Shown: positions 1 to 64,000 of the stretch, piece after piece
Position numbering within the stretch: the stretch's first letter is position 1
Layout of the letters: each line of letters begins with the position of its first letter
Assembly (NCBI GenBank): GCA_905178155.1
Contig: CAJINV010000002.1
Coordinates: forward strand, 9,988,650-10,052,649
Reading direction: 5' to 3'
Source: Amoebophrya sp. A120
Taxonomy: Eukaryota; Protista; Dinoflagellata
Length of the DNA stretch: 64,000 bases
Program-made: the position numbers and the translations under genes
Notes under the pieces: generated by a model
Databases searched by the model: none
Told to the model about the DNA's origin: nothing
The model's input: the letters and a program-made list of their open reading frames with translations, nothing else

Positions 1-517
1 TGATGTGCTGTAACAGGAAACAAAAAAAGCAACGAGGGCTACTCAAATAGCGAAATTGTGACTTGTCAGGGCTGACTGACGTCTGGATCATAAGGGGTAA
101 AGAGGTGCGCGTTTTCGGAGGTAGCCATGAAAAAATAGCAGTTCAACAAAAAAAGTGCAAAAATGTGTCTGTTAAACACGTGAAATGGCAAGTGCGAATT
201 CGAATCTGAAGATGATGATGATCATGTGCAAAAAATAACAAATGCTCGCTGAGGCGAGTTTGGATGTCAAAGTGTAAAAATGTGAAAAATACAAACGGTG
301 CAAAAATGTAATGTCAGTGTGACTGTGCGAAGAAAATAATGTGCAAAAAATAACAAATGCTCGCTGAAGACAAGAAATTGAAAGGAAAACTCTAAGAGAA
401 ACTACGCAGTTATCCGCGCGCCTCAAGTACCGGAACGACAAAATAACTGCGGTTCTGACTCCAGGCTTCTCAAAAATCGTTTCGGAAAAAGCTATGATTC
501 ATTTTCTCCAAAACAAC

Positions 518-3500
518 TCAGAAGTCGTACTGATCGTCGGCCTCCGCTTCCGCCATGTCTTGCACGATGTCCCGCGTGCGGAAATCGGTCATGGTGGGTG
601 GCCCCTTGGCCTTGACAGGGTCGAAGTTAGGCTGCTTCGTCCAGAAGCCCGGGCGGTTTTTGCTGCCCGAGGAGGTCTTCAGGGAGAACATGGAGCGCCA
701 GAAGGGGTGGTAGCCGTCCGCCTGTTCCACAACATCGTCGTCCGGGTGGATCTGGATGCGGAAAGCGTCCCGGCGGGTATCTTTATTCCCCGCCGCCATG
801 CGGAGCTGCAGGTTCGGGCTGTAGTCCCGCTCCTCGGTTCGCTTCTTGGCGCCCAGCAGCCTCCGCCGCCGCTCGCGCTCCACGCTGGGCGAGGTGGGGA
901 TCTCCTTGGCGCTGCTGTAGCCGCTGCTGGGCTGGTCCATGCTGCGGGCGATGCGGAGCGGGGACCGGCGGCCGGACTGCAGGTAATTCGGCTCGTTCGC
1001 AAAGTTGGGCGCCATCTCGCGCAGCGACCCCCGCTTCGGGATCGCCGGATACAGCTCGATTTCCGGCTTCGCACGACCGTCGACGGACCGCGAGGCGGTT
1101 TTGTCGCTCTTGCTGCTCGACAAAGTCGTGTTCGCGATCGAACCAATGCCGGTCGGATCCACGTGCACCAGGTCCCGGCGACCGCGGCCGTCGGACAGCG
1201 GCAGGATTCCGCCCCACGCGGGGTTCACCAAATTGGTTTTGTTTCCCGAGTTTTTCAGCCGCGCCTGCTCCCGCAGCTCGCGCTCGTGGTTGCGCATCTG
1301 GATGTGCTCCGTGAAGTTCCGCCGCACCGGCGACAGGTCCAGCCGCACTCCCGCCTGGTTCAGAGTGAAGTACTCCTTCGGCTCGCCGCCCCGCGTGCGC
1401 ACGCGCTTCTGCTCCGCGTGCTGCGTCAGAATCGCCTTGCCGCGCCGCTCCCAGTAGTACTGCTCGTACTCATTCACTTCGTCGTCCGTTTCCCCTAAAT
1501 CGATCTCGACCCGCCCTGTGTAGAAGTTCCTACCTGTCCCGCCAAGAAAGCGGTCGCTGCGCATCGTCGTGTTTGGAGAATTTGAATCTGAGCGCATAAA
1601 ATTGTTCTCCTGAGCAGGTCCTCTTCCTCCTCCACCTCCCGCCGCGGACTGGAACTCTCGATCCACCTGCGAGACGCCCGCGAAGAACTTCCCTTCATCC
1701 ATGGACGACCGGTCCCCGTCGGGGCTGGGACTGCGGTCCGTGAAGGACACCTCCGGGTCGCTGTGGTGGAATCTGCTGCGGAACTCGTCGTGGTGGTCCT
1801 CTTGGGAAAACGTCGAGTACAGATTGCTGTAGAACGACTGCTCGAAGCTGTTGTCAAAGTCGCTCGGGTCGCGCCGGCGGTCGGAGGAGAACTCGCCCTT
1901 GTCCACGTCGAAGAAGCCCTGTTGCGTCCGGATGAAGTCCGCATCGAACAGGGTCTTCTCCCTGCCGTGCTTCTTGTAGCGGTGCTTGCGCGTCTGGAAA
2001 TCCACGTTCAGGATGGAGTTCAGCTCGGTGTTCCCGGTCTTCTTCAGCGTGACCAGCTTGCGCTTGCGCAGCTTCTCCTTCGCCTCCTGCTCGTTTAAGT
2101 GCTTGGTGCCGGCGAAGGCCTCCTTGAACACGTCAGCGTAGCAGTCCACGATCGCGGGGTGGTGCAGCGTGTCCGAGTACCGCACCCCGGAAACGAAGAT
2201 CTTCGGCCTGAGTGGCGCCACCGCGGGGCGCTCCGGGAAGATGTCGGACGGGATCTGGTCCTCATCGGAGTCTAGCTCCGAACCGTTCTTCTTGTCTTCG
2301 GTTTTTTCCTTGCTGTCCCCCGCTTCGCTCGCACTGCTCGCGTCGCCCTCGTCCGTGCGCTTCATGAGCTTGCGCCGCTCCTGCTTGTGCTTGCGGACCG
2401 CCTCCTGGTGCTTGCGCCGGTTTCGCGGCGACTTGAACAGGTTCGGTTCAAGCAGTTTCTTCGATTTGATCTTGTTCAAATTTCCCTTCTCCACCTCGGC
2501 GTCCCGGAGCTTCTTCTTGTGGGAGGCCAGCGCCAGCTCCGCGATTGATTTCGCCTTTTTCAACTTCTTCTCTGGGGCATTGGTCGCATCTCCCTCCTCC
2601 GCGATCGCATCTGGGTTTTGTTCTAACCCGCTCTTACTGGTTTTTTTCTTGCCCGCTCTATTCGGTAGGCTGGAAACCGACGAGCTGCGGCTTGTCGCTT
2701 TGGACGACTCGCGGTCCGTCTTCGTGTCGGGAGAGGCGTTGCTGGACAACTCTGACCTGGTCCGCTCGCGCGCCTGCTGCTCCGCCAGCTGCTTCTTTCG
2801 ATTCCGCCGGGCGGCCATCAGCGACCCGCGCCCCAGCTGGTTGCCCAGCGACTGCCCGAGGAAGAGGCCGCCGAGCGCCGCGGCCTTGATGGCCTCCTCG
2901 CGGTCGAAGGGCTCCAGCTGCAGGCGGACGAACAGTGTGGGTGCGTGCAATGACTCTTCCTCAAACACCTTCTTCTTCTCCACCATGCGACTGCTGGTCT
3001 TCAGACTGAGTCCGCCGTCGTAATGCCGCTTCGCGAAGTACTCCAGCTTCATCTTTGTTTTGCCGATCAGCGCCTTGGTGAGCCGCTCCTTCTTGGTTTG
3101 GAACACCGCGTCCGCGTCGTAGATCTCGAACCGCAGCAGGTTCTGCAGCATCTCGTCGCTGGCCGGGACTTTTGTCTCGAACTTCTGGTCCCAGATCGGG
3201 TCCTGCCGGTTGTTCGTCACGATTTTCGTCTCGAACACCTGGTCCCGGAACAGCACACGCACGAACGGGTCCGCGGTGCCGATGAAATTTTCCGGATAGA
3301 TGTTCTGGGCGCGCTTCACCTCGATGGTCAGCAGCAAATCGATCGGGATCGGCTTCCGCTTGGTTTCCGGCGCCTCGTAGACCGAAGGGAGGATCTTGTG
3401 CCAGGCAGACTGCTCCGCCACCCCGTCCTTCGGGAGCTTGAGCGCGTTCTTCTTGGACAGCGGCAGCGAGATTCGCACCTGCTCCCCGCCAACGTTGAAA

Positions 3501-6500
3501 AACTCGTCCAGGTCGGCCTCAGCGACCTTCTCCAGTGCGGGTGGCACTGCGATGTTCGTCAGGTGCAGAAACGGCACCCCGCAGATGATCGCGGCGTCCT
3601 CGGGCGTCATGCGGGGAATCCCCGGGAGCCACGTGGCAGCGAAGTTCGCTTTCATCGTTTCCGAATCGAGGAGCCCAGAATTATGGCCGCTAGAAGTACT
3701 CCCCGCGGCGACTATACTAGTAGTTGCACTCGTCGCTCGGGCGGATGATGTCTTATTTCTGGCCGCTGCTAGTGCGGCGCTCTGGAACATCTCGCGCGCC
3801 AGCCGCGGCAAGAGCGCCAGCGCAGCAGATTGGTTTTGTTGCCACCAATTTCTGCGAACTTGGCTTGGAAGCAACACCGGGGGCAGCTGCTGCCCCACGA
3901 TGATTCTCCGCGACGCAAACAGCGTGGGCTGGAAGAACGGCGGCAGCTGCACCTCCTCCGCCGCCAGCTGCTTCGCAATCGCAAGAGTAGTGGAATCGAG
4001 GTTCAACAGCGTCGCGTTCTGGTTGCGCAAATACGTCGCCACGATCAACTCGGAGTTCTCCGGCGGCGCGTCCTGGCCGGGCTGCAGATGCACGGAGCTA
4101 TCCTTGCTTTGCGTGCGCTCCTTGCTGAGCTGCCGCAGCTTCGCCATACTGGCCGCCTCTTTGTCCCGCCGGATCTTTTCCTTCTTCGCGCAGTCTTTTC
4201 CGAACACCCAGATGAGTTGCTGGTAGCGCTTCTCGGAGTTCAGCTTTTCCGACTTTTTTCCGACCACCGGCTGCTCGACGTCCAAAATTTCCAGAAATAG
4301 CGTGCCCGCGTTGGCACCGTCGCGCCGCTGCAGCTGCAGCGGCTGCGACACCGTGCCCGACTCCACCTGGAACTTGCGCAACTCAGACCCGGACACGAGC
4401 GGCACCTGCTCCACACCTGCCCGCTGGTTCATCTGATCCTGCGCGGTGGGTTCTTTCTCCTCCTTGTCGTAAATCTCGAAGTGCACCACGGGGATGATCT
4501 TCTTCTCCTCCTCCGCCTGCTCCGGACTCAAGTTCGAGTTCGTGTTGCTGTTCGTGCTGCCCTGCGTTTTTGCCACGGCGAGCTGCTCGTAGAACCGCGG
4601 GTCCCAGGGCACCGCGCACTGGTACTCCCACAGCGGGTACCGCGTGTTTTTCACGGACTGCGACCGCGTGCTGAAGGAGCTGCCCACGTTGATCTTGATC
4701 CACGGGTTGCACTTGTCCAGCGCCGCGAAGTCCGGCTCGTAGATCTCGTCCGCACGCTCCACGAACAGCTGCAGCTTGCCGATGGGCACAATGCTGATGT
4801 TCAGCGAGCCGCAGTCCGCCAGAATCCGCGCGGACGGGTCGGCCTTCTTCGGGTCCGGGGGGAACTTCTTCCACAGCTTCAGGTTGCCGTCGAACCCGGC
4901 GTGGAAGAAGCCCCGGTGCAAAATCGCCTCGCCGATCAGCTCCGAGTTGGACCAGTCCCGGTCGAACACCTGGAAGCGGAAGTACTTCTGCGAGTCCTGC
5001 AGCAGTGTCGAGAACGAGGTGACGTTGGGGTCAAACAGAATCTCGTTCGCCGCCGAGGGGTTGCGCGTGAACTGGTCGCTCGTGAACAGCAGCGTGTCCG
5101 GGTCCACCTTGCCCTGCCGCTTGAAGCTGGGGAGCGTGGCCTCGCCGGTGGTGGACGACACCTGCTTCTTCTGGCCCACGTTCGCGGAGATCGACCAGGC
5201 GGCGTGGCCCACCTGGAAGTTGCCGCTGCCCACGTAGATCTTCACCACCGGATCGTCGATTCTGTGCTTGCCCATCAGCGGCCAGGACTCCTCGTTCAAG
5301 TCCTGGCCAGACTTGACGGTGACGCGGAACCCGGTGAGCTCCGGGAAGAAGTCCTCGGAGAACGTGTTGGTCGGCAGCAGTCTTTCCGGCAAGCCCCCGA
5401 ACGCGGCGGTGGCCGCCGTGTCGTCGAACCCGAGATGCTGCTGCGCCTCGTAGACCTTCTCCGCCTCCAACTTCTGCTTGCGCCGCATCCGCTCCGCGTG
5501 CTGCTTCTCGAGCGCGATCCGGTGCTCCTCCTTCTTGCGGACCGACACGCGCCGCAGCTTCTCGCCCAGGAAGTCGAAGAACCCCACATCGGAAAACGCC
5601 TTGGACTGCGGGTAGTACCGCGCCGGGGCGGAGTCCGAGCGGCCGGGGAACCGCTCGAACCGCACGTCCGGGTTGCGCCCCCGCTGGAACCCGTCCGGCT
5701 TCTGCAGAATGAACTCGCAGGCCGCGCGCTGCTTGCCGGCCAGCTTGCCCAGGCGGTCCACCCCGCCCTTCTTCGCCGCGGCCTTGGCGAGCCCCAGAAT
5801 GGAGGACCCCAGTCGGGCCTTCTTCGGAAGCTCCGTCGTGGCCACCCACTTCAGCGCGGCGAGCGGCGGAATGATTTTGATCTCCGGAATTTGGTGTTCC
5901 GGCCGCGTGCTGGATGAGACCACCGATAGCTCGGTGCTCGGGTTCATCGTCGCGTTCTGATGATCTATGGGCTGGTCTTTCGCAACTACTGCCGCAGGAC
6001 CGCTGGGCACTTGTGCACCACCACTACCGCCGTTGAGCCGGACGATTAGCGATCCGACAAACCCCGGTGATGCTGCATTCGCCTTCATCTCCGCGCCGTC
6101 ATCTGCAAGAACCTCGTCCTCCGGGCTTGCCAAATCCTGGTTTAGTCCCTGCAACTTCAATTCAATCGGTTCATCTATTCCGTTTGTCTGCAAAGCCGAG
6201 TCCAGGTCGATGACAGCTTCGCCGAGGATGGTGCTCTGCTTTCTCTCTTCCTCCTTCTTCACGTAAAACGCTACTCGCGTCGTTGTAGAGCGTTTTGTTG
6301 TACTGCTCGTTCCAGTGATCATACCAAACCGGTCCGACGCTGTGTTGGTAAGAGCAGCATCGTCCTCAACACTATTGCCCTCTTTGTACAGAAGCGAGCC
6401 GTTCCAATCGAACCGGATGGTCTGGTTTGTCTCCTCAACTGGTTCCCCGACGATCACACGCGCCAAATCTTGCGACGACGTTCGCGTGCGCGTTGCGCTC

Positions 6501-9500
6501 TCCTGCTGCAGAATCTCCATCTGGACGAAGCAGCCCGGGAGCTCTTCCTCGTAGCTCTTTTGCATCAGGTCCGAGTTTGCGTTCAGAGAAACTGTTTCGA
6601 TGCTCAGGTTGAGCAACTTCCGCGGCGTCACGGTGATATTCAACGCTCGTTTCATCCTCTTTTCGTTCAAAGTTGCATTGGTCTTCGAGAACTGCTCCAA
6701 CCCAAACCCCAACTTTGACTCCAACGCGTAAGGGGGCTGCTTCGCCTCCTCCGGGTTCGTCAGCGTCAGGTTTTTTGACGTTGATGAACCCAAGCCAAGA
6801 ACGCTGCTGCTTGCACTAACATTCGATGTTGAAATGAGCTGGTCCAGCTCTTGCACACTCATCCTCGCCTCGCCTAAAAGCAAGGGCTCGTTTGTCTTCT
6901 CGTCGCGGTAGTAATCGTCGAAAACTTGAAACAGGATTTCTTCCAGCTCTTCCTTTTCTGCGGGCTTCGGAAACAGCAGTTCTTGCTCCCACTTGATCAG
7001 ATCGTTCGCCCGGTCCACCATTCTCGCGTTCGCGGCACTCGGACGGAAACTGTTGGTGGTCGTATTGGAACGGGCAACACTGCTTTGGCTTCGACTGCTG
7101 TACGCGAGCAAGTTCTTTACCGAAGGTATGACGTTGGTCTGAAACGACTCGAACATCTCTACATCCGTGCGCCCAAAGCTCTTCAGGCTCTCCTTCGATC
7201 TCGACCGCCTCTGCTTCCCTACGGCAGCCGCGTGCTTGTCCGCGGACTTGAAGGACTCGGCCGTCTTTTCCGCAAATTTCACGTGCAGCTCCTCAGGCTC
7301 TTCCTCCTTCAGCTTCTTCAAAATCGTCACCCGCACAAAGGGGTGCAGGTCCATGTCCGGCGTCATCGGTTTCAGGAAGTTGCTAGCGTGGTTGATCTGG
7401 ATGGACAGCCCGACATTCTGGACGCTGGTGGAAGTTGTAGAGCTTTGTTCCTGGTGCACTTGCTCAATTGTTGTTCCAGTCGCACTGCTGTCAACAGCGG
7501 GAACAGCAGCTTCCACAGGACCAGACACGACTCCCTCCTCCGCTTCTGTTGCGCTAATTTCCGGGATGACTTCCTCGCTTCTCAAGGCCCGCTCCATCTT
7601 CTCCATCTGTAGCTGCGCGGAGACGAGCCGCTCCAATCTTGTCGACACCCGACACAGCTGCTTCGTGTCCTCCCGCAACTGCCGCTCTTGCAGCCTTGTC
7701 GCAGAAGTAGAAACACCAGAATGACCCAACGACTTTTCCTCCTCCACCGCTGCGTCTGTCGCCAAACCGTTTCCGAAGATCGACCGTGCGCCCTCACCGC
7801 GCGGCGAAAGGTGGTTGGTCTGCAGGGCCCAGTGCTTTTCCAGGAACGACCGCTGGGCGTGCACCACGTGCGCCACCCACTTCTGCGCGCCCCCGAGCTT
7901 CACCTTCTCCACGAACAGCCGCTGCTTGTGCTCGTCCCACGCGTAGCGCTTCTGCGCCACCGAAGCGCCGCCGGCCTCGTCCACGACCTGCGCAGACAGG
8001 TCCCCGGTGAGCAGGAAGGGTTTGTTCCGCAAAACCGACACCACCGTGCTGGTGACCACGTCCGTGACCACGGGCGCCGGGTCCGTGTCAATGTGGTTCA
8101 ACAGTCCCTTCAACCGGGCCTCCGAGCACACGTGGCCGTAGTGGTGGTAGCTGTGGTGCGAGATCGGGGGGAGCCGGTAGTCCTTGCACAGCACGATGTT
8201 GGTATCGTCCTCTTTTGGGTCCTATCAAATGCAAAAATGTCTGGGTCTGGAAGGTTGGAACTTGTGATGCTAACTTTGAACTCTAAAAAAATCTGCATTG
8301 CATGACCAGCAAGAGGAGTCTAGTTTGTGCTACGCGGGGAGGGCGTTTGTCATGCGGAGTAGGCATCAGGAAGCCTGCTAAAAATCTGTGATGCTAGGTC
8401 GTGCATTACAGACATCCTGGGTCAAGTCTCAGAATCTTCCAGACCCAGACATTTTTACATCTGATAGGTCCTCCGGGGTCCACAGCTTGTACCTCGCGAC
8501 CGCAATCGGATCGTTCCAGTCGATGTCGATCTCGAAATTCCGGTACATCGTGGAGGAAAACAGACTGTTCGTGTTCTCCAGGGACGACACGTGCGTGGGC
8601 GGGTACTTGTACTTCGCCTCCTTGTCCTCGCGCGTGTAGAAGATCGACCCCTGGTCATCGGAGGAGGAGGAAGAGGAGGAATTCGTTCCCCCGAGACTGG
8701 TCCCTTGTCCTCTTTTTCTCTTTTCTTTCAGAAGTTGCTTCTGCTTTAATCGCTCCTTCCTCGGGACCAATCGTGAAATTTTCCAGGCGATGCTCTCCTG
8801 CACTGGCGTGTCCTCCACTTTCGCTAGGTCGCAGTAGTGCACGATGGAATTGTAGTCCTTGGCCACCTGGAAGTCCAGCCCCCGGATCCAGATGGCCTTG
8901 TGCCGCTCCTGGAACCGGATCGGCTGCGTGCGACTGGCGTTGATCAGTGGGTGCAAGAGCAGTGGGGAGTGGACCTTGGGGTTCTTCGGGATGAATTCGT
9001 TCAAAATGTTCGCGGTTTTATCTCCGAACGCCTCGGCAATCCGCTTGTCCTCGGCGGACATCTTTTTCTTGCGCTTCAGTTGGTTTTCGTACCGCTTCTT
9101 CTCGATCTTCTCCTCGTACTCGTGCTTAAAGAGGAACTTCATGCGGTCCTTGAACCGCCTGACATTCCCCTCCGAGTTTTTCTGCCAGGGGTACACCCCA
9201 CGGGGTCCGATGATGGCGTTGGTCTCCATACGGCCGCCACCGGACACGGAGTGCGCCTTGCGCCGCAGCCGCTTCTCCCGCTGCACGTAATGCGCGATGC
9301 GCTCGCGCGAAAAGGGCTTCTTACCGGTAGCGGAAATGATCGTGATTTTCGGCGCCGCGGAATTCTTGCCGGGCGTAGCAGTTGCTCGTACACCACCAAC
9401 GGGCACCGAGGCCGTCAGCGGACTGACGCGATTCTGATTATTCCTCGCCAGCTGCTGCTGTGAAGGTTGTTGTTGATTACTAGACCCAGTAGTTCCACTG

Positions 9501-9796
9501 CTGCCCACGCCAGGTGGGCCGGCAGCTGGTCTGTCTACGTCTATTTCGATCACCTCCTTGCCCCCGTCCAGGTTCACAGTCGGGTTCGAATCAACCTCGG
9601 CGTGGCTGCCCTCCTTTTCGGCCGCCTCGGCCACGTTGTACTCCTTGACCAGCTCGGCGGTGCCGAGCGTCTCCTCGTCCAACGGTGGTAACTCGGCGGA
9701 CACGTCGGTGAGTGGCGGGGCGGCATTCGCCTTCTCCGCCGACGCGGCCTCTGCTGCTAGTCTGGCCCTCTCCTGCTCTGCTTGCATCAGCTTCAT
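518..9796 (-). CDS. Large multi-C2-domain protein (about 3000 aa); possibly the C-terminal part of a longer gene starting at 13894
   Basis: ORFs 8429..9802 and 518..8194 join in frame (LWTPED-PKEDDTNIVLCKDY) after removing element 8223-8466 plus one GGTCC. Several C2-like motifs, e.g. LQLFVERADEIYEPDFAALDKCNPWIKINVG and LTIEVKRAQNIYPENFIGTADPFVRVLFRDQVFETKIV. Confidence 0.8.
8223..8466. mobile_element. Family A TIR introner/MITE, 244 bp, TSD GGTCC
   Basis: TIR TATCAAATGCAAAAATGTCTGGGTCTGGAAG / CTTCCAGACCCAGACATTTTTACATCTGATA. GGTCC at 8218-8222 and 8467-8471. Confidence 0.95.
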
Positions 9797-9952
9797 GGCC
9801 AACTTGGAACCTGTGAGTGTTGAGAAAGAATTTTTTTCAGTTGTGACCTCTGGATGAATTTTGCTAGTTTTGTTTCATGCAACGGACGGCAATGCTCAGT
9901 CTGAAACGTTCGACAAAAAACACAAAGCTCAAATGCACAGTGTAAAATCACA

Positions 9953-12900
9953 TTATAAAGTACTTTTGTCTTTCAAATGCGGCGCCAGTGCCTTCTGCGC
10001 GATGACGGCCTCCATCTCCATTGTGTATTGCGCGTCGAGCTCGACTTCCGTGGCGATGACTCCCTTGTTCTTCAGCTTTTCCTTCTTTGATTTCGCGGAC
10101 TTGGTCTCCACGAGCGGCTTTAAATGCAGCGTACCGGCCTCATCCCGTAACGGGTCCCAGCCCATGGCGTGGAAGAAACTCCGCTTCTTGTAAAGATGCG
10201 ACCGGACCTTCTGCGTCACCTGATGCCTCTTCCGGTACGCGCGGATGATGCGGTGGGGCTGTCGCTCCATGATACGGTCCTCCTCATCCAGCGCTTTCCG
10301 CACGTAGTACTTCGTGACGAAGGGCGTCAGCATGTTCCGCTGCTTCGACATGTCGTCCGGCACGGAGAGCGTCCGCTCCATCTTGTTCACCCACCCGAAG
10401 CCCCTCTCAATCTCGTGCGCCGTCACCGCCTTCTTCACGTCTTTCAACACCTTCTTCCCCCGTTGCGACAGCGCGTAGTGCAGATGCCGGCGGTCCCCTT
10501 CCGTCTTGCTCCCGTCCTCGTCGTCCGCACGCATTCCGGAGATGCGGCCGTCGGACCGCTTCAGCAGATTGCTCATCAAAATCCCCGCTTTTCGGACGGA
10601 CAACACCTGGTTGGGGTGCGGCTCCAGCCCGATTTCCTGCTCGGCCAGCATCGCGGAGCTGCTCCGCCGGGTCAGCAGGCGCCGCCGGTCCAGTTTCGAG
10701 TCCTTCTTCGTCAGCAGGCGGCCCGCCTTCTTTTTCTTCTTCTCGATCTTCCCGCGGTCCTCATCCACCTCCCCACCGTCCTCCTCGCGCACCAACGGCT
10801 GGGGGTCGTAGCCCCGCCACTTATTGCCGTCGAAGAAGAAGTTTTTCAGAATCAGCAGCTTCGCCGCGAAGATCTCCTTCGTTTTCTCGAGCTCCGCCTC
10901 GCGCTTCAGCCGGATCGCCTCTTTGCGCTCGAATTCCGCGTACTCAATGTTCGCTTCCAGCACCTCGCGGTCCTTGATAAATTTCCGGACCGCCTCCTCC
11001 TTCGACAAACCGCCCTGTTCCGCGGCGCGCTCCTCGGTCGATCCGGCCTTCCGCTTCGCCAACATGATGTCCGGATTGAAGGGAATCAGCTTCGCATGTT
11101 TGAACACTGGTTGAAACGCCGATATGCCGCTGCTCTTGCCCTCGCCGTCCCGCGCGTCGCCGCCGAATAACAAGGCCTGCAGCTCCCCGGACCGGCAGGA
11201 CGAGTAGATCTGGTACGCGATTAGCACGCCGAGGAAGGCGCCGCCACCGAGCATGAAACTCGACGTGCCCCCCTCCTCCCCGGCGTCCGCTTTGCCGGTG
11301 ACGCGAAACTGCGGGTCGCTCGTCGCCCACTCGTAGGGGACGCCGCGCAGCTCGTACACCGCCACGACGTCCCCCTGGTCCGTCTTGTCCTTCAGCCGGA
11401 AGCCCTGGGACTTTTGGTATAGCAAGCAGTTCATGCTGGTCACCTGCCGCAACTCCGTCTCCACGCTGCCCGGCGCCACCGGCACGGTGGTGAACGACTG
11501 GTACTCGAAGCCCTCGGGCCGCTCGCGGAAGTAGCTGAGTCCGTGGTCGATCGCGGCTTTGCGGCAGTCCTGGTAGGACGACGCGTCCACGACGAGGATC
11601 TCCTTGTAGCGGTCCACCAACATATCGTCGTTCCGGAAAAACTTAGTGTCGTTGCAATTCGAAATGTCGAAGGTGATCGTCAAATCCTCCGGGTTGCACG
11701 TCATGAACAGGTCCCCGTCGAAGTCCGGGTGCACGTCCTGGCACTTCAGCGAGTCGTCGGAGATCGACTCGTGGGGCACCAAAAAGGGGCGCACCGTGGT
11801 CGCGTTGCGCAGAATCGGGTTCCCGTCCAGGTTGATCATCGACTGCTGTGGCGCCATATCAAATGTAAAAATGTCTGGGTCTGGAAGAATGCAACTTGTG
11901 ATGCTGCATTTGGATTCCAAAAAAATCTGTGTTGCATGAGTACCAAAGGGAATGCAATTTTTGCCACGCTGAGAAGGCATTTGTCATGCGGAAAAGGCAT
12001 CGCGAAGCTCTCAAAAAATATGTGATGCTAGGGCATGCATCACAGACATCAGGACTCATGCAAAAAGTGCATGGCAAGTGTCAGAATCTTCCAGGAGACC
12101 CAGACATTTTTACAGTTGATATGCCAGCTGGTCGCCGCGGACCAGGGTCCGGCACACCTCGGGCACCGGGTTCACCACCATTGGCGAACAGTAGTCGAAC
12201 CGCAACAGCGGGTCCACCGTGAAGCACCAAATGCTGTTACTGCCGCCCTTGTCCGCCTGCCCCTGGTTGCGTCCGTCCGGGTTGCGGCAGTAGTTCTGGT
12301 CCAAGGGCAAGTCCACCAGCAGCCCCCCGGGGTAAAACACGTCCGGGTTGTAGTTGGTGACGCCGAAATCGGACGGGGCGTTCGGCGACCGCGTGGTCAC
12401 GCCAAACGTTTCGGGCGCCTTCGTGGTCGACGCGTCGATGGCATTCTGTCGGTTGATCAACTCCTGCTGGACGTAGGGATTCTCCTCGTTGAACCCCCGG
12501 TCATCCAACAACGGCGTCGTCGCGTCCGCGGTCAGTGTGGAGAAGGGGTGTAGGTGCGGGATGATCTCCTCCCAGGTCTGACACCGGAGCCCGGTCGTGG
12601 TGGTGTACGCACACCCCACGTAGTTGTCGTACGTGAACTCCTCATTGCACTGCCGCGTGCTCCACAATTTGTTCAAAAACACGAACCCGTGCGTCTCGTT
12701 GTACTCCAGCAAGTTCGGCATGCGGTTGAACCGCAAATTGTGCCGCAGTGCGATGTTCACATCCACCAACGCGTGCATCGTGCGGTTGTTCAGATCTCGT
12801 AAAAACTTTTGCTCCTCCGCTGCGGACCCGAACGGGCTGGGCAAGTACAGCATTGCGCGGGTTCGGTTGTACTCGCAGGAGGAGATCTGCAGCCCGTACG

Positions 12901-13894
12901 TCTGGTTCGGCAACTGCAGTGCGTACTGCAGGGAATGGCGCATCTCGGTTACTAAGTCAATGTCCATGGGCAGAACCAGCCCGCCGTTCCCGCGCATGCC
13001 CGGGTAGTGCTCGTACCCGTTGCAGATCGGCCAGGTTTCGAAGTCCGCCGTCAAGACCTGGAAGTACCGCTGCGCCTGGGTCCGTTCGGGGCTGTACAGA
13101 ATGTCCAGATTCACGCCGGAGAACCACCAGGAGGTGAGACTGGCCGACAATCTCTTCGCCGGCCAGGAGATGTCGCTGGTCGAGGCCAGGAGCTGCAGGT
13201 TGACCTGCTGCGCGGCGGTCACGCAGCCCGCCGCCTGCATGGAGGGGGACAGAAGCTGTCCGTTGATGCAGGTCGCCTTCAGCGGCGGCGCGGGGAAGGG
13301 CACGTACCCCGCCTGTGTGTTGCACGTCAGGGTGCAGGACCCGCCCTCGGCGATGGAAAAGCCCTCCTGACAGGGCCGCGCGTAGTAGTACTTGCTGTCG
13401 TCCGGCGCGGCGATCTCGCAGTGCTTCACGTTGGTCCCGTCGGCATTGAAGGTCTTGCGGTAGCACTCCGTGTTGAACTGCCCGTTCGGGATCTCCGGTC
13501 TCGACGCCGGGTCGATGTAGTACGTCCATGGCGGCACGGGGAGTAACACCGAGTCGTCCAGTTTCGGCCCGTAGATTTCGCAATCCGAGTACAGCAGCCG
13601 CTGGTGCCCGAACCCGGAGCACCGCTCCTCCTGGATACACAAGCTGGCGCATTCGCTCTCGGACGCGACGGTCTTCTTCCGCCGCTCTAAATTTAGGTCG
13701 CTGTTGGTGCACCAGCCCTGGCCCAGCAGCTCGAACGCATTGTAATAGTTGATGTTGTCCACGCGCTTTCCACGAAATTTCGGGTCCCAGGCCGCAACCC
13801 TGAAAATAAGCGTGTCCGGGTGCAATACGAACAGGATGAGCAGAGGCACAATGCCAACACGATTGGTCGTGCGATTGCTGCGCGTTTGCCTCAT
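9953..13894 (-). CDS. Type I membrane protein: signal peptide, PAN/apple-like domain, kringle, TM helix, cytoplasmic tail
   Basis: ORFs 12110..13903 and 9953..11980 join (RGDQLA-PQQSM) after removing element 11857-12121 plus 5 bp. PAN-like ECASLCIQEERCSGF; kringle YVGCAYTTTTGLRCQTW...NYCRNPDG...WCFTVDPLLRFDYC; TM FMLGGGAFLGVLIAYQIY. Confidence 0.8.
11857..12121. mobile_element. Family A introner, 265 bp, TSD CGCCA/TGCCA
   Basis: Family A TIRs. Flanks 11852-11856 and 12122-12126 differ by one base. Confidence 0.93.
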
Positions 13895-15028
13895 GTTCGA
13901 CAAAAAAGTCTAGGTAGGTTGTTTGTAGTAAAAGTGAAAATTACAAAATAGTAGAAAAGATGACCAAAGGAAATGTACAGGTGAAAATAGGCAAAAACAG
14001 AAGAACCCTGAGATCCTCGTGTCCAATGAAATAAAGTACAGAAGAAACGAAGACGAGCGATATAATTACGAAAAAAAAAGAAATTACGAAAGGGTATAAA
14101 AATACAAAAAAGAGGGCAGAACGAAAAAAAAAGACCTGTTTCGGGTGATGCGAATACGACATGGCGAGTTTGTTTTAATCCACGACGATGTTTTGACGAG
14201 TTTACGGCTGGAGAGTTTTCATTTCTGCACGAAAATTTAAAGTCTGCTGGACGTTGACGATTGTTCTATTTTGTACGATTTTTGCGGCAAATGACTGACG
14301 TGCTTTGACCACACGAAATTCTGACGACTGCAGACGCTGCATACAGCACGATGTCGTTGGTCCTTAGTTACTTTACGTCTTGCACGATACCAAGGGAAGT
14401 TATCTGGCCGTGCAAACTTGATAGATAACTACAACGCAAATTATAACTGCTGCTGCCGAAGCAAGAAATTACTATCACTGGTTCACACTGCGACTGCCAA
14501 TCACATACAAATCCGCTCACACGCACACCCGTCTTTCGCTTCTCTTACCTCGGGCAATGTTAATTTCGTCCAAGTCCAAGTGATGTTGACGGCTTCGGAA
14601 TTACTACAAGTTACTGTTTTCTCAGGAAAGTTGTTTTGTTTTGATTTGCAGACCAGCAACGACAATTTGAAACAAAACTTTTTGTGCGTAAAACCAAAAT
14701 TCTGCAGACACGGCATTTTCTAAACGTTGACTGTATTCTAGGATGCGGAAAAAGAGTGGAAAATTCGTTTCAAATATCTACAGCGCACCTATAGACGTGT
14801 AAACGTACAAAACGAGAATTGGGAAAAGCAAAATCAGAGCATAAGCATACCAATCGACACACACCTTGCCAAAAAAGAAGATACAAGTATCTCACCGCGG
14901 TACAGCTCTAAAAGAAAAAAATTACGTGAGTGGTCGACCACAGAAACTTCAATTTGCTACGTAATTCTTCTCACGTTGGCGCGGATCATGAACGTCGCAG
15001 CGTTTTCTGATAAGGCCCGCAACACTAT

Positions 15029-17492
15029 CTAAATCGACCACAGTTCCGACGCGTGCGCGTGCGGATTGAACGCATAATTAATCGGCCTCGCACCTCCCCC
15101 GCGAGTCCCTCCACACACACCCGTGCCGGAATTATTGCTTACATCCCGCCCTGCGCTCTTCCGATTTCCGCGCGCCGTGAGAATTTTGCAGGCGCCGTTC
15201 CGAAGCGATTCGTCCACCGCGTGCTCCTCCTCCCGGTACACCCACTCCAGGTCCGCCTGCGCCATGGGAATGGCCGCCACCAGGCCTTCGTTGCGGCACA
15301 AAGGGCAGGGGTAGGGGTTGCACAGCGCGCGCACACCCGAAAAATTCTCCCGTCCAAGGAAAAACCGGAGCCGAGACCGGATGTCTTTTTCCAAACAGGA
15401 GATGTGGAACGAGTGCTGACAATGCGGCAACGTGAGGATGTCGTTGGATTTCGTTCTTTCAGTGCTCCCCCTGCTGTCGCAGAGACAGCGGGGCCGGTTG
15501 TAGTTTTCGTTTTCACGATTGATGCCTTGTGCTTCTAGTTCTCCTTCTTCCTCCTCTGCCATGTTCGAGGACGAATCTACTGCATGGGAAAGCACGATCG
15601 CGTCCGGATTCTCGGCATCAACCTTCCAGAGCACCAAACATTCGCTGGTGCAATCGTAGCCGTCGTCCTCCTCGTTTTCCATTACAGAAGTATCACTGCC
15701 CGTACGTGGTCTTGAAGACTGGGTAAAGGGAAAGGATCGCACACTTGCGGGGGAATTCGCCGATGACGCCGGCGACGATGGCGCGGTGGTGCTACTGCTC
15801 GAGGAAGACGTGGACCGAGAGAAAAAGCTTGTACCTGCTGACAAAGCTGCACTACTAGTAGTACTTCTACTTCCCGGAGTCGTAGCTCCGCCGAAAGACA
15901 TGAGCTTTCGCTTCACCGCAGAGGAGCAGCCTGGGAGCGTTTCATAGCAATCGGCGACGTCGTCCTTGTTTTTTCCGTTGTACTTGAACACCAGCGGCTG
16001 CGAAAAGGCGGAGTCGGGGAATCCTCGAGGCAAAGGCTCGCGAAGCAACCTGACTGGAAGTTTCTGCTCGATGTGGTCCTTCGATTTTCCACTTTTCATT
16101 TTCTTGCCTCTTTTCCAAAGTCCGTTCCTGGGCCACATACAGGCAGGTGGAGGAGCGACGTGGTCATCATCATCGATTGGGGATGCTCTACCAGTACTTC
16201 CGCTTGCACCAGCGTCGGCTGATGGTGACCGTGAGTCAGACTCTCTTACAGTTTCTCTTTCGTCGGGAATAGAGACGACTTCCGCCAGGAATTGCTCGAA
16301 CGACGATTCAGTAGCGCGATGAACTGTTACAGCACTGTCAGAAGGAGCGCCTGGAACATTCTCATCAGCAGTTCCCACGATACCCTCCTGTGACGTGCCA
16401 GAATTTAAAGCTGTCCTCGCATTTCCACGTTCCTCCTGCCGCTCTCGATTCCTTCCTCCCGACGAAGCAGCAGCTCTCCCACCAGTCCGATCCGCCGATA
16501 GACACAACTGCAACAGAAAGCGGCCGACGCTTGCAATGTCAGAGTCGGAGCACGACTTTTTGGTCGCGGAGGAGCCTTTCTTCGCAGGGACAACCTTTCC
16601 ATTCTGCGTCAACGGCTCCAGGCAGATGGCGCATTCCAGCGGTTCGTCAGGCTCTGGCTTCCTTGCCTTTCCAGTAGGTGTGGTTGCACTCGCACCTTGT
16701 CTGGATGCGGATTTTTCATTCTGTGTTGTGCGAAAAAATAGCCCGAGGGAAGATGAAGAGGAATCTGAAAGCTCCGCGTCTTGCCCCTCGCGGTCTGCTG
16801 GTACCGAAACGCCTCCGGGAAATTGGTCGAGATCAACTCGTCCATATCCTGTGCAAAAGTATCGTACTCGTATAAATGCAAGTCTTGCATTACAAATCCT
16901 TCTCGTAAGGCAAATCCGCATTACAAATTTTATTTCTCATGCTGAGGGAATTTGTAATGCATTTATACGAGTACGATACTTTTGCAGTTCATAGTCCACC
17001 TGTTTCAACAATTTCTCCGCGCAGTGTTCGGGAGCTAGATGGGGGTATCAAATGTAAAAATGTCTGGGTCTGGAAAGTTGGAACTTGTGATGCTAACTTT
17101 GAACTCTAAAAAAATCTGTATTGCATGACCAGCAAGAGGAGCCACGTTTGTGCTACACGAGGAGGGCATTTGTCATGTGGAAATGGCATCAGGAAGCTTT
17201 CCAAAAATCTGTGATACTGGGTCATGCGTTACAAGCATCATGGGTCATGCCAGACAAGCATGACAAGCCTTCCACTCTTCCAGACCCAGACACTTTTACA
17301 TTTGATAGGGGGAGTGATTGTGCGAGTCGAGGAAAGACGCAGAGACAAGGCAAGAGCGCTACTTCTCAGCAGCAACTCATGCTGTGAAGACAAAAGAAGC
17401 ACGATAATCTGGCATGCGGACGCGATGACATTTTTGTAGCCTTCGCAGTACCGAATTGGAAAACCTGCTGCCCTCGGCCGCCGCTGCGCCAT
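15029..17492 (-). CDS. RING-H2-type zinc-finger protein (putative E3 ligase), 3 exons; start uncertain
   Basis: Frame is continuous (ITPP-SSSRTLRGEIVETGG-RVDLDQF) after removing elements 17046-17307 and 16845-16993, each with one TSD copy. Motifs CAICLEPL and LPHCQHSFHISC...CPLCR. Confidence 0.7.
16845..16993. mobile_element. Family B introner, 149 bp, TSD GTCCA
   Basis: TIR TATCCTGTGCAAAAGTATCGTACTCGTATAAATGCA versus right-end reverse complement TATGAACTGCAAAAGTATCGTACTCGTATAAATGCA. GTCCA at 16840-16844 and 16994-16998. Confidence 0.93.
17046..17307. mobile_element. Family A introner, 262 bp, TSD GGGGG
   Basis: Family A TIRs. GGGGG at 17041-17045 and 17308-17312. Confidence 0.93.
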
Positions 17493-18073
17493 AATTTCCC
17501 AAAAAGTTATAATTTTCGCACCGTACTTACTGTACTCCCGATTCCGCTCGAGATCGTGTCTAAAAGTGGCAAGGTCATATCGTGTGCCGTAATGTATCAA
17601 ACACGGTAAACAACTTCCGAAATCAAAACAACGACGAACGTAGCACCGCCACAACAGCACAGACGAACAAGGCCGCCCAAACAAGAACTTCGTGAATCTA
17701 TGCAGACCGTGTCACCTGGTCGTAAATTGAATTTGAGTTAGTGTGACGCTAGCAATCAATACTGTGAACACTTGAATAAAACATCGCAAAGAGCCCCCCA
17801 CGCTATGCCGTGTCCAGTCGCATTATAATGCGCTTCTTTTACTATATTTGGAAGCAATTTACTACAATACAGGGAGACATTCATGGCTGCTCATCCTACG
17901 ATTTGGACTTGTTACGCAAAATACAAGAACATCCGAGGTTGCGGTACAATCACAATACTAGGTATCTTATTTTTCTGTGAAACAATTTTCAGCTCCGTCT
18001 ATGCAACAAGCTCCACGGTACTGGAGCTTTTCAGTATTTTCGGGATAATAGAGATTTGTTGTTTTGGATACAT

Positions 18074-18342
18074 TATCAAATGCAAATTTGTCTGGGTATG
18101 GAAGATTCTGAGGATTCGACATGCACGGTTTACATGAGCCATGAAGTCTGGTATGAAGGACATAGCAATAGCATGACAGATTCTGTGAGGGTTCTATCAT
18201 GCCTATCCTGCGTGAGAAACTGCCTCTCGATTCGGTCAAAAGTGGACAGCCTCTGCTAATCATGCAACACAGATTTTTACACGATTCAGATTGAGCACGA
18301 CGCGTTGTTTCGTTCCAGACCCAGACACTTTTCCATTCGATA
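18074..18342. mobile_element. Diverged family A element, reverse orientation, own flanks do not match (TACAT / AATAG)
   Basis: Ends TATCAAATGCAAATTTGTCTGGGTATGGAAG and TTCCAGACCCAGACACTTTTCCATTCGATA. Interior resembles the 32366 copy. Confidence 0.85.
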
Positions 18343-20460
18343 AATAGCCTTGGGATTCCACCACCAAGCGGGCATCTTCTGCGGGATTATGCTGCTGCAT
18401 AGCGGCGGCGGAGAGGTGCGGCAGTTATCGCAATAAGGCGGTGTGGTCTACTCCTGCGTGCTCGACTACGCTGCTGGCTTTTTGGTCCCGAAGAAGCTTG
18501 GGCAGGAATTGTTCGTAGAAGCAGGAATTGTTCGTAGGGTCATGGTCTCGTAGAAGCAGGAGGTGACGATATTGCTAGAAGCTGGCGATGAACACGAAGT
18601 AGATCACTCCTCCCGTGCGTCAGAGCCTCCACCTTGATCCTCGGCTGAAGCTTTTGCGTTTGGGCTATATTTTCTTGTGCTGATGAAGCAATCGACTGTG
18701 ATGAGGAGATGTTGTTGAAGCTACTTCTACAAACATCAACAGCCAGCCGAGGAACTTGCTGTTGCCCATGCGCCGGATTGTCGTATGGTCTACGGAACGA
18801 TCCGGGGCGGCGAAGAGTCTTTGCAGGAAGTGTGTCCTAGAAAGTCTTTGCAGGAGGGTGTCCCCCCTTCCCAGGGGGGCGTCCTTCTTAGCCGACCTCA
18901 GAAAGGTAGATGTCGTCAAAAGCTTTTGTATAAGTGCCGGAGTGAAGCTGATTGAACCTAGTTCGAAATCGAGTAAAAAACGAGAGCTCTAACAATCAAG
19001 AATACTTCGAAAACCTAGTAAAAAACGAGAGCTCTAACCATCAAGCACTTAGAAAAGTAAACTCGAGTTCTTAAATCTATCGCAGTCTAGAGCTGTAACC
19101 TATGTGCTTATTTTCTGTTTTACAGATTTGACATTCCAGAGTTTGTCCGTATTGCAGCGCATAAAGAGCACGATTTGAGCCGTTTTTTCGGTGTTTGCGT
19201 TTTGTTTATTTTTGTTCTCCCTCGTAGTCGACAAAAGTTGCGAGGGCTAAGTAACACGGACCACCGAGGGCCAAAGCGATTTTGGAAATCGAAACGATTT
19301 TGGAGGACGACATCAGGGCGATTTTGGTCACGACGTCACGCCAGCGATTTTGGACAACTCAAGAAAATATTACGAACAAGCGCTACACTGGGAAATCGTT
19401 GGCAGAAGGGTAGGCGTTGTCACAGGAGCGAAAGGGTCACAAAAGACTGGAAATCTGGATCCTGCAAATTTTTGTACTCTTTCATCTTTGTTTCGGTTCT
19501 TGTCAAGCTTATCTTGCTTGATTCTGCTCGAGAAGAAAAAAGACCGACCACCTTCAACGAAAAATAGTCTTCACAGATTGAGTTCTTTTCTCACGACACG
19601 GCGCGGTAAAACAGGGACCACCGCCCAAGGCTATGGACCACCGCGATGCTGTTACACGATTACGGAGGTTAACGCTTGGATCTGCTTCGATCAGCCACCG
19701 GCTGCGTTTTTTTGTACTTTTCCAATAAGAACGCACTCGCTGTCGCTCGCGATTGCAGTGGATCTGGCTGGCAGCCGAGCAAGTAGCAGCGCCACCAGTT
19801 CTCGCAGGACCTTTGGCACTGGAGCAGTGCATCGCAATAGATTACTAGCAACGATTCATCTCAATTTGAATTTCAATTTTTACTATCTCAACAGCATTCC
19901 AACAAAGAGTCGCTCCTTCGTTCCTATTAGACTCGAAAAAGTGAGATGTTTTTGCATTACACGCCGAGACTACAAGTATTTTTTGCTTTTCAGAGTTATC
20001 GTATTAAAATTCCTTGCGTGCATAATAGTAATAGCTACTCCTCCAGCTTGTGCAGGGGCAGCGTGGTCGATGAAGAGTCGGTTACAGAAGCGGATCGCAA
20101 CAAATAAAATTCCCATCTTCATAAATTGTTGTTGATGGACCTCCTCCTCCCAGCTGCGGGGCCTCATCATCATCATTATTGTCATCATTCTTGTGGTGCC
20201 TGTCCGATTTAAATGCTTTTCGTAAGTGCTTTTCCCTGTGAAAAACTAGTTCTCTGAAAAGTGAGGAAACTCATCATCTGAAACAATCGAAGGCTTTTAC
20301 GATTCATAACATAAACAACTAATAGTCATCGCATTTGAACCCCGAAAAATAATTCTGCAAACGTAAAGAGTTGTGCTTTATAATTGAGGACAGCTTGGTC
20401 CCAGATCGGTTATGAAATTTTTTGCTGTAAAAAGGTTTAACCAAAAACCTCTCCTCCAGA

Positions 20461-20723
20461 TATCAACTGCAAATATGTCTGGGTCTGGAAGGGTGTGAAC
20501 TTGTGACGCTGCAGCTGGATTCTACAAAAATCTGTATTGCATGAACAGCACAAGAGGTCCAGTTTTTTCCATTGCGAGAGGGCATTTCTCATGCGGTATA
20601 GGCATCAGAAAGCCCTCACAAAATCTGTGATGCTAGGGCATGCATCACAGACATGAGGACTCATGCAAAATGTGCATGACAAACCTTGCACCCTTCGAGA
20701 CCCAGGCACTTTTGCACTTGATA
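20461..20723. mobile_element. Family A element, 263 bp, TSD CCAGA; no host CDS identified
   Basis: Family A TIRs. CCAGA at 20456-20460 and 20724-20728. Confidence 0.92.
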
Positions 20724-20966
20724 CCAGAGGCCAAAATGTCATTTGTCCCGTTCCTCGTCTCTTCGCTTTCCCAATACTAGATCTAAATTTTCATTAACAA
20801 AAATTTTATCCATGAAGAGAAATATGTCAAGTAATATAATATCAAAACTGTAGTGATACAGAATAGAAGTAGCGCCCTGTTTTAGTTTTAGTAATAAATA
20901 TAAATACGGCCGCTGGTTAGCTCGCAGTCACGGACCGTATACCTTCTAACTTTTCTAATCTTCACC

Positions 20967-21493
20967 AATCAAATGTAAAAATGTCTGGGTCTGGAAGAAT
21001 GCAACTTGTGATGCTAACTTTGGACTCTAAAAGTGTCTGTATTGCATGACCAGCATGAGGCGCCCAGTTTGTGCTACGAGGGGAGGGCATTTGTCATGCT
21101 TAACAGACTGCGCGACTAAAGCCCGGGGGGGTGCGGGGTCCGAGGGGTGCACAAAGCACAGCCCGGAACACCCGAACATGCCCCGCGACTGGCACAGGAC
21201 CAGCAACGCAACTATTATCGTCGATCTCAGTTTGTCGATCACAACGTAGCTGCGAAGCCGTCCATTCGCCTGGCGCCCCAAGCCCAACCCCACCTCCGAG
21301 GAAAGGCCACAACCCGAGAGGATCCGCTGCTGAGCTTAGGGCATTTGTCATGCGGGATAGGCATCAGGAAGGCCTCTAGAAATATAATATGCGATGCTCA
21401 TGCTAGATCATGCATTACAGACATCCTGAGTCATGCAAAATATGCATGACAAACCTGGTAACCTTCCAGACCCAGACATTTTTACAGTTGATA
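20967..21493. mobile_element. Family A element carrying a nested insertion; own flanks do not match (TCACC / TACAT)
   Basis: Family A TIRs at both ends. 527 bp long because of insert 21100-21337. Confidence 0.88.
21100..21337. mobile_element. 238-bp insert with 16-bp TSD (SINE-like or truncated retroposon candidate)
   Basis: AGGGCATTTGTCATGC occurs at 21084-21099 and 21338-21353 but only once in other family A copies. No TIRs. Confidence 0.75.
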
Positions 21494-21597
21494 TACATCG
21501 CGCTGGGTCTTTAGTGGAGTGAGAGTATTTCATCTAGAAACCGAATTTTTTGGTTCTTTTTGTTTTTGGTTTGTACATCTACATACATGATCATACA

Positions 21598-24500
21598 TAT
21601 GAAGGTACATTTGGCAAAAATTAACCCCCCCGCCGGATGGCTTTAGCCAGCGCAGTCAATGGCTTTAGCCAAGAACGACCCTAAAAAACCAATGCGCCAA
21701 AGGGCGCCCGCTTGTTGTTCGTCCGAGGCACCGAGAACGAGATCCGACCCCAAATACATCGCCCGATGGGCGCCAGATTGTGGGCGCGGAGTTGTCAAAC
21801 CGACAAAGGCGTGCAGGACGAAGAGAGGAGGCGCGCCGGCATGTCGACCATGAAAACCATCCGCGCCAAACCTCCGCGAGGCTCTTCGGAGGCTTTTACC
21901 GGGAAAGGGCACGGACCACACAGCGCATGTCGCCTGTTGGCGACCCCAATGCCGGCGGGGGGAAAAACTCCAAACAAAATCGGAGCAGCGCGGGCGCAGC
22001 GTGACGCCACACGCACGGCGCAACGCCTGCGGCGGGGGGTCGCGGCGTGTTTCCTTCTTGATGTCACGATCACGCGCCGGCAAGCCTCCGGACAATGAAA
22101 ACGCCGCAAACAGCGGCGCACAGCAGGGGGCCAGCAAGAAAAAAAGGACGCCGCAAGCCCTGTAGCAACTGTCCGCCAAGCAGCGCGCGACCATCGGCCG
22201 ATGCCACCTAAGAGTGAGCATCCCATCCGGAGGCCGCCCGACCTGACGCTCGCGGCAAGAGCCTCGCGGCTTTTTCAAAACAAAAACCCGGGCGCTCTTT
22301 ACCACCCCCCGCGCACCAGCGGCGAAGGGGGGGCTGAGATTGCCGGGGGCGCAGCGGGAATTCCACTGGCCGGCGACGGGGTTGATTGGCCGGGCCTGCT
22401 GGGCACCCATGCTTTTTCCGCGCCCGTCCTTCTATCCCCAGGGCCAGGGCCGGGCGACCCGCACGCCCGGCGGAGAGCGCCAGCCATACTGGATAGAACG
22501 AAACCTGCCAACCGCAAACCGGTTGCGGGCGCGGGCCAATCAATGGGCTATGCCCGGGCGCAGCTCACTGCGGGCAATGCACACAGATGCCCGGCGTCGG
22601 CCCGGCCAACGCGTTCCACCACGGCCACCCCCTTCTCCCCGGGAACCAGGTGGGCCGCCCGAAGCACTTACCCGCCCCGCAAGCGCAGCGCGGGAAATCG
22701 GAACGCACCAAGCGGGCCGACAGAAGCTGGCGCGCGCCCCAATTAAATTATGCCAGCGAGGGAGGCAGGCGGGGCCCCGGCCGGCCCCATGCGTGAGGCT
22801 TTGGCCATGCTTGCAATCCAAATAACGAGATAGAACGAACGCAGGCGGCGCGCCGGCCGATAGACTTCCCAACGAACGAACCGAGGGCCGCGGCGGCCGA
22901 ATCAAGCGCAGGTCGCCCGGGTAATCCCTATACTTGCGCCCTTCCACACCATGCAGCCCCCTGGCCCAAAGCGAGCCTACCCGCCGGCCCGCCGTAGCTA
23001 AGGGTGGTAGAAAGGCGGGCCGGCCTGCTGGCCAGCCAGGCACGGGCGCGCTGCGGGGCGAGACGGGCAACACAGACTCGGGCCCGCCAGCGGATACGGC
23101 ATTCCCCTGAAGCGACCGGCCGCCCGGGAAGGGCCGGCGCCCAAAATTTGCGGTGGGCCACCCATCCAACCTCCTACCCGCCAAGAAACAAAAGGCGCGG
23201 CCGGGCGGGGGTCAGCCCGCCGGCGGGGGACCCTGCATCCCCTTGGGGGGGGGGCAGGCATACCCAGCCAACCCTGGGAAGGAAAGCCGCACGCAGGTCG
23301 GAGGGCCGGCCGGGCCGCACGGGCGGGGCGGCGAGGGCGGCCGCGGGAAAACAATGGGCGTCAATGATGCTTCAGGGCGACAACCCGCCCTCGACTCGCG
23401 AACGGGCCGACGGTAGTCGGGGCCCCCAGCCCCCAGGCAATCGCCCACCCGGACTGGCAACGGCAGCGGGCCTGTTTTCCCCCGGGTATGGGATTGGGCG
23501 GGCGCAAGGGTGGTAGGGAGGGCGGATGGATGGTTGGGCGGATGGAAAAAGGGAAGCCGGCGCGGTGCGCGCGCGCGGGCCGGCGGGCGCGCCCCCTCTG
23601 CGGCGCAAGTAGTTGCATGCCTCCCCGGCGCCCCGCCCCCAAGCCCCCAAAGGCACACACAAAACGCCCGCCGGCTGGCGCCACGCGTCCGCCGGCCGGG
23701 CGCCTAGATGCTTTCACACAGGGGCGGGCGGCCCCCGAAAAAGGCGGAGCGCAAGACGCGAAGCGGGAGAAGGGGCGGTCGCCAAAAACTAAAAAACCCG
23801 CGGCCGGGGCCGCCGCCCGGGAGCCGCAAAACACCCGCAGGGCGCGGCTTGTAGCATCCATAAGGGGTCCGGAGTTCCATAAGGCTTCCGGAAGCCTTCC
23901 GGCGGCTGAAAGCCACCGGCGGCACCGCGGAAGCCGGCGGAACGCCAGCGGAATGGGGACCGGTCCCGGAGGTGTAAAAGTTCAAAGAGCAAAGGCAGAA
24001 AGAGCCGGGGCCGGCATGCGGGCCAGGTCGCCAAAAGTAAGAAACCTGGGCCCGCCCGCGGGGCGCGGGTGGCGAAACATAAACGCGCCATCGGCCCAGT
24101 GCGCGTCCCAGCAGGCCCTGTCCGTCGGTGCCAGGACAAAGGCCGTCCGAAGCAAGCGCCCGCAAAGCAAGCAGGCGAGGACATGCGGGCCCAGCCGTTG
24201 CGCTGCCGCGCAACAGCGCCGGGCGCCGCTTCCATCTGTTCGCTGGCCCCAAGGAAGCAAAGGCTGGGGGGGCACACAGGCAGGCGGCCTCCCCGCGCAA
24301 GTCGCGTAGCTGCCCTGCTGCGGGCGGGCATCGTTCGGTGGCACGGGGCCCGGTCGGAGGGAACAAAAAGGCACCAAGCCCCAAAGGAAGCGCGCAACAT
24401 ACGGGCCGCCGGCCCCCGAAGAACGCGCGTTCTACCCGGTTGGGGCGGCCCTCGGCCCGGTGGCGTGGGTCGAACCTGCAGGCCGGCCCGCCCGGCGCGC

Positions 24501-26120
24501 GCGCGCAGGTGGGCTCCTGCTGCTGAGTCCTCCAAAGTCAAGGGAGAACGCAGGCCGCACAGGGCCTCCGGCGGGCGCCACCCGCGCGCCGGCGTGCGCG
24601 GCACCTGAACAAGCCTGGGGCCACGCATTCACTGCCGGGGGCAGGCGGACGGCCCCGGGCGCCAGGGGGCTTTGCTTGCCAATCCGGGGCCAGCGTGGGT
24701 GCCTGGCTCCCATCGGTTGCCCCCGGCGGTCCGGCGCGGTGCCCTAGCGGTTGCTTGCAAGGCCGAGGCGAGGCCGCCCGGCCCAGCCGCCGGCGGGCTC
24801 GCTGCCAGAAATAAAGGCCGCCGCGCGGAGGCGGCGCCAGTCTTTCAACCAGCGGGCCCGCCACCACCAAGCCCCGGCCGCTCCCTCGCGTGAGTCAATG
24901 TGGCTGCGGTCGCCGGGTCGGCAAAAAAAAACCGGGCTGGGCGAACAAGGGACGAACGCGCGGGGGCGAAGGCAATTGCAATCGGCGTCCTCCCATGCAC
25001 ACAGGCCTGGCCAGCAGCAGCCGAAGCGCGCGACGCAGAACCAGCCCACATAAAATATCCATCCATCGAGCAGGGTAGGCGGCGCCATGCACGCAACAAT
25101 GCAAACAAAGCGGCGCTCGGGTGGCGCGCAACACCAACGGTGGGGCGGGATGGAAGGTAAAAAAGCAAAGCAAAAGGCGGTGGCGGGCCCCGTCGCTGTC
25201 TTCCATGGGGCAGCTTGCTACGCCCGGGCGCCGACGGCGAGCGGGCGTCCCCACCAGGGCAGCAACCGCAATCCGCCCAGACCGACAAAATAATTTGGGC
25301 GGCCGCTGGCGGGCGCCGCCCCCCCTCCCAGCAAGCGGAGCGCGGACCCAGCAAAAAGAAACTGCGACCACAAAATAAAACAGGCGCCCAAGGAGCAAGG
25401 GGGATGCAGGCGCGCCACCTTCATCAGCGGCAGCGGCAGCGGGCGCGCCGCGCGCGCGGGCACAAAGCAAGGAAAGGCCCGGCTGGCCCATTCATTGCGG
25501 GGGAGGCCGGCGAGTCCCCTCGGCGCCGCGCCCGCTTTCTTGCATGCCGGGCGTTACGTTTTCCTGCCGGGCGGCCAGCCGCCTTCCGCCTTGGAACAAG
25601 GCCAGCGGGCTGCACCGGGCCAGCGCCCAAAGCAAAATCGGTGCCCCAGGAAGCAGGAACACACAATGCGCGCATGCTCTTCCCGCGGACTCTCCTAACC
25701 AAGAGTGGGAGCGCGCAGTCCGGCCGTCCCGATCGAACGATGCCCAGGCCGGCGGCCCAAGAAATCCGGCGCCACTTTCGCACGCCCCCTCCCCCCCAAG
25801 AGGGCGCCCCCCGCCCTCCACCGCCTCTCTCCAACGCCACAAGAAACACAAGAGAGCCTCGGGTGGGTTGCCAGAAATCGAGCAACAGGCGGTGGCTTCT
25901 GCTATCACACCTACAGACATGGTCCCTCCACAAGACCTCCAGGCGCGCCCGCGAGTAACTTCACTATGGTAAAGAGCTCTGGCTAAATTTCATCGAGTTC
26001 AATGCTTCAAAGGCCGAAATCGATCAAATTTAGCCAGCACTTTTGTGGCTAAAGCCAGCGCGCGCGCTGGCTAAAGCCATCAGCCGGGGGGGTTAATTTT
26101 TGGCACTATGTACCTCCTTA
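21598..26120. mobile_element. 4523-bp TIR element with 8-bp TSD ATCATACA (hAT-like, apparently non-autonomous)
   Basis: About 55-bp imperfect TIR: TATGAAGGTACATTTGGCAAAAATTAACCCCCCCGCCGGATGGCTTTAGCCAGCGC versus right-end reverse complement TAAGGAGGTACATAGTGCCAAAAATTAACCCCCCCGGCTGATGGCTTTAGCCAGCGC. TSD at 21590-21597 and 26121-26128. Subterminal GGCTTTAGCC repeats. Confidence 0.88.
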
Positions 26121-27505
26121 ATCATACACGACAACAATTATTTACGCAGGATTATCTTAGAGTAGTAGCTCGCCGAACTCCGAAACTGCTGCTCTAGGCC
26201 TTGTAACGGAAAGTGCGGCCCAGCGGCGACGCTAACGCTAGCCGATCACACAAGTCGTGTAGTGTAGAAATAAGTGCTCGCCGTGATATCTTCTTTTCTC
26301 AGAGTGCTACAACGAGTCGATCAGTTTCTGGCAATTGAAGCACTTTTGAGCGGCAACTGATGCTTGATGTCCCAGGACCTGTGAGTAAAAAAAACTGACC
26401 AATTATGGTTTTTTAATTCATGCTGTTCCTTTTCATGCCTTTTGGAAAATAGACACATACTTATTCTCAATCTGAATGCAACATCGTTTACACAAAAACA
26501 GCGATACCAGTTCTGCTCCCTCTTGTTCACTTGTAACAAATCTTAGAAGCCCTCCTCGTCCTCCGATTCGTCAGCTTCATCTTCCCAATCCGCCGGCCCG
26601 AGACCCCAGTTTCTTTCCCATATGCCACAGAAAGAAGATCCACGACTGACATTCACGCTCGACTTTTTTTAAGACTTAGGAAGACGGTCGCGCTGACCAC
26701 GCCGATGGAGATGAGCAAAAAAAGTTGTAAGAATACTGCATTTTTGACCGTCCTTCCTGACGATCCTTGTTTTCATCCGGATGCATAACCCTAAAGTCGA
26801 GTGTGCCAGTCAAGAATCAGGATCTTCTTTTTTGCATATTCCAAATGTTGAGCCGCATCGACGTCTCTTTGCTATGCGAACGAAATTTTTTCAAGCCGAA
26901 CATCAGCGCAATAGCACAAGCTGCATCACAAGGAGGATATGGCTTGCTCGTAGATTCATCATTGTAATAGCTCTGTCTGACGGCGATTCGACAATTGGAA
27001 ATGCGACTTTTCAATCGACAAAACCTTCTTTAGAGTGACAATCACTCCAACGTAGTGAGTGCGGTTGAAGTCAGACTTAAGCCTCACTCACTACGTTGCC
27101 AAACTGCAGTTGCCATGAGAAATGACCAGTTTCGCATTGACTTGGTATCTCCGGCTCGAAATTTCCTTAGGATACTTCACGAAGGTTCCGTACTCCAGAA
27201 TTTTCACCGCGCCATCGGTAATGCCGTTTATCAAGCGGTTTGCTGGTCTCATCTCGTTTTCCGCCGCCGGCCGTGCGGCCGCGAGGATTTCGTGGTCCAA
27301 GATCAAGAGATTCGCGACGAGCTTGCTGTCTGCGTGCGGTAATTGCAGGTTGCTTTCCTCTGCGCGGTGGTCTTCGGATGCACCTGCAGAGTCGTCATTG
27401 GTTGTGGACAGAAAAACTGGGCTCCTTTCACTAAGGCCGGGCAACCAAATTTTTTCTTCTTGCCCACTTTTTTACAGTACGTAGTCAGGAGATTGATTTC
27501 AAGAA

Positions 27506-30028
27506 TTACATCGGTGGCTGGTCAGTGAAAAAAACCTCCCACAAACGTTTCATAATACCGGCGCTGCCCAGGTTGTTCTCGATGTCGCGCACTGCCTTCT
27601 CCAATGCTTGCAGTTCGAGTTCCTTGCGTCGCCTCCACCATCTGCTCAACAGGTAGCCAGCGATCAAACAGGCGGTCACGGCCACGATCAGAAACAACAG
27701 CATCCGATGACCCTCTTCGAAGCGGTGATCGAAGCGGAGGAAGACCAGAAAGGACGTGCAGAAGTTCCTGACTTGATTGCAAAAGTATTCGCCAATCGCG
27801 CTTAGAAACTGGTAGACATCAGACAAATACACCGTGAAGATATCGAAACAAGTAGTGGACTGCGACGGGGGATGTCCTGGAGTTGCGACGTTTTCTTCGA
27901 GTATTTGTGCCACTTTTCCTCCAGGGACCGATGAAAACAGCTCCTCGTGCTGGTTTCCCCGAAGTCCCGAGGAAGTTGTGGATTGCGGTCGGACTGCCGC
28001 CCTGGTTTCTCCTGGCGTTTTGGCCATCGAAAACGACGGTCCAACAGCTCCTGCGCTTGTTTGAAACTGAATGTCAATTGCTGAAGGATTTCCGGTTGAT
28101 GTAGTCCCTCTTGCGTTCGACACATTTCCCGTTGGATCACTTGAAAGTTTCTTCTTGGTCATTTCCGTGGTCCGCTCTTCCCGCATCATGAGGTTCGAAC
28201 TCGGATCTTCCTGCACAGGAACGCCATGGTCGTCGATTTCATCATGCTCTCCCTTGGTCGTCGAGGAACCTCCGACGACTTCAGCAGGATCCAACTGCGG
28301 GACCTTCTCTACCGCACCTTCCAGAAGTCTACTCGCCGATGTTGAAGAATCGGAGGACTGCGCCGAGGCGGGAGACGGTTCTGGCACAGCGGAACTAGGC
28401 GTTGGTGGGAAAGCCAGCGTTGTTACGGCGTCGTGACCGGGGTGCTGCGTCATTTTTGTCGATTCTTGCTGCTGTCCCCGGAGGACGACGCCAACTTCAA
28501 TCGCACTGGAGGAGCCGTCGATTTCCGCTGATAGGTGGCTTGAAGTTTGCGGCAGCACGGTAGGTGAAGTCGGGGAACCAACAGGCATCGTATTGGTGGT
28601 AGCTTTTTCACTGTGACCAGCGCCTCCAGCATCGTCAACTACACTTGCCCCATCATTGGTACGTTCTGAATCCTTATCGTTCGCCGAAGTGCCCTTGGTT
28701 GCGTCATCGCGAACCGTCTCGTCTACGACGTTCTCGGCGTGGAACGGCTCCGCGGCGCTTCGCATTCCGTCGTAAAAAGTTTGCTTCGGCTCGTGTAGCG
28801 CCGCACCTTTTTCGATCAACGAGGACTGCTGGGTACCGGTAGTTTTTAAGGGATCGCTGATGGATAAGTCTCCTCTGAAGGCAAGGACTGCTTTGTTTTT
28901 CAGATCCTCTAGCTGGACGGGGTTGCGAACAGTTTCCCAGTCTGTTATGTAACGACCGGCTACAGTAGCAAGGTCTCCCGCGGAGTCTGTGAACGTGTAG
29001 CCCCAGCGAGCACCGAGTTTCTTGAATAAATCGTTGAACATTGCTGCAATTCTCGGGGGTAATGACGTTGACAATTTTTCGTTCGTTTTTTTCCTGAAGC
29101 CTCCGTTTCCCCCCCACTTCGTCCGCACAGCTGTAACAAGGTTAACAATCGCCTCTGCCTTGCCAGTGATGCTGAGCTTCTGGAACCAGGACATTTCCCT
29201 CGGAACATCGATTGTTGTTTTGGCGGGGCTGTTCTGGCAAGAGTCACCCGCAAGAATTAGAGTATCCTTGTAAATCTTCTGCGAGATGACTTTGATTTCG
29301 CCGGACGAAAGAACCCCGTCATTTGCTTCAATAAAAGATGAAGAGGCGATCCGACTGCTCGCCGAACTACTAGGGTATCCGCCAGTTCCACTGCTTGCAG
29401 TTTCTCCTGGTTCCAGCTCCCGGACGATGTTGACAAGGTCTGCGGATTTTCTTGTTCCCCGTTTGATCGAGGAAGACGAAACTGCTGATGCAGGAGCTGC
29501 GCTTCCTGTCGTGCTTACCCGCGAATCCTTTTCGCCCGCACCAGCAGACGGTGACGAGACAGCAGCGTCTGCTTTCTTCGCGGCAAACTTCAGAGAGAAC
29601 GATGCTGCTTCCGGAGTCTCAAGGGAAGAAGATGGGTTTGTAGTGTCCGACGGTTTCGAGCTCGCATAGGACACAAGAATATCACCCTTTCTATTTCGTG
29701 GTCCTCCTGTACGACTACTCTGGCTCGTTTCTTGCTGCGATCCCGAGCTGCTGGTCGATGCTGATGGCGAGGACTTGGACATGGTGTAGCCGACCGGGTG
29801 CGAAGCGAAGGAACTTCCGCTACTTTCTGCAACTGCTGCACTACTCCCGGTTGTCAGAGATTTCCTCGTTGGGATGGAATCCTGCGCAGGAGTGCTTTCT
29901 ATTTTTGCATCGTCTGTGGAGCTACCAACAGCAAGTAGACTCGACTCGCCGTCATGCTGGCTGCCGCTTTTTGCTGGCAACGACGGCAATTGACTTACGC
30001 CTGCTGCCACGTCCTGTTGGCTCACCAT
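27506..30028 (-). CDS. Hypothetical Ser/Thr-rich protein with C-terminal TM helix
   Basis: 842-aa ORF. Hydrophobic MLLFLIVAVTACLIAGYLL followed by SRWWRRRK. May have upstream exons. Confidence 0.65.
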   Translation of the reverse strand: MVSQQDVAAGVSQLPSLPAKSGSQHDGESSLLAVGSSTDDAKIESTPAQDSIPTRKSLTTGSSAAVAESSGSSFASHPVGYTMSKSSPSASTSSSGSQQETSQSSRTGGPRNRKGDILVSYASSKPSDTTNPSSSLETPEAASFSLKFAAKKADAAVSSPSAGAGEKDSRVSTTGSAAPASAVSSSSIKRGTRKSADLVNIVRELEPGETASSGTGGYPSSSASSRIASSSFIEANDGVLSSGEIKVISQKIYKDTLILAGDSCQNSPAKTTIDVPREMSWFQKLSITGKAEAIVNLVTAVRTKWGGNGGFRKKTNEKLSTSLPPRIAAMFNDLFKKLGARWGYTFTDSAGDLATVAGRYITDWETVRNPVQLEDLKNKAVLAFRGDLSISDPLKTTGTQQSSLIEKGAALHEPKQTFYDGMRSAAEPFHAENVVDETVRDDATKGTSANDKDSERTNDGASVVDDAGGAGHSEKATTNTMPVGSPTSPTVLPQTSSHLSAEIDGSSSAIEVGVVLRGQQQESTKMTQHPGHDAVTTLAFPPTPSSAVPEPSPASAQSSDSSTSASRLLEGAVEKVPQLDPAEVVGGSSTTKGEHDEIDDHGVPVQEDPSSNLMMREERTTEMTKKKLSSDPTGNVSNARGTTSTGNPSAIDIQFQTSAGAVGPSFSMAKTPGETRAAVRPQSTTSSGLRGNQHEELFSSVPGGKVAQILEENVATPGHPPSQSTTCFDIFTVYLSDVYQFLSAIGEYFCNQVRNFCTSFLVFLRFDHRFEEGHRMLLFLIVAVTACLIAGYLLSRWWRRRKELELQALEKAVRDIENNLGSAGIMKRLWEVFFTDQPPM

Positions 30029-30669
30029 GTTCACAACGAAGTTGGAGGCCGGTGAGGTGATGTGAGTGAACAGACACTATCGCTGAGTCCCACCCAGGCT
30101 GGTACCGATCAGGTAGCTACTTGGACATCAGGCTGGCATCACTTCTTTGTGGTTGTGCCGCAACGCTTCGTCAAGGAGCATTACACGCGCGCACTTGCAA
30201 CTAAGAAAACATCGATGCTCCAATCAATCACCTTGGCTATTTCCGGATACGATCATGAAATTGGAAGATGAACAAGTAGCAATGTCGGCATTGGTAGAGA
30301 TAGGTTGACGTCGCCAAGATGAGAACATACAAGAACTTACAATCCTCTCAAATCACTCCGCGATGAAAACTTAAACGCTCTCACTCGATACCGTTGTACG
30401 GTAACTTTTGCTACGAAATCTACGTCCATCTCGCTTCCAACTTTCACAAATCTCGTCTCGATTTACCGCATCAAGACCCAAAAAGATCAAGCAACACGAG
30501 AAATCAATACAAAGCATCTTTCCGGTACAATAATGGCCTCAATTTTCGGACGTGCGCTGCTCGCCTGCGCCTGCATTTACTGCAATCATTCTCATCACAT
30601 CGATGAAATTTGCGTGACTGCGAACTCGGTCGTTCTCGTTGCAGTGTGAATCTTATGCTGACATTTGCA

Positions 30670-32829
30670 CTAATCCCCTCGCGGATTATCACAACTGTCG
30701 ACACTACCCGCATTCCAATTCTTCTCCCTGTCCATCTCCAGCTCCTGCCGCTTTTTGCGCAACTGCTCCAGTTTCTCGCGGTGTCGCTTCAATTTCTCCT
30801 GTAAGGTTTCGGCTGCGGACAGTGTGGGGGAAGCAACTTTTTGCGAATGGTGCAGTGTGTCTGCAACAACTTCTCCACACATATCACGATCTTCAGTTCT
30901 GCCAATGATTTTCGTCATCTTGTCCGTCTCTCCGGACCGAAAAGTATCTTCGACGTCCGCGTGCCTCTCAGTCGTCCCAAGTCCTCCACTGCGAAAACTG
31001 TTCGCCGCGAGCGCACTGATTATCGCACCGTCTGCAGCGGGAGTGTTACTGTCATGCTCATCTCCAAGAGGATTTGATGCATTTGTTCCTTCCTCGCACG
31101 ACATTCCTTTTTCCGCCATAGTTCGTGCGGTGCTGGAGGTCGACGCTACTTCTCGCTCAACACTGGCACCACTGCTAGAACTGGCAGACACACCTTCCCC
31201 AATGGCAGGTTTCGATGGCGCTTTATTTGTTTTCAATCGATTCCCGAAGAGTCGCTGCGCCACGTCCGCGTCGTCGAGTGTCCCTGAGCTACTTCGCGAC
31301 GACGCAGAACCGCTCAGGTCCTTTGACGAATCATCTGTACTCTCATTTTTCTCCCCCGCTGCCCGATTTGATGCCAGGATCATGTCGCTCATCTGCTGAA
31401 TGACCAACTTCTGCTGCCTTTTTCGGCGCTCCCGCGCAATGCTGTGGTACGGGTGCAATCCGTCCAGCTCGTCATCGAGCAGTAAATCGACGTCTTTCAC
31501 TTCCTTCGTACTCGCGAGCAACGTATCCCGTGGCGGAACTGTGAGTCAAGGCACTTAAACTTGCAAACTTACTTATTTTCATAGCACACTGCTGCGACTT
31601 TGATGCATGACAAACGAGCAATTCAAATTCTGTCGTGAGAAATAACGATTTCTTGAACTACAAAGCGTGCAACCCCCGTCTCCGACTGCCGCGGCGACTG
31701 GATAGAAACACTTCTTCACTTTTGCTCGGAAACTGCAAGATTTCATCGAGTCTCGCCTTGACTCAAGAACGATTCTCCGACGATACAACTGCAGCCGCTG
31801 CTTCTCGAGTTCGGTGCCGCGCACGACCCGGGACTTACTGGATGCCCTGCTTCTCGCGGCTGATTTCCGCCCATACTCTTCCTCCCCCTGCTCCTCGGTG
31901 CCCGTGGCGTTCCGCCGGATGTTTGCCAACTCCTTCCGGATGTGCCGCAGGTGCGTCACCTGGAACTCGCACTTTTTCTCCCGCAGAACGTCCTTCGCCT
32001 TCGTGAACAGCGGCTGCAACCGCTCGTGTCCCACCATCATCGACATCAGCAGCTTCTGCTGCCGCTCCTGCGCGAACCGGCGCTGCCGAAACTTCTTTTC
32101 CGTGGCGCGAAACGCCTCCTGCTTGGTCATCTTCCGACCGGTGGAGCGTAAAGCTGCGCCTGCGTGGTTGTAGCTCCGCCCCGTGGATGATGAACTACTG
32201 TTCGCCCCGCCATTCATCAGCCGCAACTGGTGTGAAACAAATTGCATCACCGGGTGGTCACTGCGGTACACGTCGTTGCCCTGCTGCCAGTCGTTCCCGT
32301 CGGTGAAGCAGTCGACGAACCGGAGGTCCGGGTACTTCTGCAGCAAGTCGCGGACCAGGATACGGTATCAAATGTAAAAATGTCTGGGTCTGGAAGAGTG
32401 CGCGATTTGTCATGCTGCTTTTCCATGACCCATGAGGTCTGGAATGCAGGACCTAGCATGACAGATTCTGCGAGACCTTTCTAATGCCTATCCTGCATGA
32501 GAAACTCCCTCCCGACTTGGTCAAAACTGGACGACTTTTGGTAATCACGCAACACAGATTTTCGCATGCTGCAGATTTAGCATGACAAGTTGCAATCTTC
32601 CAGACCCAGACATTTTTACATTTGATATCCGGTACGGATTCGCGATCTTCTTGTCCTGCAGCTGCAGGTTCGTCAGCTCTAACGGCGGCACCCGCTGGCA
32701 GTACAGCAGCCAGTCCGGCCGCTCGCGGTAGCTTTGCTGCTCCAGCAAATTCTCCACCCGCTGCACCACGTCGTACCGTATGCCACGGTAGAAATTCGAC
32801 CCGTTCGGGTGGATGGCGCCTTTGGTCAT
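30670..32829 (-). CDS. Putative mitochondrial ribosomal protein mS23 (MRP-S23/Rsm25-like) with long C-terminal extension
   Basis: Exons join as KIANPY-RILVRDLLQKYPDLRF after removing element 32366-32627 plus 5 bp. RPDWLLYCQRVPP resembles the mS23 P-x-W...PP motif. A second join to ORF 30670..31521 is in frame. The family assignment is tentative. Confidence 0.55.
31540..31766. mobile_element. Candidate degenerate introner with short inverted repeat
   Basis: TGAGTCAAGGC (31542-31552) pairs with GCCTTGACTCA (31755-31765). GAAC direct repeat at 31536-31539 and 31767-31770. Removing 231 nt gives YRRRI-VPPRDTLLAS in frame. A GT-AG intron 31539-31838 is also in frame. Confidence 0.5.
32366..32627. 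mobile_element. Family A introner, reverse orientation, 262 bp, TSD TACGG/TCCGG
   Basis: Near-perfect 31-bp TIR. Flanks at 32361-32365 and 32628-32632. Confidence 0.94.
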
Positions 32830-33740
32830 CTTTGAGGTTGTGGACTTTTTTCTTACTCTCGCGCCCCTCCTTCGTAGAAGTCGGTGACTGTACTCTGTTT
32901 ATTGCGGAAGGTACAGTTTCAGATGTATCCACAAGCTGATCTGGTGCAAGATCAAAAACCGAGTCTTAAGTTTTTGTTTTTTACCGCTGATCGCGATGAG
33001 AACGAATATTCCGGGAGGTGGTCAACCGAGGATGACCTGCAAAGGGAGGACAAGCATACGAACCGGACAATGAAGGGCTGCCGACGAAAATCGTCCTGGG
33101 AGTGTGACCGAGGAAGGAAAGAATGGCCCTGCTCGTGCACGACTCGGAACAGAGCAATCTCCCGTCTTCTACAAAAGTTTCATCGTCCAGTTTTCCTCAT
33201 CTAGCAACAGAAACCTAGAATAGTCTCAAACGTTTTCAATATCCAAGTCTTCAACGTTGCCATCCAACCAGTGTACATCAAGCTAAGGCGTAAACATCAA
33301 ACAAACACATCGCGCACCTGAAACTGTGACTACCAGAAACAAGTCCAAGATGAGTCCGATGTATTCTCCTAATAACACGTTACCTGCAACTCCCTTCCGC
33401 CACAATTGCGATTCCACATCAAGCTGCATCAAGTGAAAAAGTGATTTGCTAAATGAGGTTTCAATTTTGTGAGAAACCAACAGCACTGCGAACGCGCTTC
33501 CTGCAAATAGTACGTAGAAGAAAAGTGGGTGTCCTTTTCCAATTTTTTCCGAATGTGAGTGATGTTTTCTACAGTATTTTTATCGGTCAAACGGTAAAAG
33601 TTAAAAATAAAATCCAACTTTGTTGAGTAAAGTGATCCTAAGTAATGTATCAGAACGTCGAATGGGAACAAATCTTTGTTTCTTTCAACTTGGCTTTTTC
33701 CTCCTTTTCGCACGCACGGTGGTCACCGTGCGATTTTCAT

Positions 33741-34139
33741 TCACGAAGCGTTCTTCGGAACAGTCTTTCCGGACGCAGCTACTTCGTGCGTCGTCCCGGC
33801 ATCAGCCGAAGCAACTTCTTCCTGCGTGGTATCACCACCCGCCGCGGACGTATTTTGCTTCTTTGCATCACCGCTTTCAGCCGAAGATGCGGTGGCGGCT
33901 ACGCCTGCATCGGTCATCAGGGTAGATGTGTCACCAGTTGGCATCACGACTGCACCCGCAGTCTCACCAGCGGGCGTGACGTCCGCGGAACTTTCACCAG
34001 CTCGCGTACTCGATGTCGTACGTGCATGCTGAGTGGGAGTCATCGATGCCGGTGCCTCAGCCGCGCTTTCCCCAGCCGGCGCAGGAAAGGCAGCTGCAGT
34101 CTGTAGTTTTTGTTGGAAAATAAGTTTCTTGCTTGACAT
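33741..34139 (-). CDS. Small Ala/Thr/Ser-rich hypothetical ORF (possibly the 3' part of a gene)
   Basis: 132-aa ATG-started ORF with low-complexity composition like neighbouring genes. No recognisable domain. Confidence 0.35.
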   Translation of the reverse strand: MSSKKLIFQQKLQTAAAFPAPAGESAAEAPASMTPTQHARTTSSTRAGESSADVTPAGETAGAVVMPTGDTSTLMTDAGVAATASSAESGDAKKQNTSAAGGDTTQEEVASADAGTTHEVAASGKTVPKNAS

Positions 34140-34332
34140 CGACGGGAATGGTCACATGAAGACCAATTGTGTACGTCAAGTGCTGTCCCTGTCGCACAGG
34201 AATTTTCCTTTTTCTAGTTCTAGTAAATTATAGTGGTTCCAGTTTTCGAGTTTTACAACATTACTAAACGAGCTACAATCTGAAAACTTAGTACTACACA
34301 AATGATAAAACGAACTACATGGAAGAAAACAC

Positions 34333-34528
34333 TTCTTTGCTTTCCAGGGGTTCGAACTGACAAGAAGAGAGAACTTCTTTTCTTTGCAGGGGTTCGAACT
34401 GACAAGAAGAAAGAACTTCTTTGCTTTCCAGGGGTTCGAACTGACAAGAAGAGAGAACTTCTTTTCTTTCCAGGAGTTCGAACTGACAAGAAAAGACAAA
34501 TTCTCTTCCTTCCCGGGGGTTCGAACTG
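34333..34528. repeat. 42-bp tandem repeat, about 4.5 copies
   Basis: Unit approximately CTTCTTTGCTTTCCAGGGGTTCGAACTGACAAGAAGAGAGAA. Confidence 0.9.
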
Positions 34529-35046
34529 CCTGAGGGCGGGGGGGGAGAAGGAGTGGCGGGCGAAAGCGGAAGAGGGCGGGAAGATAGAGAAGCGAAGAAA
34601 GGAAGGAGGTCGAGCAAAAGAGCGCGGGGCGCCCAGGCTATGTGTTACCCCGTTTCCCCCCCCCCCATTTTCTTGCGTTCTATTCAATATGGGCGCACAA
34701 AATACAAAGAAAACCGGACAACCTAGGCCATAGAGCGCAAAATGCAAAACCGGGCACCCAAGAAAAAAAAATTTTTAGGGTAAAAGTTTTGTCATGGCTT
34801 AGGCTGTCCGGCTTTGCATTTTGCACGTTCATACTACCCAATGGGCCGCCGCCCTACTGCCCCCCGCCTTCTCTTTTCCCCTGGCTATTCCAGTCGGCAC
34901 GGGTTGCCTAAAAAAATGCGCAGGCAGTTCGCGCAGCCCACTAGCGCCCCACCGCGGGCAGCCACTTCGGCGATGGCTCCCAAACACGAAAAAAGCGCAG
35001 CGCCACGCCTTGGTTTTATTTACTCAGTGCCCCGCGAGCGCGGAAG

Positions 35047-35275
35047 CAGTTCGCGCAGCTGCGCCGTTCGCAGCCCGTCAACTCGCGCAGCTGCGCAGGC
35101 AGTTCGCAGTCCATCAGTTCGCGCAGCTGCGCAGTTCGCAGTCCGTCAGTTCGCGCAGCTGCGCCGTTCGCGGTCCGTCAGTTCGCGCGGCTGCGCCGTT
35201 CGCGGTCCGTCAGTTCGCGAAGCTGCGCAGCTCGCAGCCCGTCAGCTCGCGCGTGCTCTGCAGTTTGCAGCTTGT
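35047..35275. repeat. About 32-bp GC-rich tandem repeat
   Basis: Unit approximately CAGTTCGCGCAGCTGCGCCGTTCGCGGTCCGT, about 6-7 degenerate copies. Confidence 0.85.
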
Positions 35276-35632
35276 CAGTACGTTACGAAAAGACGAAAAC
35301 TCGAAAACCAGAACCTAGAGTAAATGAACCTGCAAAAACAAGAAAAAAAAATACTGGTTGTTCTGCAACCGCGGCCTCTTTCGTTTTCTGCTTCACAATC
35401 TCCTCTTTTTTCTCCACTGAGTACTTCTATGCGGTACGAAAAAATGATCTTGCGTTTTCGTGCATAAATTTGTTTAAATAGGGATTACGTGCAAGTGGAC
35501 CGAAATCAAACAACCACACCACAAAGGAAAAATGAATCCGTCTTGGTCTTCCATTGTGTCTCAATAGATGCATACTACCTTGGGCTCGACCATGGTGCCA
35601 GGAGATATCTCTGATTTTTTCGCTTTTTCATT

Positions 35633-37914
35633 TTAGACAACGTGATGCACATGAAGAACTACCAACTGCGATATGCCAGTGCTAGTATTTTTTCGCGGAG
35701 ATAACTTCGGGATCGGATGGTGTTCCGCGGGGCCGGCACGGTCCGTTTTTCCATCCTTCCTGGCTTGCTGGACCCAAGCGGCGCGCTCCGCGTTCGTTAG
35801 AAGGAGCGGCACCACATCCTCTTGTGTCAGCAGCGCCTCCGGCTTCCGGACGGCGAAGCAGCTCCAAATCCGGCACTGACCGCCTTCGAGCCTCCCGCAC
35901 TTACTCTTCGACGTGTCCGGCTCCGGCAGGAAGTCCGCTTCGTAAAAGCCGTTTTCCGCGTAGGCAACCGCGTCCTTCTCCTTGTCGTGCGTGCCGTACC
36001 GCAGCTCCCCATGACGGTTCGACCACGTGTTCACGTACCACTTCGAGTAGTGTAGTGGCGATCCGTGGCAGGAGTGACGGTACTCGTTTTCATTCTCCGC
36101 CATACGTGTGTGCTCATGGTGCCCTGCTCTGGACGCGAAAAATTTTCCAAACGCGGGCATCGCTGCTGTGGTGCGTCGCGACCAGGTCAGGACGGGAAAG
36201 CGAACTCCTCCCGTTGTGTCGAAGTGTAGGCTCTTTGTTGCCCCAAGCAGTCCGCCCGCCGGCACCTCCACGGCCGGGATGAAGGTACTGTAGTAATCGC
36301 GCCACCCGCTCCGTACCGTCCGCGCAAGCATCTCGTTCGCATGCCACCGCCGTTGCAGCCGCACGCGGAAAATTTGTCCGACGTCCTTCGCGTACGGAAC
36401 CGGCCACGACTTGTACGTTTCCTTCGGCGCGAGTGGCAGAATTTCGCAGTCCAGTTCCCACGTGCGGTAAGCAGCGTTGCGGTTTAGCTTAAAATTCACG
36501 CACACGGCCACGGGGTTGCGCGGGTCCCCGTCCTGACCCACCAGCAACACATCCGATCCCGTGCGGGCACGCTGCCGTGAAAGGTCCGCGGGCAGCCCCA
36601 GGAATTCTTCCGCGGACTGGAGGTCCTCCCCAGCGAGAGTTTTGTTCGCCAAGTACTCGGTCAGAGGCCCGAAGGGACGGTACGAAGCTGTCAAGTCGTC
36701 AATGTCGCTGTCACTGTCGTGCGCGTTTTTCACGACATTTTCGTGCACGTCACCCCTTATGGGACTCTCAAATCAATGTTACATTGATCCCTTTTACATG
36801 ATTTGCCATCATGCAAAACCCCTGTGAGCCTCCACACGATCAGGATCAGTGACTACTTCGCATGACACTTTCTCGAACAGATACTTGCCATGGCAATCCG
36901 TTCCAAATTTGTATATGCAAGACCACATGCAAGCTACTTGTTACGCCGTTACCTTTCGCTATTCTTGCATCGCAAATTCGTGTTTAGAGATATCAATGTA
37001 ACATTCGAGAATTCCATATTTGGCGTGTAGGTATTTGGATGCTCCTTGTCATCGTCGCTGTTGTACAGAGTGTCGAGAGTGGCGAAATCGCCAAGCGGCA
37101 ACAGTGTGAGGTACAGGTGCCGGCGCAGCACCGGGTGCGGCACCCGGTCAAGGTGCCTCAGGCACGTGCTATCTTGACCCGCAAACAGGAGCCTTTTAAC
37201 AATCCCCTGCCCCTGCCGGTGTCGCGACTCGCATTCCAAAGCCCGTCCCGTGCCCTCGATGACTTGGGCGATCCGCTCCGCGTAGTGCTTCCGGGCCTTG
37301 AACAAAGTAGCCAATGCGTGAAGCCAGACATAGGACCCAACGATGGATGCGATGATGGGACTACCGCCAGTGAGCATGATAGTCCCCATAAGCGACGCAG
37401 GAAGCCCGACCAAAGGCACCAGCGACAGATGTTCCGCGATAAAAGCCTCGTGATTCGTCATCGCGTGCGCGGATTCCCGGTACGGCAATCCAGAAGCAAG
37501 TGCGGAGCCGCTAGTGATGTCGTTCCTGCTCTCCAACGTCTTCTCCTGCTTCCGCAACTCCTCCTGCCGCTGCAGAAGCGCGTTGCCCTGGTTCTCCGCC
37601 TCCTGGTCAGGCGCCGCGGCGCTCTCTGAAAATTCATCGGGAATATGCAAAGTTGCGTGTTGCGGTAACTCGTCGACGACATCGTCGGCGTCCACCAGGT
37701 TTAGTGACGTTTTCGGTCCATCAGCGTGTGACCCCGCGTTCCCGTCGTGCACAACCAAACTAGTAGCCCTTTGCAGGCCAGTCGCGTGCTGCTTCGCCGC
37801 AACCAGCAGGCAACAGCCGCTCCGGGACCACAGGACCAGCAGAAAGCCGAGGACAAACCCCTGCATCAGTGCAACCAAGGAGGGCAGCCGTCTCAACGAC
37901 AGGCGGATCTGCAT
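35633..37914 (-). CDS. Hypothetical membrane or secreted protein, two exons
   Basis: ORFs 36949..37962 (N-terminal hydrophobic stretch, two TM-like segments) and 35633..36748 are separated by TIR element 36758-37018. Removing the element plus 2 or 5 nt joins them in frame. Confidence 0.55.
36758..37018. mobile_element. Family E TIR element, 261 bp, no recognisable TSD
   Basis: TATGGGACTCTCAAATCAATGTTACATTGAT versus right-end reverse complement TATGGAATTCTCGAATGTTACATTGAT. Contains GCATGACA at 36860-36867. Confidence 0.75.
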
Positions 37915-38661
37915 CTCCAAAACGCCCCGTGACGCCACGCGCCCGTCCGTCCAACAAACCACAAGTAGGGTTGACGCTGGCTATTGCTTCCGCTTCGTGC
38001 ACACTCACAGAATGTAACAAATTAGTACGTTTCCAGTCCGTCGACAGGCCACGAGGAACAGGAAGGTCAAATTTTAATCAAACAATAGTGAGTGGCAGAG
38101 TTAAAAGTCTTTGAGAAGTCGTGTCTTTCCTCGCGTTGGAGTTAATCTTTGAGTGTCTTTCGCTTTCCTCGAACCAAGGGAAACAAAAAAAACTTCTACA
38201 ATCAATGGGAGCAGAGATAGCGACTTCAAATTTTGTGCATGCAGTAGCAGTACTTACCTCTACTACAACGACGCCATCGTTACACATCCCCCGCGACGCG
38301 TCGAATATTATGACGATTAATTCCTTCTGACGATCACGAAAACGAATTCAAAAAGTTACGAAAACTACAGCAAGACGAGATGTTCGGGACGAATACACGC
38401 CCAAGGCTGGTCACTTTAAGGAGCATCATACGCAACATCATCCACGGACGACCCGACGTATGACTCTTTAACGTACAAACGAACTGTACACGTATCAACA
38501 CGACCAGAACCCCTTTTCTGTGCCTCCTGCTGGTTGAACAGAGAGAACAATGATCTTCGCCCGAAAAGATTCACTGTAAGTGTGATTATGATTCCCTAAG
38601 AGTGCATAACAGCGCTTCTTGATGAAGTAGCGATAACGCTTCAGGGGCAAAAGAGATAGGT

Positions 38662-41600
38662 CTAATCCCGCTCAGTACCGCCCTGTTGGAACTGGTTGTA
38701 GTCTAGTCGGAGCAGCAAACTCTGCAGGCTGCTGGTGTCTAATTTTTTCAGCAGGCTGAACAATTCTTGCACCACCATGTCGAATTCACTTTCCAGCTTC
38801 GCTTCCCGCTTATGCACTACAAATTTTCGGCACACGACGACGCACAAAAAATGCATCATGATCATGATATGTTCTGACATCACCTATAAAAAATGTGACT
38901 TGCTCTTGCTCTTACATCAGAATGCTTCCAAGTAAAGAGCGAGGAGGGCTGTCATCATGCAAACTGTCGTTACTTGTGCACCACGTGTGGCCGGTGAAAA
39001 ATTTGCCGTGGATACAACCGCTGTTCCATTAACAGGTACTGTGCGCTGCTTGGCGCGGCCCGCGTGGCCTGGTTGCTCGTGTTGCCGATGCGCACAAACC
39101 GGTTGGAGATGCTCACAATGGACAAAAGGCACTTCAGCACCGACTGGTCTGTGTTCAGCAGAAAGCAGTCCGCGATGTCCAGTGCAAACATCTCTGTGTC
39201 TGGAACGTTGCGAGATTTGTCATGCCAGCCTGGCATGGGTCTGAGCTCTCTCTGTATTGCGTGGCCACGAACAAGAAGTCAGAGATCTCTTGTTTGTCAC
39301 GCAATTTCATCACATGCGAAATACACAACCCAGGGCCACGAAAAAATCTGTCATGCTTGGCATTGCAACTACATACTTGCGGTGTGCTCTATCATTCACT
39401 GACATGCATCACAACTTTCCAGACCTAAACTAAACATGTTTGCAATGCATACGCCAGCACGTGCGACAAAAACTGCTGGTGGGCAAACTGCAGGTCCTCA
39501 AAGTCGTTGTCCGCCTCCACAGCGTCCACCAGATTCTGAAAACTGGCCTCCAGCACGTCCTGCTGGAAATACTGCAAAATCTGCGTCACAAAGAAGTACA
39601 ACCGGTGCCGAAAGTGGTGGTTCCGCCGGCTGCGGTTGCTGAGCTCAAACTGGTTTTTGTTCCTCGCCCGGTACGTGCCGTAATCATGATGATAGCCTTG
39701 TTGTTGCGCCGCCGAGTGACTGTTTACTCCGCCGGCAATACAAGTAGATGTTGGGAAATTTTTCCTGTGCGCGTTCAGCTCGCGCACCAGCCAGATGCGG
39801 CTCAGTCCGTACAGTGCCCGCTTGTACGCGAAGAGGAGCCGAAAAAGACGGTTGTACGCCGCCAAGTTCTCGTAGCTGATAATCAGGGACAGTGGCCACG
39901 GAACGTCGAACGCGATGGACAGGTCGCGGTGCCAGGGATCAATCACCAAGTTCATGTCGTCGCTAGTACCGCCAGCGCGGTGCCTCCACGACTTCAGACG
40001 CAAGAACGCGTTTGGCTTATTCGAAGATACTTCATGATCCGGTGCAGCCGATATTGCAGCTTTTTCCACGGGAGAGTAAGCGCTGCTACATGAAAGCTGT
40101 CTGTCTTCGATCGCAACGATTCCCAGATACCCGCAGCCCAGCGGGTCAGGGCCAATTTCGGAGTACAGATCCACGTCGTTCACTTCGTACAAAATAGTCC
40201 GATAGTTATTTGTACTCGCTTTGGCCGTCGTGGGCGGGAGGTGAGGATGTAAAGATGCTTTGGAGGTAGATGAGCCGTGCGCTTGCTGCAACACCACCGC
40301 AAGCCGGTCCCCGTCGTACTCGATTTCGATTTCCAGTGGTACCTGCCCGCCATCGAACCCGTGACTCGTCGTCGTGGTATTGTTGTTTATCCCAAGGTCG
40401 AAATTGTTCCGCTCGCCTCCGAACATCTGCGACGCTTCGTCATCATAGTCGAAGCGATTTGAAGTTACTGCAGCTCCTCGCAAAGTCGCTTCAGAAAGGG
40501 AGTGATTGAGGTTTTTGAACTGGAATCCCTGGCAAACAAGGTTCAGATACTCTTGCTCAACCAGAGTGGCGGTGTCCTCTCTCGCGCTGCGATCCTTGTT
40601 CCCATCGCTGGTGTAGTGCTTGTCATCTTCCTTGTGAAGATTCATTCTTGAAGGAAAAGAGGCAGCTTCAGCAGCAGTGCTTTCATAACCAAATCTAGCA
40701 GAATTGCTGCCGCAACCCCTGCTCCTTTTCACGCTCGCACGACACCCAATTTGCTTGTTGTTCAGCACGACAAACTCCACCCAGAACGCGTTCCGGTACA
40801 ACAGTTTCTCCGTCACAGAGGGAAGTCGGTGGTCCGGCGCGCCAGCTCCTGTTCCGCGATAATTTTCGTTCACATTGAAAAACAAGTCGCCCTCGCCGTG
40901 CACATTCCGGATCTCTTCTCGCAGCGCCTGCTCTACCCGATTCTCTTTCAGCACCAGCGTAGGGTCATCGCTGGCCTGGTACACCACCGCAAAGCGAGTC
41001 AGGTGCGGCGGAGATTCCATTGGTGAGCCGGTTTGGTCCTTGTTGTAAAAAGTCTCGCTAATCCGAGCAGGATTTTTCCTGGTCCTCGCGGCGCCATCTT
41101 CAGGCCTACAAATTTGGAGCACGAAACTCGTCTTCCACGGCTCCGCGATAACCTGCCGCGCCGTGGCCCACACCATGTTCAATTCAGGGGAGGGTCGTCG
41201 TGGGTTTGAATAATTCTTACCGATTGAAGAAAACAACACTCCTCCCGCCTCCCCCTCTAGATCCGCTGGTGAGCAGTATGTTTTTGTAGACCGCAACTTA
41301 TCTTCCAGCACCAGCTCCAGGGTACCATCTGCCGCCACCCTAGCCCCGATTGGCTCCGCCGGCCTGCTTCCGATCACCTGGACCAGTTGCCCGGCCTCCA
41401 GAAAATCTTTGAAAAAGAACCCGCGGTTCAGCAGGCGCGCCTGGAAGCGGTGCATCTTCTGCGGGTCCAGCGAAAACTTGTTTTGCTGCGAGAAATTGCG
41501 ATTACTCTTCTGCTCGTAGAGTTGTTCCCCCGTCCTCGAGGACGAGGACGACATGAGGAGCAATTGGTCGCTGCTCCAGGCCAGCCGCGAATCGTAACGA

Positions 41601-44134
41601 CTCTGCAGCGCCCGGGACACCGTGCTGGTTGTTCCACTGTTCTTGCCGCCGCTACTTTGCTGTTGGCCGCCAGCACGTTTGCGGTCTTGATCCTCATCCA
41701 TTGCCAAGTCTTGCGGAAAGACCGCTCCCCCCGAGGAACTCCCAGCCAGTCCGTAGGATTCGACCTGCTTTGCGACCGCAAAGGCGTTCTGGTTCAAATC
41801 GACTTCCGCGCTCACATGGTTTGGCGGGTTCAAAAACAGCTCGTGGCCCTGGTCTAGGAAGGTCTGATAAAACGAACCGAACGCGCAACCAAAAAACCCC
41901 TTGAGGTCAAAGAAGTGCTGCAACAAGCTGGAGGTTGTTCTGGATGCGGATAATTCACCTCCCTCGCCCGATGTGTCGGCTGTTCCAGAGGAAGAAAAAC
42001 TCTGTTCTGGTCGGTCGTAGAAATCGAAATTCAACACCAGCCGCCGCAATTTCCTCCCGATCAGCTGCCGCAGAAAATTTAGCGTGCCTTCCATCACCCA
42101 CACCGGAGGTGCGGAGCAAGAGGTTTTCGCATTTGCAGATGACATATCCGAGAACGACGGAGCAGTAGTTGTAGCGCCCAGGAGCTGCAGCTCCGTCGAA
42201 TCCGACATTCTTTTCTCGTCAAACGGCTTCAGTGCCGGGAAGGACCGTGTCACTGCAAGAATCAACTCGTACAACTTGTCGAAACACTGTTTCTTCTCTT
42301 CGTTCGTCAGCCCCGCGTGACTCAGGAGCAGCGCGCGCACCGCTTTTCCCAAAAACAAGATCCGCTCCCCGAAATCGATGGCGTCGATTTTCGGGCAGAA
42401 GCAGTTGGGCAGCTTGCCCAGGTTCAAGTCGAATTGCCGCAGCCAGAGTTTCCGTGCGTACGCTGGCGAGAGAAGGTGAGAGGGCTTGTTCGTGCTTCCG
42501 TACAACCCGCTCTGATCCTGTCCAGCAAGGGCTCCAAAGGTGTCGAACGGGTCGTGGGCCCTCGATAATGAGTGGCAGTGGAGGTCTGCGTTATCTAAAT
42601 CGTACTCTAGATCCGGAGCGTAGTCGATGCCGTCGGAAAGGTCGAAGCCATAGGCTTTACTGCTTCCGGGGTGGTGGAGGTGATTCAACATCGAACTACT
42701 AGCCACGTCATCACCATTTTCCACCACCAAGCTGCCCTTCTTCTTTTCTATCACGAACTCGGAAAACGGATCGTGCAGCACACCGTGCACGCACCAGGCA
42801 CTGAGCTGCTGCACAAACGCCGTTGCAAGTCGCTTGACTAGGATTCCGAACACTGCTCGGGTTTCCGCACAGCGCAACTTCTCGCCTTCCGCGTAAACGA
42901 AGTCGAGCAGGTTGAAGTGCGCGTGATTTCGGTTATTGCCACAGCCACCAGGACTGCTGCTGATGTCGTGCTCGTCCACCGGACTGCATGCCCCCCGAGT
43001 GCTACCGAAGAACGAAGGTTTATTGTTGTTTCTTCCTTCTTGACCATCACCGTTCCCGGTTGTAGTACAATTGTTCCCCACAGATGATGAAGATGAACCG
43101 AGGACTCTGGCTCGGAAGGTATCCACGACGAAGACCAGCTTTTCCAACACGCGCGAGGGGACCTGGAGCACGGCGAACAGCTGCGGGAGCGTCTGCAAGC
43201 GGTTGTTGTTTTTCTCCTCCTCCGCTTCCAAAAACTCCAACAGCGGCCGGTAGCGCTTTTCCATGTTATTACAATGAAAAATGCCCCCACCCCCGAACTT
43301 GAAAGCATTTGTATTGCAAATCTTTCCAAATGAAACATTCGCCCTCTTGCGTGTATCAGCATCACAGATTTCCAATCGTGAATAGCAAAAATTTGTGTTG
43401 CAAAAGATCCCAGCAAGAGCGGTACTTGTCATGCAATCGATGCGAAACACGACTGGAAGTGGAATCTGCATCAGAATGAAAGATTCGCACTCCTTTCATG
43501 CATGACAAAAAGCTTTCATTTGGAAACTTCGCATCACAAATTCTTGCAAGTTCAGGGGTGGGGGGCATTTTTCACTGTGATACATGTACTCCTCGATCCC
43601 TTCCGCGAGGGCGAACGCGTAGCAACCGTAGAGCGCCAGCGCGGAAGGATCGGTCATGTCACCCAGAGGCCCAGCATCGCCTTCGCCCAGAGCGCCGGTT
43701 AAATTCCCTCTCCCACCACTCGAACCGCAAGCCGTCACACTCCGCAGGGCCGCCTTCGTTTGCCCGAGTGGAACCTCGTTCACAAACTCGTCGAGACGGT
43801 ACGCGTAGTAGCCACATTTGAGGATCTTCTCGCACAGAACGCGTTCGGGCGACGGGGCGGACACGGCGCTGTCGCCGTACCGCTGGCAGTGCAGGGGTAG
43901 GTTGTGCTCCACGATTTGGAACCCCGCCGGCGTGGACGTGACCTGGTGTCCGGTCGGAAACCCCGCGAGCGCGTACAACAGCTCATGCGTCTCGATCTCG
44001 AATCGCTGGGAGACAGGTCTCTTCGCGGGCTGGGATGTAGCGGTGGCGGCTCTCGTGGCGGGCTGGAAGCTGGAGGGAAACAGCCCTGTCGGGCCCGCGG
44101 CACCGCTACCACCGAGGTTGAAATACGAAGGCAT
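38662..44134 (-). CDS. TUBGCP4: Gamma-tubulin complex component 4 (GCP4), expanded, with three non-canonical interruptions
   Basis: HELLYALAGFP; GCYAFALAEGIEEYM-EKRYRPLLEFLE; LSAWCVHGVLHDPFSEF; VPWPLSLII..YNRLFRLL; YFQQDVLEASF; HQQFLSHVLA-DCFLL; C-terminal LQSLLLRLDYNQF. Confidence 0.85.
39176..39451. mobile_element. Old, diverged family A-like introner, 276 bp, TSD CGCGA/CGCCA
   Basis: Eroded TIR TGTCCAGTGCAAACAT versus reverse complement TATGCATTGCAAACAT, with GTCTGGAA/TTCCAGAC cores. Removing 281 nt restores GCP4 HVLA-DCFLLNTDQSVLKCL. Confidence 0.82.
43267..43582. mobile_element. Family C introner, 316 bp, TSD CATGT
   Basis: TIR TATTACAATGAAAAATGCCCCCACCCCCGAACTTG / CAAGTTCAGGGGTGGGGGGCATTTTTCACTGTGATA. 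CATGT at 43262-43266 and 43583-43587. Confidence 0.94.
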
Positions 44135-44654
44135 AGCTGTCCTTTAGGACATAATTTTGCTGTTGTACTGCATCAGACGGCTTCTTCACTGTAGTTACAA
44201 ATTCTAAGATTACGCAATTGCAATCGATTTCCAACAAAAAGATAAAGTGAAAACCCGCGAAACAGAACGAGCCAATAAAGGTTGTAATATTGACAGAAAC
44301 TGCAGCTACGAAACCTGATCTGTAGAAAAACTAACGCAGCGACCATGCACCAACGCTAATGGGTGTTGCACCTGATCCAGAAATACGTTTGTAATTATGA
44401 AGGAGCCACAGCAAAACGATTTCCACAGAAACTCTGAAACTGCCGACGGGCCCCACGAACACAATTCTGCCGCACCTACAATTCAGAGTACTTAGTAGTT
44501 CGGCTCAACCGGTAAACCACCTCACGCGGGCAGGATTGTTTGACACATGCTGAAAATGAACCAAAGCACAACTAGCGCTCAAATTCGAAAGTAATTTCAC
44601 AACAACGTTGTTCCAAAAATTTTACCAGAGCACGCACTCCGTCATTCACCCTGA

Positions 44655-45983
44655 TCATTCGACATCCTGCTTTCTACAAGCGTCGCTTTCCGCCCCGAAA
44701 TCTGCTGCGTTCATTCTTCGAAGCCCCCCGTCTCCGGGAGGACTCCGGCGCACAACAGGCAGTGCTGCCCGATCCCTAATCTCTGCTTTTGCAAAATGCC
44801 CGCAGTGAAGCGTACCCACAGCGTCGATGACGTCTTTTCGGATGAGCCACCACCGCCATACGTGCCCCAGGGAGTTCGCTGTATCGTCGAGTTTGACTTC
44901 CCATCCCAGCGGCGCGTTCAGGCGTTGCAGAATTTCCGTAGCGTACCTCCGAACCTCGTTTGCGATCGCGACATGCTCAGTGCACTCGCCTCCATCGCTC
45001 ACACGAAAAAAGCGTGTCCACTCTGAACCCCGGGGCATGGTCCAGGTCAAGAGGGCCAAGTTCTCATGGGTCAGCACTTCGCTCGACACAGAAAAGTTCG
45101 ATGCTTCTGCGGTTATCGCCGGCTCGCCAGTATTTTGCGGGGGAGGCACATCGGCTGTGCTTTTCGTCTGCTGCCTCTTCCTTCGCTTCCCGACGCTGGC
45201 GCGGCTAGTGGTTCTCTCTATTCTCTTTTGTTGTTCTGAAGATGCAGTTGAAGAAGTTGTGCTCTCCAACGGTCGGCTTCTGCCTTCCCAAGGTACAAAC
45301 CCAGCCACGTGCAGGCTCCAGCCGTGGTGTTGTGCTGAAAGTTTTGCGCTGTCAGTGAGAGACACGGGCAGCTGCATAGCCAGTGTGGTCATTTGGAATA
45401 CCTGCACTGCGCGGTCCTGTCTGTCCAGGTAGTGCACGAGCGGTAGCTTCGCCAAATTTGCAACCTTCGCTTGCTTTGCCGGAGGGAGAATGGGCAAGGC
45501 GCGCCGATCTGCACGATCTCCGTCGCCGCGCAAACCCCACTGTTTTTCGAAATCGTCCCTCTGCCGCTCTTTTCCGAATTCGTCTACGTCTGCAGCTGAG
45601 TACCGTGGCCAACTACTCGCATCTTTTCCGTCTCCACCCCACAAGTTCGAAAGGAGGGTCGCAGAACAACGTGCGTCGGAATGTGGCGAAGCCCCGGAGG
45701 ACTCAGGTCCCGCTAGCTGGTTAATGCGCACGGCGCGACGCACACCATGATCGACCGGGTGGACTTCACTTGCTGCCGCTGGCGGACCTACGATAACCTC
45801 CGTCTCAAAAGCTCTGCGGTGAGGGGAACGACTGCGGTTGTCAAGATGAAGCCCTCCGCTGATAGGCGATCTCTCCAGCTGGGCCGGATAATGTACAGAA
45901 GGTCCGCGCGAGAGCGAAACCGCCACAGAGCTTCCCGCCACAGCGCAGGCCAAAAGGGAGTGGTAGCGACACCGGAAACGCAT
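44655..45983 (-). CDS. Hypothetical protein with possible signal peptide
   Basis: 442-aa ATG-started ORF with hydrophobic N-terminus. No recognised domain. Confidence 0.6.
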   Translation of the reverse strand: MRFRCRYHSLLACAVAGSSVAVSLSRGPSVHYPAQLERSPISGGLHLDNRSRSPHRRAFETEVIVGPPAAASEVHPVDHGVRRAVRINQLAGPESSGASPHSDARCSATLLSNLWGGDGKDASSWPRYSAADVDEFGKERQRDDFEKQWGLRGDGDRADRRALPILPPAKQAKVANLAKLPLVHYLDRQDRAVQVFQMTTLAMQLPVSLTDSAKLSAQHHGWSLHVAGFVPWEGRSRPLESTTSSTASSEQQKRIERTTSRASVGKRRKRQQTKSTADVPPPQNTGEPAITAEASNFSVSSEVLTHENLALLTWTMPRGSEWTRFFRVSDGGECTEHVAIANEVRRYATEILQRLNAPLGWEVKLDDTANSLGHVWRWWLIRKDVIDAVGTLHCGHFAKAEIRDRAALPVVRRSPPGDGGLRRMNAADFGAESDACRKQDVE

Positions 45984-46831
45984 GCTGGGCAGTACTGAAA
46001 AGAAAAAGATGCTCAGAAGTGAGGTGTTGATGATTGAATTTGAAATCGTAGATGCAGAATAGAGCTACAGTTTGTTTTCTACGCCAGTCCTCCACATCAG
46101 ACGTTCGATCACGAGCAAACAACTCGCTGGGGCGGTTTCGATTAAACTCGCAATGCACACAGAACCGGGACCGCTCATGTTGGCACAACATGATCACGTG
46201 GCACTCCAAGTATAGCCTCTTTATCCAGCTAATGAGCGCACGTGAATAGATCACCGCTTTTCTTCGCGATTTCGCGCTCTCGCGGAAACATCGGTAAGAT
46301 CCCAAATTCCACATCCTAGCGCAACGAGCCCTGCATGGATCAGCTCTCCGCAAATTTTTCATTATGAGAGCAACAGTGCGAAGATCATTCGCATCTTGTT
46401 TGACAGCAGGGATCCGGGAACCCAGATCACGAGAAGATCAAACTTTTTCCAGTACAAATCATCACGAACGCCTCACTCTATGACCGCGCGACGGCTAGAC
46501 CGCGCTTGCTTCATTGCACACGAAGTGTCACCTCATCAGAACTTGAAGAAACCGAGAACGGCATGCAGTGAGAAGCCATCGTCGCACTCTGTTTGCAAAA
46601 CTAGATCCGACCTCGGGTTTCTCAACAGAAGCTGCAATTGCAATACGCTTTATGAACACGTGCCGAAATAGAAACAAAGGCCCAGAAACCTACACCTTCG
46701 CCACATGCGAAAGTTAACTTTCTTTGTTCCACTTACTGTTTAGAGTAGTAGTCACACGAGTAGATCACAGCAGCACGTTCTTTTCGGTCGAAGCCGATCT
46801 TTTTTCATCTTGTCATGCTGGAGCCCCAAAA

Positions 46832-48111
46832 TTACGGGATCATGAACTGCGCGTCCTTGTTGGTCAGGGAGCGGTACACAGCCTGGAAGACGTGCAGCTT
46901 CTCCTCGACGTTCTCTTTGTCCTTGCGATCGAGGGTGACCTGTGTTTGAAGTGCGATTTTGAGTGAAAGACGTTCCTCTGCGCACAATGCAGAATATCAT
47001 GACACATTTGCACCTCGCGCCGCACAGTCAAGGTGTACGAAAACATGAAAACATAAATCTAGAGTAAATCCCGCGCTGGAGGAAACAAAATCAAAATGGT
47101 GTGACATCACGAAGAGAAGAAACTGTAGATACCTTCAGCAGCTTGCTGCCGTCAGTGGCCATGCGGGTGCGCTTTCCGGTGATCTCGGACGGGTACACGA
47201 CGTCCTCCAGAATGGACTCGTGCACAGCGGTCAGAGTACGAGTGCGCGGGCGGACCTGATGCGATGTGATTCAGTTTGTGTTATTTGCGTATATTGAGAA
47301 GTTGAAATGCAAATGTAACACTCACCAGAAATAAACATCAAAGCGCTGTCGCAAATACCGATTTTATGCGAATAAAAAAACTTTATCAGATGGGGGAGCT
47401 TATGAAGCAGTCTGCAGAGTCGCATCCGCAGCGGCATGAGCTTTAGAAATAAAGTCCAAACCTCCATTGACAAAACTCAGACTCGACCAATTCTCAATTT
47501 TAGACTCCGATCATCATGGTTCTTGCACAAAACGCAACATCGCAACTACATGCTGCAGGCGATTGATAAACATTTCCCCTAGTTCGACTCTTCAAAAGAT
47601 CTTCAGAGTAGTTTCTCCACCATCTTAAAACACAACAAGTACCTGGATTCCGCGTCTGCGGAAGTTCTTGTCCATGATGGTACGGTTGGCGACGCAGATG
47701 ATGTGCTTCTTCTGGAACTTCTTTTCCAGTTCGCGGATCAACTTGGGGAGGATCTTCTTGGCCTCCTGGTGGACGGTGTACGGCACGAACACGATAATCG
47801 CGTTCTTGTTGGTCTTGCCACCGCTGCACTCGATCTCCTTAGCGCCCGCGAAACGGAAGTCCTTCAGGTCCGCACGGAGGTCGTTGCCCTGTAGTGTCGA
47901 GTGGGTTGGGGGAAATTAGATTTTTGCTTTCAGCGAAGTGAAATTTAGATTTTTAGAATTTTGCTGACAAACATTTTGTCATGCATCAAAGAGCCGAATG
48001 AAACAACAAAAATCATACCGGAGCAGCCTCAATATCCATGATGGCCTTGGCAACCTCCTCCTCGAGGTCGTTCGGGCTGACGCCCTTGTCCTTCACAATC
48101 TTGGAAGACAT
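46832..48111 (-). CDS. RPS7: 40S ribosomal protein S7 (eS7); exons 48111-48019, 47888-47643, 47255-47133, 46939-46832
   Basis: [14 protein letters not shown] and [28 protein letters not shown]. Three canonical GT-AG introns. Confidence 0.96.
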
Positions 48112-49126
48112 GGTGTGCTGTGTACGATCTACTCTTACTACAGTAAGTGTCCTATAGCACCGTTTCCCTGTGGAAAAATTTGGCGGAGTGTCAAAATTTA
48201 GATTCATAGTCTATTTACGAAATCCTTTAAATGTATCGGTAGTGCCGGCGGATGACGAAAAAAACTCTTCGTGCGATTCTCAGATTTCAAGTTCGTATTG
48301 GATCCCGCAGTGCATGACTTTTATTTCCTCAGATCTTTGCATCCTAAAATTTTGATCGATGTGCTTTGAAAGTTCTTGATCTTCGTTTGTGACTCGTGGC
48401 ACTAGTCTGCGATCCAAGGTGTCTTTGTGTCCGGGATCTTTAGAAATTTGCGGAACTGCTTGCATGTGTGAAAATGGAACGTATAGATCGCACTTTTAGG
48501 CTTTCTTCTATGGCAGATCCAGAGCAAGCGAGCTCTTGTACGACGTTGAACCATTTGCTCTTCACAGATCTGCGCTATCGATGTTTGTGAGCGATCCCGG
48601 GAAATTCCTGTAACTGCCTGTTGCACTGCTGCAGGAGAGATCTGTATACTGAGACTCTTGCAGAACCACATAATATGACTCAGAACTTCCAAGCAATACC
48701 GAGGATACAGCACGACTGTGATCATAGTTGGAAGAAGGCGCAGGACATGCCGTTGCATTGCGCTCTGAACCTCGCCGGTGAGCCTCAGCTGATTAGATCT
48801 TTAGATTCCGCAGAAGACAGTGAGCAAGGAAGTACACGACACAAACAAATCTGACTGCTCCGCACCGAAAAACAATGCAGCGCTTGCACTGCTACATAGC
48901 AGGCACGCCGCATTTTGGGATACAGCTTTACACATTGCGCCCCCAGTCAGCCTGAGCGCAGCAGGATTTACTGTGGAGACCTTTACACGGGGCGTCCAGA
49001 TGCAAGAATGCCATCTCTGTGATACGCGCCCGCACCTTTAAGTTTCGTAGACGCTGCTGTTCCCCGTCCCTCTCGAAAGGTTGACAGCGCATCTGACTCC
49101 AGTAGCCCTGCTAGACCTCTTGTGCA

Positions 49127-49768
49127 CTAGGCTGCGACGCGTATCTCTCCGCAGGGTTGGTCGTCCTGGAAGTAGCTGGCAGTCTCACCCTCAGCTACGT
49201 TCACGCCCGTACTGAAGCGCTCTCCGTCCGCTGCCGCTACGTCACCCGGCAAACATAAACAGTTCTCGCCATGTGCAATAGATGGTAAGTCGCACGACGT
49301 CCTCGGTCCTACTGCTTCGGGAGCTGCGTCTGCGGACCCGAACGCCGAAACACCCTCGAAGCCGCCGCTTCCATGTGTTGTTCCACCTCCCAAGGCTTTC
49401 TCATCTGCTTCGCCTTTCTTGTCAAAAAATCCTCCCCACGGTAGTGCGCCTCTTGTCTTGTAGCAGTACGCGCTCCCGACTGCGATCAGCATGCCGGGAA
49501 GCCAACACAGAAGCATCAGCCCCGTCCCGCCTAGTGGAAGTGTCTTCCCGTATCTTCCTATCTGCTCCGAAATCGGTTGACTGAACATCCGAAAAAACTC
49601 CTTGCGCAGCGCCTCCCGCTTTGCTTGCGCGCGAAGTTCAGCGCCATTATCTCCGATGGCTTGCTTCCACAAGTGTAACGGCGGCGGTGGGGTCGCGGGT
49701 CCGGTGGATTTAGACGACCATTGCAGTCCACTGCGCCGTAGTAACTTCATGTTTTCTGCTGCAGTCAC
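49127..49768 (-). CDS. Hypothetical protein or terminal exon with one TM segment
   Basis: 213-aa ORF containing GLMLLCWLPGMLIAVGSAYCY. Short coding-like minus-strand ORFs upstream (50302-50505, 50836-51050) suggest a multi-exon gene I cannot resolve. Confidence 0.4.
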   Translation of the reverse strand: MTAAENMKLLRRSGLQWSSKSTGPATPPPPLHLWKQAIGDNGAELRAQAKREALRKEFFRMFSQPISEQIGRYGKTLPLGGTGLMLLCWLPGMLIAVGSAYCYKTRGALPWGGFFDKKGEADEKALGGGTTHGSGGFEGVSAFGSADAAPEAVGPRTSCDLPSIAHGENCLCLPGDVAAADGERFSTGVNVAEGETASYFQDDQPCGEIRVAA

Positions 49769-51786
49769 CCCGCCGGAGCAGCGCTTCTAAATCATCAATG
49801 TCTCTTCCGATTTCTACGGCAACACGACTGGGGATGAAAACGAAGCGATGAGAAAGGAACCAAAGGTATAGAATCAATCCAACAGGTGCGCGCCAGTAGG
49901 TGCCCGCACTACATGCGAATTATGAAACACCTTTCGGCGCACTTGACAGACATCGACTAACTCCATCACAGCCTGTCCAGTCATATTGTTCATTGAGCGA
50001 TCTCCCCCAAAAAAAAAACCGCGTGTGATGCAGTGCTTATCCGAGTATCAAACCCCTTCGAAAGATGAACTACAGCGGATCTTCATCTTCTCGCAACTTC
50101 TGCGGACAATTAAATGTCACTACACCTTCTCACAAGTCTATGCGCTGAAGCTCAAATGCCTTTAACACTGCATAGACCTGCGTGAGACCTCGCCCACGTG
50201 GGGTTCCAAGCCGGGTCCCCCGTTCTGCCCCTACGCAGTGCTTCTTTTTCTCACAGTTGTCACATTTTGTTTTTGTTTATGAAATCTTTTGTACTCGGTT
50301 TCTATTGCTTTCGATCTGGATCCAGGCCATACTTCAAAAGCCACCCTTCCCTCCAGGTTTGCATGAAGCCGTGCTTGCTCATGCAGGAGAAGCGGAAATT
50401 TCCCCGGCTGTACCCATTGTGGATGTCGCGGAGGTGCAGCCGATTCCTCCCGTATCCTATGTAGAAACGGCCCCACCACAGAGTTGTCGCGCGAATCTGG
50501 CGCATGCCTGAAATCTTTCTCTACTACGCAGCCCCACTAGGACCACATTCTACCGCTATCTCGGAGCTTGTCGCGCTGGAGTAAGGATCAGGGACTCAAT
50601 TTGTAGCGATGCAGTTGCACGACCTAGGTGAAGGTGAACAGGACTACGCTACGAGATCAAACTTTTTGTCATGCATACGCGACTGCACCACATCAAAAAC
50701 CTTTGCACCGTCGCCGCAAGCCGCTTCGGACGCAGGAGGATCTAGGGTCAGAACCGCGAGAAAAACATCGCGCAACAGCCAAAGCTGCGCCTGCTGGTTT
50801 TTCTAGTAAAATTTGGCATTCTGGGGTGGGGACGTTTATACACAGGATATCCCGACGTGCTTGTTTTCCAGAATGCGGCCTTTCACCCCGAGCGTCTCGA
50901 AAACCGCCTTGTACACCCGCCCGTTCACTTCGTTTTGCAGGAACGCCTTCCTCGCATCCCCGTCCTTGTTCATTCGGCGACAGTAGGAGGGGAACCCCAG
51001 TGGGGTCTGTTGCATGTACGGCCCCGGATTACGCGACGACATTGTGGGCAGTGCAAATGGTCCGCGAACAAAAATGTACAGATGAGTTTTATACCCTTGT
51101 ATGCATTGAATTGCCGCGAGCACAGAGAGGGACGCAGTCGCTCTTCTTGTTCAAACGAGCACTTTGATTATGGTTTCCATAGTGTTGTGAATGTGAAAGA
51201 AAACATGGTTGGACGGTGCTCCCGAGAAGAAAAATTCCCAACTCAACACCGCATGTTGACACCTTCGAACAAGCGTTTCATTTTGGCTTCTGCCGGTTGC
51301 TTCCTTAACGACTTACCCGAGAACAACAGGCACCTCTTCAGTGCTGATGCGGTCGGAACGCGCGAACCACTGCGCAATTGCCGGGCGTTGTTCCGCCATG
51401 CCCCGGACTGCATGGTGACGAACGATGTTGTTTCTACTCACTTATGCCAAAATTCTGCTTTCATTCACTTTGTTCATTTTGAGCGGAGGTCGCATAAATA
51501 TTATAACTCGTTATCGAAATGCTGTACGCAGCGCAGTCGCGGATGTGAATCGGAGCCGGTGAGTCCGTGGAAAGAAGGTCGCTGGGCGGCGGATTGTGAT
51601 ACGAAATAAGGTTATCCTCAATTTTGATATTTTGCTACTCAGCGGTAAGACCACGACAAGAGTTCTATTCTCATCGTCAGCAAGGCTCAACATCTTGTTT
51701 TCGTGGCGACGATGTTTGTGCGAATGACCTCTGTGGCGTGCTCGATCATAGCCGATAATTCGTGGACATCAACACTGTAGTGGCCG

Positions 51787-51931
51787 TATCCTGTGCAAAA
51801 GTATCGCGCTCGTATTGCAGTCATGCATTACAAATCTTTCTCTTAAGATAAATCAGCATTACATATTTTATCTCTCATGCTGAGGAAATTTGTAATGCAT
51901 TTATACGAGTACGACACTTTTGCAGTTCATA
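51787..51931. mobile_element. Family B element, 145 bp, TSD GGCCG
   Basis: Closely similar to 16845-16993. GGCCG at 51782-51786 and 51932-51936. One minus frame stays open across the repaired site (CEGWTG-HYSVDVHEL). Confidence 0.92.
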
Positions 51932-52515
51932 GGCCGGTCCATCCTTCACAGCTAGGACACCAGGGTAAAGAATCTATCGATAGGAATCCGAAGATCCGTC
52001 TGACAACTTGAAAAAGCAGGTGAAATACGCTACGTGTCGTGGTGCCCCCCATAAAATAAAAGCTGTGGCTCGCAGATTCAGTGTTGAGTATTAAATTTCA
52101 CGACTTCTGAGATCGAACGATCCATACTGCTACGCGTCTGACACGAGCTACGAAAGCTTCTGTCGTGGTGCGAGAAGCCCCGCTTTTCAGCATGTGTTTT
52201 GTTGTCGCTTTTGCACAAGACTTTTTCCGCCGTGTAAAAATCGCTTTCGATATATTTGGTAGACCTCTAAGACTGTTTTTCCAAATAAGACTGTTTTGTG
52301 TGTTGTGTATAGATAAAAACTCTAATAGACCGTGTTTGCTAAAAGAATAAGAAGATGAAAAAGGATGTGTATAGATAGATACTGTGGTATAATAAGCCAA
52401 CCGTAGTTGTTGCCTGCTGGAAAGAAATTCATAAACACTGTTGATTGGCTTTTAAAATCGCCGGTTGTTCTGATGTTTTCCGAGAAGATAAGCGTCGCTG
52501 GGAGATGAATAAGTA

Positions 52516-55500
52516 CTACTGGTCGTCTTGTCGCCTGCCGGCCATCGTAGGCCGCTTCGTGTTGAGCCGGAAAAACATCGAAGAATTTTTTCTTCTGTGC
52601 GCTAAACCCTCGCTCTTCTCACGCCGCGGGCAGGGGAGCCGCGGGTGGATTTTCGAGCATCGCACTCGCTGGGTCGCGCTTCGCGTACATGACTTCCAGA
52701 TCCGCCCACAGCGTTTTTCTTCTTTCCTTCTTCCCCATCTCCTCCTCCAGCGATGCGCGATTGTTGGCGCTACACTCGTCAAACAGCGGGGGATCCGCTT
52801 CCATCAGCAGCTTCAGCACGTTGAATGTGAGCCCGTGGACCTTTTATTGATAATTTCCTCTATATCTCATATTCAACCAACAACAAATCGTGGCTGTCTG
52901 TTCTTACGGAGACCAGCACCTACAAGGAATCGCATCCACGCGCAGCCACCTGTATGGAATGGAATCGCTGCGCGATTGGGAATGCAAAGAGAAAAACACC
53001 GTCTAGGAAAATACGACATGACCCTCGCCAGGACATGGAAACAAGCGCGAAATAAGATACCGCCGAGTTCCAGTGGTGCTTCGAGGTGTTATACAGCGCA
53101 CCGAGCACGATGGGAAAGAGTTCTTTTCTGTTGGAATTGATCAGCTTCACTATGTAGTCGTTGTTCCACAAAAACAAACTTCGCTCCGCCACCTGGAAAT
53201 GCGGGCAGTCGATACCTGTTGTTTTTCTTTCCGCTGATCGTACATGCAAATAAACCTATGTGCTGTCGTCGAAGCTAGTGCCAACACCATCTCACAAGGG
53301 GCTGCTCCTCCACTGAGAGTAGAACTACGCAACTGATTGTCAAGAACAGGTCGTTGTGTACAACGATTATGCAGGTAAAATCGAAAATGTGTACATAATG
53401 CAACGCGCTTGAAGAGCTGCTTTTGGATGGCGACGAACTCTGGTGGCTGCACGAGTTCCATATCAAATGCAAAAGTGTCTGGGTCTGGAAACTTGTAATG
53501 CTGCATTGGGAATAGAAGTGAATGCTTTGTAATGCACAGACAAGCATGCGAAATATCTGCGCTGCCTTGTGTTGCGTTTTCCGCACAACAAACTGCGTTT
53601 TTGCATGACAGGGAAAAGGTTCTTTTCTTGAACACGCATCACAAGCTTTTCAGCCATGCCGGACAAGCATGACAAACCTTCAGTTCTTCCAGACCCAGAC
53701 ATTTTTGCATTTGATATTCCAAGATCTCCTCCAATTCGTTCAGATAGAGTATCTGCTTGCTCGTCAGGCTCACTGGCCAGAACTTCAGCATGGAAATCAC
53801 AATGTCAATCGCCAACTTGGGATCCTTCTCCACAAACTGCGTCATACCTGTGTTGAGTCCAAATAGCATGAGCGAAGCAGTGTAGGATGCAGCGAGGAGC
53901 GCCAAGTACGGAAGAAGGAAAACACCAATCAAGCATCTACTTCTAGTTATTCTTGTTAGTTTCGCGAAACAAAAAAACGTCAACAACTGCAACCAGTATC
54001 AGTGTCTTACAGTAACTCAATTGCTGGTGGAAGCTCGCCAGGGACTTGACACTCTATGCACCCAAAAAATTTGCATCCTTTAATATCAGTTTGCCTATAC
54101 TGTATTTGCAGCATATTGCAACAAGCAGCTTTCAAAAAAAACTTCTCCAAACGGAGGACCACATGACATCGATTACAAGCGCTCTCCACTTCATCTTTTG
54201 GTGCCTAACCGTTCTATCGCGTGTTTTAATGCAAGCTGATAAGGATGTTGTTCCCGGTAGTTTTGGTCAGTTTCGTACTTTGTGCAGTGGTATCAGTGCG
54301 CGCACGAGAAAGTCCTTGTGCTCGTCCTTCAGTGGCAAGGCAAACCCGTTGATGATTGACCCGAGAATTTCCAGTAGCTCTCCGACGCCGTTGTGCATTT
54401 CTGACTCGTATATCACCTTGAAAAAGACGTGCTGTATCGCCCTTCGGATAAAGCTGCGCAGCGCCATAAACTTCCCGTATCTGAGTATGTATGTGAAAAG
54501 GAGAATGAAAATTATTTCATTTCTTTGTGGTCTGTACCTGCGCCTGGCAGATTTCTTTTTTTTTCCTTTTTCTACCACAACGAAAAGAACTTGACAAAAG
54601 GAAAAAAAACATACACTCTGTGCAGGATAGTTTTCAGGTAGTCCCGCTCTCGGCAGTCCTCGGAGTCAAACAGCTCCAGCAGTTTCAGCACGAAGTTTGC
54701 GTCGATAAATCGTTTTGCTATTTTGGGGTCGACGTCGTTGGAAACCACAAATCGGAGAAAAAACTCGTAAACCTGATTGCGCGTTATTCATGTTCTCGTA
54801 GATCACCTATCTAATCAGCACTTTGTGATGCAAAGAGATCGCCGTGATGAGATAGAAGTACAGGTAGTAGCAACTCCCAACCGGGGCTGGCGGTAGTAAA
54901 TATCATTCCATGTCATGACTTCAAAACCTTCCTGTAGTTTTCCCATTCATTGATTCGTCAAGTAGAATCCATGACAATTTTGTGTAGTAAAGATTGTACG
55001 ATTTGCAGGTGTGGCCATGCGGAATCAAGCTGCGGCTCGTCGTCCTCAGGGTCGTAGATTCGCATAATTGTTCTGTTGTTTCCTATCGACTGCAAAAACT
55101 TTGCCCCCAAATGTGTACTATTCGGATTCCTACAATTGGCTCAATCTTTGTCCGAGGGGAGACCGAAGACTCGCAACCTCTGCGATTATGCTAATTTACA
55201 AACAACATGCAACTCACATGCCAAAAGGTGGTACATTTGATTTTATTCGTCGTTCTTGTGTTCCTGCTATTCCATTCCAAAAGGATGGCCATCGCGATGC
55301 AATAGAGGGACAGCGACAAGGTTGCAGTCGATACTCGCCGGAAGTGATCTGAAAATGTTGGCGGCCACCATGTTGACGACGTCCTCCATTATGCTCTCCG
55401 TGAAGCAATTTCGGGTGTTGTTTATGTATTCCACGATTTCGAGAAGTGCTTGTCGCTTTGCTTCTTTTTCCGTTGGATTTGCCTCACTGTGGAAGTCGAA

Positions 55501-55872
55501 TACCGCCGCGCTGCAGGCTGCTAGTTTTCGGCGGAACAGCTCCCCTCGCTCGGACACTGGCGTTTCCCGCAGTGTTGGCAACGACCCGAAAAGAGTGCCG
55601 GGATCTGTTTGAAGGATAATCGAGACTTTTTACTCGTAATAACGGAGAGGTGGACAAGAGGATTTTATATGCACTGCACTGCCTTCTTCACAATGCATCG
55701 AAGAAAGAGATTCCACGTCCGCATGGGGTTGTGGTCTTTCCAAGAGAAAAATCGAAATCTATCTGTCAGATATTCTACCTCCTGACGCGGGCCTTGAGGC
55801 TCCGGGTTTTGCGGTCGCTTTGCCGACATCTTTTCTGCTTGGGGGTGCCCGCTTGCCCTCCTCGTTCCCCAT
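52516..55872 (-). CDS. Protein phosphatase 2A regulatory subunit B' (B56 family), multi-exon; start uncertain
   Basis: [18 protein letters not shown]; YEFFLRFV; [22 protein letters not shown]; [23 protein letters not shown]; LNELEEILE; [10 protein letters not shown]; HWN. Canonical introns (e.g. 53216-53394, 52841-53060, 53848-54010) plus one introner. Confidence 0.95.
53461..53716. mobile_element. Family A introner, 256 bp, TSD TTCCA
   Basis: TTCCA at 53456-53460 and 53717-53721. Removal restores B56 [16 protein letters not shown]. Confidence 0.95.
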
Positions 55873-57623
55873 CCGTCGCTTGATATCCCACAGAAAAAAA
55901 CTGGCAGGTCATATTTGTAATGCAAAAATAACTAGAAAAAAAAATTTGTATTGCATATCCGAAACAGCATGCTATGAGGCCGCCCATGACAGATCTTTCT
56001 GTGTATTTATTTTTGCATTACAAATATGCCGGGCCAGCTTTTTTCTGTGGGATACTTGACTGTCTGTATCAACTTCATCTTCCCGGGGTCTTGCTTTCGA
56101 ACCTTCCCGATGGAATGAACAAAAGTTCTTTGCGTGTGGTACTTAGGGTCGTGATGAAGTGATGCCACCCAACAACTTGCCGCTCGTATAAGGAGAGAAA
56201 AAGTTACGCAGTCTAAAAACGGATTCTTCTTATGGTTCCCCGTGCTGGTCCTCTACTTCCCGATCGATCTACTCTTACTGGATAGTAGTAGACAATTTTC
56301 CACCTCCGAAGTGCTGCTTCTTTTCGAGAAGTCCTGCTGGTAACTTCTCACTTCTACTGCTTTCCACAAACGAGGAGAGAAGGAGCGGCTTCGTCTCGAC
56401 CGCACATGGGGACGGACAAGCCATCGTATGCGTCGGAGGTCTCAGCAACAGTTGACCGGCATCCTGTTTCGAACCACGTCCTCTCCTGCACGGGCGCCGC
56501 CATTTCAGAGGTTACCAAGACATCAAGCCGATATCGATCAGTGCGAGGGCAGCAGCTTCTAATAGCGATTTTTTGGTGTGCGCAACGTTAAAAAAATTGG
56601 GGGGACGGAATTTTTACAGCACTTTAGATAGTAGCAGTTCTACCTTGCGAACAATCGTTTTTACAATGCGCGGAGGAGAATTGAGAACCCTATTCCTCGT
56701 CGCAGAAACTATATCACTAGCGGTCAACACAACTTCAAGTGAAAATCAAGATTCCCAAATAATTCTTGTGTGCCGTGTAGTAAATTTTCTCCTCGGAAAT
56801 CACAGCTCTGCAAGACGACAGGGTAGTACTCAACACACATGAAATTCAAAATCCTAATTTGTACAGCAACTAATTAAGTTGAAGACCCTGTAGCGCGATG
56901 GGCAACTGTAGAGAAAAATGTCTTGCCATGCTTCGGACTTGTAGTTATAGATGATATTCTATCTGCACTTCTTAGAGCCGCTGTGATGTGGTCGCAGTCA
57001 CAACATTAGTGAAGACTGCCGATCAGTGGTGTCTTCTCAGTTGTGATGAAAAAACACTCATTCCTGGTTTGTTATGTCTACTATTTCACATACTTACTAC
57101 TCCTTCCTCGTCCATCGTTTTCGTGCGTGCATTGATGTTGTGAAAGTGTTCAAGTCTACCAGAATTCGATTTCGAATTCGTTGCACTCTCGTGCATGATT
57201 GGCATCAAAACTACATGCTGCGCTACCACTAGAGGTGCGGCAACAGTTTCTTTCTGGGTTCTCTTCAAAAAAAAGGATCGAATCATTTTTCTACTACACT
57301 CAAGAATTGCACATGCATGCAGAAACAGTGCGGGCGCACTTGTCCTGAACAACCGTGTTGACTCATCTCGCACAATAGGAACACAGCACATCTCAGATCT
57401 AGTACCACTTGCGTGCAAACAAGCGAGGTGCTCTACTCAAATGAATCCTTGCTTTCATACAGCTTGTTCAAATCATTTCATAACAGTCGCTAGAATAAGA
57501 GTTCCGATGATTGTCTGTGCCTCCTGTCGCACTGCTTGCGCGTGAAGAACGGAAATAACGCACCCGATCGCTTCTGACGGTCGATAGCGCGCCGTCGGCA
57601 ACTTGGTCACCTGCCTGTACCAA

Positions 57624-60600
57624 TCAGCTATTGTCAATGGTGTTGATCATGTGCTGCGTGATGATACTGGTTCCCTTCTTTGGGTCTTTCGACACCCGCC
57701 AGTAGCGTTCGCACACCTGTTTCCGCGACAGCATCTGCACGAAGGTTTCGTCGTGCGTGATGATCATGAGCTGGAACCCACTGTGGTCCCGGCGGGTTTC
57801 GATCAAAGAGCCCAGCGCTTCCGCCAGCGCCTCGATGTTTTTCTCGTCCAGATTGGTCGTGGGCTCGTCCAGCGCCAAAATCCCGCACTGACACCCGAAG
57901 GAATCCGCCAGTGCGAGTCGCGTGATCAGACTGGCGAGCACCTTCTGTCCCGCGGAGCACCGGCCCCGCATGTCCAGCTCCGTACCGTTGGCCAGCATCA
58001 TCACGAGGCGGTAGTTGTAGGACCGACTGCCCGCCCCGCCCCGCTTCACCTGCGCAGCTTGTACAGGATTACTATTCGCGACGCCTTCGTTCAGCTGCAA
58101 GGGGTCACTATTCAGGTTGTTTGCCGCAGCTCCCGTCGCGTCCTCGGCGTCGGAGCGGATCTGCACGTACTCGATATCCTTTCCCTTGTAGATTTCCTGC
58201 CACAGGCTCCGCATGGTGAAGTTGATTTCCATCATCTTTTCCTGGTGAAACTTCATCAGAGCCACGTCCAGGCTGTTGAAGTACTTTTGGCAGTCCTGGG
58301 CCGCGGTTTTCACGCTCTGCTCCTCGATGATGGCTTTCCGGTACCGCTCGTCAATGTCCTGGTACAGGCTGGAATCCAAATTGTATCAAAATGAAAAATC
58401 CCCCCTCCCCATATCGCAACGAAGTTTCTGATGCTGGATTTCCGTACACAAATCGCAGCTGTCTTGCAGTACAGGACTGCAGGCGTATGCCAAGCCTCAG
58501 TCGAGAGGTTTTGACGTAGGTGCCTAGCATGGCAAACGTGTATGCTCTAAGCCCAGCAGCATCACAAACGGCCTGCAAAATGCGGGGCGCTCTTTGGACA
58601 TGCCTTCTTGCAAGACAGACAGGATTTGAGGTCACAAATGCGCATCACAAATTTTCAGACGGATGCGTTTTCAATATGGGGAGGGGGGATTTTTCCTTAC
58701 GATAAATTCCTCTGTGCGTCCAGCATCTCCACACCGATCTGGTGCAAGCTTCCCTGGATCTTCCCCCGGTCATTGATCGCCTGCTCGGTTTTCACCTGGA
58801 GTTGCTGCGCCAGCTGGTGCTCGGTCTCTGTCAACTGTTGCATCGCCGTCTTCATACTGCTGGGGGGCGCGTTTTGAAGATTTCCTATTTGTTCACTGGC
58901 AGATGATGAAGACGATGCCTGGTGGTTTTGTTGCCGTAGCTGCTGGAAAATCTGCGCCACGGGCTGCGGCAGGTAGCTGTCACCGAGATTGGCCAAATTG
59001 ATATCATTGTGACCACCACCGGCGACGTTGCTCGAGGACGATGCGGCCGCGGCGTTGCCGCTCCTCACGGGCGTCGGGGAGAAATCTGAGCCGCTAGACG
59101 AGTTATTCGGGTGGAACAAAGCACTATTTTGCTGTTGTTCTTCCATCTTAACCTCCACCTGGTCTGGCGACGACGGAGTCACGGCCGTCCCGGTCGCCGG
59201 AGGATAATTATTTCTGCCGCTATTTCCACTTTCTTGTTCGCGGAGGACATTCCGGCTCCACAGCTCGACCTCCTCGTAGCACTTTCGCAGCTCTCGCCAG
59301 TCGTCGGCGACTTTCAGCTCGTTGCTGTACTTCTCACAATCCGCTTGGGTGCGGTAGAGTTGGAGATTCTTCGCAAGCCAAAACACTTTGGTCTGCAGGT
59401 CGGCCAGGCTGCTCACCACCTCGTCCTTTTGCTGCTGTTTTTCTTTGTAACTCTTTTCCTTTTCGGAGACCGCGAGCTCGGCGCGCTTCAACTCTTCCCG
59501 CACACTCTCCGCGTTCCGGATCTTCTGTTCCAGCTTCTCAATGTCGGTGTTCAGCTCCTGCAGCTTCTGCATCTTGTTCGCCAACTCCGTTTGCTGCCGC
59601 TCCAGAAACTGCACAATCTGCTTCTGCAAGTTCTCGAAGTTCCGGCACTCCAGCTCCACCTGTTTCAGCTGCTCCTGGACCTGCGCGGAAAAGCTGTCCA
59701 GCTGCTGCAGATTGGCGCTCAACGCGACCAACTCCTGCTCCACGTTGGCAACTTGCTTCTGCAGCTCCTCTTTCCGCGTCATCTTCTCCTGCAGCAGCTG
59801 AAACCTGGACTGCAATTCTGTGAGCCGCTGCCGCCGCCGCTGCTCCTCTTCGTTCAGCTGGTTCAGCTGCTGCTGCTTCTGGTCCAGCGTCCGCTCCAGC
59901 TGGTTCGACTGCTCGAACAGGGCGGAGAGCTCCTCCCGCTCTCGCGTCAGCTCGTTCTTTCCGGCCGTTTGCGACGTTCCCGCACTTGTTTGCCCGAGTA
60001 GCGCGGCGGGGTTGCTGATCGACATCTCCTTGTCGCGCAGGTTCCGCTCCGCGTCCCGCAGCTCTTCCTCCATGCGCAGCAGTTGCTGAAAATGCACAAT
60101 AACCGGCTTGAACGAGTTTTGTTCCTCCACCAGCTTCGCGAATTCCGCCTGCAAATTCGTGATGTCGAACTGCTTCTCCTGCACGAGTTTTTGCTTCGCC
60201 GTGTTGTTCTCCTGCTCGGCGCCAAGTTTCTGCTGGCACTCCTGCAGTTCCGCGAACTTCGGTTTCAAATTTTCCATCGCCGCGAGCTCCGCTTCCAACT
60301 CCTTCACTTTGGCTCCTGATTCCGCTCCGCACTTCTTTTCGATCATCTGTCGCAGCTTCGCTACCTGCGCTACCAGGGCTTGCCTTTCCGCCTCGTTGGC
60401 AAAGGGTCGCTTGCACATCTCGCGTATCCTGCGTAACAACGCCCTCACGGGGGAATAAAAATCCAGATGGGGCTTCCGCGCGAAGCAGTCTTTATTAAGC
60501 GAGGGACTTCACCACTTAAGCGAAGCACTTAAGCGAAGCAGTTAAGCGAAGCACTTCAGCGAAGCACTTAAGCGAAGCACTTCAGCGAAGCAGTTAAGCG

Positions 60601-63600
60601 AAGCACTTCAGCGAAGCACTTGAGCGAAGCACTTCAGCGAAGCACTTGAGCGAAGCACTTAGGCGAAGCACTTAGGCGAAGCACTTAGGCGAAGCACTTA
60701 GGCGAAGCACTTAAGCGAAGCACTTAAGCGAAGCACTTAGGCGAAGCGCTGCACTTAAAGCACTATTTAAACGGGGCACTACTTAAGCGGGTCACTACTT
60801 GAGCGGGGCACTACTTAAGCGGGGCACTACTTAAGCGAGGCACCAGTTAAGCGAGGCGCTGCCCCTAAGCGAGGCACTACCTGTGCGAGGCACTAATTAC
60901 GCGAGGCACTACTAATGCGACGCACTACTTATGCGAGGCACTACCCAATCCAGGCACTACTTAAGCTAGGCACTACTTAAGCCAGGCACTACTTAAGCGC
61001 AGCACTACTTAAGCGAGGCACTACTTAAGCGAGGCAGTACTCAATCCAGGCACTATTTAAGCCAGGCACTACTTAAGCGAGGCAGTACTTAAGCGAGGCA
61101 CTACTCAATACAGGCACTACTTAAGCCAGGCACTACTTAAGCCAGGCACTACTTAAGCCAGGCCCTACTTGCGCGAGGCACTACTTAAGCCAGGCACTAC
61201 TTAAGCCAGGCAATACTTGAGCGAGGCACTACTTAAGAAGCGAGGCACTACTTAAGCGAAGCACTACCTGCGCGACGCACTGCATAGGCGAAGCACTACT
61301 TACTTCAGCGAGGCACTACCTTCTCCACCTGAGGTGCGGTACTATTTCAGCACTACCTAAAGCGACGCACGGCTTAGACGAGGGGCTACTTGAGCTCGGA
61401 GCCACTCCGAAACAGTTAAGCGAGGCCCTTCTGCGAAGTACTACTTGAGCAGCGAAAAACTACTTAAGCAAAACGCGTGAGCGAAGCACTAAAGCCTCGC
61501 GAGCAAAATTTGCATGACGAATCAATATGGCATCGAGAGAACGTTGCTCAACGGGATATCGCAGCAATCCTTTTTCAGGGATCTCTCTTCCATCGCGTTG
61601 TACAACTTAGCACCATTCTCGATCAACGCGAAGTTGCTCCTTTGGCCTTCGAGGCGTTCTTTTACGTCGGCCAGCTTCTGCTCAAAATCGGCCAGATCGG
61701 TGAACGCGCTGAGCTCTTGCCTCAGCCTGGCTGCGCCGCTTCCCAGTCTCTCGACCTCCTTGTCGCTGTAGGTTTTTTCCGAGATCCCCTTGTGGTGCTC
61801 CTTTTGCTTCGCGTCCGTTTGGCCTCTCAAAGTCGCGAGCATTTGGTTCCCGTGCTGCTCGATTTTCTGCGCTTGCTGCAGGCACTGCTCCGCGATTGCG
61901 GGAAAGCAGGACGAAGCAGCTCCGGCTGGTAATCCGAACGACGTGCCGGAACTACTGCTGAAGTTGTTCGTGGAGAAATTATTGCTGGATGTCGAGAAGC
62001 CTCCCACATGGCTATTGGTCACCCCTCCGGCAGCCGATCCAGTTGTAGACAGCAGTCCCTCGATGCTGCTTCTCGCCTCGTGTCCGAACCAACTTCCGGG
62101 CGCGAGGCCCGCAATGACGGTCTTTACCTGCACCTTCTTCTCGTCCAGCTCTTTCAGTTTCTCCTGCTTCGCGTTTTGCAGGAACTCCACCTCCATCAAC
62201 AGCTTTGATTGCTCCTCCAAAACCTGGATCCGGTCCTGTTTCTCCTGAAACGAAAATTGCAGGTCGTGCTTCTCCTTCCTCAATTTCGCGACTTCCCTCT
62301 CCAGCTCGTTTTTCCGCGTTTGCGTTTCCGCCCCCGCGGTCTGGGTCTGCTGCTGCACCTTCTGCAATTCGCTCTGCACCTGCTCGTACTCGCGCTGCAC
62401 TTTTTGGTAATTCTGCTGTTCCTGAAACAGCTGCGCCTTCCGCTGCTGCAGCTCGCGCTCCCGCGCGCGTTGCGACTCGCACTGGATCCGCGCATCCTGC
62501 GCTTTCTTGCCGATCCCCTGCACGTTCTGTCTTTTTTGCTCCAGTTCCGCCGCCTGCCCCTTCTGCAGCTGCTGCAACTTCGCGCCGTGCTTCAGGCACA
62601 GCTGCTGCAGCGCGCGCATCGTCTCCCCGTCGTGGTGCTGTAGTTGCACGAGGGTTTGCTGGTTCTTGTTCTGCACCCCCGCGGAGGAGGAGGAGGAGGA
62701 GGCTCCTGCAGATGGTGTAGAAGTAACAGTGTTGTACACCTGTCGCTGCAGAACTTGTTTCATCTTTTGGTCCAACTCCCCCTCCAAAACGGCTTTGAGC
62801 GAGCAACTTTGCACCAAGCTAGCACCGACCTGCGACATCAGTTGCGACGCTTGCGGCTGGCTCCCGAGCATGGCGGCCAAATTCTGTTCGCTGTCCTTCC
62901 CAACAGTCGTCAAAATCTCTCCGCGCCACAGCTCCTCGCGCCGCTCGTTTCGGGTTTTCAGCAAATCGCCCGCGGCGGCGACCTCGCCGATCTCCGAGCG
63001 GAGCTGCTTCACCGTTTGCTGAACCTGCTGAAACTCCTGGTTTGCCAAGTGTTCCTCCTGGTCGAGCTTTTCCTTTTTCTTCCCCAGCTCGGGGATGGTC
63101 GTGTCTGTCAAGTTATCAAATGTAAAAATGTCTGGGTCTGGAAGATTGCCAGGTTTGTCATGCACATTTTGCATGACTCCTGATGTCTGTGATGCCTGTC
63201 CTAGCATCACAGATTTTGTGAGGGCTTCCTGATGCCTATACCGCATGACAAATGCTCTCTCCGTGTAGCAAAACTTGGACTCTCTTTGCTGCTCATGCAA
63301 TACAGATTTTTTTTTAGAATCCAAAATCTGCATGACAAGTTGGATTCTTCCAGACCCAGACATTTTTACAGTTGATACAAGTCTTTGCTTTCTTCCTCCA
63401 GGTCCGTGACGATCTCCCGCGTCGTATCCTGAGCAAAAACGTCCCCACCCCAGAGTCAAGATGGGGAATCCGCTAGGCAAAACCGCCACCTCTGGTTGTT
63501 TCGCATGACAAATTTATCCTCGTAGTGTAATCCTCTTTAGCTAGTTCCGAAGCATCACAGATCTAGCATATCATGCTGATTCTAGCATTACAAATTCCAA

Positions 63601-64000
63601 AACAGGATAGGAAAATGGTTCTTATGGGGCTCCGCATGAGAAACTTTTTTAGCATGCAGATCTGCATGACAACTCTGGTGTGGGGACATTTTTACTCAGG
63701 ATACGTCGTGCGCCCCTCCGGCTCCACGAAGATCTGCTCGCACTTATTACAGTGAAAAATGCTCTCACCCCCAAAGTTGCAAGCATTTGTGATGCGAAGT
63801 TTCCAAATGAAAACTTTTTGTCATGCATGAAAGGACTATGAATCTTTCTGATGTAGAGTCTAGGCGTGTTTCGCATCGCTTGCATGACAAGCACCGCTCT
63901 TGCTGGGATCTTTTGCAATACAAATTATTTTTACTATTCACGATCGGAAATCTGTGATGCTGATACATGCAAGAGGGCGAATGTTTCATTTGGAAAAGTT
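57624..64000 (-). CDS. RAD50: DNA repair protein RAD50 (5' part outside window), interrupted by five TIR elements
   Basis: [46 protein letters not shown], IITHD; long coiled coils; reconstructed zinc hook CEMCKRPF. Confidence 0.95.
58384..58704. mobile_element. Family C-related introner, 321 bp, TSD AATTG/AATTC
   Basis: TIR TATCAAAATGAAAAATCCCCCCTCCCCATAT / ATATGGGGAGGGGGGATTTTTCCTTACGATA. Removing 326 nt gives AQRN-LDSSLYQDIDERYRK. Confidence 0.92.
60425..61558. mobile_element. 1134-bp introner (family D-like ends) filled with minisatellite, TSD TCGCG/TCGCA
   Basis: TATCCTGCGTAACAACG versus right-end reverse complement TATCCCGTTGAGCAACG. Flanks at 60420-60424 and 61559-61563. Confidence 0.85.
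60514..61320. repeat. Two-phase minisatellite: 13/14-bp GCGAAGCACTTAA, then 16-bp GCGAGGCACTACTTAA
   Basis: Visible tandem arrays; the period changes near 60750-60775. Confidence 0.95.
63114..63377. mobile_element. Family A introner, reverse orientation, 264 bp, TSD CAAGT
   Basis: CAAGT at 63109-63113 and 63378-63382. Removal gives EEESKDL-TDTTIPEL. Confidence 0.95.
63425..63703. mobile_element. Family D introner, 279 bp, TSD CGTCG
   Basis: TIR TATCCTGAGCAAAAACGTCCCCACCCCAGAGT / ACTCTGGTGTGGGGACATTTTTACTCAGGATA. CGTCG at 63420-63424 and 63704-63708. Confidence 0.95.
63745..64000. mobile_element. Family C element, opposite orientation to the 43267 copy, cut by the window end
   Basis: Starts TATTACAGTGAAAAATGC. 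Interior matches the reverse complement of 43267-43582. Predicted TSD GCACT. Confidence 0.9.

Follow-up and report, generated by a model that had tools for sequence, protein, structure and literature searches.

The closest described elements are the introner elements of the dinoflagellate Amoebophrya sp. A120 (Farhat et al. 2021, PMC7789003). In the portions of that report cited here, they start with TAT, are flanked by 5-bp repeats and have non-canonical junctions supported by RNA-seq. Their inverted repeats consist of TAT, seven variable bases and at least three A, the direct repeats measure 3-5 nt (5 bp in the example given), the elements are about 240 nt long and they are mixed with GT-AG introns. 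A hairpin model was proposed and the mechanism was left open; the intron border within the repeat was called unknown or variable. The spliceosome of A120 was described as near-complete in its proteins, U1 snRNA was not found, and neither was a transposase. Gozashti et al. 2025 (PMC12130899) list 58 A120 introner families, mostly TIR DNA elements of unknown superfamily, with mixed non-canonical splice sites.

Here we analysed a stretch of 64,000 nt (the window). It comes from Amoebophrya sp. A120, as the A120 RAD50 model matches it at 100% identity and further named A120 proteins match at 100%. The preliminary description, made from the sequence, had linked its elements to introners known from Amoebophrya; the window is A120 itself, and its TAT...ATA elements, flanked by direct repeats of 5 nt, are the introners described by Farhat et al. 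(PMC7789003). Since both the elements and the puzzle of their removal are already in print for the same strain, our finding in the window is a rediscovery. It still matters because A120 is reported to have about 30,000 such introns, whose removal chemistry is at issue (PMC7789003). We found no literature that settles the cut position or the chemistry; Figures 3 and S19-S25 of Farhat et al. and further parts of the supplement of Gozashti et al. 2025 may bear on the register.

Elements in the window and their host genes

When the window was scanned blindly for a TIR together with a perfect 5-nt repeat, 14 candidates emerged, 11 of them starting with TAT; five block shuffles of the window gave 0, 3, 0, 1 and 0. 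All twelve elements of the preliminary description start where it had placed them. Its TAT...ATA ends hold in general, but element 39176 begins with TGT. Its 5-bp target site duplications (TSDs) are perfect at seven of the twelve and carry one mismatch at 11857, 32366, 39176, 58384 and 60425. We found further elements at 18074, 20461, 20967, 38811, 50453, 51787, 54055, 55084 and 55884, and a cut-off one at 63745. Every host gene is on the minus strand. Four host genes were matched to protein models:

15032..17492, minus strand: gene with a RING-like domain, A120 model P0195
38665..43657, minus strand: gamma-tubulin complex component (GCP) gene, 100% identical to library protein P0196 over the 1000-aa query; the GCP family is supported by Pfam
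52622..56078, minus strand: PP2A B56 gene, A120 model P0121, with six GT-AG introns and four element introns
57627..64000, minus strand: RAD50 gene, A120 model P0001, extending past the window

The elements are as follows:

8223..8466, minus strand: TAT...ATA element of family A, 244 nt, perfect 5-nt repeat, in a long C2/Kringle-domain gene
11857..12121, minus strand: family A element, 265 nt, repeat 4/5 with a synonymous mismatch
16845..16993, minus strand: 149-nt element in the RING gene, 154 nt removed in P0195
17046..17307, minus strand: family A element in the RING gene, 267 nt removed in P0195
18074..18342, no strand: family A element, repeat 2/5, flanks without coding signal
20461..20723, no strand: family A element, perfect repeat, flanks without coding signal
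20967..21493, no strand: family A copy that carries an internal insertion and is damaged at one end
32366..32627, minus strand: family A element, repeat 4/5 (synonymous), removal of element plus 5 nt joins coding flanks
38811..39014, minus strand: old element at the GCP 3' end, repeat 2/5, 209 nt removed, cut must follow repeat position 4
39176..39451, minus strand: element with TGT at one end, in GCP, 281 nt removed
43267..43582, minus strand: 316-nt element in GCP, 321 nt removed
50453..50849, minus strand: 397-nt element, perfect repeat, removal of element plus 5 nt joins coding flanks
51787..51931, minus strand: 145-nt element, perfect repeat, open frame after removal, weak coding score
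53461..53716, minus strand: element in a conserved B56 helix, 261 nt removed
54055..54277, minus strand: decayed B56 element, repeat 2/5, no predicted stem, 228 nt removed, cut after repeat position 4
55084..55333, minus strand: old B56 element, repeat 2/5, 255 nt removed, A120 model permits a cut before position 3, 4 or 5 only
55884..56054, minus strand: 171-nt element in the conserved B56 N-terminus, 176 nt removed
58384..58704, minus strand: 321-nt element in RAD50, repeat 4/5, position 1 from the upstream copy
60425..61558, minus strand: 1134-nt element with tandem arrays, splits the RAD50 zinc hook, hook cysteine from upstream position 1
63114..63377, minus strand: family A element in RAD50, orientation opposite to 8223, 11857 and 17046
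63425..63703, minus strand: 279-nt element in RAD50
63745..64000, minus strand: relative of 43267 in RAD50, truncated by the window end

The elements are repeated and fall into families, as seen by blastn among the window copies and by matches of up to 96% to related loci. The profile of 472 ends, with TAT in 470, about 7 variable bases and an A-run, fits the A120 description. With TIRs, a TSD of fixed length that varies between copies, many copies and no coding capacity, they have the features of MITEs, or non-autonomous TIR DNA transposons. The copy at 60425 is long because of its 13- and 16-nt tandem arrays. Among the long elements with perfect repeats, six rows (three distinct lengths, including L055) have frames of 85-151 aa free of stops; the long elements yielded no transposase. 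An Rfam search of the window and a search for the TIR pattern in viral contigs each gave 0 matches.

In a related assembly, 29 of the 280 candidates were dropped for internal stems, a length above 520 nt or non-TAT ends. The repeat is a perfect 5-nt one in 204 of the remaining 251 elements; other lengths fared poorly, with 3, 4, 6, 7 and 8 nt fitting 4, 2, 0, 1 and 1 elements. After 27 elements with short flanks and then 136 of 224 below the coding-score threshold had been removed, 88 were testable, and removal with one repeat restored the frame in 83. Orientation is free (42:40 among the 82 family-assigned elements of 129). The target repeat shows no base bias in the related loci, and an apparent G bias of the window repeats was gone in 113 perfect repeats from there.

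Removal of the elements and position of the cut

According to the preliminary description, taking out an element with exactly one TSD copy restores the frame. At 13 window sites, the element plus 5 nt is missing from database proteins that agree exactly with the exons of the window; the named ones among these proteins come from a transcript-based pipeline. Nine of the sites belong to the twelve elements noted first (four in RAD50, 53461 in B56, 16845 and 17046 in the RING gene, 39176 and 43267 in GCP) and four are additional. At 8223, 11857 and 32366 only frame continuity points to the same removal; at 8223 it leaves an open frame of at least 299 and 298 codons on the two sides. The proposed lack of GT-AG junctions also stood: GT-AG appeared in no register at any of 15 window elements, the best cases being, as had been proposed, GA-AG (8223) and GT-AC (63425). 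U2-type GT/GC...AG ends were available in 0 of 15 window elements, and in 8 of 141 elements of the related loci in any register. Ordinary GT-AG introns do coexist with the elements in B56, where they make up six of the ten introns, and all six of their donors begin with GTA.

The preliminary description also proposed a second excision pathway guided by the TIR stem and the direct repeat. Removal that is precise and independent of GT-AG was borne out, but a need for stem and repeat was not. The terminal stem is predicted to be paired to the last base with a probability above 0.5 in 14 of 18 folded elements. Element 54055 has no predicted stem (z -0.69) and is nevertheless removed in register, so the hairpin is not always needed. 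Old copies with 2/5 repeat matches (38811, 54055 and 55084) are still removed at element plus 5 nt.

Diverged repeats allow the cut to be located. The only cut compatible with every one of the five informative window sites lies between repeat positions 4 and 5, its upper bound resting on the single transcript-based model at 55084. The sites informative at positions 1-4 (38811, 54055, 55084, 58384 and 60425) all keep the mRNA-upstream copy (5/5); since every one of them belongs to the minus strand of a single window, strand and gene direction are not separated. Homologs independently call for the upstream copy up to and including position 4 at 54055, where 62 of 63 motif matches have K, and at 38811, where the two closest homologs have L, and for upstream position 1 at 60425 (59.2 versus 51.5 bits). 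In a Rab-like gene (L028:1743-1896), position 4 would likewise have to come from the upstream copy, provided that the small residue usual in that helix is retained; this gene was left out of the count. The cut is therefore likely, on thin evidence, to have a constant position relative to the hairpin, one base ahead of it and four bases beyond it.

Such a cut gives the intron an N-TA start, like the GTA donors of the window. All three old copies with 2/5 repeats have G at +1; young elements show no preference for it (A33, C30, G32 and T18 of 113). In Table S4 of Farhat et al., all nine top A120 motifs have T as the second base (PMC7789003). Eight of these nine motifs fit the mirror register as well, and they may reflect the choice of the aligner.

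Of 23 single mismatches in the repeat, 14 are synonymous, whereas a fraction of 0.33-0.37 would be expected with one copy free (p 0.006-0.018 with the medium filter and the window sites included; p from 0.002 to 0.24 depending on the filter). This excess suggests a floating cut. Of 27 exon pieces beside non-synonymous mismatches, three match Pfam, and the PDB alignments stop short of the junction.

Explanations for the removal

We give about even chances to the explanation that an altered spliceosome, with the hairpin as its guide, removes these published introners from RNA, the main cut lying one base before and four bases after the hairpin. The elements would have been mobilised by a transposase, the terminal stem would bring the element ends together, and spliceosomal catalysis with relaxed first and last bases would follow, the retained T(+2)A(+3) acting like a GTA donor. 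The N-TA start speaks for RNA processing directed by the strand, with a relaxed spliceosome as its most likely agent. Because the cut placed here gives this donor-like start, a separate pathway is no more likely than an altered spliceosome. Elements without AG, the predicted donor lying inside the stem and the lack of G preference at +1 in young elements speak against this explanation. The synonymous excess, the removal of 54055 with no predicted stem, the Table S4 motifs that also fit the mirror register, the circles given by structurally similar euglenid introns and the failure to find a transposase count against it as well. A general rule, to which we would give slightly less than an even chance, is that any TAT...ATA insertion, in any target and orientation, is removed one base before and four after the hairpin, and that of the normal donor nothing but T(+2)A(+3) is retained. 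If so, splice-site choice would be set by the transposon end rather than by GT-AG, in an organism where U1 snRNA was not found, and a whole transposon class would be almost cost-free in coding DNA.

The preliminary idea of a second pathway comes nearest to a spliceosome-independent route, in which a structure-specific nuclease would cleave at the foot of the hairpin and the exons would then be sealed by an RNA ligase, a route put forward for the non-conventional introns of euglenids and diplonemids. We consider this unlikely, if a serious contender. It agrees with the free orientation, the strong stems, the lack of any base requirement at either end and the U1 snRNA not found in A120 (PMC7789003), its euglenid analogues come out as circles, which are read as spliceosome-independent, and the asymmetric 1+4 cut suits a nuclease too. 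However, 54055, for which no stem is predicted, begins with GT under the inferred cut, and its removal keeps the register all the same; the N-TA start also agrees with the GTA donors of the window. Besides, the A120 spliceosome proteins are nearly complete (PMC7789003), and in tunicates a modified U2 spliceosome processes non-canonical introns. With its N-TA start and its 3' tail of four bases, the predicted cut would separate the relaxed spliceosome from nuclease and ligase, and also from polymerase skipping and DNA excision, and mismatched repeats are natural markers of the cut position that can be read from existing RNA-seq.

A hairpin with a short direct repeat has the geometry expected for slippage. 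RNA polymerase could jump the hairpin by way of the repeat, or ribosome bypass could be combined with template switches of reverse transcriptase in the cDNA, and the synonymous excess fits a crossover anywhere in the repeat. Such skipping is improbable, since copies with 2/5 identity are still removed at exactly element plus 5 nt, RAD50 carries five elements within the window, one of 1134 nt, and two synonymous mismatches alter the first codon base (L009:2183 and L021:1964), where one tRNA would not re-pair. Less probable still is programmed excision from the DNA of the life stage that transcribes the genes, comparable to the removal of IESs at pointer repeats in ciliates. A TIR with a target repeat is a transposase substrate and both orientation and target are free, but such excision should ignore gene direction, yet the informative minus-strand sites of this one window use the mRNA-upstream copy in 5/5. 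A germline/soma split is not known in Amoebophrya. No transposase was found in A120 (PMC7789003). What the preliminary description had named as evidence against itself, that nearby GT-AG sites are used and change the protein or that the host genes are pseudogenes, is the least credible reading and already largely refuted. In-frame GT/GC-AG pairs do lie near all 15 elements tested (10-27 each), and 55084 and 54055 have the option of a GT-AG intron that adds one residue. Against homolog profiles, however, the repeat junction outscored every stop-free GT/GC/GA-AG alternative at seven of eight sites, with 63425 as the exception, without a decision. All 38 matched B56 homologs have a loop of length 8, and so does the A120 model, the exons of RAD50, B56 and GCP are stop-free, their gene models are complete, and 83 of 88 frames in the related assembly fit removal with one repeat. 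A GT(+16)/AG(-18) option occurs in several family A copies; at 53461 it was not among the best-scoring alternatives.

Comparison with known systems

Like the Ginger2/TDD transposons, of which TDD-4/5 give 5-bp TSDs (PMC2836005), the elements end in a T-purine-T triplet. We make no Ginger2/TDD assignment because no transposase was found, and the ends of the Ginger/TDD superfamily are TGTNR (PMC2836005), in contrast to TAT in 470 of 472 here. The MITE-type introners of Aureococcus, Micromonas and Symbiodiniaceae (PMC9860276) also have TIRs and TSDs and are spliced with one TSD, so that the mRNA length is unchanged. They carry or co-opt GY/AG (PMC9860276), whereas GT/GC-AG is possible in only 8 of 141 elements of the related loci, where the target has no base bias.

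The non-conventional introns of euglenids and diplonemids (PMC11282704, PMC11170887 and PMC12621601) share stems that pair the ends, flanking repeats, the lack of GT-AG and a proposed MITE origin. A terminal stem of the euglenid type is predicted to the last base in 14 of 18 of our elements and is absent at 54055. Their stem motif is CAG/CTG some bases inside the ends, whereas the A120 stem is formed by TAT...ATA and did not show the CAG/CTG motif. Circles have been reported for those introns.

For A120 families, automated TSD calls range from 2 to 5 nt (PMC12130899), whereas we find exactly 5 nt in 204 of 251. Compared with the A120 introners as described in the cited portions of PMC7789003, the window elements agree in organism, inverted-repeat pattern, direct repeats, size and mixing with GT-AG introns, with no difference in kind. 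Our additions to that report are the strict 5-nt repeat, the frame test, the free orientation, the synonymous excess and, on thin evidence, a candidate fixed 1+4 register.

Elements in the window and their removal

The twelve elements of the preliminary description are all present at their proposed starts, with terminal inverted repeats (TIRs) of 25-40 nt. The 5-bp repeats ascribed to them are perfect in seven; the remaining five carry one mismatch. Element 39176 starts with TGT. We scanned blindly for TIRs flanked by a perfect 5-nt direct repeat and obtained 14 candidates, 11 with a TAT start; the same criteria gave 0-3 candidates in each of five shuffles. Beyond the twelve, the window holds ten further elements or remnants. 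All host genes are on the minus strand. Other features are:

518-13909, minus strand: very long gene whose ORFs measure 2567, 481, 676 and 599 aa; it matches C2, Kringle and, weakly, PAN
22000-26000: about 4 kb of 69% GC with strong AT skew, unlike its surroundings; none of the three ORFs scanned matches Pfam
34322-34528 and 35047-35252: intergenic tandem arrays, with repeat units of 42 and 32 nt
57627-64000, minus strand: RAD50 (P0001), 1677 aa vs about 1300 aa for the majority of homologs; its coiled coil holds long low-complexity insertions
60425-61558: element 60425, splitting the RAD50 zinc hook, inflated by tandem arrays of 13 nt (about 18 copies) and 16 nt (about 34 copies) at 60513-61302

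The last RAD50 exon is 100% identical to the Amoebophrya sp. A120 protein and 70% to the A25 ortholog, and A120 models match the B56 and RING genes exactly. The text of Farhat et al. 2021 (PMC7789003) describes introner elements with inverted and direct repeats in this same strain, as the preliminary description had noted for Amoebophrya. By its definition the inverted repeats open with TAT, followed by seven variable bases and three or more A, with direct repeats of 3-5 nt (5 bp in a supplement legend). It also states that more than 60% of A120 introns with RNA-seq support are non-canonical and that U1 snRNA was not found. Our consensus of 472 element ends reads TAT, C/G, four variable bases, G, one base, AAA. 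Since the window genes are those of A120, the core finding was already known: the elements and their removal are real, precise and previously described for A120.

Removal of the element plus one repeat copy, as proposed, is indicated at 9 of the 12 sites, where element plus 5 nt is absent from proteins that match the exons exactly. The same holds at 38811, 54055, 55084 and 55884. At 8223, 11857 and 32366, removal is supported by frame continuity. We found no coding signal in the flanks of 18074, 20461 and 20967. The named A120 models, which do not include the GCP protein P0196, come from a transcript-based pipeline. As a model-independent check, we built homolog profiles without A120 sequences. 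The repeat junction scored above all the stop-free GT/GC/GA-AG alternatives in 7 of the 8 cases (margin 3.7-14.2 bits); at the eighth, 63425, the stretch is poorly conserved and no junction was favoured. Sliding the junction within the repeat gave GT-AG in none of 15 window elements, as had been claimed, and six GT-AG introns, every one starting with GTA, lie beside elements in B56.

Position of the cut

Where the repeat copies differ, the protein tells which copy was used. The upstream copy (in the sense of the mRNA) is required at position 1 in 58384 and 60425; in 60425 this copy supplies a zinc-hook cysteine of RAD50. In 54055 and 38811 it is required up to and including position 4, and homologs concur: across 73 proteins, 62 of the 63 B56 motif matches have K, and both of the two closest GCP homologs have L. 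In 55084, the A120 model requires the downstream copy at position 5. All five sites are compatible with one cut only, between positions 4 and 5. The intron would then run from one base before TAT to four bases after ATA, with N-TA-T at the start. Such asymmetry points to a process that tracks transcription, with the reservation that all five sites are on one strand. PMC7789003 calls the intron border position unknown, and our literature search located no statement of this 1+4 register, either in the text of that paper or in others. The register is testable, and mismatched repeats can serve as markers.

At 38811 (38811-39014), the downstream 5-mer recurs 3 nt ahead of the 5' flank of the element, and the original repeat may thus have been displaced. 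Removal remains element plus 5 nt despite this extra copy, and homologs keep the leucine.

Elements in a related assembly

A terminal pattern search of one related assembly gave at least 144 loci. Among the matches listed, 251 of 280 candidates were kept after cleaning, with the repeat perfect in 204 and matching at four of five bases in 32. We trained a coding model on exons of the window, keeping it blind to the repeat, and it found usable frames on both flanks of 88/224 listed elements; the frame demanded one repeat in 83, both in 3 and neither in 2. Also among the matches listed, the repeat had no splice-like base bias in mRNA sense, GT/GC-AG was possible in 8/141 elements, and orientation to transcription was 42:40 (82 of the 129 elements, those assigned to four families). 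Therefore, insertions are removable whatever their target and direction.

Insertion phase was uneven (63:35:31) in the 129 framed elements listed from L001-L144, phase 0 being commonest under the inferred cut. A/T enrichment at the repeat centre of these loci may be cause or effect. Within 1.5 kb, a Rab-type GTPase gene (L028:1743-3181) holds four TAT elements, one with diverged ends and no A-run, as well as two GT-AG introns. Long elements with perfect repeats occur at L055:2501-3531, which appears to contain nested copies and has no long ORF, L061:3292-4263 and L039:2815-3445.

Mechanism and comparison with known systems

We give an even chance to removal by a relaxed U2-type spliceosome that the hairpin would guide, and rank it first. 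Tunicates offer a precedent in the literature covered, their spliceosome having adapted to introns whose ends are non-canonical. Removal by nuclease plus ligase, by analogy with a route proposed for euglenozoans in the same literature, comes second and is the less likely of the two. Skipping by polymerase or ribosome is improbable, and DNA excision rather more so. Cryptic GT-AG sites or pseudogenes are the least credible, the former being outscored by the repeat junction at 7 of 8 profiled sites.

Some results do not fit a simple picture. The preliminary description made the TIR stem plus direct repeat the guide for excision. The decayed element 54055 has no predicted stem and 2/5 repeat matches and is nonetheless removed in register, so neither is strictly required there. 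Where the two repeat copies differ by a single mismatch, it is synonymous in 14/23 cases vs 33-37% expected with one copy free (p 0.006-0.018; 0.002 to 0.24 over all filters, double mismatches included). This excess hints that both copies are read at times, that is, at a partly floating cut. Young elements showed no G preference at +1; all three old window copies (38811, 54055, 55084) start with GT at the inferred cut. The decayed copy in B56 (54055-54277) has a GT start and an end other than AG, and is possibly intermediate between element and ordinary intron. A GT-AG version with one added residue is possible, but absent from the A120 model and unmatched by homologs.

The GTA donors of canonical B56 introns agree with the N-TA start. 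So do the top A120 motifs in Table S4 of PMC7789003 (T second in 9/9), 8/9 of which fit the mirror register too. The rows covered in PMC12130899 class the A120 families as TIR DNA, superfamily unknown. The 5-bp repeats resemble those of TDD-4/5 in the text of PMC2836005, but the A120 elements do not have the TGTNR ends described there.

Follow-up and report, generated by a model that had tools for sequence, protein, structure and literature searches.

Amoebophrya is a marine parasite of algae. The introner elements described for strain A120 by Farhat et al. 2021 (PMC7789003) come from the same organism as the DNA studied here and have inverted repeats that run from TAT to a series of As, with 3–5-nt direct repeats; a hairpin model, removal seen by RNA-seq and a likeness to MITEs are shared with our elements. 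In the available text of that paper, no cognate transposase was found, and all nine predominant non-canonical ends read NT–NN in A120 and TT–NN in A25 (Table S4, possibly shaped by aligner preference). The same text reports neither a count of orientations nor a cut register, and neither a donor-like start nor variant polarity, points on which the figures may bear. A120 also has a TIR family with an integrase-like ORF (PMC12130899).

Spliceosomal introners of Polarella glacialis and Aureococcus have been published in both orientations; like ours, they are elements with TIRs and target duplications (TSDs) that form introns either way round, with GT, GC or GA and AG taken from the element or the TSD (10.1101/2020.10.14.339549, available text). 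The nonconventional introns of Euglena share with the A120 elements paired ends, the lack of GT/AG, slidable repeats and a longer 3′ overhang, and a MITE origin has been proposed for them in the excerpted text of PMC12501133. The introns of Fritillaria borealis are likewise transposon-derived and mostly non-GT/AG in an organism that retains the spliceosome (excerpts of PMC13326754 and PMC11282704). Introns of Giardia and Spironucleus share the donor VTATG with a free +1, a short fixed branch-to-3′ distance and intron-internal pairing (PMC6679479, in part).

Results

Elements and host genes of the window

The window is the whole stretch of 64,000 nt that was analysed. Its elements have inverted ends TAT..ATA and a 5-nt TSD and correspond to the published A120 introner elements: a run of As begins about 7 nt into the inverted repeat, and a repeated family is removed in RNA (Table 1). 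They also have the features of MITEs or TIR DNA transposons, namely TIRs, a constant TSD and a short non-coding interior. An element end is present at all nine starts cited in the preliminary description. Our element finder returned 139 elements in real sequence and none in shuffles (60 of 146 loci, 161,775 nt), and the end profile of 246 elements reads T1 A2 T3, positions partly fixed by the finder, with A11–13 at 0.91–0.95. An Rfam search of the window gave no matches.

The assignment of the host genes to the minus strand was upheld by the minus-strand ORF pieces that were scanned, 7 of 22 of which match Pfam domains at E<0.001: C2, Kringle, GCP (2), RAD50 and B56 (2). A RING match in one minus-strand piece is weaker than this set. 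The A120 proteins P0001 and P0005 are 100% identical to gene products of the window.

That family A occurs in both orientations in minus-strand genes, as had been proposed, is borne out by interior alignment and by links through metagenome copies. Interior alignment places 8223, 11857, 17046, 20461 and 20967 in orientation 1 and 32366, 63114 and 18074 in orientation 2; between the two groups, alignments score 77–264 on the opposite strand and 19–51 on the same strand, against a shuffle null of 19±3. The two family C copies, 43267 and 63745, are opposite as described (283 on the opposite strand, 43 on the same). The elements at 53461 and 39176 are divergent relatives of family A that cannot be oriented directly against the window copies; metagenome-copy links (161 members, 3441 links, 0 inconsistent) give them the orientations first assigned.

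Table 1. Introner elements of the window, with positions and the evidence for each copy
Element	Positions	Evidence
Family A, orientation 1, coding, perfect 5-nt TSD	8223..8466	RNA contigs X1, X2 skip 8218-8466; stops in all 3 frames, frame open once element +5 removed
Family A, orientation 1, coding	11857..12121	TSD copies differ at transcript position 5
Family B introner, coding	16845..16993	Frame and skip from X4 record 11 coordinates, middle piece undisplayed
Family A, orientation 1, coding, TSD CCCCC	17046..17307	X4 record 11 piece coordinates; frame
Family A, orientation 2, decayed TSD	18074..18342	Non-coding transcript, minus strand inferred; X1, X2, X4 RNA skip 18070-18343 (274 nt); X6 DNA 0
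Family A, orientation 1, likely 3′ UTR	20461..20723	X1, X2, X4 skip 268 nt; X6 DNA 0
Family A, orientation 1, likely 3′ UTR	20967..21493	Nested insertion, decayed TSD, last base changed; 532 nt missing from X1, X2, X4 (flag 'between: not known')
Old TAT..ATA element, decayed arms, coding	31524..31785	+5 removal gives annotated P0001 exactly
Family A, orientation 2, coding	32366..32627	Frame opened by +5 removal; protein comparison: NPYR gap-free in P0001 and orthologs P0002, P0003
Other-family element, coding, no TSD left	36758..37018	Frame opened only by +2, +5 or +8 removal
Other-family element, GCP C-terminus, decayed TSD	38811..39014	After +5 removal frame runs ~50 codons to stop
Divergent family A relative, orientation 2, GCP coding	39176..39451	3′ end variant ACA
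Family C, GCP coding	43267..43582	Interior alignment, frame
Other-family element, probably coding	50453..50849	
Family B, likely 3′ UTR	51787..51931	X1 RNA contig, depth 272, skips 51782-51931; X5 DNA 0
Divergent family A relative, orientation 1, PP2A-B56 coding	53461..53716	
Other-family element near B56 start	55884..56054	
Other-family element, RAD50 coding	58384..58704	TSD copies differ at position 1; P0005 carries upstream copy's residue, hence k≥1
1134-nt element, 13- and 16-nt tandem arrays inside	60425..61558	Splits RAD50 zinc hook; removal at k≥1 yields CEMC, matching P0005
Family A, orientation 2, RAD50 coding, frameshifting	63114..63377	Frame, P0005 comparison
Distant family A relative, orientation 1, RAD50 coding	63425..63703	Frame, P0005, metagenome links
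Family C, opposite to 43267, RAD50 coding	63745..64000	Runs past window end; P0005 continues across

Removal in RNA in both orientations

Assembled cDNA contigs from one study skip the element plus 5 nt at all seven elements between 1700 and 21600 and at 51787, eight copies in total; the raw RNA runs X8 and X9 left the exons of the window uncovered. Among the RNA joints listed, none falls at 32366, 36758, 38811, 39176, 43267 or 50453, and with 156 further joints beyond the listing this weighs neither way. The skipped copies include two with decayed TSDs and one in the opposite orientation, 18074, which is the sole source of RNA support for opposite-orientation family A and lies in a non-coding transcript whose strand was inferred. 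Skipping of the element plus 5 nt needs no GT/AG, no intact TSD and no particular interior.

Orientations were counted at 146 loci, among the matches listed for the exact TIR pattern in one metagenome assembly, which represents A120 or a close relative and whose elements are 84–97% identical to those of the window; an Rpb1 search for this assembly returned one protein (73%). The exact TIR pattern gave 0 matches in the viral collection. Copies in coding sequence split 23:32 between the two orientations (n=55, p=0.28) under a strict coding filter that leaves out some genuine coding copies, 17046 and 53461 among them, and both orientations occur in all six families with at least two coding copies. 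A frameshift is caused by 52 of 91 coding copies, and 34 of the remaining 39 carry stops in all frames. Since RAD50 and Rpb1 are among the genes disrupted in this way, the elements have to be removed by the cell. From the RNA skips and the 23:32 coding split, removal is almost certainly independent of orientation, as the preliminary description had held.

A probable cut register with a donor-like start

At 11857, the X2 joint 11852-12123 retains the letter of the downstream TSD copy, which limits the register to k≤4. Together with 18074 (k=3 or 4) and 20967 (k=4 or 5), k=4 is the only common value, and this agreement of three junctions on a cut register is new here. The main 5′ cut thus quite probably falls 1 nt ahead of the first TAT and the 3′ cut 4 nt past the last ATA, and with such a register the intron starts N-UAU(C/G). 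TSD mismatches are synonymous in 14 of 20 cases, against 38–45% expected (p=0.004–0.02), which suggests that the register can slide.

Among the GT-AG introns of the window, placed by frame or RNA pieces and excluding an uncertain intron at 55083-55334, the donor reads GTA in 12 of 13 and GTAY in 10 of 13. We infer that N-UAU(C/G) is this genome's GUAY donor without its G, position +1 being free. At k=4, +2U and +3A are found in all 91 coding copies, with G at +3 also permitted by the finder, and there is no preference for G at +1 (32/91, background 31%, p=0.43). The coding copies do not conform to a U2-type G+1 donor with an AG acceptor; GT-AG at k=4 occurs in 5 of 91 against a background of 1.9% (p=0.03), and terminal AG shows a weak excess (12/91, p=0.07). 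The combinations of first and last intron base are as in the background (p=0.76). Since its TSD is CCCCC, 17046 can have neither GT nor AG at any register. Nor do the A120-type copies follow the Polarella and Aureococcus pattern, as a GT, GC or GA start with AG can be read in 13 of 91, compared to 10.3±3.0 by chance. A GT-AG intron candidate at 31539-31646 was rejected.

The branch consensus YTRAY is absent at −45 to −8 from all 39 family A coding copies and occurs there in 3 of the 52 others. A candidate branch point is the invariant A at −7, for which the fold predicts a place within the paired stem. The 3′ heptamers vary among copies.

Polarity of end variants

All 10 changes at TIR positions 1–2 are found at the 3′ end, and all 3 T>C changes at position 3 at the 5′ end (Fisher p=0.0035, a post hoc test with n=13 and weak strand calls at L001, L015, L072 and L110); the candidates L057:2243 and L070:1625 were dropped for sharing an end with another element. 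The tolerated variants spare the 5′ UA and the A 7 nt before the 3′ cut. Seven variants could have given either a G-U or an A-C opposition; in the transcript every one of them gives A-C, whereas selection for pairing alone should favour G-U. Over whole arms, 5′ and 3′ deviations are equal (119 and 123) and a G-U excess is not clear (86:64 in total, p=0.09; 31:26 counted per element). Of 11 copies that were folded, 10 have a long predicted terminal stem, in both orientations. In a separate fold, the ends of 31524 are unpaired, and this copy keeps TATC..GATA despite decayed arms.

Because the tolerated variants are polar, the ends are likely read as separate 5′ and 3′ signals, beyond a symmetric hairpin. 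A symmetric TIR or hairpin had been proposed as the signal; the symmetric ends do carry it, but a hairpin alone is unlikely to account for the polarity. The further argument that orientation independence excludes polar spliceosomal signals was invalid, since the TIR gives identical 5′ and 3′ text either way. A polar spliceosomal reading is possible because the TIR ends read alike in both orientations.

Discussion

The elements are transposon-derived introns, and we regard the chances as about even that they are removed by a loosened spliceosome that reads a signal at both inverted ends. Such a spliceosome would read N-UAU(C/G) as a donor with +1 set free, with the branch point predicted at the A that opens the terminal AUA, 7 nt upstream of the 3′ cut; the 3′ site would be set by distance and the paired arms would draw the two intron ends towards each other. 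Freedom of orientation would last only as long as either end can serve as donor, and a copy in which one end reads TGT or CAT would be tolerated only if that end lies downstream. In favour of this account count the shared register k=4, the GTA donors of the GT-AG introns, the NT–NN and TT–NN ends of Table S4, the polar end variants, the slight GT-AG excess and the TATC..GATA ends kept by 31524. Of the spliceosomal proteins, 83 of 89 were found, and U1 snRNA was undetected. Introns of Giardia and Spironucleus may end in AC as an alternative to AG. There is precedent in the Giardia donor VTATGTT with its fixed branch-to-3′ distance, although the fused branch–3′ introns of Giardia and Spironucleus retain CTRAC and a terminal AG and are not transposon-derived (PMC6679479, in part). 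A modified spliceosome handles the non-canonical introns of Fritillaria, which favour the fixed ends AG-AC and AG-AT and go with a duplicated U2AF, whereas in the A120 elements the first base and the final four vary freely (PMC13326754, excerpted text). Against the loosened spliceosome, the A120 elements show no terminal-pair constraint, though the same text makes splicing depend on that pair. Further points against it are the missing preference for G at +1, the weakness of the AG excess, the absence of a U2-type branch consensus, the predicted pairing of the candidate A, the synonymous bias of TSD mismatches and the equal deviation of 5′ and 3′ ends over whole arms.

A possible but less favoured account is a non-spliceosomal pathway like the one proposed for the nonconventional introns of Euglena, in which a nuclease would recognise the UAU/AUA hairpin base and cleave 1 nt ahead of it and 4 nt past it, leaving the exons to be joined by an RNA ligase. 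The lack of a GT/AG or terminal-pair constraint, the long stems predicted in both orientations and the undetected U1 snRNA agree with it, as does the longer 3′ overhang, which resembles the Euglena code N3CDG..CH'GN5-6 (PMC12501133, in part); Euglena introns are excised as circles (cited in the available text of PMC11282704 and PMC12621601). However, the Euglena motif is CDG/CH'G with overhangs of 3 and 5–6 nt, compared to UAU/AUA with 1 and 4 nt here, and there a purine starts the next exon, whereas no bias was seen here (G33 A23 C21 T14). The pathway is also at odds with a register that matches the GUAY donor, with polar variants that prefer A-C to G-U, with the lack of a clear whole-arm G-U excess, and with a skip of element plus 5 nt that is unchanged both at 20967, whose terminal pair is broken, and where the flank lengthens the stem. 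Pairing is lost at 31524. An asymmetric protein could still give the polarity.

Removal from DNA had been offered as an alternative; it could proceed by precise transposon excision or an IES-like process in the expressing nucleus. Precise excision would take the element and one TSD, and the A120 elements resemble MITEs. We consider it highly doubtful: in DNA contigs of one study, a kind of evidence that loses rare variants, X5 and X6 enter filled sites at flank-level depth and contain none of the four displayed RNA-supported joints (18074, 20461, 20967 and 51787), while copies without a TSD are still skipped with 5 nt and the end variants track the direction of the transcript. It is very improbable that the skips are falsitrons, in which reverse transcriptase jumps across a hairpin between direct repeats and the cell copes otherwise. 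The known substrate is indeed a hairpin with a short direct repeat (PMC8240250, in part), the RNA evidence, both ours and that of Farhat 2021, consists entirely of cDNA, and the synonymous TSD excess is compatible with a sliding joint. Yet disruption of the repeat abolishes the artefact in the available text of PMC8240250, while 18074 and 20967, which lack the intact direct repeat, skip the element plus 5 nt on a 1-nt overlap despite 3–4-nt overlaps at other lengths; the broken frames of RAD50 and Rpb1 also make removal necessary. Reverse-transcriptase jumping may still bias the register observed in cDNA. Self-splicing is scarcely credible. The A 7 nt before the 3′ end and within a stem recalls domain VI of group II introns, but the interiors are unrelated across families, range from 145 to 1134 nt, are reversible and tolerate insertions, and nothing in the window matches Rfam.

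How some 30,000 non-canonical introner introns are removed in A120 has been a standing question since 2021. The code defined here consists of an N-UAY start, an A at −7 and a cut 4 nt beyond the repeat, with interior, TSD and orientation free, and it makes removal directly testable through the location of the branch, the bases to mutate and the orientation-locked variants. Either outcome would be surprising, be it a spliceosome able to work without a G at either terminus or an additional splicing machinery in alveolates. If the nuclease and ligase account were true, tens of thousands of TIR insertions would do no harm whichever way they point, in convergence with Euglena. The code would explain how a transposon family spread at low cost through genes such as RAD50 and Rpb1.

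Identity of the elements

The elements examined carry inverted ends of ~30 nt that start with TAT and finish with ATA, flanked by a 5-nt target-site duplication (TSD), and two ORFs of the window are 100% identical to Amoebophrya sp. A120 proteins. The elements are already known, as they match the introner elements (IEs) of A120 in the parts of Farhat et al. 2021 (PMC7789003) available to us, which describe inverted repeats starting with TAT and direct repeats of 3-5 nt, give 29,850 repeated introns for A120, and state that U1 snRNA was not detected. Removing each element with 5 flanking nt (+5) opens the minus-strand frame of a large C2/Kringle gene, a RING gene, a gene at 30.7-32.8 kb, GCP, PP2A-B56, and RAD50, names being taken from Pfam. 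At the zinc hook of RAD50, the needed Cys is supplied only by the upstream TSD letter of the interrupting element.

Features of the window and their coordinates
Feature	Position	Remarks
Old element	31524-31785	TATC..GATA and family A length kept; arms no longer paired
Element with 13- and 16-nt tandem arrays, 1134 nt	60425-61558	Interrupts RAD50 zinc-hook CXXC
Unrelated insertion, ~240-260 nt	21100-21338	Inside copy 20967, whose full length is skipped all the same
TAT..ATA candidate	26621-26838	Non-coding sequence
TAT..ATA candidate	34688-34833	Non-coding sequence
Short tandem array	34311-34520	42 nt
Short tandem array	35031-35258	32 nt
Likely 4.5-kb GT-AG intron in long 3′ UTR	21579-26127	X4 contig exits at 21577 and re-enters at 26128; GC-rich (69%) region within
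Inverted arms of GC-rich region	21612-21671, 26046-26105	

Removal in both orientations

Interior alignment places the family A copies at 8223, 11857, 17046, 20461, and 20967 in one orientation and those at 18074, 32366, and 63114 in the other. The copies at 53461 and 39176, too diverged to be oriented directly, were placed via links through metagenome copies, 53461 with the first group and 39176 with the second. These results uphold the two family A groups of the preliminary description, as well as its claim that the family C copies at 43267 and 63745 are mutually opposite.

Contigs X1 and X2, which share a sample, and X4, from another run of that study, assembled from runs that we presume to be RNA, skip the GT-AG intron 9811-9963. 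They also skip element+5 at 51787 and at all seven elements in 1700-21600, the skips of 16845 and 17046 being deduced from piece coordinates. Three runs skip the opposite-orientation copy at 18074, which lies in a non-coding transcript, probably on the minus strand, judging by the flanking GT-AG candidates 19462-19810 and 21579-26127, the latter offset by 1 nt from the loose-end position of the contig. At 17850-27500, non-coding sequence is covered by contigs over several kb and seems to form a single long 3′ UTR with multiple splices, which would belong to the gene at 27509-30076. For coding copies in the opposite orientation the evidence is indirect, coming from annotated proteins and orthologs: P0001, the protein annotated across 31524 and 32366, and two orthologs read through 32366 gaplessly, and annotated RAD50 runs across 63114, 63425, and 63745.

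A TIR pattern scan gave at least 146 loci, all from one metagenome assembly and with elements 84-97% identical to window copies; in these loci a general finder identified 231 unique elements. After +5 removal, 83/231 pass a strict coding test, compared with 0-3 at +0, +1, +3, +4, +6, or +7; +2 and +8, which leave the frame identical, yield 82 and 79, as one would expect. Together with eight window copies the 83 make 91 coding copies. The insertion is frameshifting in 52 of them; among the remaining 39, all frames contain stops in 34. Among the matches listed, coding orientations split 14:21 in core family A (p = 0.31) and 23:32 in wider family A (n = 55, p = 0.28, 95% interval 0.29-0.56). Both orientations occur in each of the six families represented by two or more coding copies, and four loci (L013, L060, L066, L073) hold both on a single called strand. 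As a check of the strand calls, Pfam matched 9/39 called-strand ORFs and 0/39 opposite-strand ORFs. Strong depletion of one orientation in coding sequence is excluded by these counts; a moderate bias may still be compatible with them.

One metagenome family A copy (L063:1269-1530) lies inside RNA polymerase II Rpb1, which after +5 removal aligns gaplessly to the comparison protein P0052. At another locus (L001:600-2390), ABC-transporter-like pieces occur on each of the two strands, perhaps because sequence was misjoined at an element. Raw RNA run X8, from a sample whose reads do not cover this window's exons, holds an 88-nt family A end with 90-95% identity to 32541-32629 and different flanks, possibly from a related strain.

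Cut register and end signals

TSD letters of the 91 coding copies show no apparent constraint, and GT/GC/GA-AG is readable at any register in 13, against 10.3±3.0 by chance. Where the TSD copies differ, the joint letter reveals the cut, expressed as k, which counts how many letters of the upstream copy are retained: k≤4 at 11857, 3-4 at 18074, 4-5 at 20967 (joint labelled 'between: not known'), and, from annotated proteins, k≥1 at 58384, 60425, and 31524. We infer that the single value fitting all is k=4, which places the cuts 1 nt ahead of the element and 4 nt past it. The skip stays at +5 without a repeat, with a broken terminal pair, and with a flank-extended stem, so that the cut distance is likely measured from a motif. 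Of 20 single mismatches between the TSDs of coding copies, 14 are synonymous, a larger share than the 38-45% expected with one copy permanently free of constraint; this excess counts against a strictly fixed register, and the cut may slide.

At k=4 the intron would start N-UAU(C/G), which resembles an ordinary donor of this window; donors placed at window GT-AG introns read GTA in 12/13 and GTAY in 10/13. In Table S4 of PMC7789003, as available to us, the nine predominant A120 end types are all NT-NN and the nine of A25 all TT-NN, a pattern that may partly reflect what the aligner prefers. With relaxed criteria, the finder detected 13 end variants in the loci and none in shuffles; two variants, which share an end with another element, were then set aside, and two window copies joined the set. 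Altered bases at TIR positions 1-2 fall at the transcript 3′ end (10/10) and T>C at position 3 at the 5′ end (3/3; Fisher p = 0.0035, post hoc, in a small sample with four weak strand calls), so that none of these copies has a change at 5′ U+2, at 5′ A+3, or at the 3′ A at -7. Whole arms show no polarity and no clear G-U excess. The gene at 46800-48110, which may resemble ribosomal protein eS7, has GT-AG introns only. If ribosomal, it fits the scarcity of IEs in ribosomal genes reported in PMC7789003.

Candidate mechanisms

Removal in DNA, an option in the preliminary description, is unlikely, since in DNA runs X5 and X6 the sites are filled and the four RNA joints displayed are all absent. 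Reverse-transcriptase jumping, described in the part of PMC8240250 available, is likewise an unlikely source of the skips. We favour a loosened spliceosome, which we give an even chance: it would read the donor at +2 to +4 and use the A at -7 as its predicted branch point, the 3′ site would be set by distance, and the arms would keep both ends together. Precedents are Giardia, where position +1 is free and the distance from the branch is short and fixed (PMC6679479), and Fritillaria, whose spliceosome is modified (PMC13326754), as far as the accessible portions show. Against the loosened spliceosome stands the absence of any G+1, AG, terminal-pair, or branch-consensus constraint. Cutting by a nuclease and joining by a ligase, as proposed for Euglena (PMC12501133, PMC12621601, and PMC11282704, in part), is a tentative second choice, carrying less weight.

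Introners in both orientations, with spliceosomal sites, are already published, according to the accessible text of 10.1101/2020.10.14.339549. No Amoebophrya orientation or register analysis was found in the available parts of PMC9860276, PMC12130899, PMC12787238, and PMC11453091, nor any report of either in literature mostly outside subscription journals. In summary, the elements are known, their orientation-independent removal is confirmed and apparently unreported so far, and a specific, testable end code for introner removal is proposed.

What the first reader, a model, noticed from the sequence alone, without database searches (positions are those of the whole stretch)
18069..21498. Candidate 3.4-kb composite transposon formed by two introner ends
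The two family A copies lacking their own TSD are 18074-18342 (TACAT / AATAG) and 20967-21493 (TCACC / TACAT). Their outer flanks are the same 5-mer, TACAT (18069-18073, 21494-21498). This is expected if the whole 3420 bp moved as one unit on the outermost TIRs, carrying about 2.6 kb of cargo that includes a third copy (20461). An inversion between the copies would instead give reverse-complement inner flanks, which are not seen. Introners could thus mobilise host DNA. A chance 5-mer match cannot be excluded.
Basis: partly seen in the sequence, partly recalled or inferred. Interest (0 to 1): 0.72.

Follow-up and report, generated by a model that had tools for sequence, protein, structure and literature searches.

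The report
Intron pair that likely jumped together
Two copies of a mobile intron 3.4 kb apart, in what is likely a parasitic dinoflagellate genome, lack their own insertion scars but share one on their outer sides, so they likely once jumped as one unit carrying apparently non-coding host DNA, while each is still spliced out of RNA as a separate intron.

Summary
Observation confirmed. Copies 18074-18342 (TACAT/AATAG) and 20967-21493 (TCACC/TACAT) are the only 2 of 9 full family copies in the window without a 5-bp duplication, and TACAT brackets both. In a related assembly only 3 of 147 clean-ended copies match at 2/5 or worse. A chance TACAT costs about 0.0013, so one event using the two outer ends is favoured (about 0.6). 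The copies are inverted to each other, like Tn5/Tn10. Not shown: an empty allele, a donor, or a second copy of the unit. The cargo appears single-copy, holds no recognisable gene, and is transcribed across both borders: its right half is the 3' UTR of the upstream gene. RNA contigs splice each copy singly in one register (1 nt + element + 4 nt), so splicing does not need an intact duplication. Coincidence stays open (about 0.27): old copies do lose duplications, and one chance outer match occurred among 137 pairs. Composite and macrotransposons are known; I found none reported for introners.

The parts
18069..18073 (.). Left copy of the shared 5-mer TACAT (candidate target duplication of the whole unit)
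18074..18342 (-). Family A introner copy, 269 bp, inverted relative to 20461 and 20967; no duplication of its own (2/5); spliced out singly, 18070-18343 removed
18343..18347 (.). Inner flank AATAG (inferred remnant of this copy's duplication at the donor site)
   Evidence: donor role inferred
18348..20961 (-). Cargo, about 2.6 kb: no match elsewhere in the window, single-copy depth, no Pfam, Rfam or protein homologue found; left part lies in a transcript of about 17843-19474, right part is the 3' UTR of the upstream gene
20461..20723 (+). Third family A copy inside the cargo, perfect CCAGA duplication, spliced out singly
20962..20966 (.). Inner flank TCACC, followed by a terminal inverted repeat whose first base is A instead of T
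20967..21493 (+). Family A introner copy, 527 bp, no duplication of its own (1/5); spliced out singly, 20962-21493 removed (may slide by 1)
21100..21337 (-). 238-bp repeated insert nested in the 20967 copy, flanked by a perfect 16-bp duplication (21084-21099 / 21338-21353); likely a 5'-truncated retroposon
   Evidence: class inferred from recalled knowledge
21494..21498 (.). Right copy of TACAT
18047..18051 (.). Second AATAG, 22 nt left of the unit; possible donor remnant of a very short hop, or chance
19849..30238 (-). Spliced mRNA of the upstream gene (open frame 30076-26546, 942 codons) whose 3' UTR crosses the right border into the cargo
17843..19474 (.). Second transcript crossing the left border with the 18074 copy removed; no convincing open frame; minus strand inferred from the splice register

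Best explanation
The 3420-bp stretch was likely inserted at a TACAT site in one cut-and-paste step, in which a transposase supplied in trans would have used the outer ends of two neighbouring, inverted introner copies and carried the 2.6 kb between them. Shown: the shared outer 5-mer, the missing inner duplications, the inverted arrangement, near-consensus outer ends, and separate splicing of each copy. Inferred: that AATAG and TCACC are leftovers of the donor site; that the changed first base at the inner end of 20967 favoured use of the other copy's end; that the enzyme is encoded elsewhere. The jump distance is unknown. A very short hop (an AATAG lies 22 nt left of the unit) would explain why no donor copy is seen and why transcripts still cross both borders. 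Because each end is removed as an intron in a register set by the inverted repeats (1 nt + element + 4 nt on the minus strand), the cargo ends up in mature RNA.
For: Only 2 of 9 window copies lack a duplication, and these two share the outer 5-mer. Related loci: 152 of 163 copies match at 4/5 or better; of 147 clean-ended copies 3 match at 2/5 or worse. Age does not explain it: among clean-ended copies under 85% identical to their nearest sampled relative, 24 of 26 keep 4/5 or better, and window copies 8223, 17046 and 53461, at 84.7-87.2%, keep 5/5; 20967 is 91.7% to its nearest relative over its left 132 bases with 2 of 30 mismatches between its ends. Other duplications nearby are intact (20461 5/5, 8/8 at 21598-26120, 16/16 inside 20967). 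TACAT by chance 0.0013. Both outer ends start TATCA; the inner end of 20967 has lost the first T, seen at 4 of 304 ends of intact copies. Flank composition leans the same way but weakly (likelihood ratios 0.6-2.3 in 6 settings). My rough product for the chance route is 3e-7 to 3e-6 per neighbouring pair, under 0.1 cases in a genome with some 15,000 copies (extrapolated from window density and the 105 million letters of contigs).
Against: No empty allele: the left-flank 26-mer was not in metagenome contigs, none of the 135 related loci is orthologous, and no joint skipping the whole unit is among the rows shown (15 rows each; 677 and 31 not shown). No donor copy: cargo depth equals single-copy depth (41.1 against 41.6-43.4 in X1; 23.5 against 22.4-23.2 in X2), though contigs show presence, not absence. 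No second such unit among 137 family pairs or 509 wider pairs. Transcripts cross both borders, as expected if the cargo is native. Old copies do lose duplications: 26873-27174 is spliced yet matches 2/5, with the same pattern of changes as 18074; 34688 (1/5) and a candidate at 38811 (2/5) also lack one. The base-rate sample was seeded with an exact inverted-repeat match and so favours young copies. A chance outer match was seen once (L039). No transposase was found in the unit.
Confidence: 0.6

Rival explanations
1. Two independent insertions in native untranslated DNA. The 18074 copy had TATAG on both sides and drifted by three changes; the 20967 copy had TACAT on both sides and lost its left copy and first base by an adjacent deletion or repair. 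The outer match is chance.
For: Spliced RNA reads continuously flank to cargo on both sides. Cargo appears single-copy. 26873-27174 shows the same 2+1 pattern of decay. Five mismatches in a row at the left end of 20967 look like a breakpoint. 18074 is the most diverged window copy (82.6% to nearest). Displaced duplications occur: L047 (12 nt), L039 (8-bp repeat). One chance outer match in 137 pairs.
Against: Needs two events that are each 1-5% rare in copies with well-kept ends, plus a 0.0013 match, in neighbouring copies. The other window elements that lack a duplication have 7-10 of 24 mismatches between their ends, against 5 and 2 of 30 here.
Confidence: 0.27
2. Homology-driven capture: a single copy at TACAT was excised or broken, and repair copied or recombined in an ectopic stretch running from one family copy to another, using the shared 30-50 bp ends. 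Same scar, no joint transposition.
For: Ends are near-identical across thousands of copies. The halves of 20967 have different best matches in the window (left 85% and 83% to 8223 and 17046; right 83% and 80% to 63114 and 20461). Template-directed gap repair at P-element sites is recalled, not tested.
Against: Copying leaves the donor, and no second cargo copy is seen at 85%. Both halves of 20967 have the same best match, L057, among related loci, so it need not be a chimera. Circle integration would give direct, not inverted, copies.
Confidence: 0.11
3. Assembly artefact: a repeat was mis-joined, creating false flanks.
For: The family is very abundant, and no listed contig spans the whole stretch.
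Against: DNA contigs cross three of the four junctions with 0 differences; RNA contigs join 18069 to 18344 in four runs and 20961 to 21494 in three.
Confidence: 0.02

Closest known systems
Amoebophrya A120-type introner elements (Farhat et al. 2021, PMC7789003; passages and section 11 read)
   Same: Ends start TAT, then seven variable bases and AAA; short direct repeats at the borders; repeated, non-canonically spliced, no internal transposase.
   Different: The two end copies lack their own direct repeat yet splice in the same register. The passages read describe single introns, not paired movement.
Maize Ac/Ds macrotransposons (PMC3239180 and PMC9910405, passages read; Wang et al. 2022 not held, title only)
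   Same: A unit running from the external ends of two separate elements, including the segment between them, with one target duplication outside.
   Different: Those use an external 5' and an external 3' end and an 8-bp duplication, and were watched moving. Here both outer ends are the same end of inverted, non-autonomous copies, the duplication is 5 bp, the ends are introns, and movement is inferred.
Bacterial composite transposons (Tn5 type) and MITE-flanked cassettes (review PMC10969869, passages read)
   Same: Two related elements bracket a cargo; MITE-flanked stretches can be mobilised without an enzyme of their own. The inverted arrangement of Tn5/Tn10 ends is recalled.
   Different: No transposase in either flank, no selectable gene in the cargo, copies only about 70% alike, one known occurrence.
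TIR DNA-transposon introners of Amoebophrya sp. A120 (Gozashti et al. 2025, PMC12130899; passages and 2 of 118 rows of supplement 8 seen)
   Same: Short TIR elements; one listed family is about 256-261 bp with 30-59 bp inverted repeats, superfamily unknown.
   Different: 'cargo' and 'composite' do not occur in the main text. I did not match this family to a listed one; supplements 13 and 14 were not searched.

Membership tests
Amoebophrya A120-type introner | Inverted-repeat ends TAT + 7 nt + AAA | tested here: met
   Met at both ends of 18074 and 20461 and at the outer end of 20967; the inner end of 20967 starts AAT.
Amoebophrya A120-type introner | Repeated family | tested here: met
   9 full copies in the window, 163 in related loci.
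Amoebophrya A120-type introner | Removed from RNA as an intron | tested here: met
   Joints 18069/18344, 20455/20724, 20961/21494 in contigs of runs guessed to be RNA, which also drop GT-AG introns.
Amoebophrya A120-type introner | Own 3-5 nt direct repeat at the borders | tested here: not met
   2/5 for 18074 and 1/5 for 20967; met for 20461. This absence is the finding.
Composite transposon / macrotransposon | Two same-family elements bracket a segment | tested here: met
Composite transposon / macrotransposon | One target duplication of family length on the outermost ends only | tested here: met
   TACAT, 5 bp, the length seen in 137 of 163 related copies.
Composite transposon / macrotransposon | Empty target allele or observed movement | not testable with these tools
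   No genome held, no orthologous locus retrieved; run X9 matched only repeats.
Composite transposon / macrotransposon | Donor site or second copy of the unit | tested here: inconclusive
   Single-copy depth; AATAG-A-TCACC at 46245 is expected 0.12 times by chance, 11 of 100 shuffles.
Tn5-type composite transposon | Transposase encoded by a flanking element | tested here: not met
   Flanks are 269 and 527 bp; 0 Pfam families in the 14 frames from inside the unit among 30 scanned.
Ac/Ds macrotransposon | External ends are one 5' and one 3' end | tested here: not met
   Copies are inverted, so both outer ends are the same end; the family's two ends are nearly symmetric.

The most novel reading that the evidence does not exclude
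Pairs of introners act as self-erasing composite transposons: they move host UTR and promoter segments around a gene-dense genome, and because both ends are spliced out, the moved DNA is fused seamlessly into new mRNAs. This would recur genome-wide wherever duplication-less neighbours share an outer 5-mer.
Probability: 0.25. Interest if true: 0.7.

Novelty: new variant of a known kind. Interest (0 to 1): 0.46.

Why it matters
Farhat et al. doubted general transposase-driven mobilisation of Amoebophrya introners because they found no transposase in A120. One duplication shared by the ends of two different copies is the scar expected from an enzyme that pairs DNA ends and cuts and pastes, and is hard to get from an RNA or reverse-splicing route. 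It would also make introners agents of rearrangement, not only of intron gain. Independently of that, the RNA joints show that these introns splice in a fixed register without an intact direct repeat, which bears on how they are recognised. The case rests on one locus with a geneless cargo, which limits its weight.

Tried and rejected
Whole-genome BLAST for a donor: no genome held; related records not searchable whole. Viral contigs: 0 matches to the inverted repeat. Left-flank 26-mer in metagenome contigs: 0. Simple inversion between the inverted copies, cointegrate or circle insertion, and reversed-end events: rejected, because they predict equal or reverse-complement inner flanks, which are absent. 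Whole unit as one large intron: not among the joints shown. A coding frame crossing a border, which would have shown the cargo native: none convincing; the upstream gene stops at 26546, and a window-trained coding model gives only weak scores at 18348-18900. Homologues of the interrupted frame 18344-18988: none at E 0.01 in two searches; the protein atlas did not answer. Rfam over 17300-26700: 0. Donor scar at 46245: chance level, no coding-frame support. Damaged inner end of 18074 (TATCG): dropped, this start occurs at 4 of 304 ends of intact copies. Local TACAT enrichment: a cluster at 21574-21610 lies 80 nt from the border and partly belongs to the next element; not enough to explain the match. 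A 4/5 match to TACAT 22 nt left of 20967: noticed after the fact, not used. Small extra depth in five cargo bins at 85% identity (45.6-62.8 against 41.1) also occurs in flanks (46.2, 52.9), so it is not taken as a donor. No listed holder was on record as RNA. Earlier scan findings: four look-ups, nothing bearing on this.

Full report
Setting. The window holds mostly minus-strand genes interrupted by 145-530 bp elements with ends of the form TAT + 7 nt + AAA and 5-bp flanking repeats. This is the motif given for introners of Amoebophrya A120 (PMC7789003, section 11), so I treat the organism as Amoebophrya-like; this is an inference from the motif. No whole genome is held.

Observation. A scan for the 30-bp end finds 10 left and 9 right ends, giving 9 full copies. 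Five have perfect 5-bp duplications, two have 4/5, and 18074-18342 (TACAT/AATAG, 2/5) and 20967-21493 (TCACC/TACAT, 1/5) have none. TACAT lies at 18069-18073 and 21494-21498. The two copies are inverted relative to each other and about 70% alike. The 20967 copy begins with A instead of T and carries a 238-bp insert flanked by a perfect 16-bp duplication. Masked of family copies, the cargo has no match elsewhere in the window.

Assembly. DNA contigs with no differences cover 17283-18201, 18263-20488 and 20661-20994 in X1, with matching pieces in X2. Contigs from runs guessed to be RNA join 18069 to 18344 in X3, X4, X5 and X6, and 20961 to 21494 in X4, X5 and X6. These four runs are two samples of one study. 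They also drop GT-AG introns at 26377-26505 and 27382-27556, so I read them as RNA. The structure is real.

Base rate. Of 163 distinct copies, 137 match 5/5, 15 match 4/5, 3 match 3/5 and 8 match 2/5 or worse. Several of the last are boundary errors: among 147 copies with TAT...ATA ends, 3 match 2/5 or worse, one of which becomes 5/5 with a 1-base shift. Loss does not rise much with divergence from the nearest sampled copy (24 of 26 keep 4/5 or better below 85%) or with mismatch between the ends (15 of 15 at 6 or more mismatches). The sample was seeded by an exact match and favours young copies. In the window, older elements of other families do lose the duplication: 26873 (2/5, spliced), 34688 (1/5) and a candidate at 38811 (2/5), with 7-10 of 24 mismatches between their ends. 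So drift can account for 18074 but hardly for 20967, whose ends differ at 2 of 30 positions. TACAT has probability 0.0013 in local composition. Of 137 cross-copy pairs within 8 kb, two share the outer 5-mer: this one, and L039, where both copies have their own GGCGG. A wider scan of 509 pairs gave this locus and one other outer match, L057, where both copies again have their own duplications. Multiplying 1.4-5% per copy twice by 0.0013 gives 3e-7 to 3e-6 per neighbouring pair, or under 0.1 expected cases in a genome of roughly 15,000 copies. That figure is my extrapolation and assumes the two losses are independent.

RNA. One minus-strand contig runs from 30238 to 19849. It removes four introns, a 4.5-kb element, the 20967 copy and the 20461 copy. 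Its open frame ends at 26546, so the right half of the cargo is 3' UTR. A second contig covers about 17843-19474 with the 18074 copy removed. No convincing frame crosses either border, so read-through does not tell native from inserted cargo. The joints at five elements (18074, 20461, 20967, 26621, 26873) share exactly one register: four bases left and one base right of the element on the plus strand, that is 1 nt + element + 4 nt on the minus strand. Three of the five have no intact duplication, so splicing follows the inverted repeats and not the direct repeat. The unit was not seen spliced as a whole among the rows shown.

Cargo. No Pfam family in 14 frames from inside the unit, no Rfam match, no protein homologue of the interrupted frame at 18344-18988. 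Depth equals single-copy depth in X1 and X2, so no close donor copy is visible; contigs cannot prove absence. The predicted donor scar AATAG-A-TCACC occurs at 46245, but 11 of 100 shuffles give one. A second AATAG lies 22 nt left of the unit; by my estimate a given 5-mer turns up that close 5-9% of the time.

Mechanism. The best reading (0.6) is one transposition using the two outer ends. Shown are the scar pattern, the orientation and the splicing. Inferred are the enzyme in trans, the donor origin of AATAG and TCACC, and a role for the changed first base of the inner end (4 of 304 ends of intact copies lack the T). Rivals are coincidence after two independent losses (0.27), repair-driven capture through shared ends (0.11) and misassembly (0.02). 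Flank composition favours outer-flank continuity only weakly (ratios 0.6-2.3).

Comparison. It works like a maize macrotransposon, defined as running from the external ends of two separate elements (PMC3239180, passages; PMC9910405, passages), and like bacterial composite or MITE-flanked units (PMC10969869, passages). It fails strict membership of either: no transposase in the flanks, same-type outer ends, movement not observed. Paper searches (listings only unless noted) and word finds in PMC12130899 and PMC11282704 showed no composite unit made of introners. Subscription papers such as Roy et al. 2023 and Wang et al. 2022 were not seen, and supplements of PMC7789003 and files 13-14 of PMC12130899 were not read; they may bear on family identity. 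The labels hAT-like and retroposon for neighbouring elements, the inverted ends of Tn5/Tn10 and P-element gap repair are recalled.

Verdict. A real and statistically unusual scar, more likely than not a composite move of two introners, unproven, single, with a geneless cargo. New variant of a known kind; interest 0.46.

Noticed in passing
window 21598-26120: 4523-bp element with about 70-bp inverted repeats and a perfect 8-bp duplication ATCATACA (hAT-like, label recalled). GC 68% with only 11.6% T on the plus strand, no Pfam hit in 9 frames, a near-identical second copy suggested by DNA contigs. It is spliced whole out of a 3' UTR at two different junctions, 21585-26127 in X4 and 21599-26120 in X5, while X6 reads into it. 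The strong base skew is unexplained.
   Followed up: partly
window 21100-21337: 238-bp insert with a perfect 16-bp duplication inside an introner; repeated in the genome (X1 depth 2409 against 41) and 3 differences in 224 nt from an RNA contig that runs on for 381 nt. Likely a young 5'-truncated retroposon.
   Followed up: partly
window 18074, 20461, 20967, 26621, 26873: Five TAT...ATA elements of several families share one splice register (1 nt + element + 4 nt on the minus strand) with donor pairs TT, GT, AT, AT, GT and acceptors GT, TG, TG, GG, AA; the direct repeat is not required.
   Followed up: yes
window 46245-46255: AATAG-A-TCACC, the scar predicted for a donor site, 28 kb from the unit; at chance level (0.12 expected); no reads were laid there.
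   Followed up: partly
L039 4329-4608; L047 1281-1531: Copies whose duplication is longer (8 bp, ACTCGAAA) or displaced by 12 nt of filler, suggesting imprecise insertion or repair in this superfamily.
   Followed up: no
window 60461-61490: Two adjoining tandem arrays with 13-bp and 16-bp units sharing GCGAxGCACT, just upstream of a long minus-strand frame.
   Followed up: no
window 32453-32965: Frame resembling mitochondrial ribosomal protein S23 (recalled resemblance; Pfam gave only a sub-threshold unrelated hit), interrupted by copy 32366.
   Followed up: no
window 46750-48130: Multi-exon gene resembling ribosomal protein S7e (recalled resemblance) with apparently ordinary introns.
   Followed up: no

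Follow-up and report, generated by a model that had tools for sequence, protein, structure and literature searches.

The RAD50 Gene and Its Zinc Hook

In the window (the whole 64,000-nt stretch of Amoebophrya sp. A120 DNA that was analysed), the gene on the minus strand is, judged from its sequence, the DNA-repair gene RAD50 of this organism, a marine dinoflagellate with a parasitic way of life. Its product was a 100% match to a public A120 protein, P0001, and named RAD50 proteins were among the matches; the identity proposed by an earlier sequence-only reading of this DNA was thus borne out. A Pfam-type profile search detected the AAA_23 domain (E 1e-30) as well as SbcC_Walker_B (E 6.5e-6; 26.7 bits, slightly below the cut-off of 27), and the split ABC ATPase, the C-terminal Walker B region and the long coiled coil that mark a RAD50 were all present. 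The exons considered here are the following.

61561..63113, minus strand: exon upstream of the hook, approximately residues 337-854 of P0001 (tblastn)
58704..60423, minus strand: exon downstream of the hook, approximately residues 855-1427 (tblastn and contigs)
57441..58377, minus strand: last exon (Walker B region; stop at 57624) plus 3' UTR sequence (ORF, contigs, domain search)

The protein P0001 has 1,677 residues, with CEMC at residue 854, and reads KKDCCEMCKRPF at the hook. The public gene model has CCEMC there, i.e., the insert described below is already left out, and the ortholog from strain A25 aligned across the hook without gaps, reading CCELC. The motif CxxCx[R/K] was counted by hand in 81 of the 95 listed proteins of at least 900 aa (25 shorter listed proteins were left out). 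The Pfam hook model PF04423 matched none of five full-length alveolate RAD50s, P0001 included; therefore, the A120 hook was assigned by position and motif, and on these grounds CEMC qualifies as the central CxxC zinc hook of A120 RAD50. Zinc-mediated dimerisation via the hook is known for other RAD50s, as described in parts of PMC9569753 and PMC6969161.

Another intact RAD50 copy as the expressed one would have told against the sequence-only reading, but A120 was the source of only one of the 120 relatives listed. A separate search with the last exon returned one distant locus, L001, at 49% identity.

Anatomy of the Insert

The hook codons are interrupted by an insert. The reading frame upstream of it ends in KKDCC and runs into a stop 12 codons inside the insert, while the frame downstream begins with EMCKRPF.

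60425..61558, minus strand: TAT...ATA element of 1,134 nt, which together with one 5-nt duplication copy makes a non-canonical intron of 1,139 nt (skipped in contigs of runs X3 and X6)
61559..61563, minus strand: upstream target duplication copy TGCGA, i.e., the first hook Cys codon and two bases of the Glu codon (base 1 retained in mRNA)
60420..60424, minus strand: downstream target duplication copy CGCGA, differing at base 1 (RNA-like contigs exit the window at 60423)
61535..61558, minus strand: 5' arm of the terminal inverted repeat (profile score 6.5 bits)
60425..60448, minus strand: 3' arm of the terminal inverted repeat (12.0 bits)
61503..61521, plus strand: subterminal motif, 17/19 identical to the interiors of insertions at 20665, 21435 and 63154
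60513..60747, no strand: 13-bp array, 18.1 copies, 92% matches (tandem-repeat search)
60760..61302, no strand: 16-bp array, 33.6 copies, 81% matches (tandem-repeat search)

The target duplication is 5 nt long, with four of five bases alike on the transcript strand (TGCGA upstream, CGCGA downstream) and an exact match of 4 nt (TCGC on the plus strand at 60420-60423 and 61559-61562, with a spacing of 1,139). If the whole downstream CGCGA were kept, the first hook Cys would change to Arg.

The sequence-only reading had described an imperfect terminal inverted repeat of about 17 bp. Over this length 12 of 17 positions are identical (binomial p ~1e-4 for a 25% background with the junction given), but end pairing reaches farther, to about 24 nt, where 16/24 are identical (p 2e-5, junction given). 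This identity was the lowest among 15 elements in the window, and the ends were the most decayed of these 15; an inverted-repeat finder did not detect the terminal repeat, which was too imperfect. The decay was strongest in the 5' arm, which scored 6.5 bits compared to 11.6-27.4 for the 28 profile-building arms. The 3' arm was identical at 21/26 positions to the ends of a neighbour element at 63425-63703. The blastn match of the subterminal motif (E 0.74) is weak alone.

The 13- and 16-bp arrays make up about 90% of the element, with degenerate units that stretch them to about 60485-61500; the non-array part is about 120 nt. Of the units named by the sequence-only reading, the 13-mer and the 16-mer were confirmed, while a 14-nt unit was found only once, as a bridging unit. 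The 13-bp unit resembles the 16-mer minus three bases. That reading had also called for a search for the unit elsewhere. At up to two mismatches the 16-mer occurred 21 times in the window (chance mean 0.04), always within the element, and the repeat unit had no matches in metagenome contigs or in viral contigs, two collections from which the organism may simply be missing. In the window and in these contigs we found no homolog of the element interior, and an Rfam search gave no matches at E up to 1. Four repeat words had no match in Dataset S2 of PMC12130899, which apparently holds gene ids rather than sequences, and among the literature titles surveyed none concerned minisatellites in introners. 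The number of array units depends on the assembly, as the X1 contig stops 64 nt past 60505, within the 13-mer array.

For comparison, we used 20 other hand-picked TAT...ATA candidates in the window. The insert was 4.27 times their median size (267 nt; the largest had 402 nt before adding the 5-nt repeat), in agreement with the earlier estimate of about four times. In 15 of the 21 candidates, the RAD50 insert included, the 5-nt flanks directly outside TAT...ATA were at least 4/5 alike. No further copy of the insert was found in the window, and its 3' end, the only part assessed in this way, appeared near single-copy, with an X1 depth of 55.2 at 90% likeness compared to a background of 45.7. The earlier term 'introner', taken strictly to mean a repeated family, is thus unsupported.

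The Junction in Contigs

Contigs of two of the four runs compared, X3 (depth 84.5) and X6 (depth 14.8), run through 58704-60423 and continue with letters that match 61563 onward, where the loose end begins, and thus omit exactly 1,139 nt. The two samples come from one study, their RNA status is the tool's guess, and contigs lose rare isoforms. Both contigs had zero depth at 57300-57406 and ended just beyond the stop codon region, in a transcript-like manner; they are likely mRNA. The DNA-like X1, on the other hand, keeps the insert: it is unbroken over 58678-60505 with no differences, and its depth is flat at 45.7 through the junction. Raw RNA reads under the same species label (X9) were uninformative, with one read of 3.3 million matched.

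The next intron served as an internal control.

58378..58703, minus strand: 326-nt high-copy introner (joint 58377-58704 in X3 and X6)

Here, X1 depth rose up to 204,008, and among the loose ends listed for this one DNA-like sample no contig had the 58377-58704 joint. The duplication of this neighbour is likewise mismatched at base 1.

The dominant 1,139-nt join can be written in five equivalent registers (TA..GA, AT..CG, GA..GC, CG..CG and GC..AC), none of which is GT-AG, GC-AG or GA-AG. The single mismatch in the duplication, with the upstream base kept, places the cut after base 1 and excludes one of six registers. Mismatches at base 4 (element 32366-32627) and base 5 (element 11857-12121) are silent; therefore, proteins cannot bracket the cut more narrowly.

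The sequence-only reading had predicted a removal of 1,139 nt with CEMC as the product, and X3, X6, P0001 and the A25 ortholog all agreed with it; an mRNA lacking CEMC, which would have counted against it, was not what the RNA-like contigs carried. Its tolerance of interior length also held, with the join assembled despite the arrays. However, rebuilding of CxxC does not prove the junction, since CCMC would arise if 1,142 nt with GA...AG ends were taken out in frame, and CDMC if 1,139 nt with AT...AG ends were taken out in a different register. The motif alone being ambiguous, the junction was decided by RNA and the A25 ortholog. To call this locus the strongest single argument for base-exact, length-tolerant removal was an overstatement, because exact removal has been documented genome-wide by RNA-seq and ORF-bearing A120 introners have been published.

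Predicted Terminal Stem

With G-U wobble counted, 20 of the 24 arm positions can pair. The arm duplex was predicted at -33.2 kcal/mol on the transcribed strand compared to -25.1 on the other strand, and was the weakest of 15. With flanks of 5-14 nt, the inner helix had a predicted probability of 0.98 (at most 0.01 on the other strand). With exon flanks of 40-100 nt, the predicted stem dropped to 0.02-0.00 (0.01 at 60 nt) and forcing it cost 4.0-10.6 kcal/mol, as the upstream exon takes over the 5' arm in the model. All nine comparison elements with 60-nt flanks retained the inner helix (0.79-1.0). A fold of 1.2 kb computed at 37 C is not reliable, nor does it account for co-transcriptional effects. 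We found no support for arrays that either hinder or promote the end stem: with 60-nt flanks the stem was absent with the real array, in five of five shuffles and with the array deleted.

Of the five transition mismatches between the arms of the insert, four read as G-U on the transcribed strand. Over the 15 elements G-U exceeded A-C by 18 to 9, which was not significant (p 0.06, one-sided; the strands were inferred and the families are non-independent).

Origin and Removal of the Intron

We consider it probable that the insert is an old transposon-derived intron with an interior swollen by tandem repeats, whose ends would pair and thereby set the cut sites. A short TAT...ATA element would have landed in the codon of the first hook Cys, creating the 5-nt duplication; its ends would then have decayed, and the 16-bp unit would have expanded via slippage or unequal exchange. 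Expansion of the 13-bp derivative may have come later, given the higher identity of that array. In the pre-mRNA, the 24-nt arms would pair, with the arrays between them as a passive, locally folded loop, and the exon would be restored when the two repeat copies are cut at corresponding positions and joined, the boundary being gauged from the stem rather than from dinucleotides. As the putative catalyst, we lean slightly towards a U1-less spliceosome over an endonuclease with a ligase.

An unlikely but serious alternative keeps the same intron and origin and supposes that proteins read the ends (TAT...ATA and internal motifs) and cut at a fixed distance, pairing being an incidental leftover of the inverted repeat. 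It would explain why the intron is removed though the upstream exon is predicted to outcompete its stem, and it fits with the outer TAT/ATA and TATCC being intact while inner arm positions drifted. The motif GCAT[GCT]ACA is 27-fold denser inside the elements of the window than outside, but the RAD50 insert has no copy in the strict form; besides, the G-U mismatches of its arms, the doubtful reliability of the fold, and the need for end pairing in Euglena (reported in parts of PMC12501133) all speak for the stem. Still more doubtful is a wider reading, in which a non-spliceosomal machine handles the A120 non-canonical introns by reading TAT...ATA, cutting within the duplication after base 1 without need of a stable hairpin, and neglecting nearby GA-AG and GC-AG sites. 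If that were true, the RAD50 intron would demonstrate it naturally, as its stem is the weakest in the window, 1 kb of repeats separates its ends and its cut falls in the codon of an essential Cys.

Excision of the insert from DNA at some life stage, as for ciliate IESs, would make the 'spliced' contigs an edited genome; the transposon-like ends with a target duplication would suit it, and the RNA status of X3 and X6 is not on record. Nevertheless, the continuity and even depth of X1, the one DNA-like sample compared, the absence of the neighbouring joint from its listed contigs and the transcript-like ends of X3 and X6 make it highly improbable. We give equally little credence to arrays inflated by an assembly error around an insert of ordinary size: no compared read or contig spans the arrays, and exact internal repeats reach 51 nt at most, but patterned unit differences, 81-92% matches and many variants are not what such errors would yield over 1 kb. 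A conventional spliceosomal intron with GA-AG ends and a length of 1,142 nt, for which in-frame sites exist and a CxxC is rebuilt, is almost certainly wrong as the main form: both RNA-like contigs have the 1,139-nt join, and the Glu is present in the public model and in the A25 ortholog.

Amoebophrya removes tens of thousands of non-GT-AG introns, apparently without U1 (Farhat et al. 2021, PMC7789003). For the question of how it does so, the RAD50 intron is a useful limit case rather than an answer, and a good test substrate: it is longer than the introns analysed there, no other of the 15 elements has ends so decayed, and decoy canonical-like, CxxC-yielding sites are left unused in the assembled form. 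The mismatch logic, applied genome-wide to existing RNA-seq, could pinpoint the cut site exactly.

Comparison with Known Systems

MITEs are non-autonomous DNA transposons with terminal inverted repeats and target-site duplications and without transposase. The RAD50 insert shares these traits; unlike MITEs, it leaves RNA as an intron, and we saw no evidence that it is still mobile or has a cognate transposase.

We conclude that the insert is a member of the Amoebophrya non-canonical hairpin introns, extreme in length, and not a new kind. According to Farhat et al. 2021 (PMC7789003), over 60% of introns are non-canonical, with inverted repeats and 3-5 nt direct repeats; A120 inverted repeats begin with TAT, U1 was not found, and the analysed introns had 40-1,000 nt (mean 240 nt). 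RAD50 is not mentioned in the main text. The insert resembles these A120 introns in its non-GT-AG splice sites (all five registers), its TAT-starting inverted repeat (imperfect for the 8-20 nt expected of IEs), its short direct repeat across the borders, its hairpin as predicted with short exon flanks and the lack of visible coding capacity; its junction is backed by transcripts in two of four runs (RNA status guessed) and by the public model. It differs in its 1,139 nt, beyond 1,000 nt, in being about 90% minisatellite, and in lacking the AAA run of the A120 consensus (TAT, seven bases, at least three A), with AAC and AGC at positions 11-13. Given the near single-copy 3' end, the 'singleton' class of that work suits it better than an IE family.

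The introners of A120 in Gozashti et al. 2025 (PMC12130899) are bounded by terminal inverted repeats and may bear ORFs (e.g., family 38); candidates with satellite-driven homology were excluded. The RAD50 insert has the same kind of bounds with direct repeats, a long interior and the same genome, but it is a decayed element full of tandem repeats, whereas those introners have near-identical copies and transposon-homologous ORFs.

Nonconventional introns of Euglena (PMC12501133) also are non-GT-AG, have slidable direct-repeat borders, pair at their ends as is predicted for the RAD50 insert, set cut sites by a spacer from a terminal motif, and tolerate changes of interior length (+/-5 nt in Euglena). 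However, the Euglena motifs are CAG/CTG, with spacers of 3 nt and 5-6 nt, compared to TAT/ATA and spacers summing to 5 in the RAD50 insert, and Euglena belongs to an unrelated lineage, so that the likeness is one of working mode only.

Exon frames and the RAD50 gene

On the minus strand, we found both coding frames described in the sequence-only reading. The upstream frame ends in SLKKDCC, enters the insert and reaches a stop after 12 codons, while a second frame, 1.1 kb beyond, reads EMCKRPF. The features concerned are as follows.

Features of the hook element and of RAD50 in the window
57624-63113 and beyond, coding sequence of P0001, the public A120 RAD50 protein
60420-60424 (minus strand), downstream copy of the 5-nt duplication
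60425-60448 (minus strand), 3' arm of the terminal inverted repeat
60513-60747, 13-bp array, 18.1 copies, 92%
60760-61302, 16-bp array, 33.6 copies, 81%
61535-61558 (minus strand), 5' arm of the terminal inverted repeat
61559-61563 (minus strand), upstream copy of the 5-nt duplication

P0001 (1,677 aa, source label Amoebophrya sp. A120) matched the last exon at 100%, followed by the protein of A25, another Amoebophrya (70%), and then by named RAD50s; three of its exons were placed in the RAD50 region of the window. Since P0001 already reads KKDCCEMCKRPF at the hook, the public gene model (CAD7936014.1) removes the insert. The A25 protein aligns without gaps over the insertion site and has CCELC there. 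The Pfam hook model matched none of five full-length alveolate RAD50 proteins (0/5), so the hook was assigned from position and motif; by hand count, CxxCx[R/K] was present in 81 of the 95 proteins of at least 900 aa (120 listed, 25 shorter ones left out).

The earlier reading had also raised the matter of another RAD50 copy. Only one A120 protein was among the 120 matches listed, and the exon letters of X1, a DNA-like sequencing run, had no alternatives over 57300-60505; thus nothing points to another close copy. We also observed that A120 RAD50 is longer than most of its relatives (1,677 aa vs about 1,300-1,330), with Ser/Asn/Gly low-complexity insertions in both coiled-coil arms, partly common to A25. 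The downstream frame of the gene stays open backwards across the entire 63114-63377 element and into the next one (63114-63513 in all), probably by chance, because the 63114-63377 element plus its repeat measures 269 nt, not a multiple of three.

Transcript evidence for the join

Four of 11 runs were mapped on 57300-60505. Contigs of two RNA-like runs, X3 (5,603 nt, depth 84.5) and X6 (3,930 nt, depth 14.8), track the window up to 60423 and then carry 30 letters that match the sequence from 61563 on, so that 1,139 nt are skipped. This bears out the removal length proposed earlier. The tetramer TCGC stands at both 60420-60423 and 61559-61562, 1,139 apart. The X3 and X6 contigs also lack the next intron (326 nt) and leave 57300-57406 uncovered. 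X3 and X6 are two samples of one study, their RNA status is a guess, they are perhaps not independent of the data underlying the public gene model, and as contigs they would hide rare isoforms. X1 is read as DNA because it covers 57300-60505 in full, runs unbroken from 58678 into the hook element and yielded no contig with the 326-nt joint. From X9, a run of raw RNA, one read mapped on this interval. The hook element is real and correctly delimited, and the public annotation already removes it.

The sequence-only reading took the restored hook as the argument for an exact junction. The CEMC join is present in the X3 and X6 contigs, but other cuts also give CxxC: when removals were enumerated, an in-frame GA...AG removal of 1,142 nt gave CCMC and an AT...AG removal of 1,139 nt in a different register gave CDMC. 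The hook motif alone therefore cannot fix the junction, which is decided by the transcript data.

Position of the cut within the duplication

A scan for TAT...ATA pairs produced 54 candidates, from which 21 were chosen by eye. Their 5-nt flanks were identical in 11, differed by one base in four and showed no clear duplication in six. Among those four is the hook element, which has TGCGA upstream and CGCGA downstream; retention of the whole downstream copy would change the first hook Cys to Arg. The base retained in the RNA-like contigs is the upstream T, which places the cut after the duplication's first base; five registers are left, none of them GT-AG, GC-AG or GA-AG.

In the neighbouring 326-nt intron (58378-58703), the duplication also differs at base 1 and the upstream base is kept in the mRNA. 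The downstream base is again C (2/2), which may be chance. Two other elements have silent differences, on the transcript strand, at base 5 (11857-12121) and base 4 (32366-32627), and RNA reads covering them would bound the cut site on its opposite side.

Arrays, decay and relatives

At 4.27 times the median of the other 20 candidates chosen, the length of the hook element agrees with the fourfold size first suggested. Of the arrays described as 13/14-bp and 16-bp, we found a 13-bp and a 16-bp one. With degenerate units they reach about 60485-61500, leaving ~120 nt of other sequence. A search of the window for the array unit, as had been advised, gave 21 matches, all inside the hook element. 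Two more minisatellites (34322-34528 and 35047-35252; units of 42 and 32 bp) are apparently intergenic and lie outside any TAT...ATA element with a duplication.

The terminal repeat is imperfect, as the earlier reading held: 16 of 24 arm positions are identical, compared to 17-24 in 14 clean elements. On the arm profile they score 12.0 and 6.5 bits, compared to 11.6-27.4 for the 28 arms from which that profile was built. The 3' arm shares 21 of 26 positions with the ends of element 63425-63703. At 90% likeness, X1 depth at the 3' end was 55 vs a background of 46, a copy-number reading taken at that end only. Given its weak arms, its likeness to 63425-63703 and its near-background depth, the hook element looks old and decayed, a relation of the common elements rather than part of a young family. 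The end of the neighbour 58378-58703 reached a summed X1 depth of 204,008 vs about 45 in exons; that intron is part of a family with a very high copy number.

Across 20 elements (8223-63703), there are 48 occurrences of the motif GCAT[GCT]ACA, or 9.6 per kb vs 0.35 per kb outside, and the elements include ones with differing ends. It may serve as a binding site in mobilisation or splicing. GCACTAC in the hook array differs from GCATTAC by a single change, which gives a weak clue to the array's seed.

Predicted pairing of the intron ends

Most likely, the borders are set by pairing of the intron ends, probably assisted by protein; the main rival is direct sequence recognition of the ends. On the transcribed strand, the eight arm mismatches comprise four G-U, one A-C and three others, and the arm duplex is predicted at -33.2 kcal/mol, compared to -25.1 for the opposite strand. 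Folded in isolation, the intron has paired ends at a probability of 0.98 (antisense, at most 0.01). Still, no other element of the 15 has so weak a duplex. Once at least 40 nt of exon is included, the prediction has the 5' arm pairing with upstream exon sequence and the end stem at a probability of 0.02-0.00; forcing the stem costs 4.0-10.6 kcal/mol. All nine comparison elements (9/9) retain their own end stem with exon flanks. The array as a competitor of the end stem was rejected by a folding comparison.

Pooled over elements, the G-U excess (18 to 9) was not significant. For 13 of the 15 elements, the minus strand had the stabler arm duplex, with families and strand uncontrolled and most genes here apparently on that strand; the bias hints at selection on RNA pairing.

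Comparison with known introns

Farhat et al. 2021 (PMC7789003) gives more than 60% of A120 introns as non-canonical, with RNA-seq validation, and describes inverted repeats of 8-20 nt beginning TAT, direct repeats of 3-5 nt and a mean length of 240 nt, from an analysis limited to introns of 40-1,000 nt; the authors found no U1. By this definition the hook element is a non-canonical intron, and at most a candidate member of an introner family. A literature search of partial coverage found no array-filled introns of the class. Gozashti et al. 2025 (PMC12130899) describes A120 introners bounded by terminal inverted repeats and carrying ORFs; judging by those ORFs, a long interior is nothing new in kind. 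The nonconventional introns of Euglena (PMC12501133) are the tested analogue, with motifs, fixed spacers and end pairing. The hook element stands at the extreme of an intron class that is known but still unexplained. It is useful as a limit case, and its mismatched duplication offers a route to the cut site.
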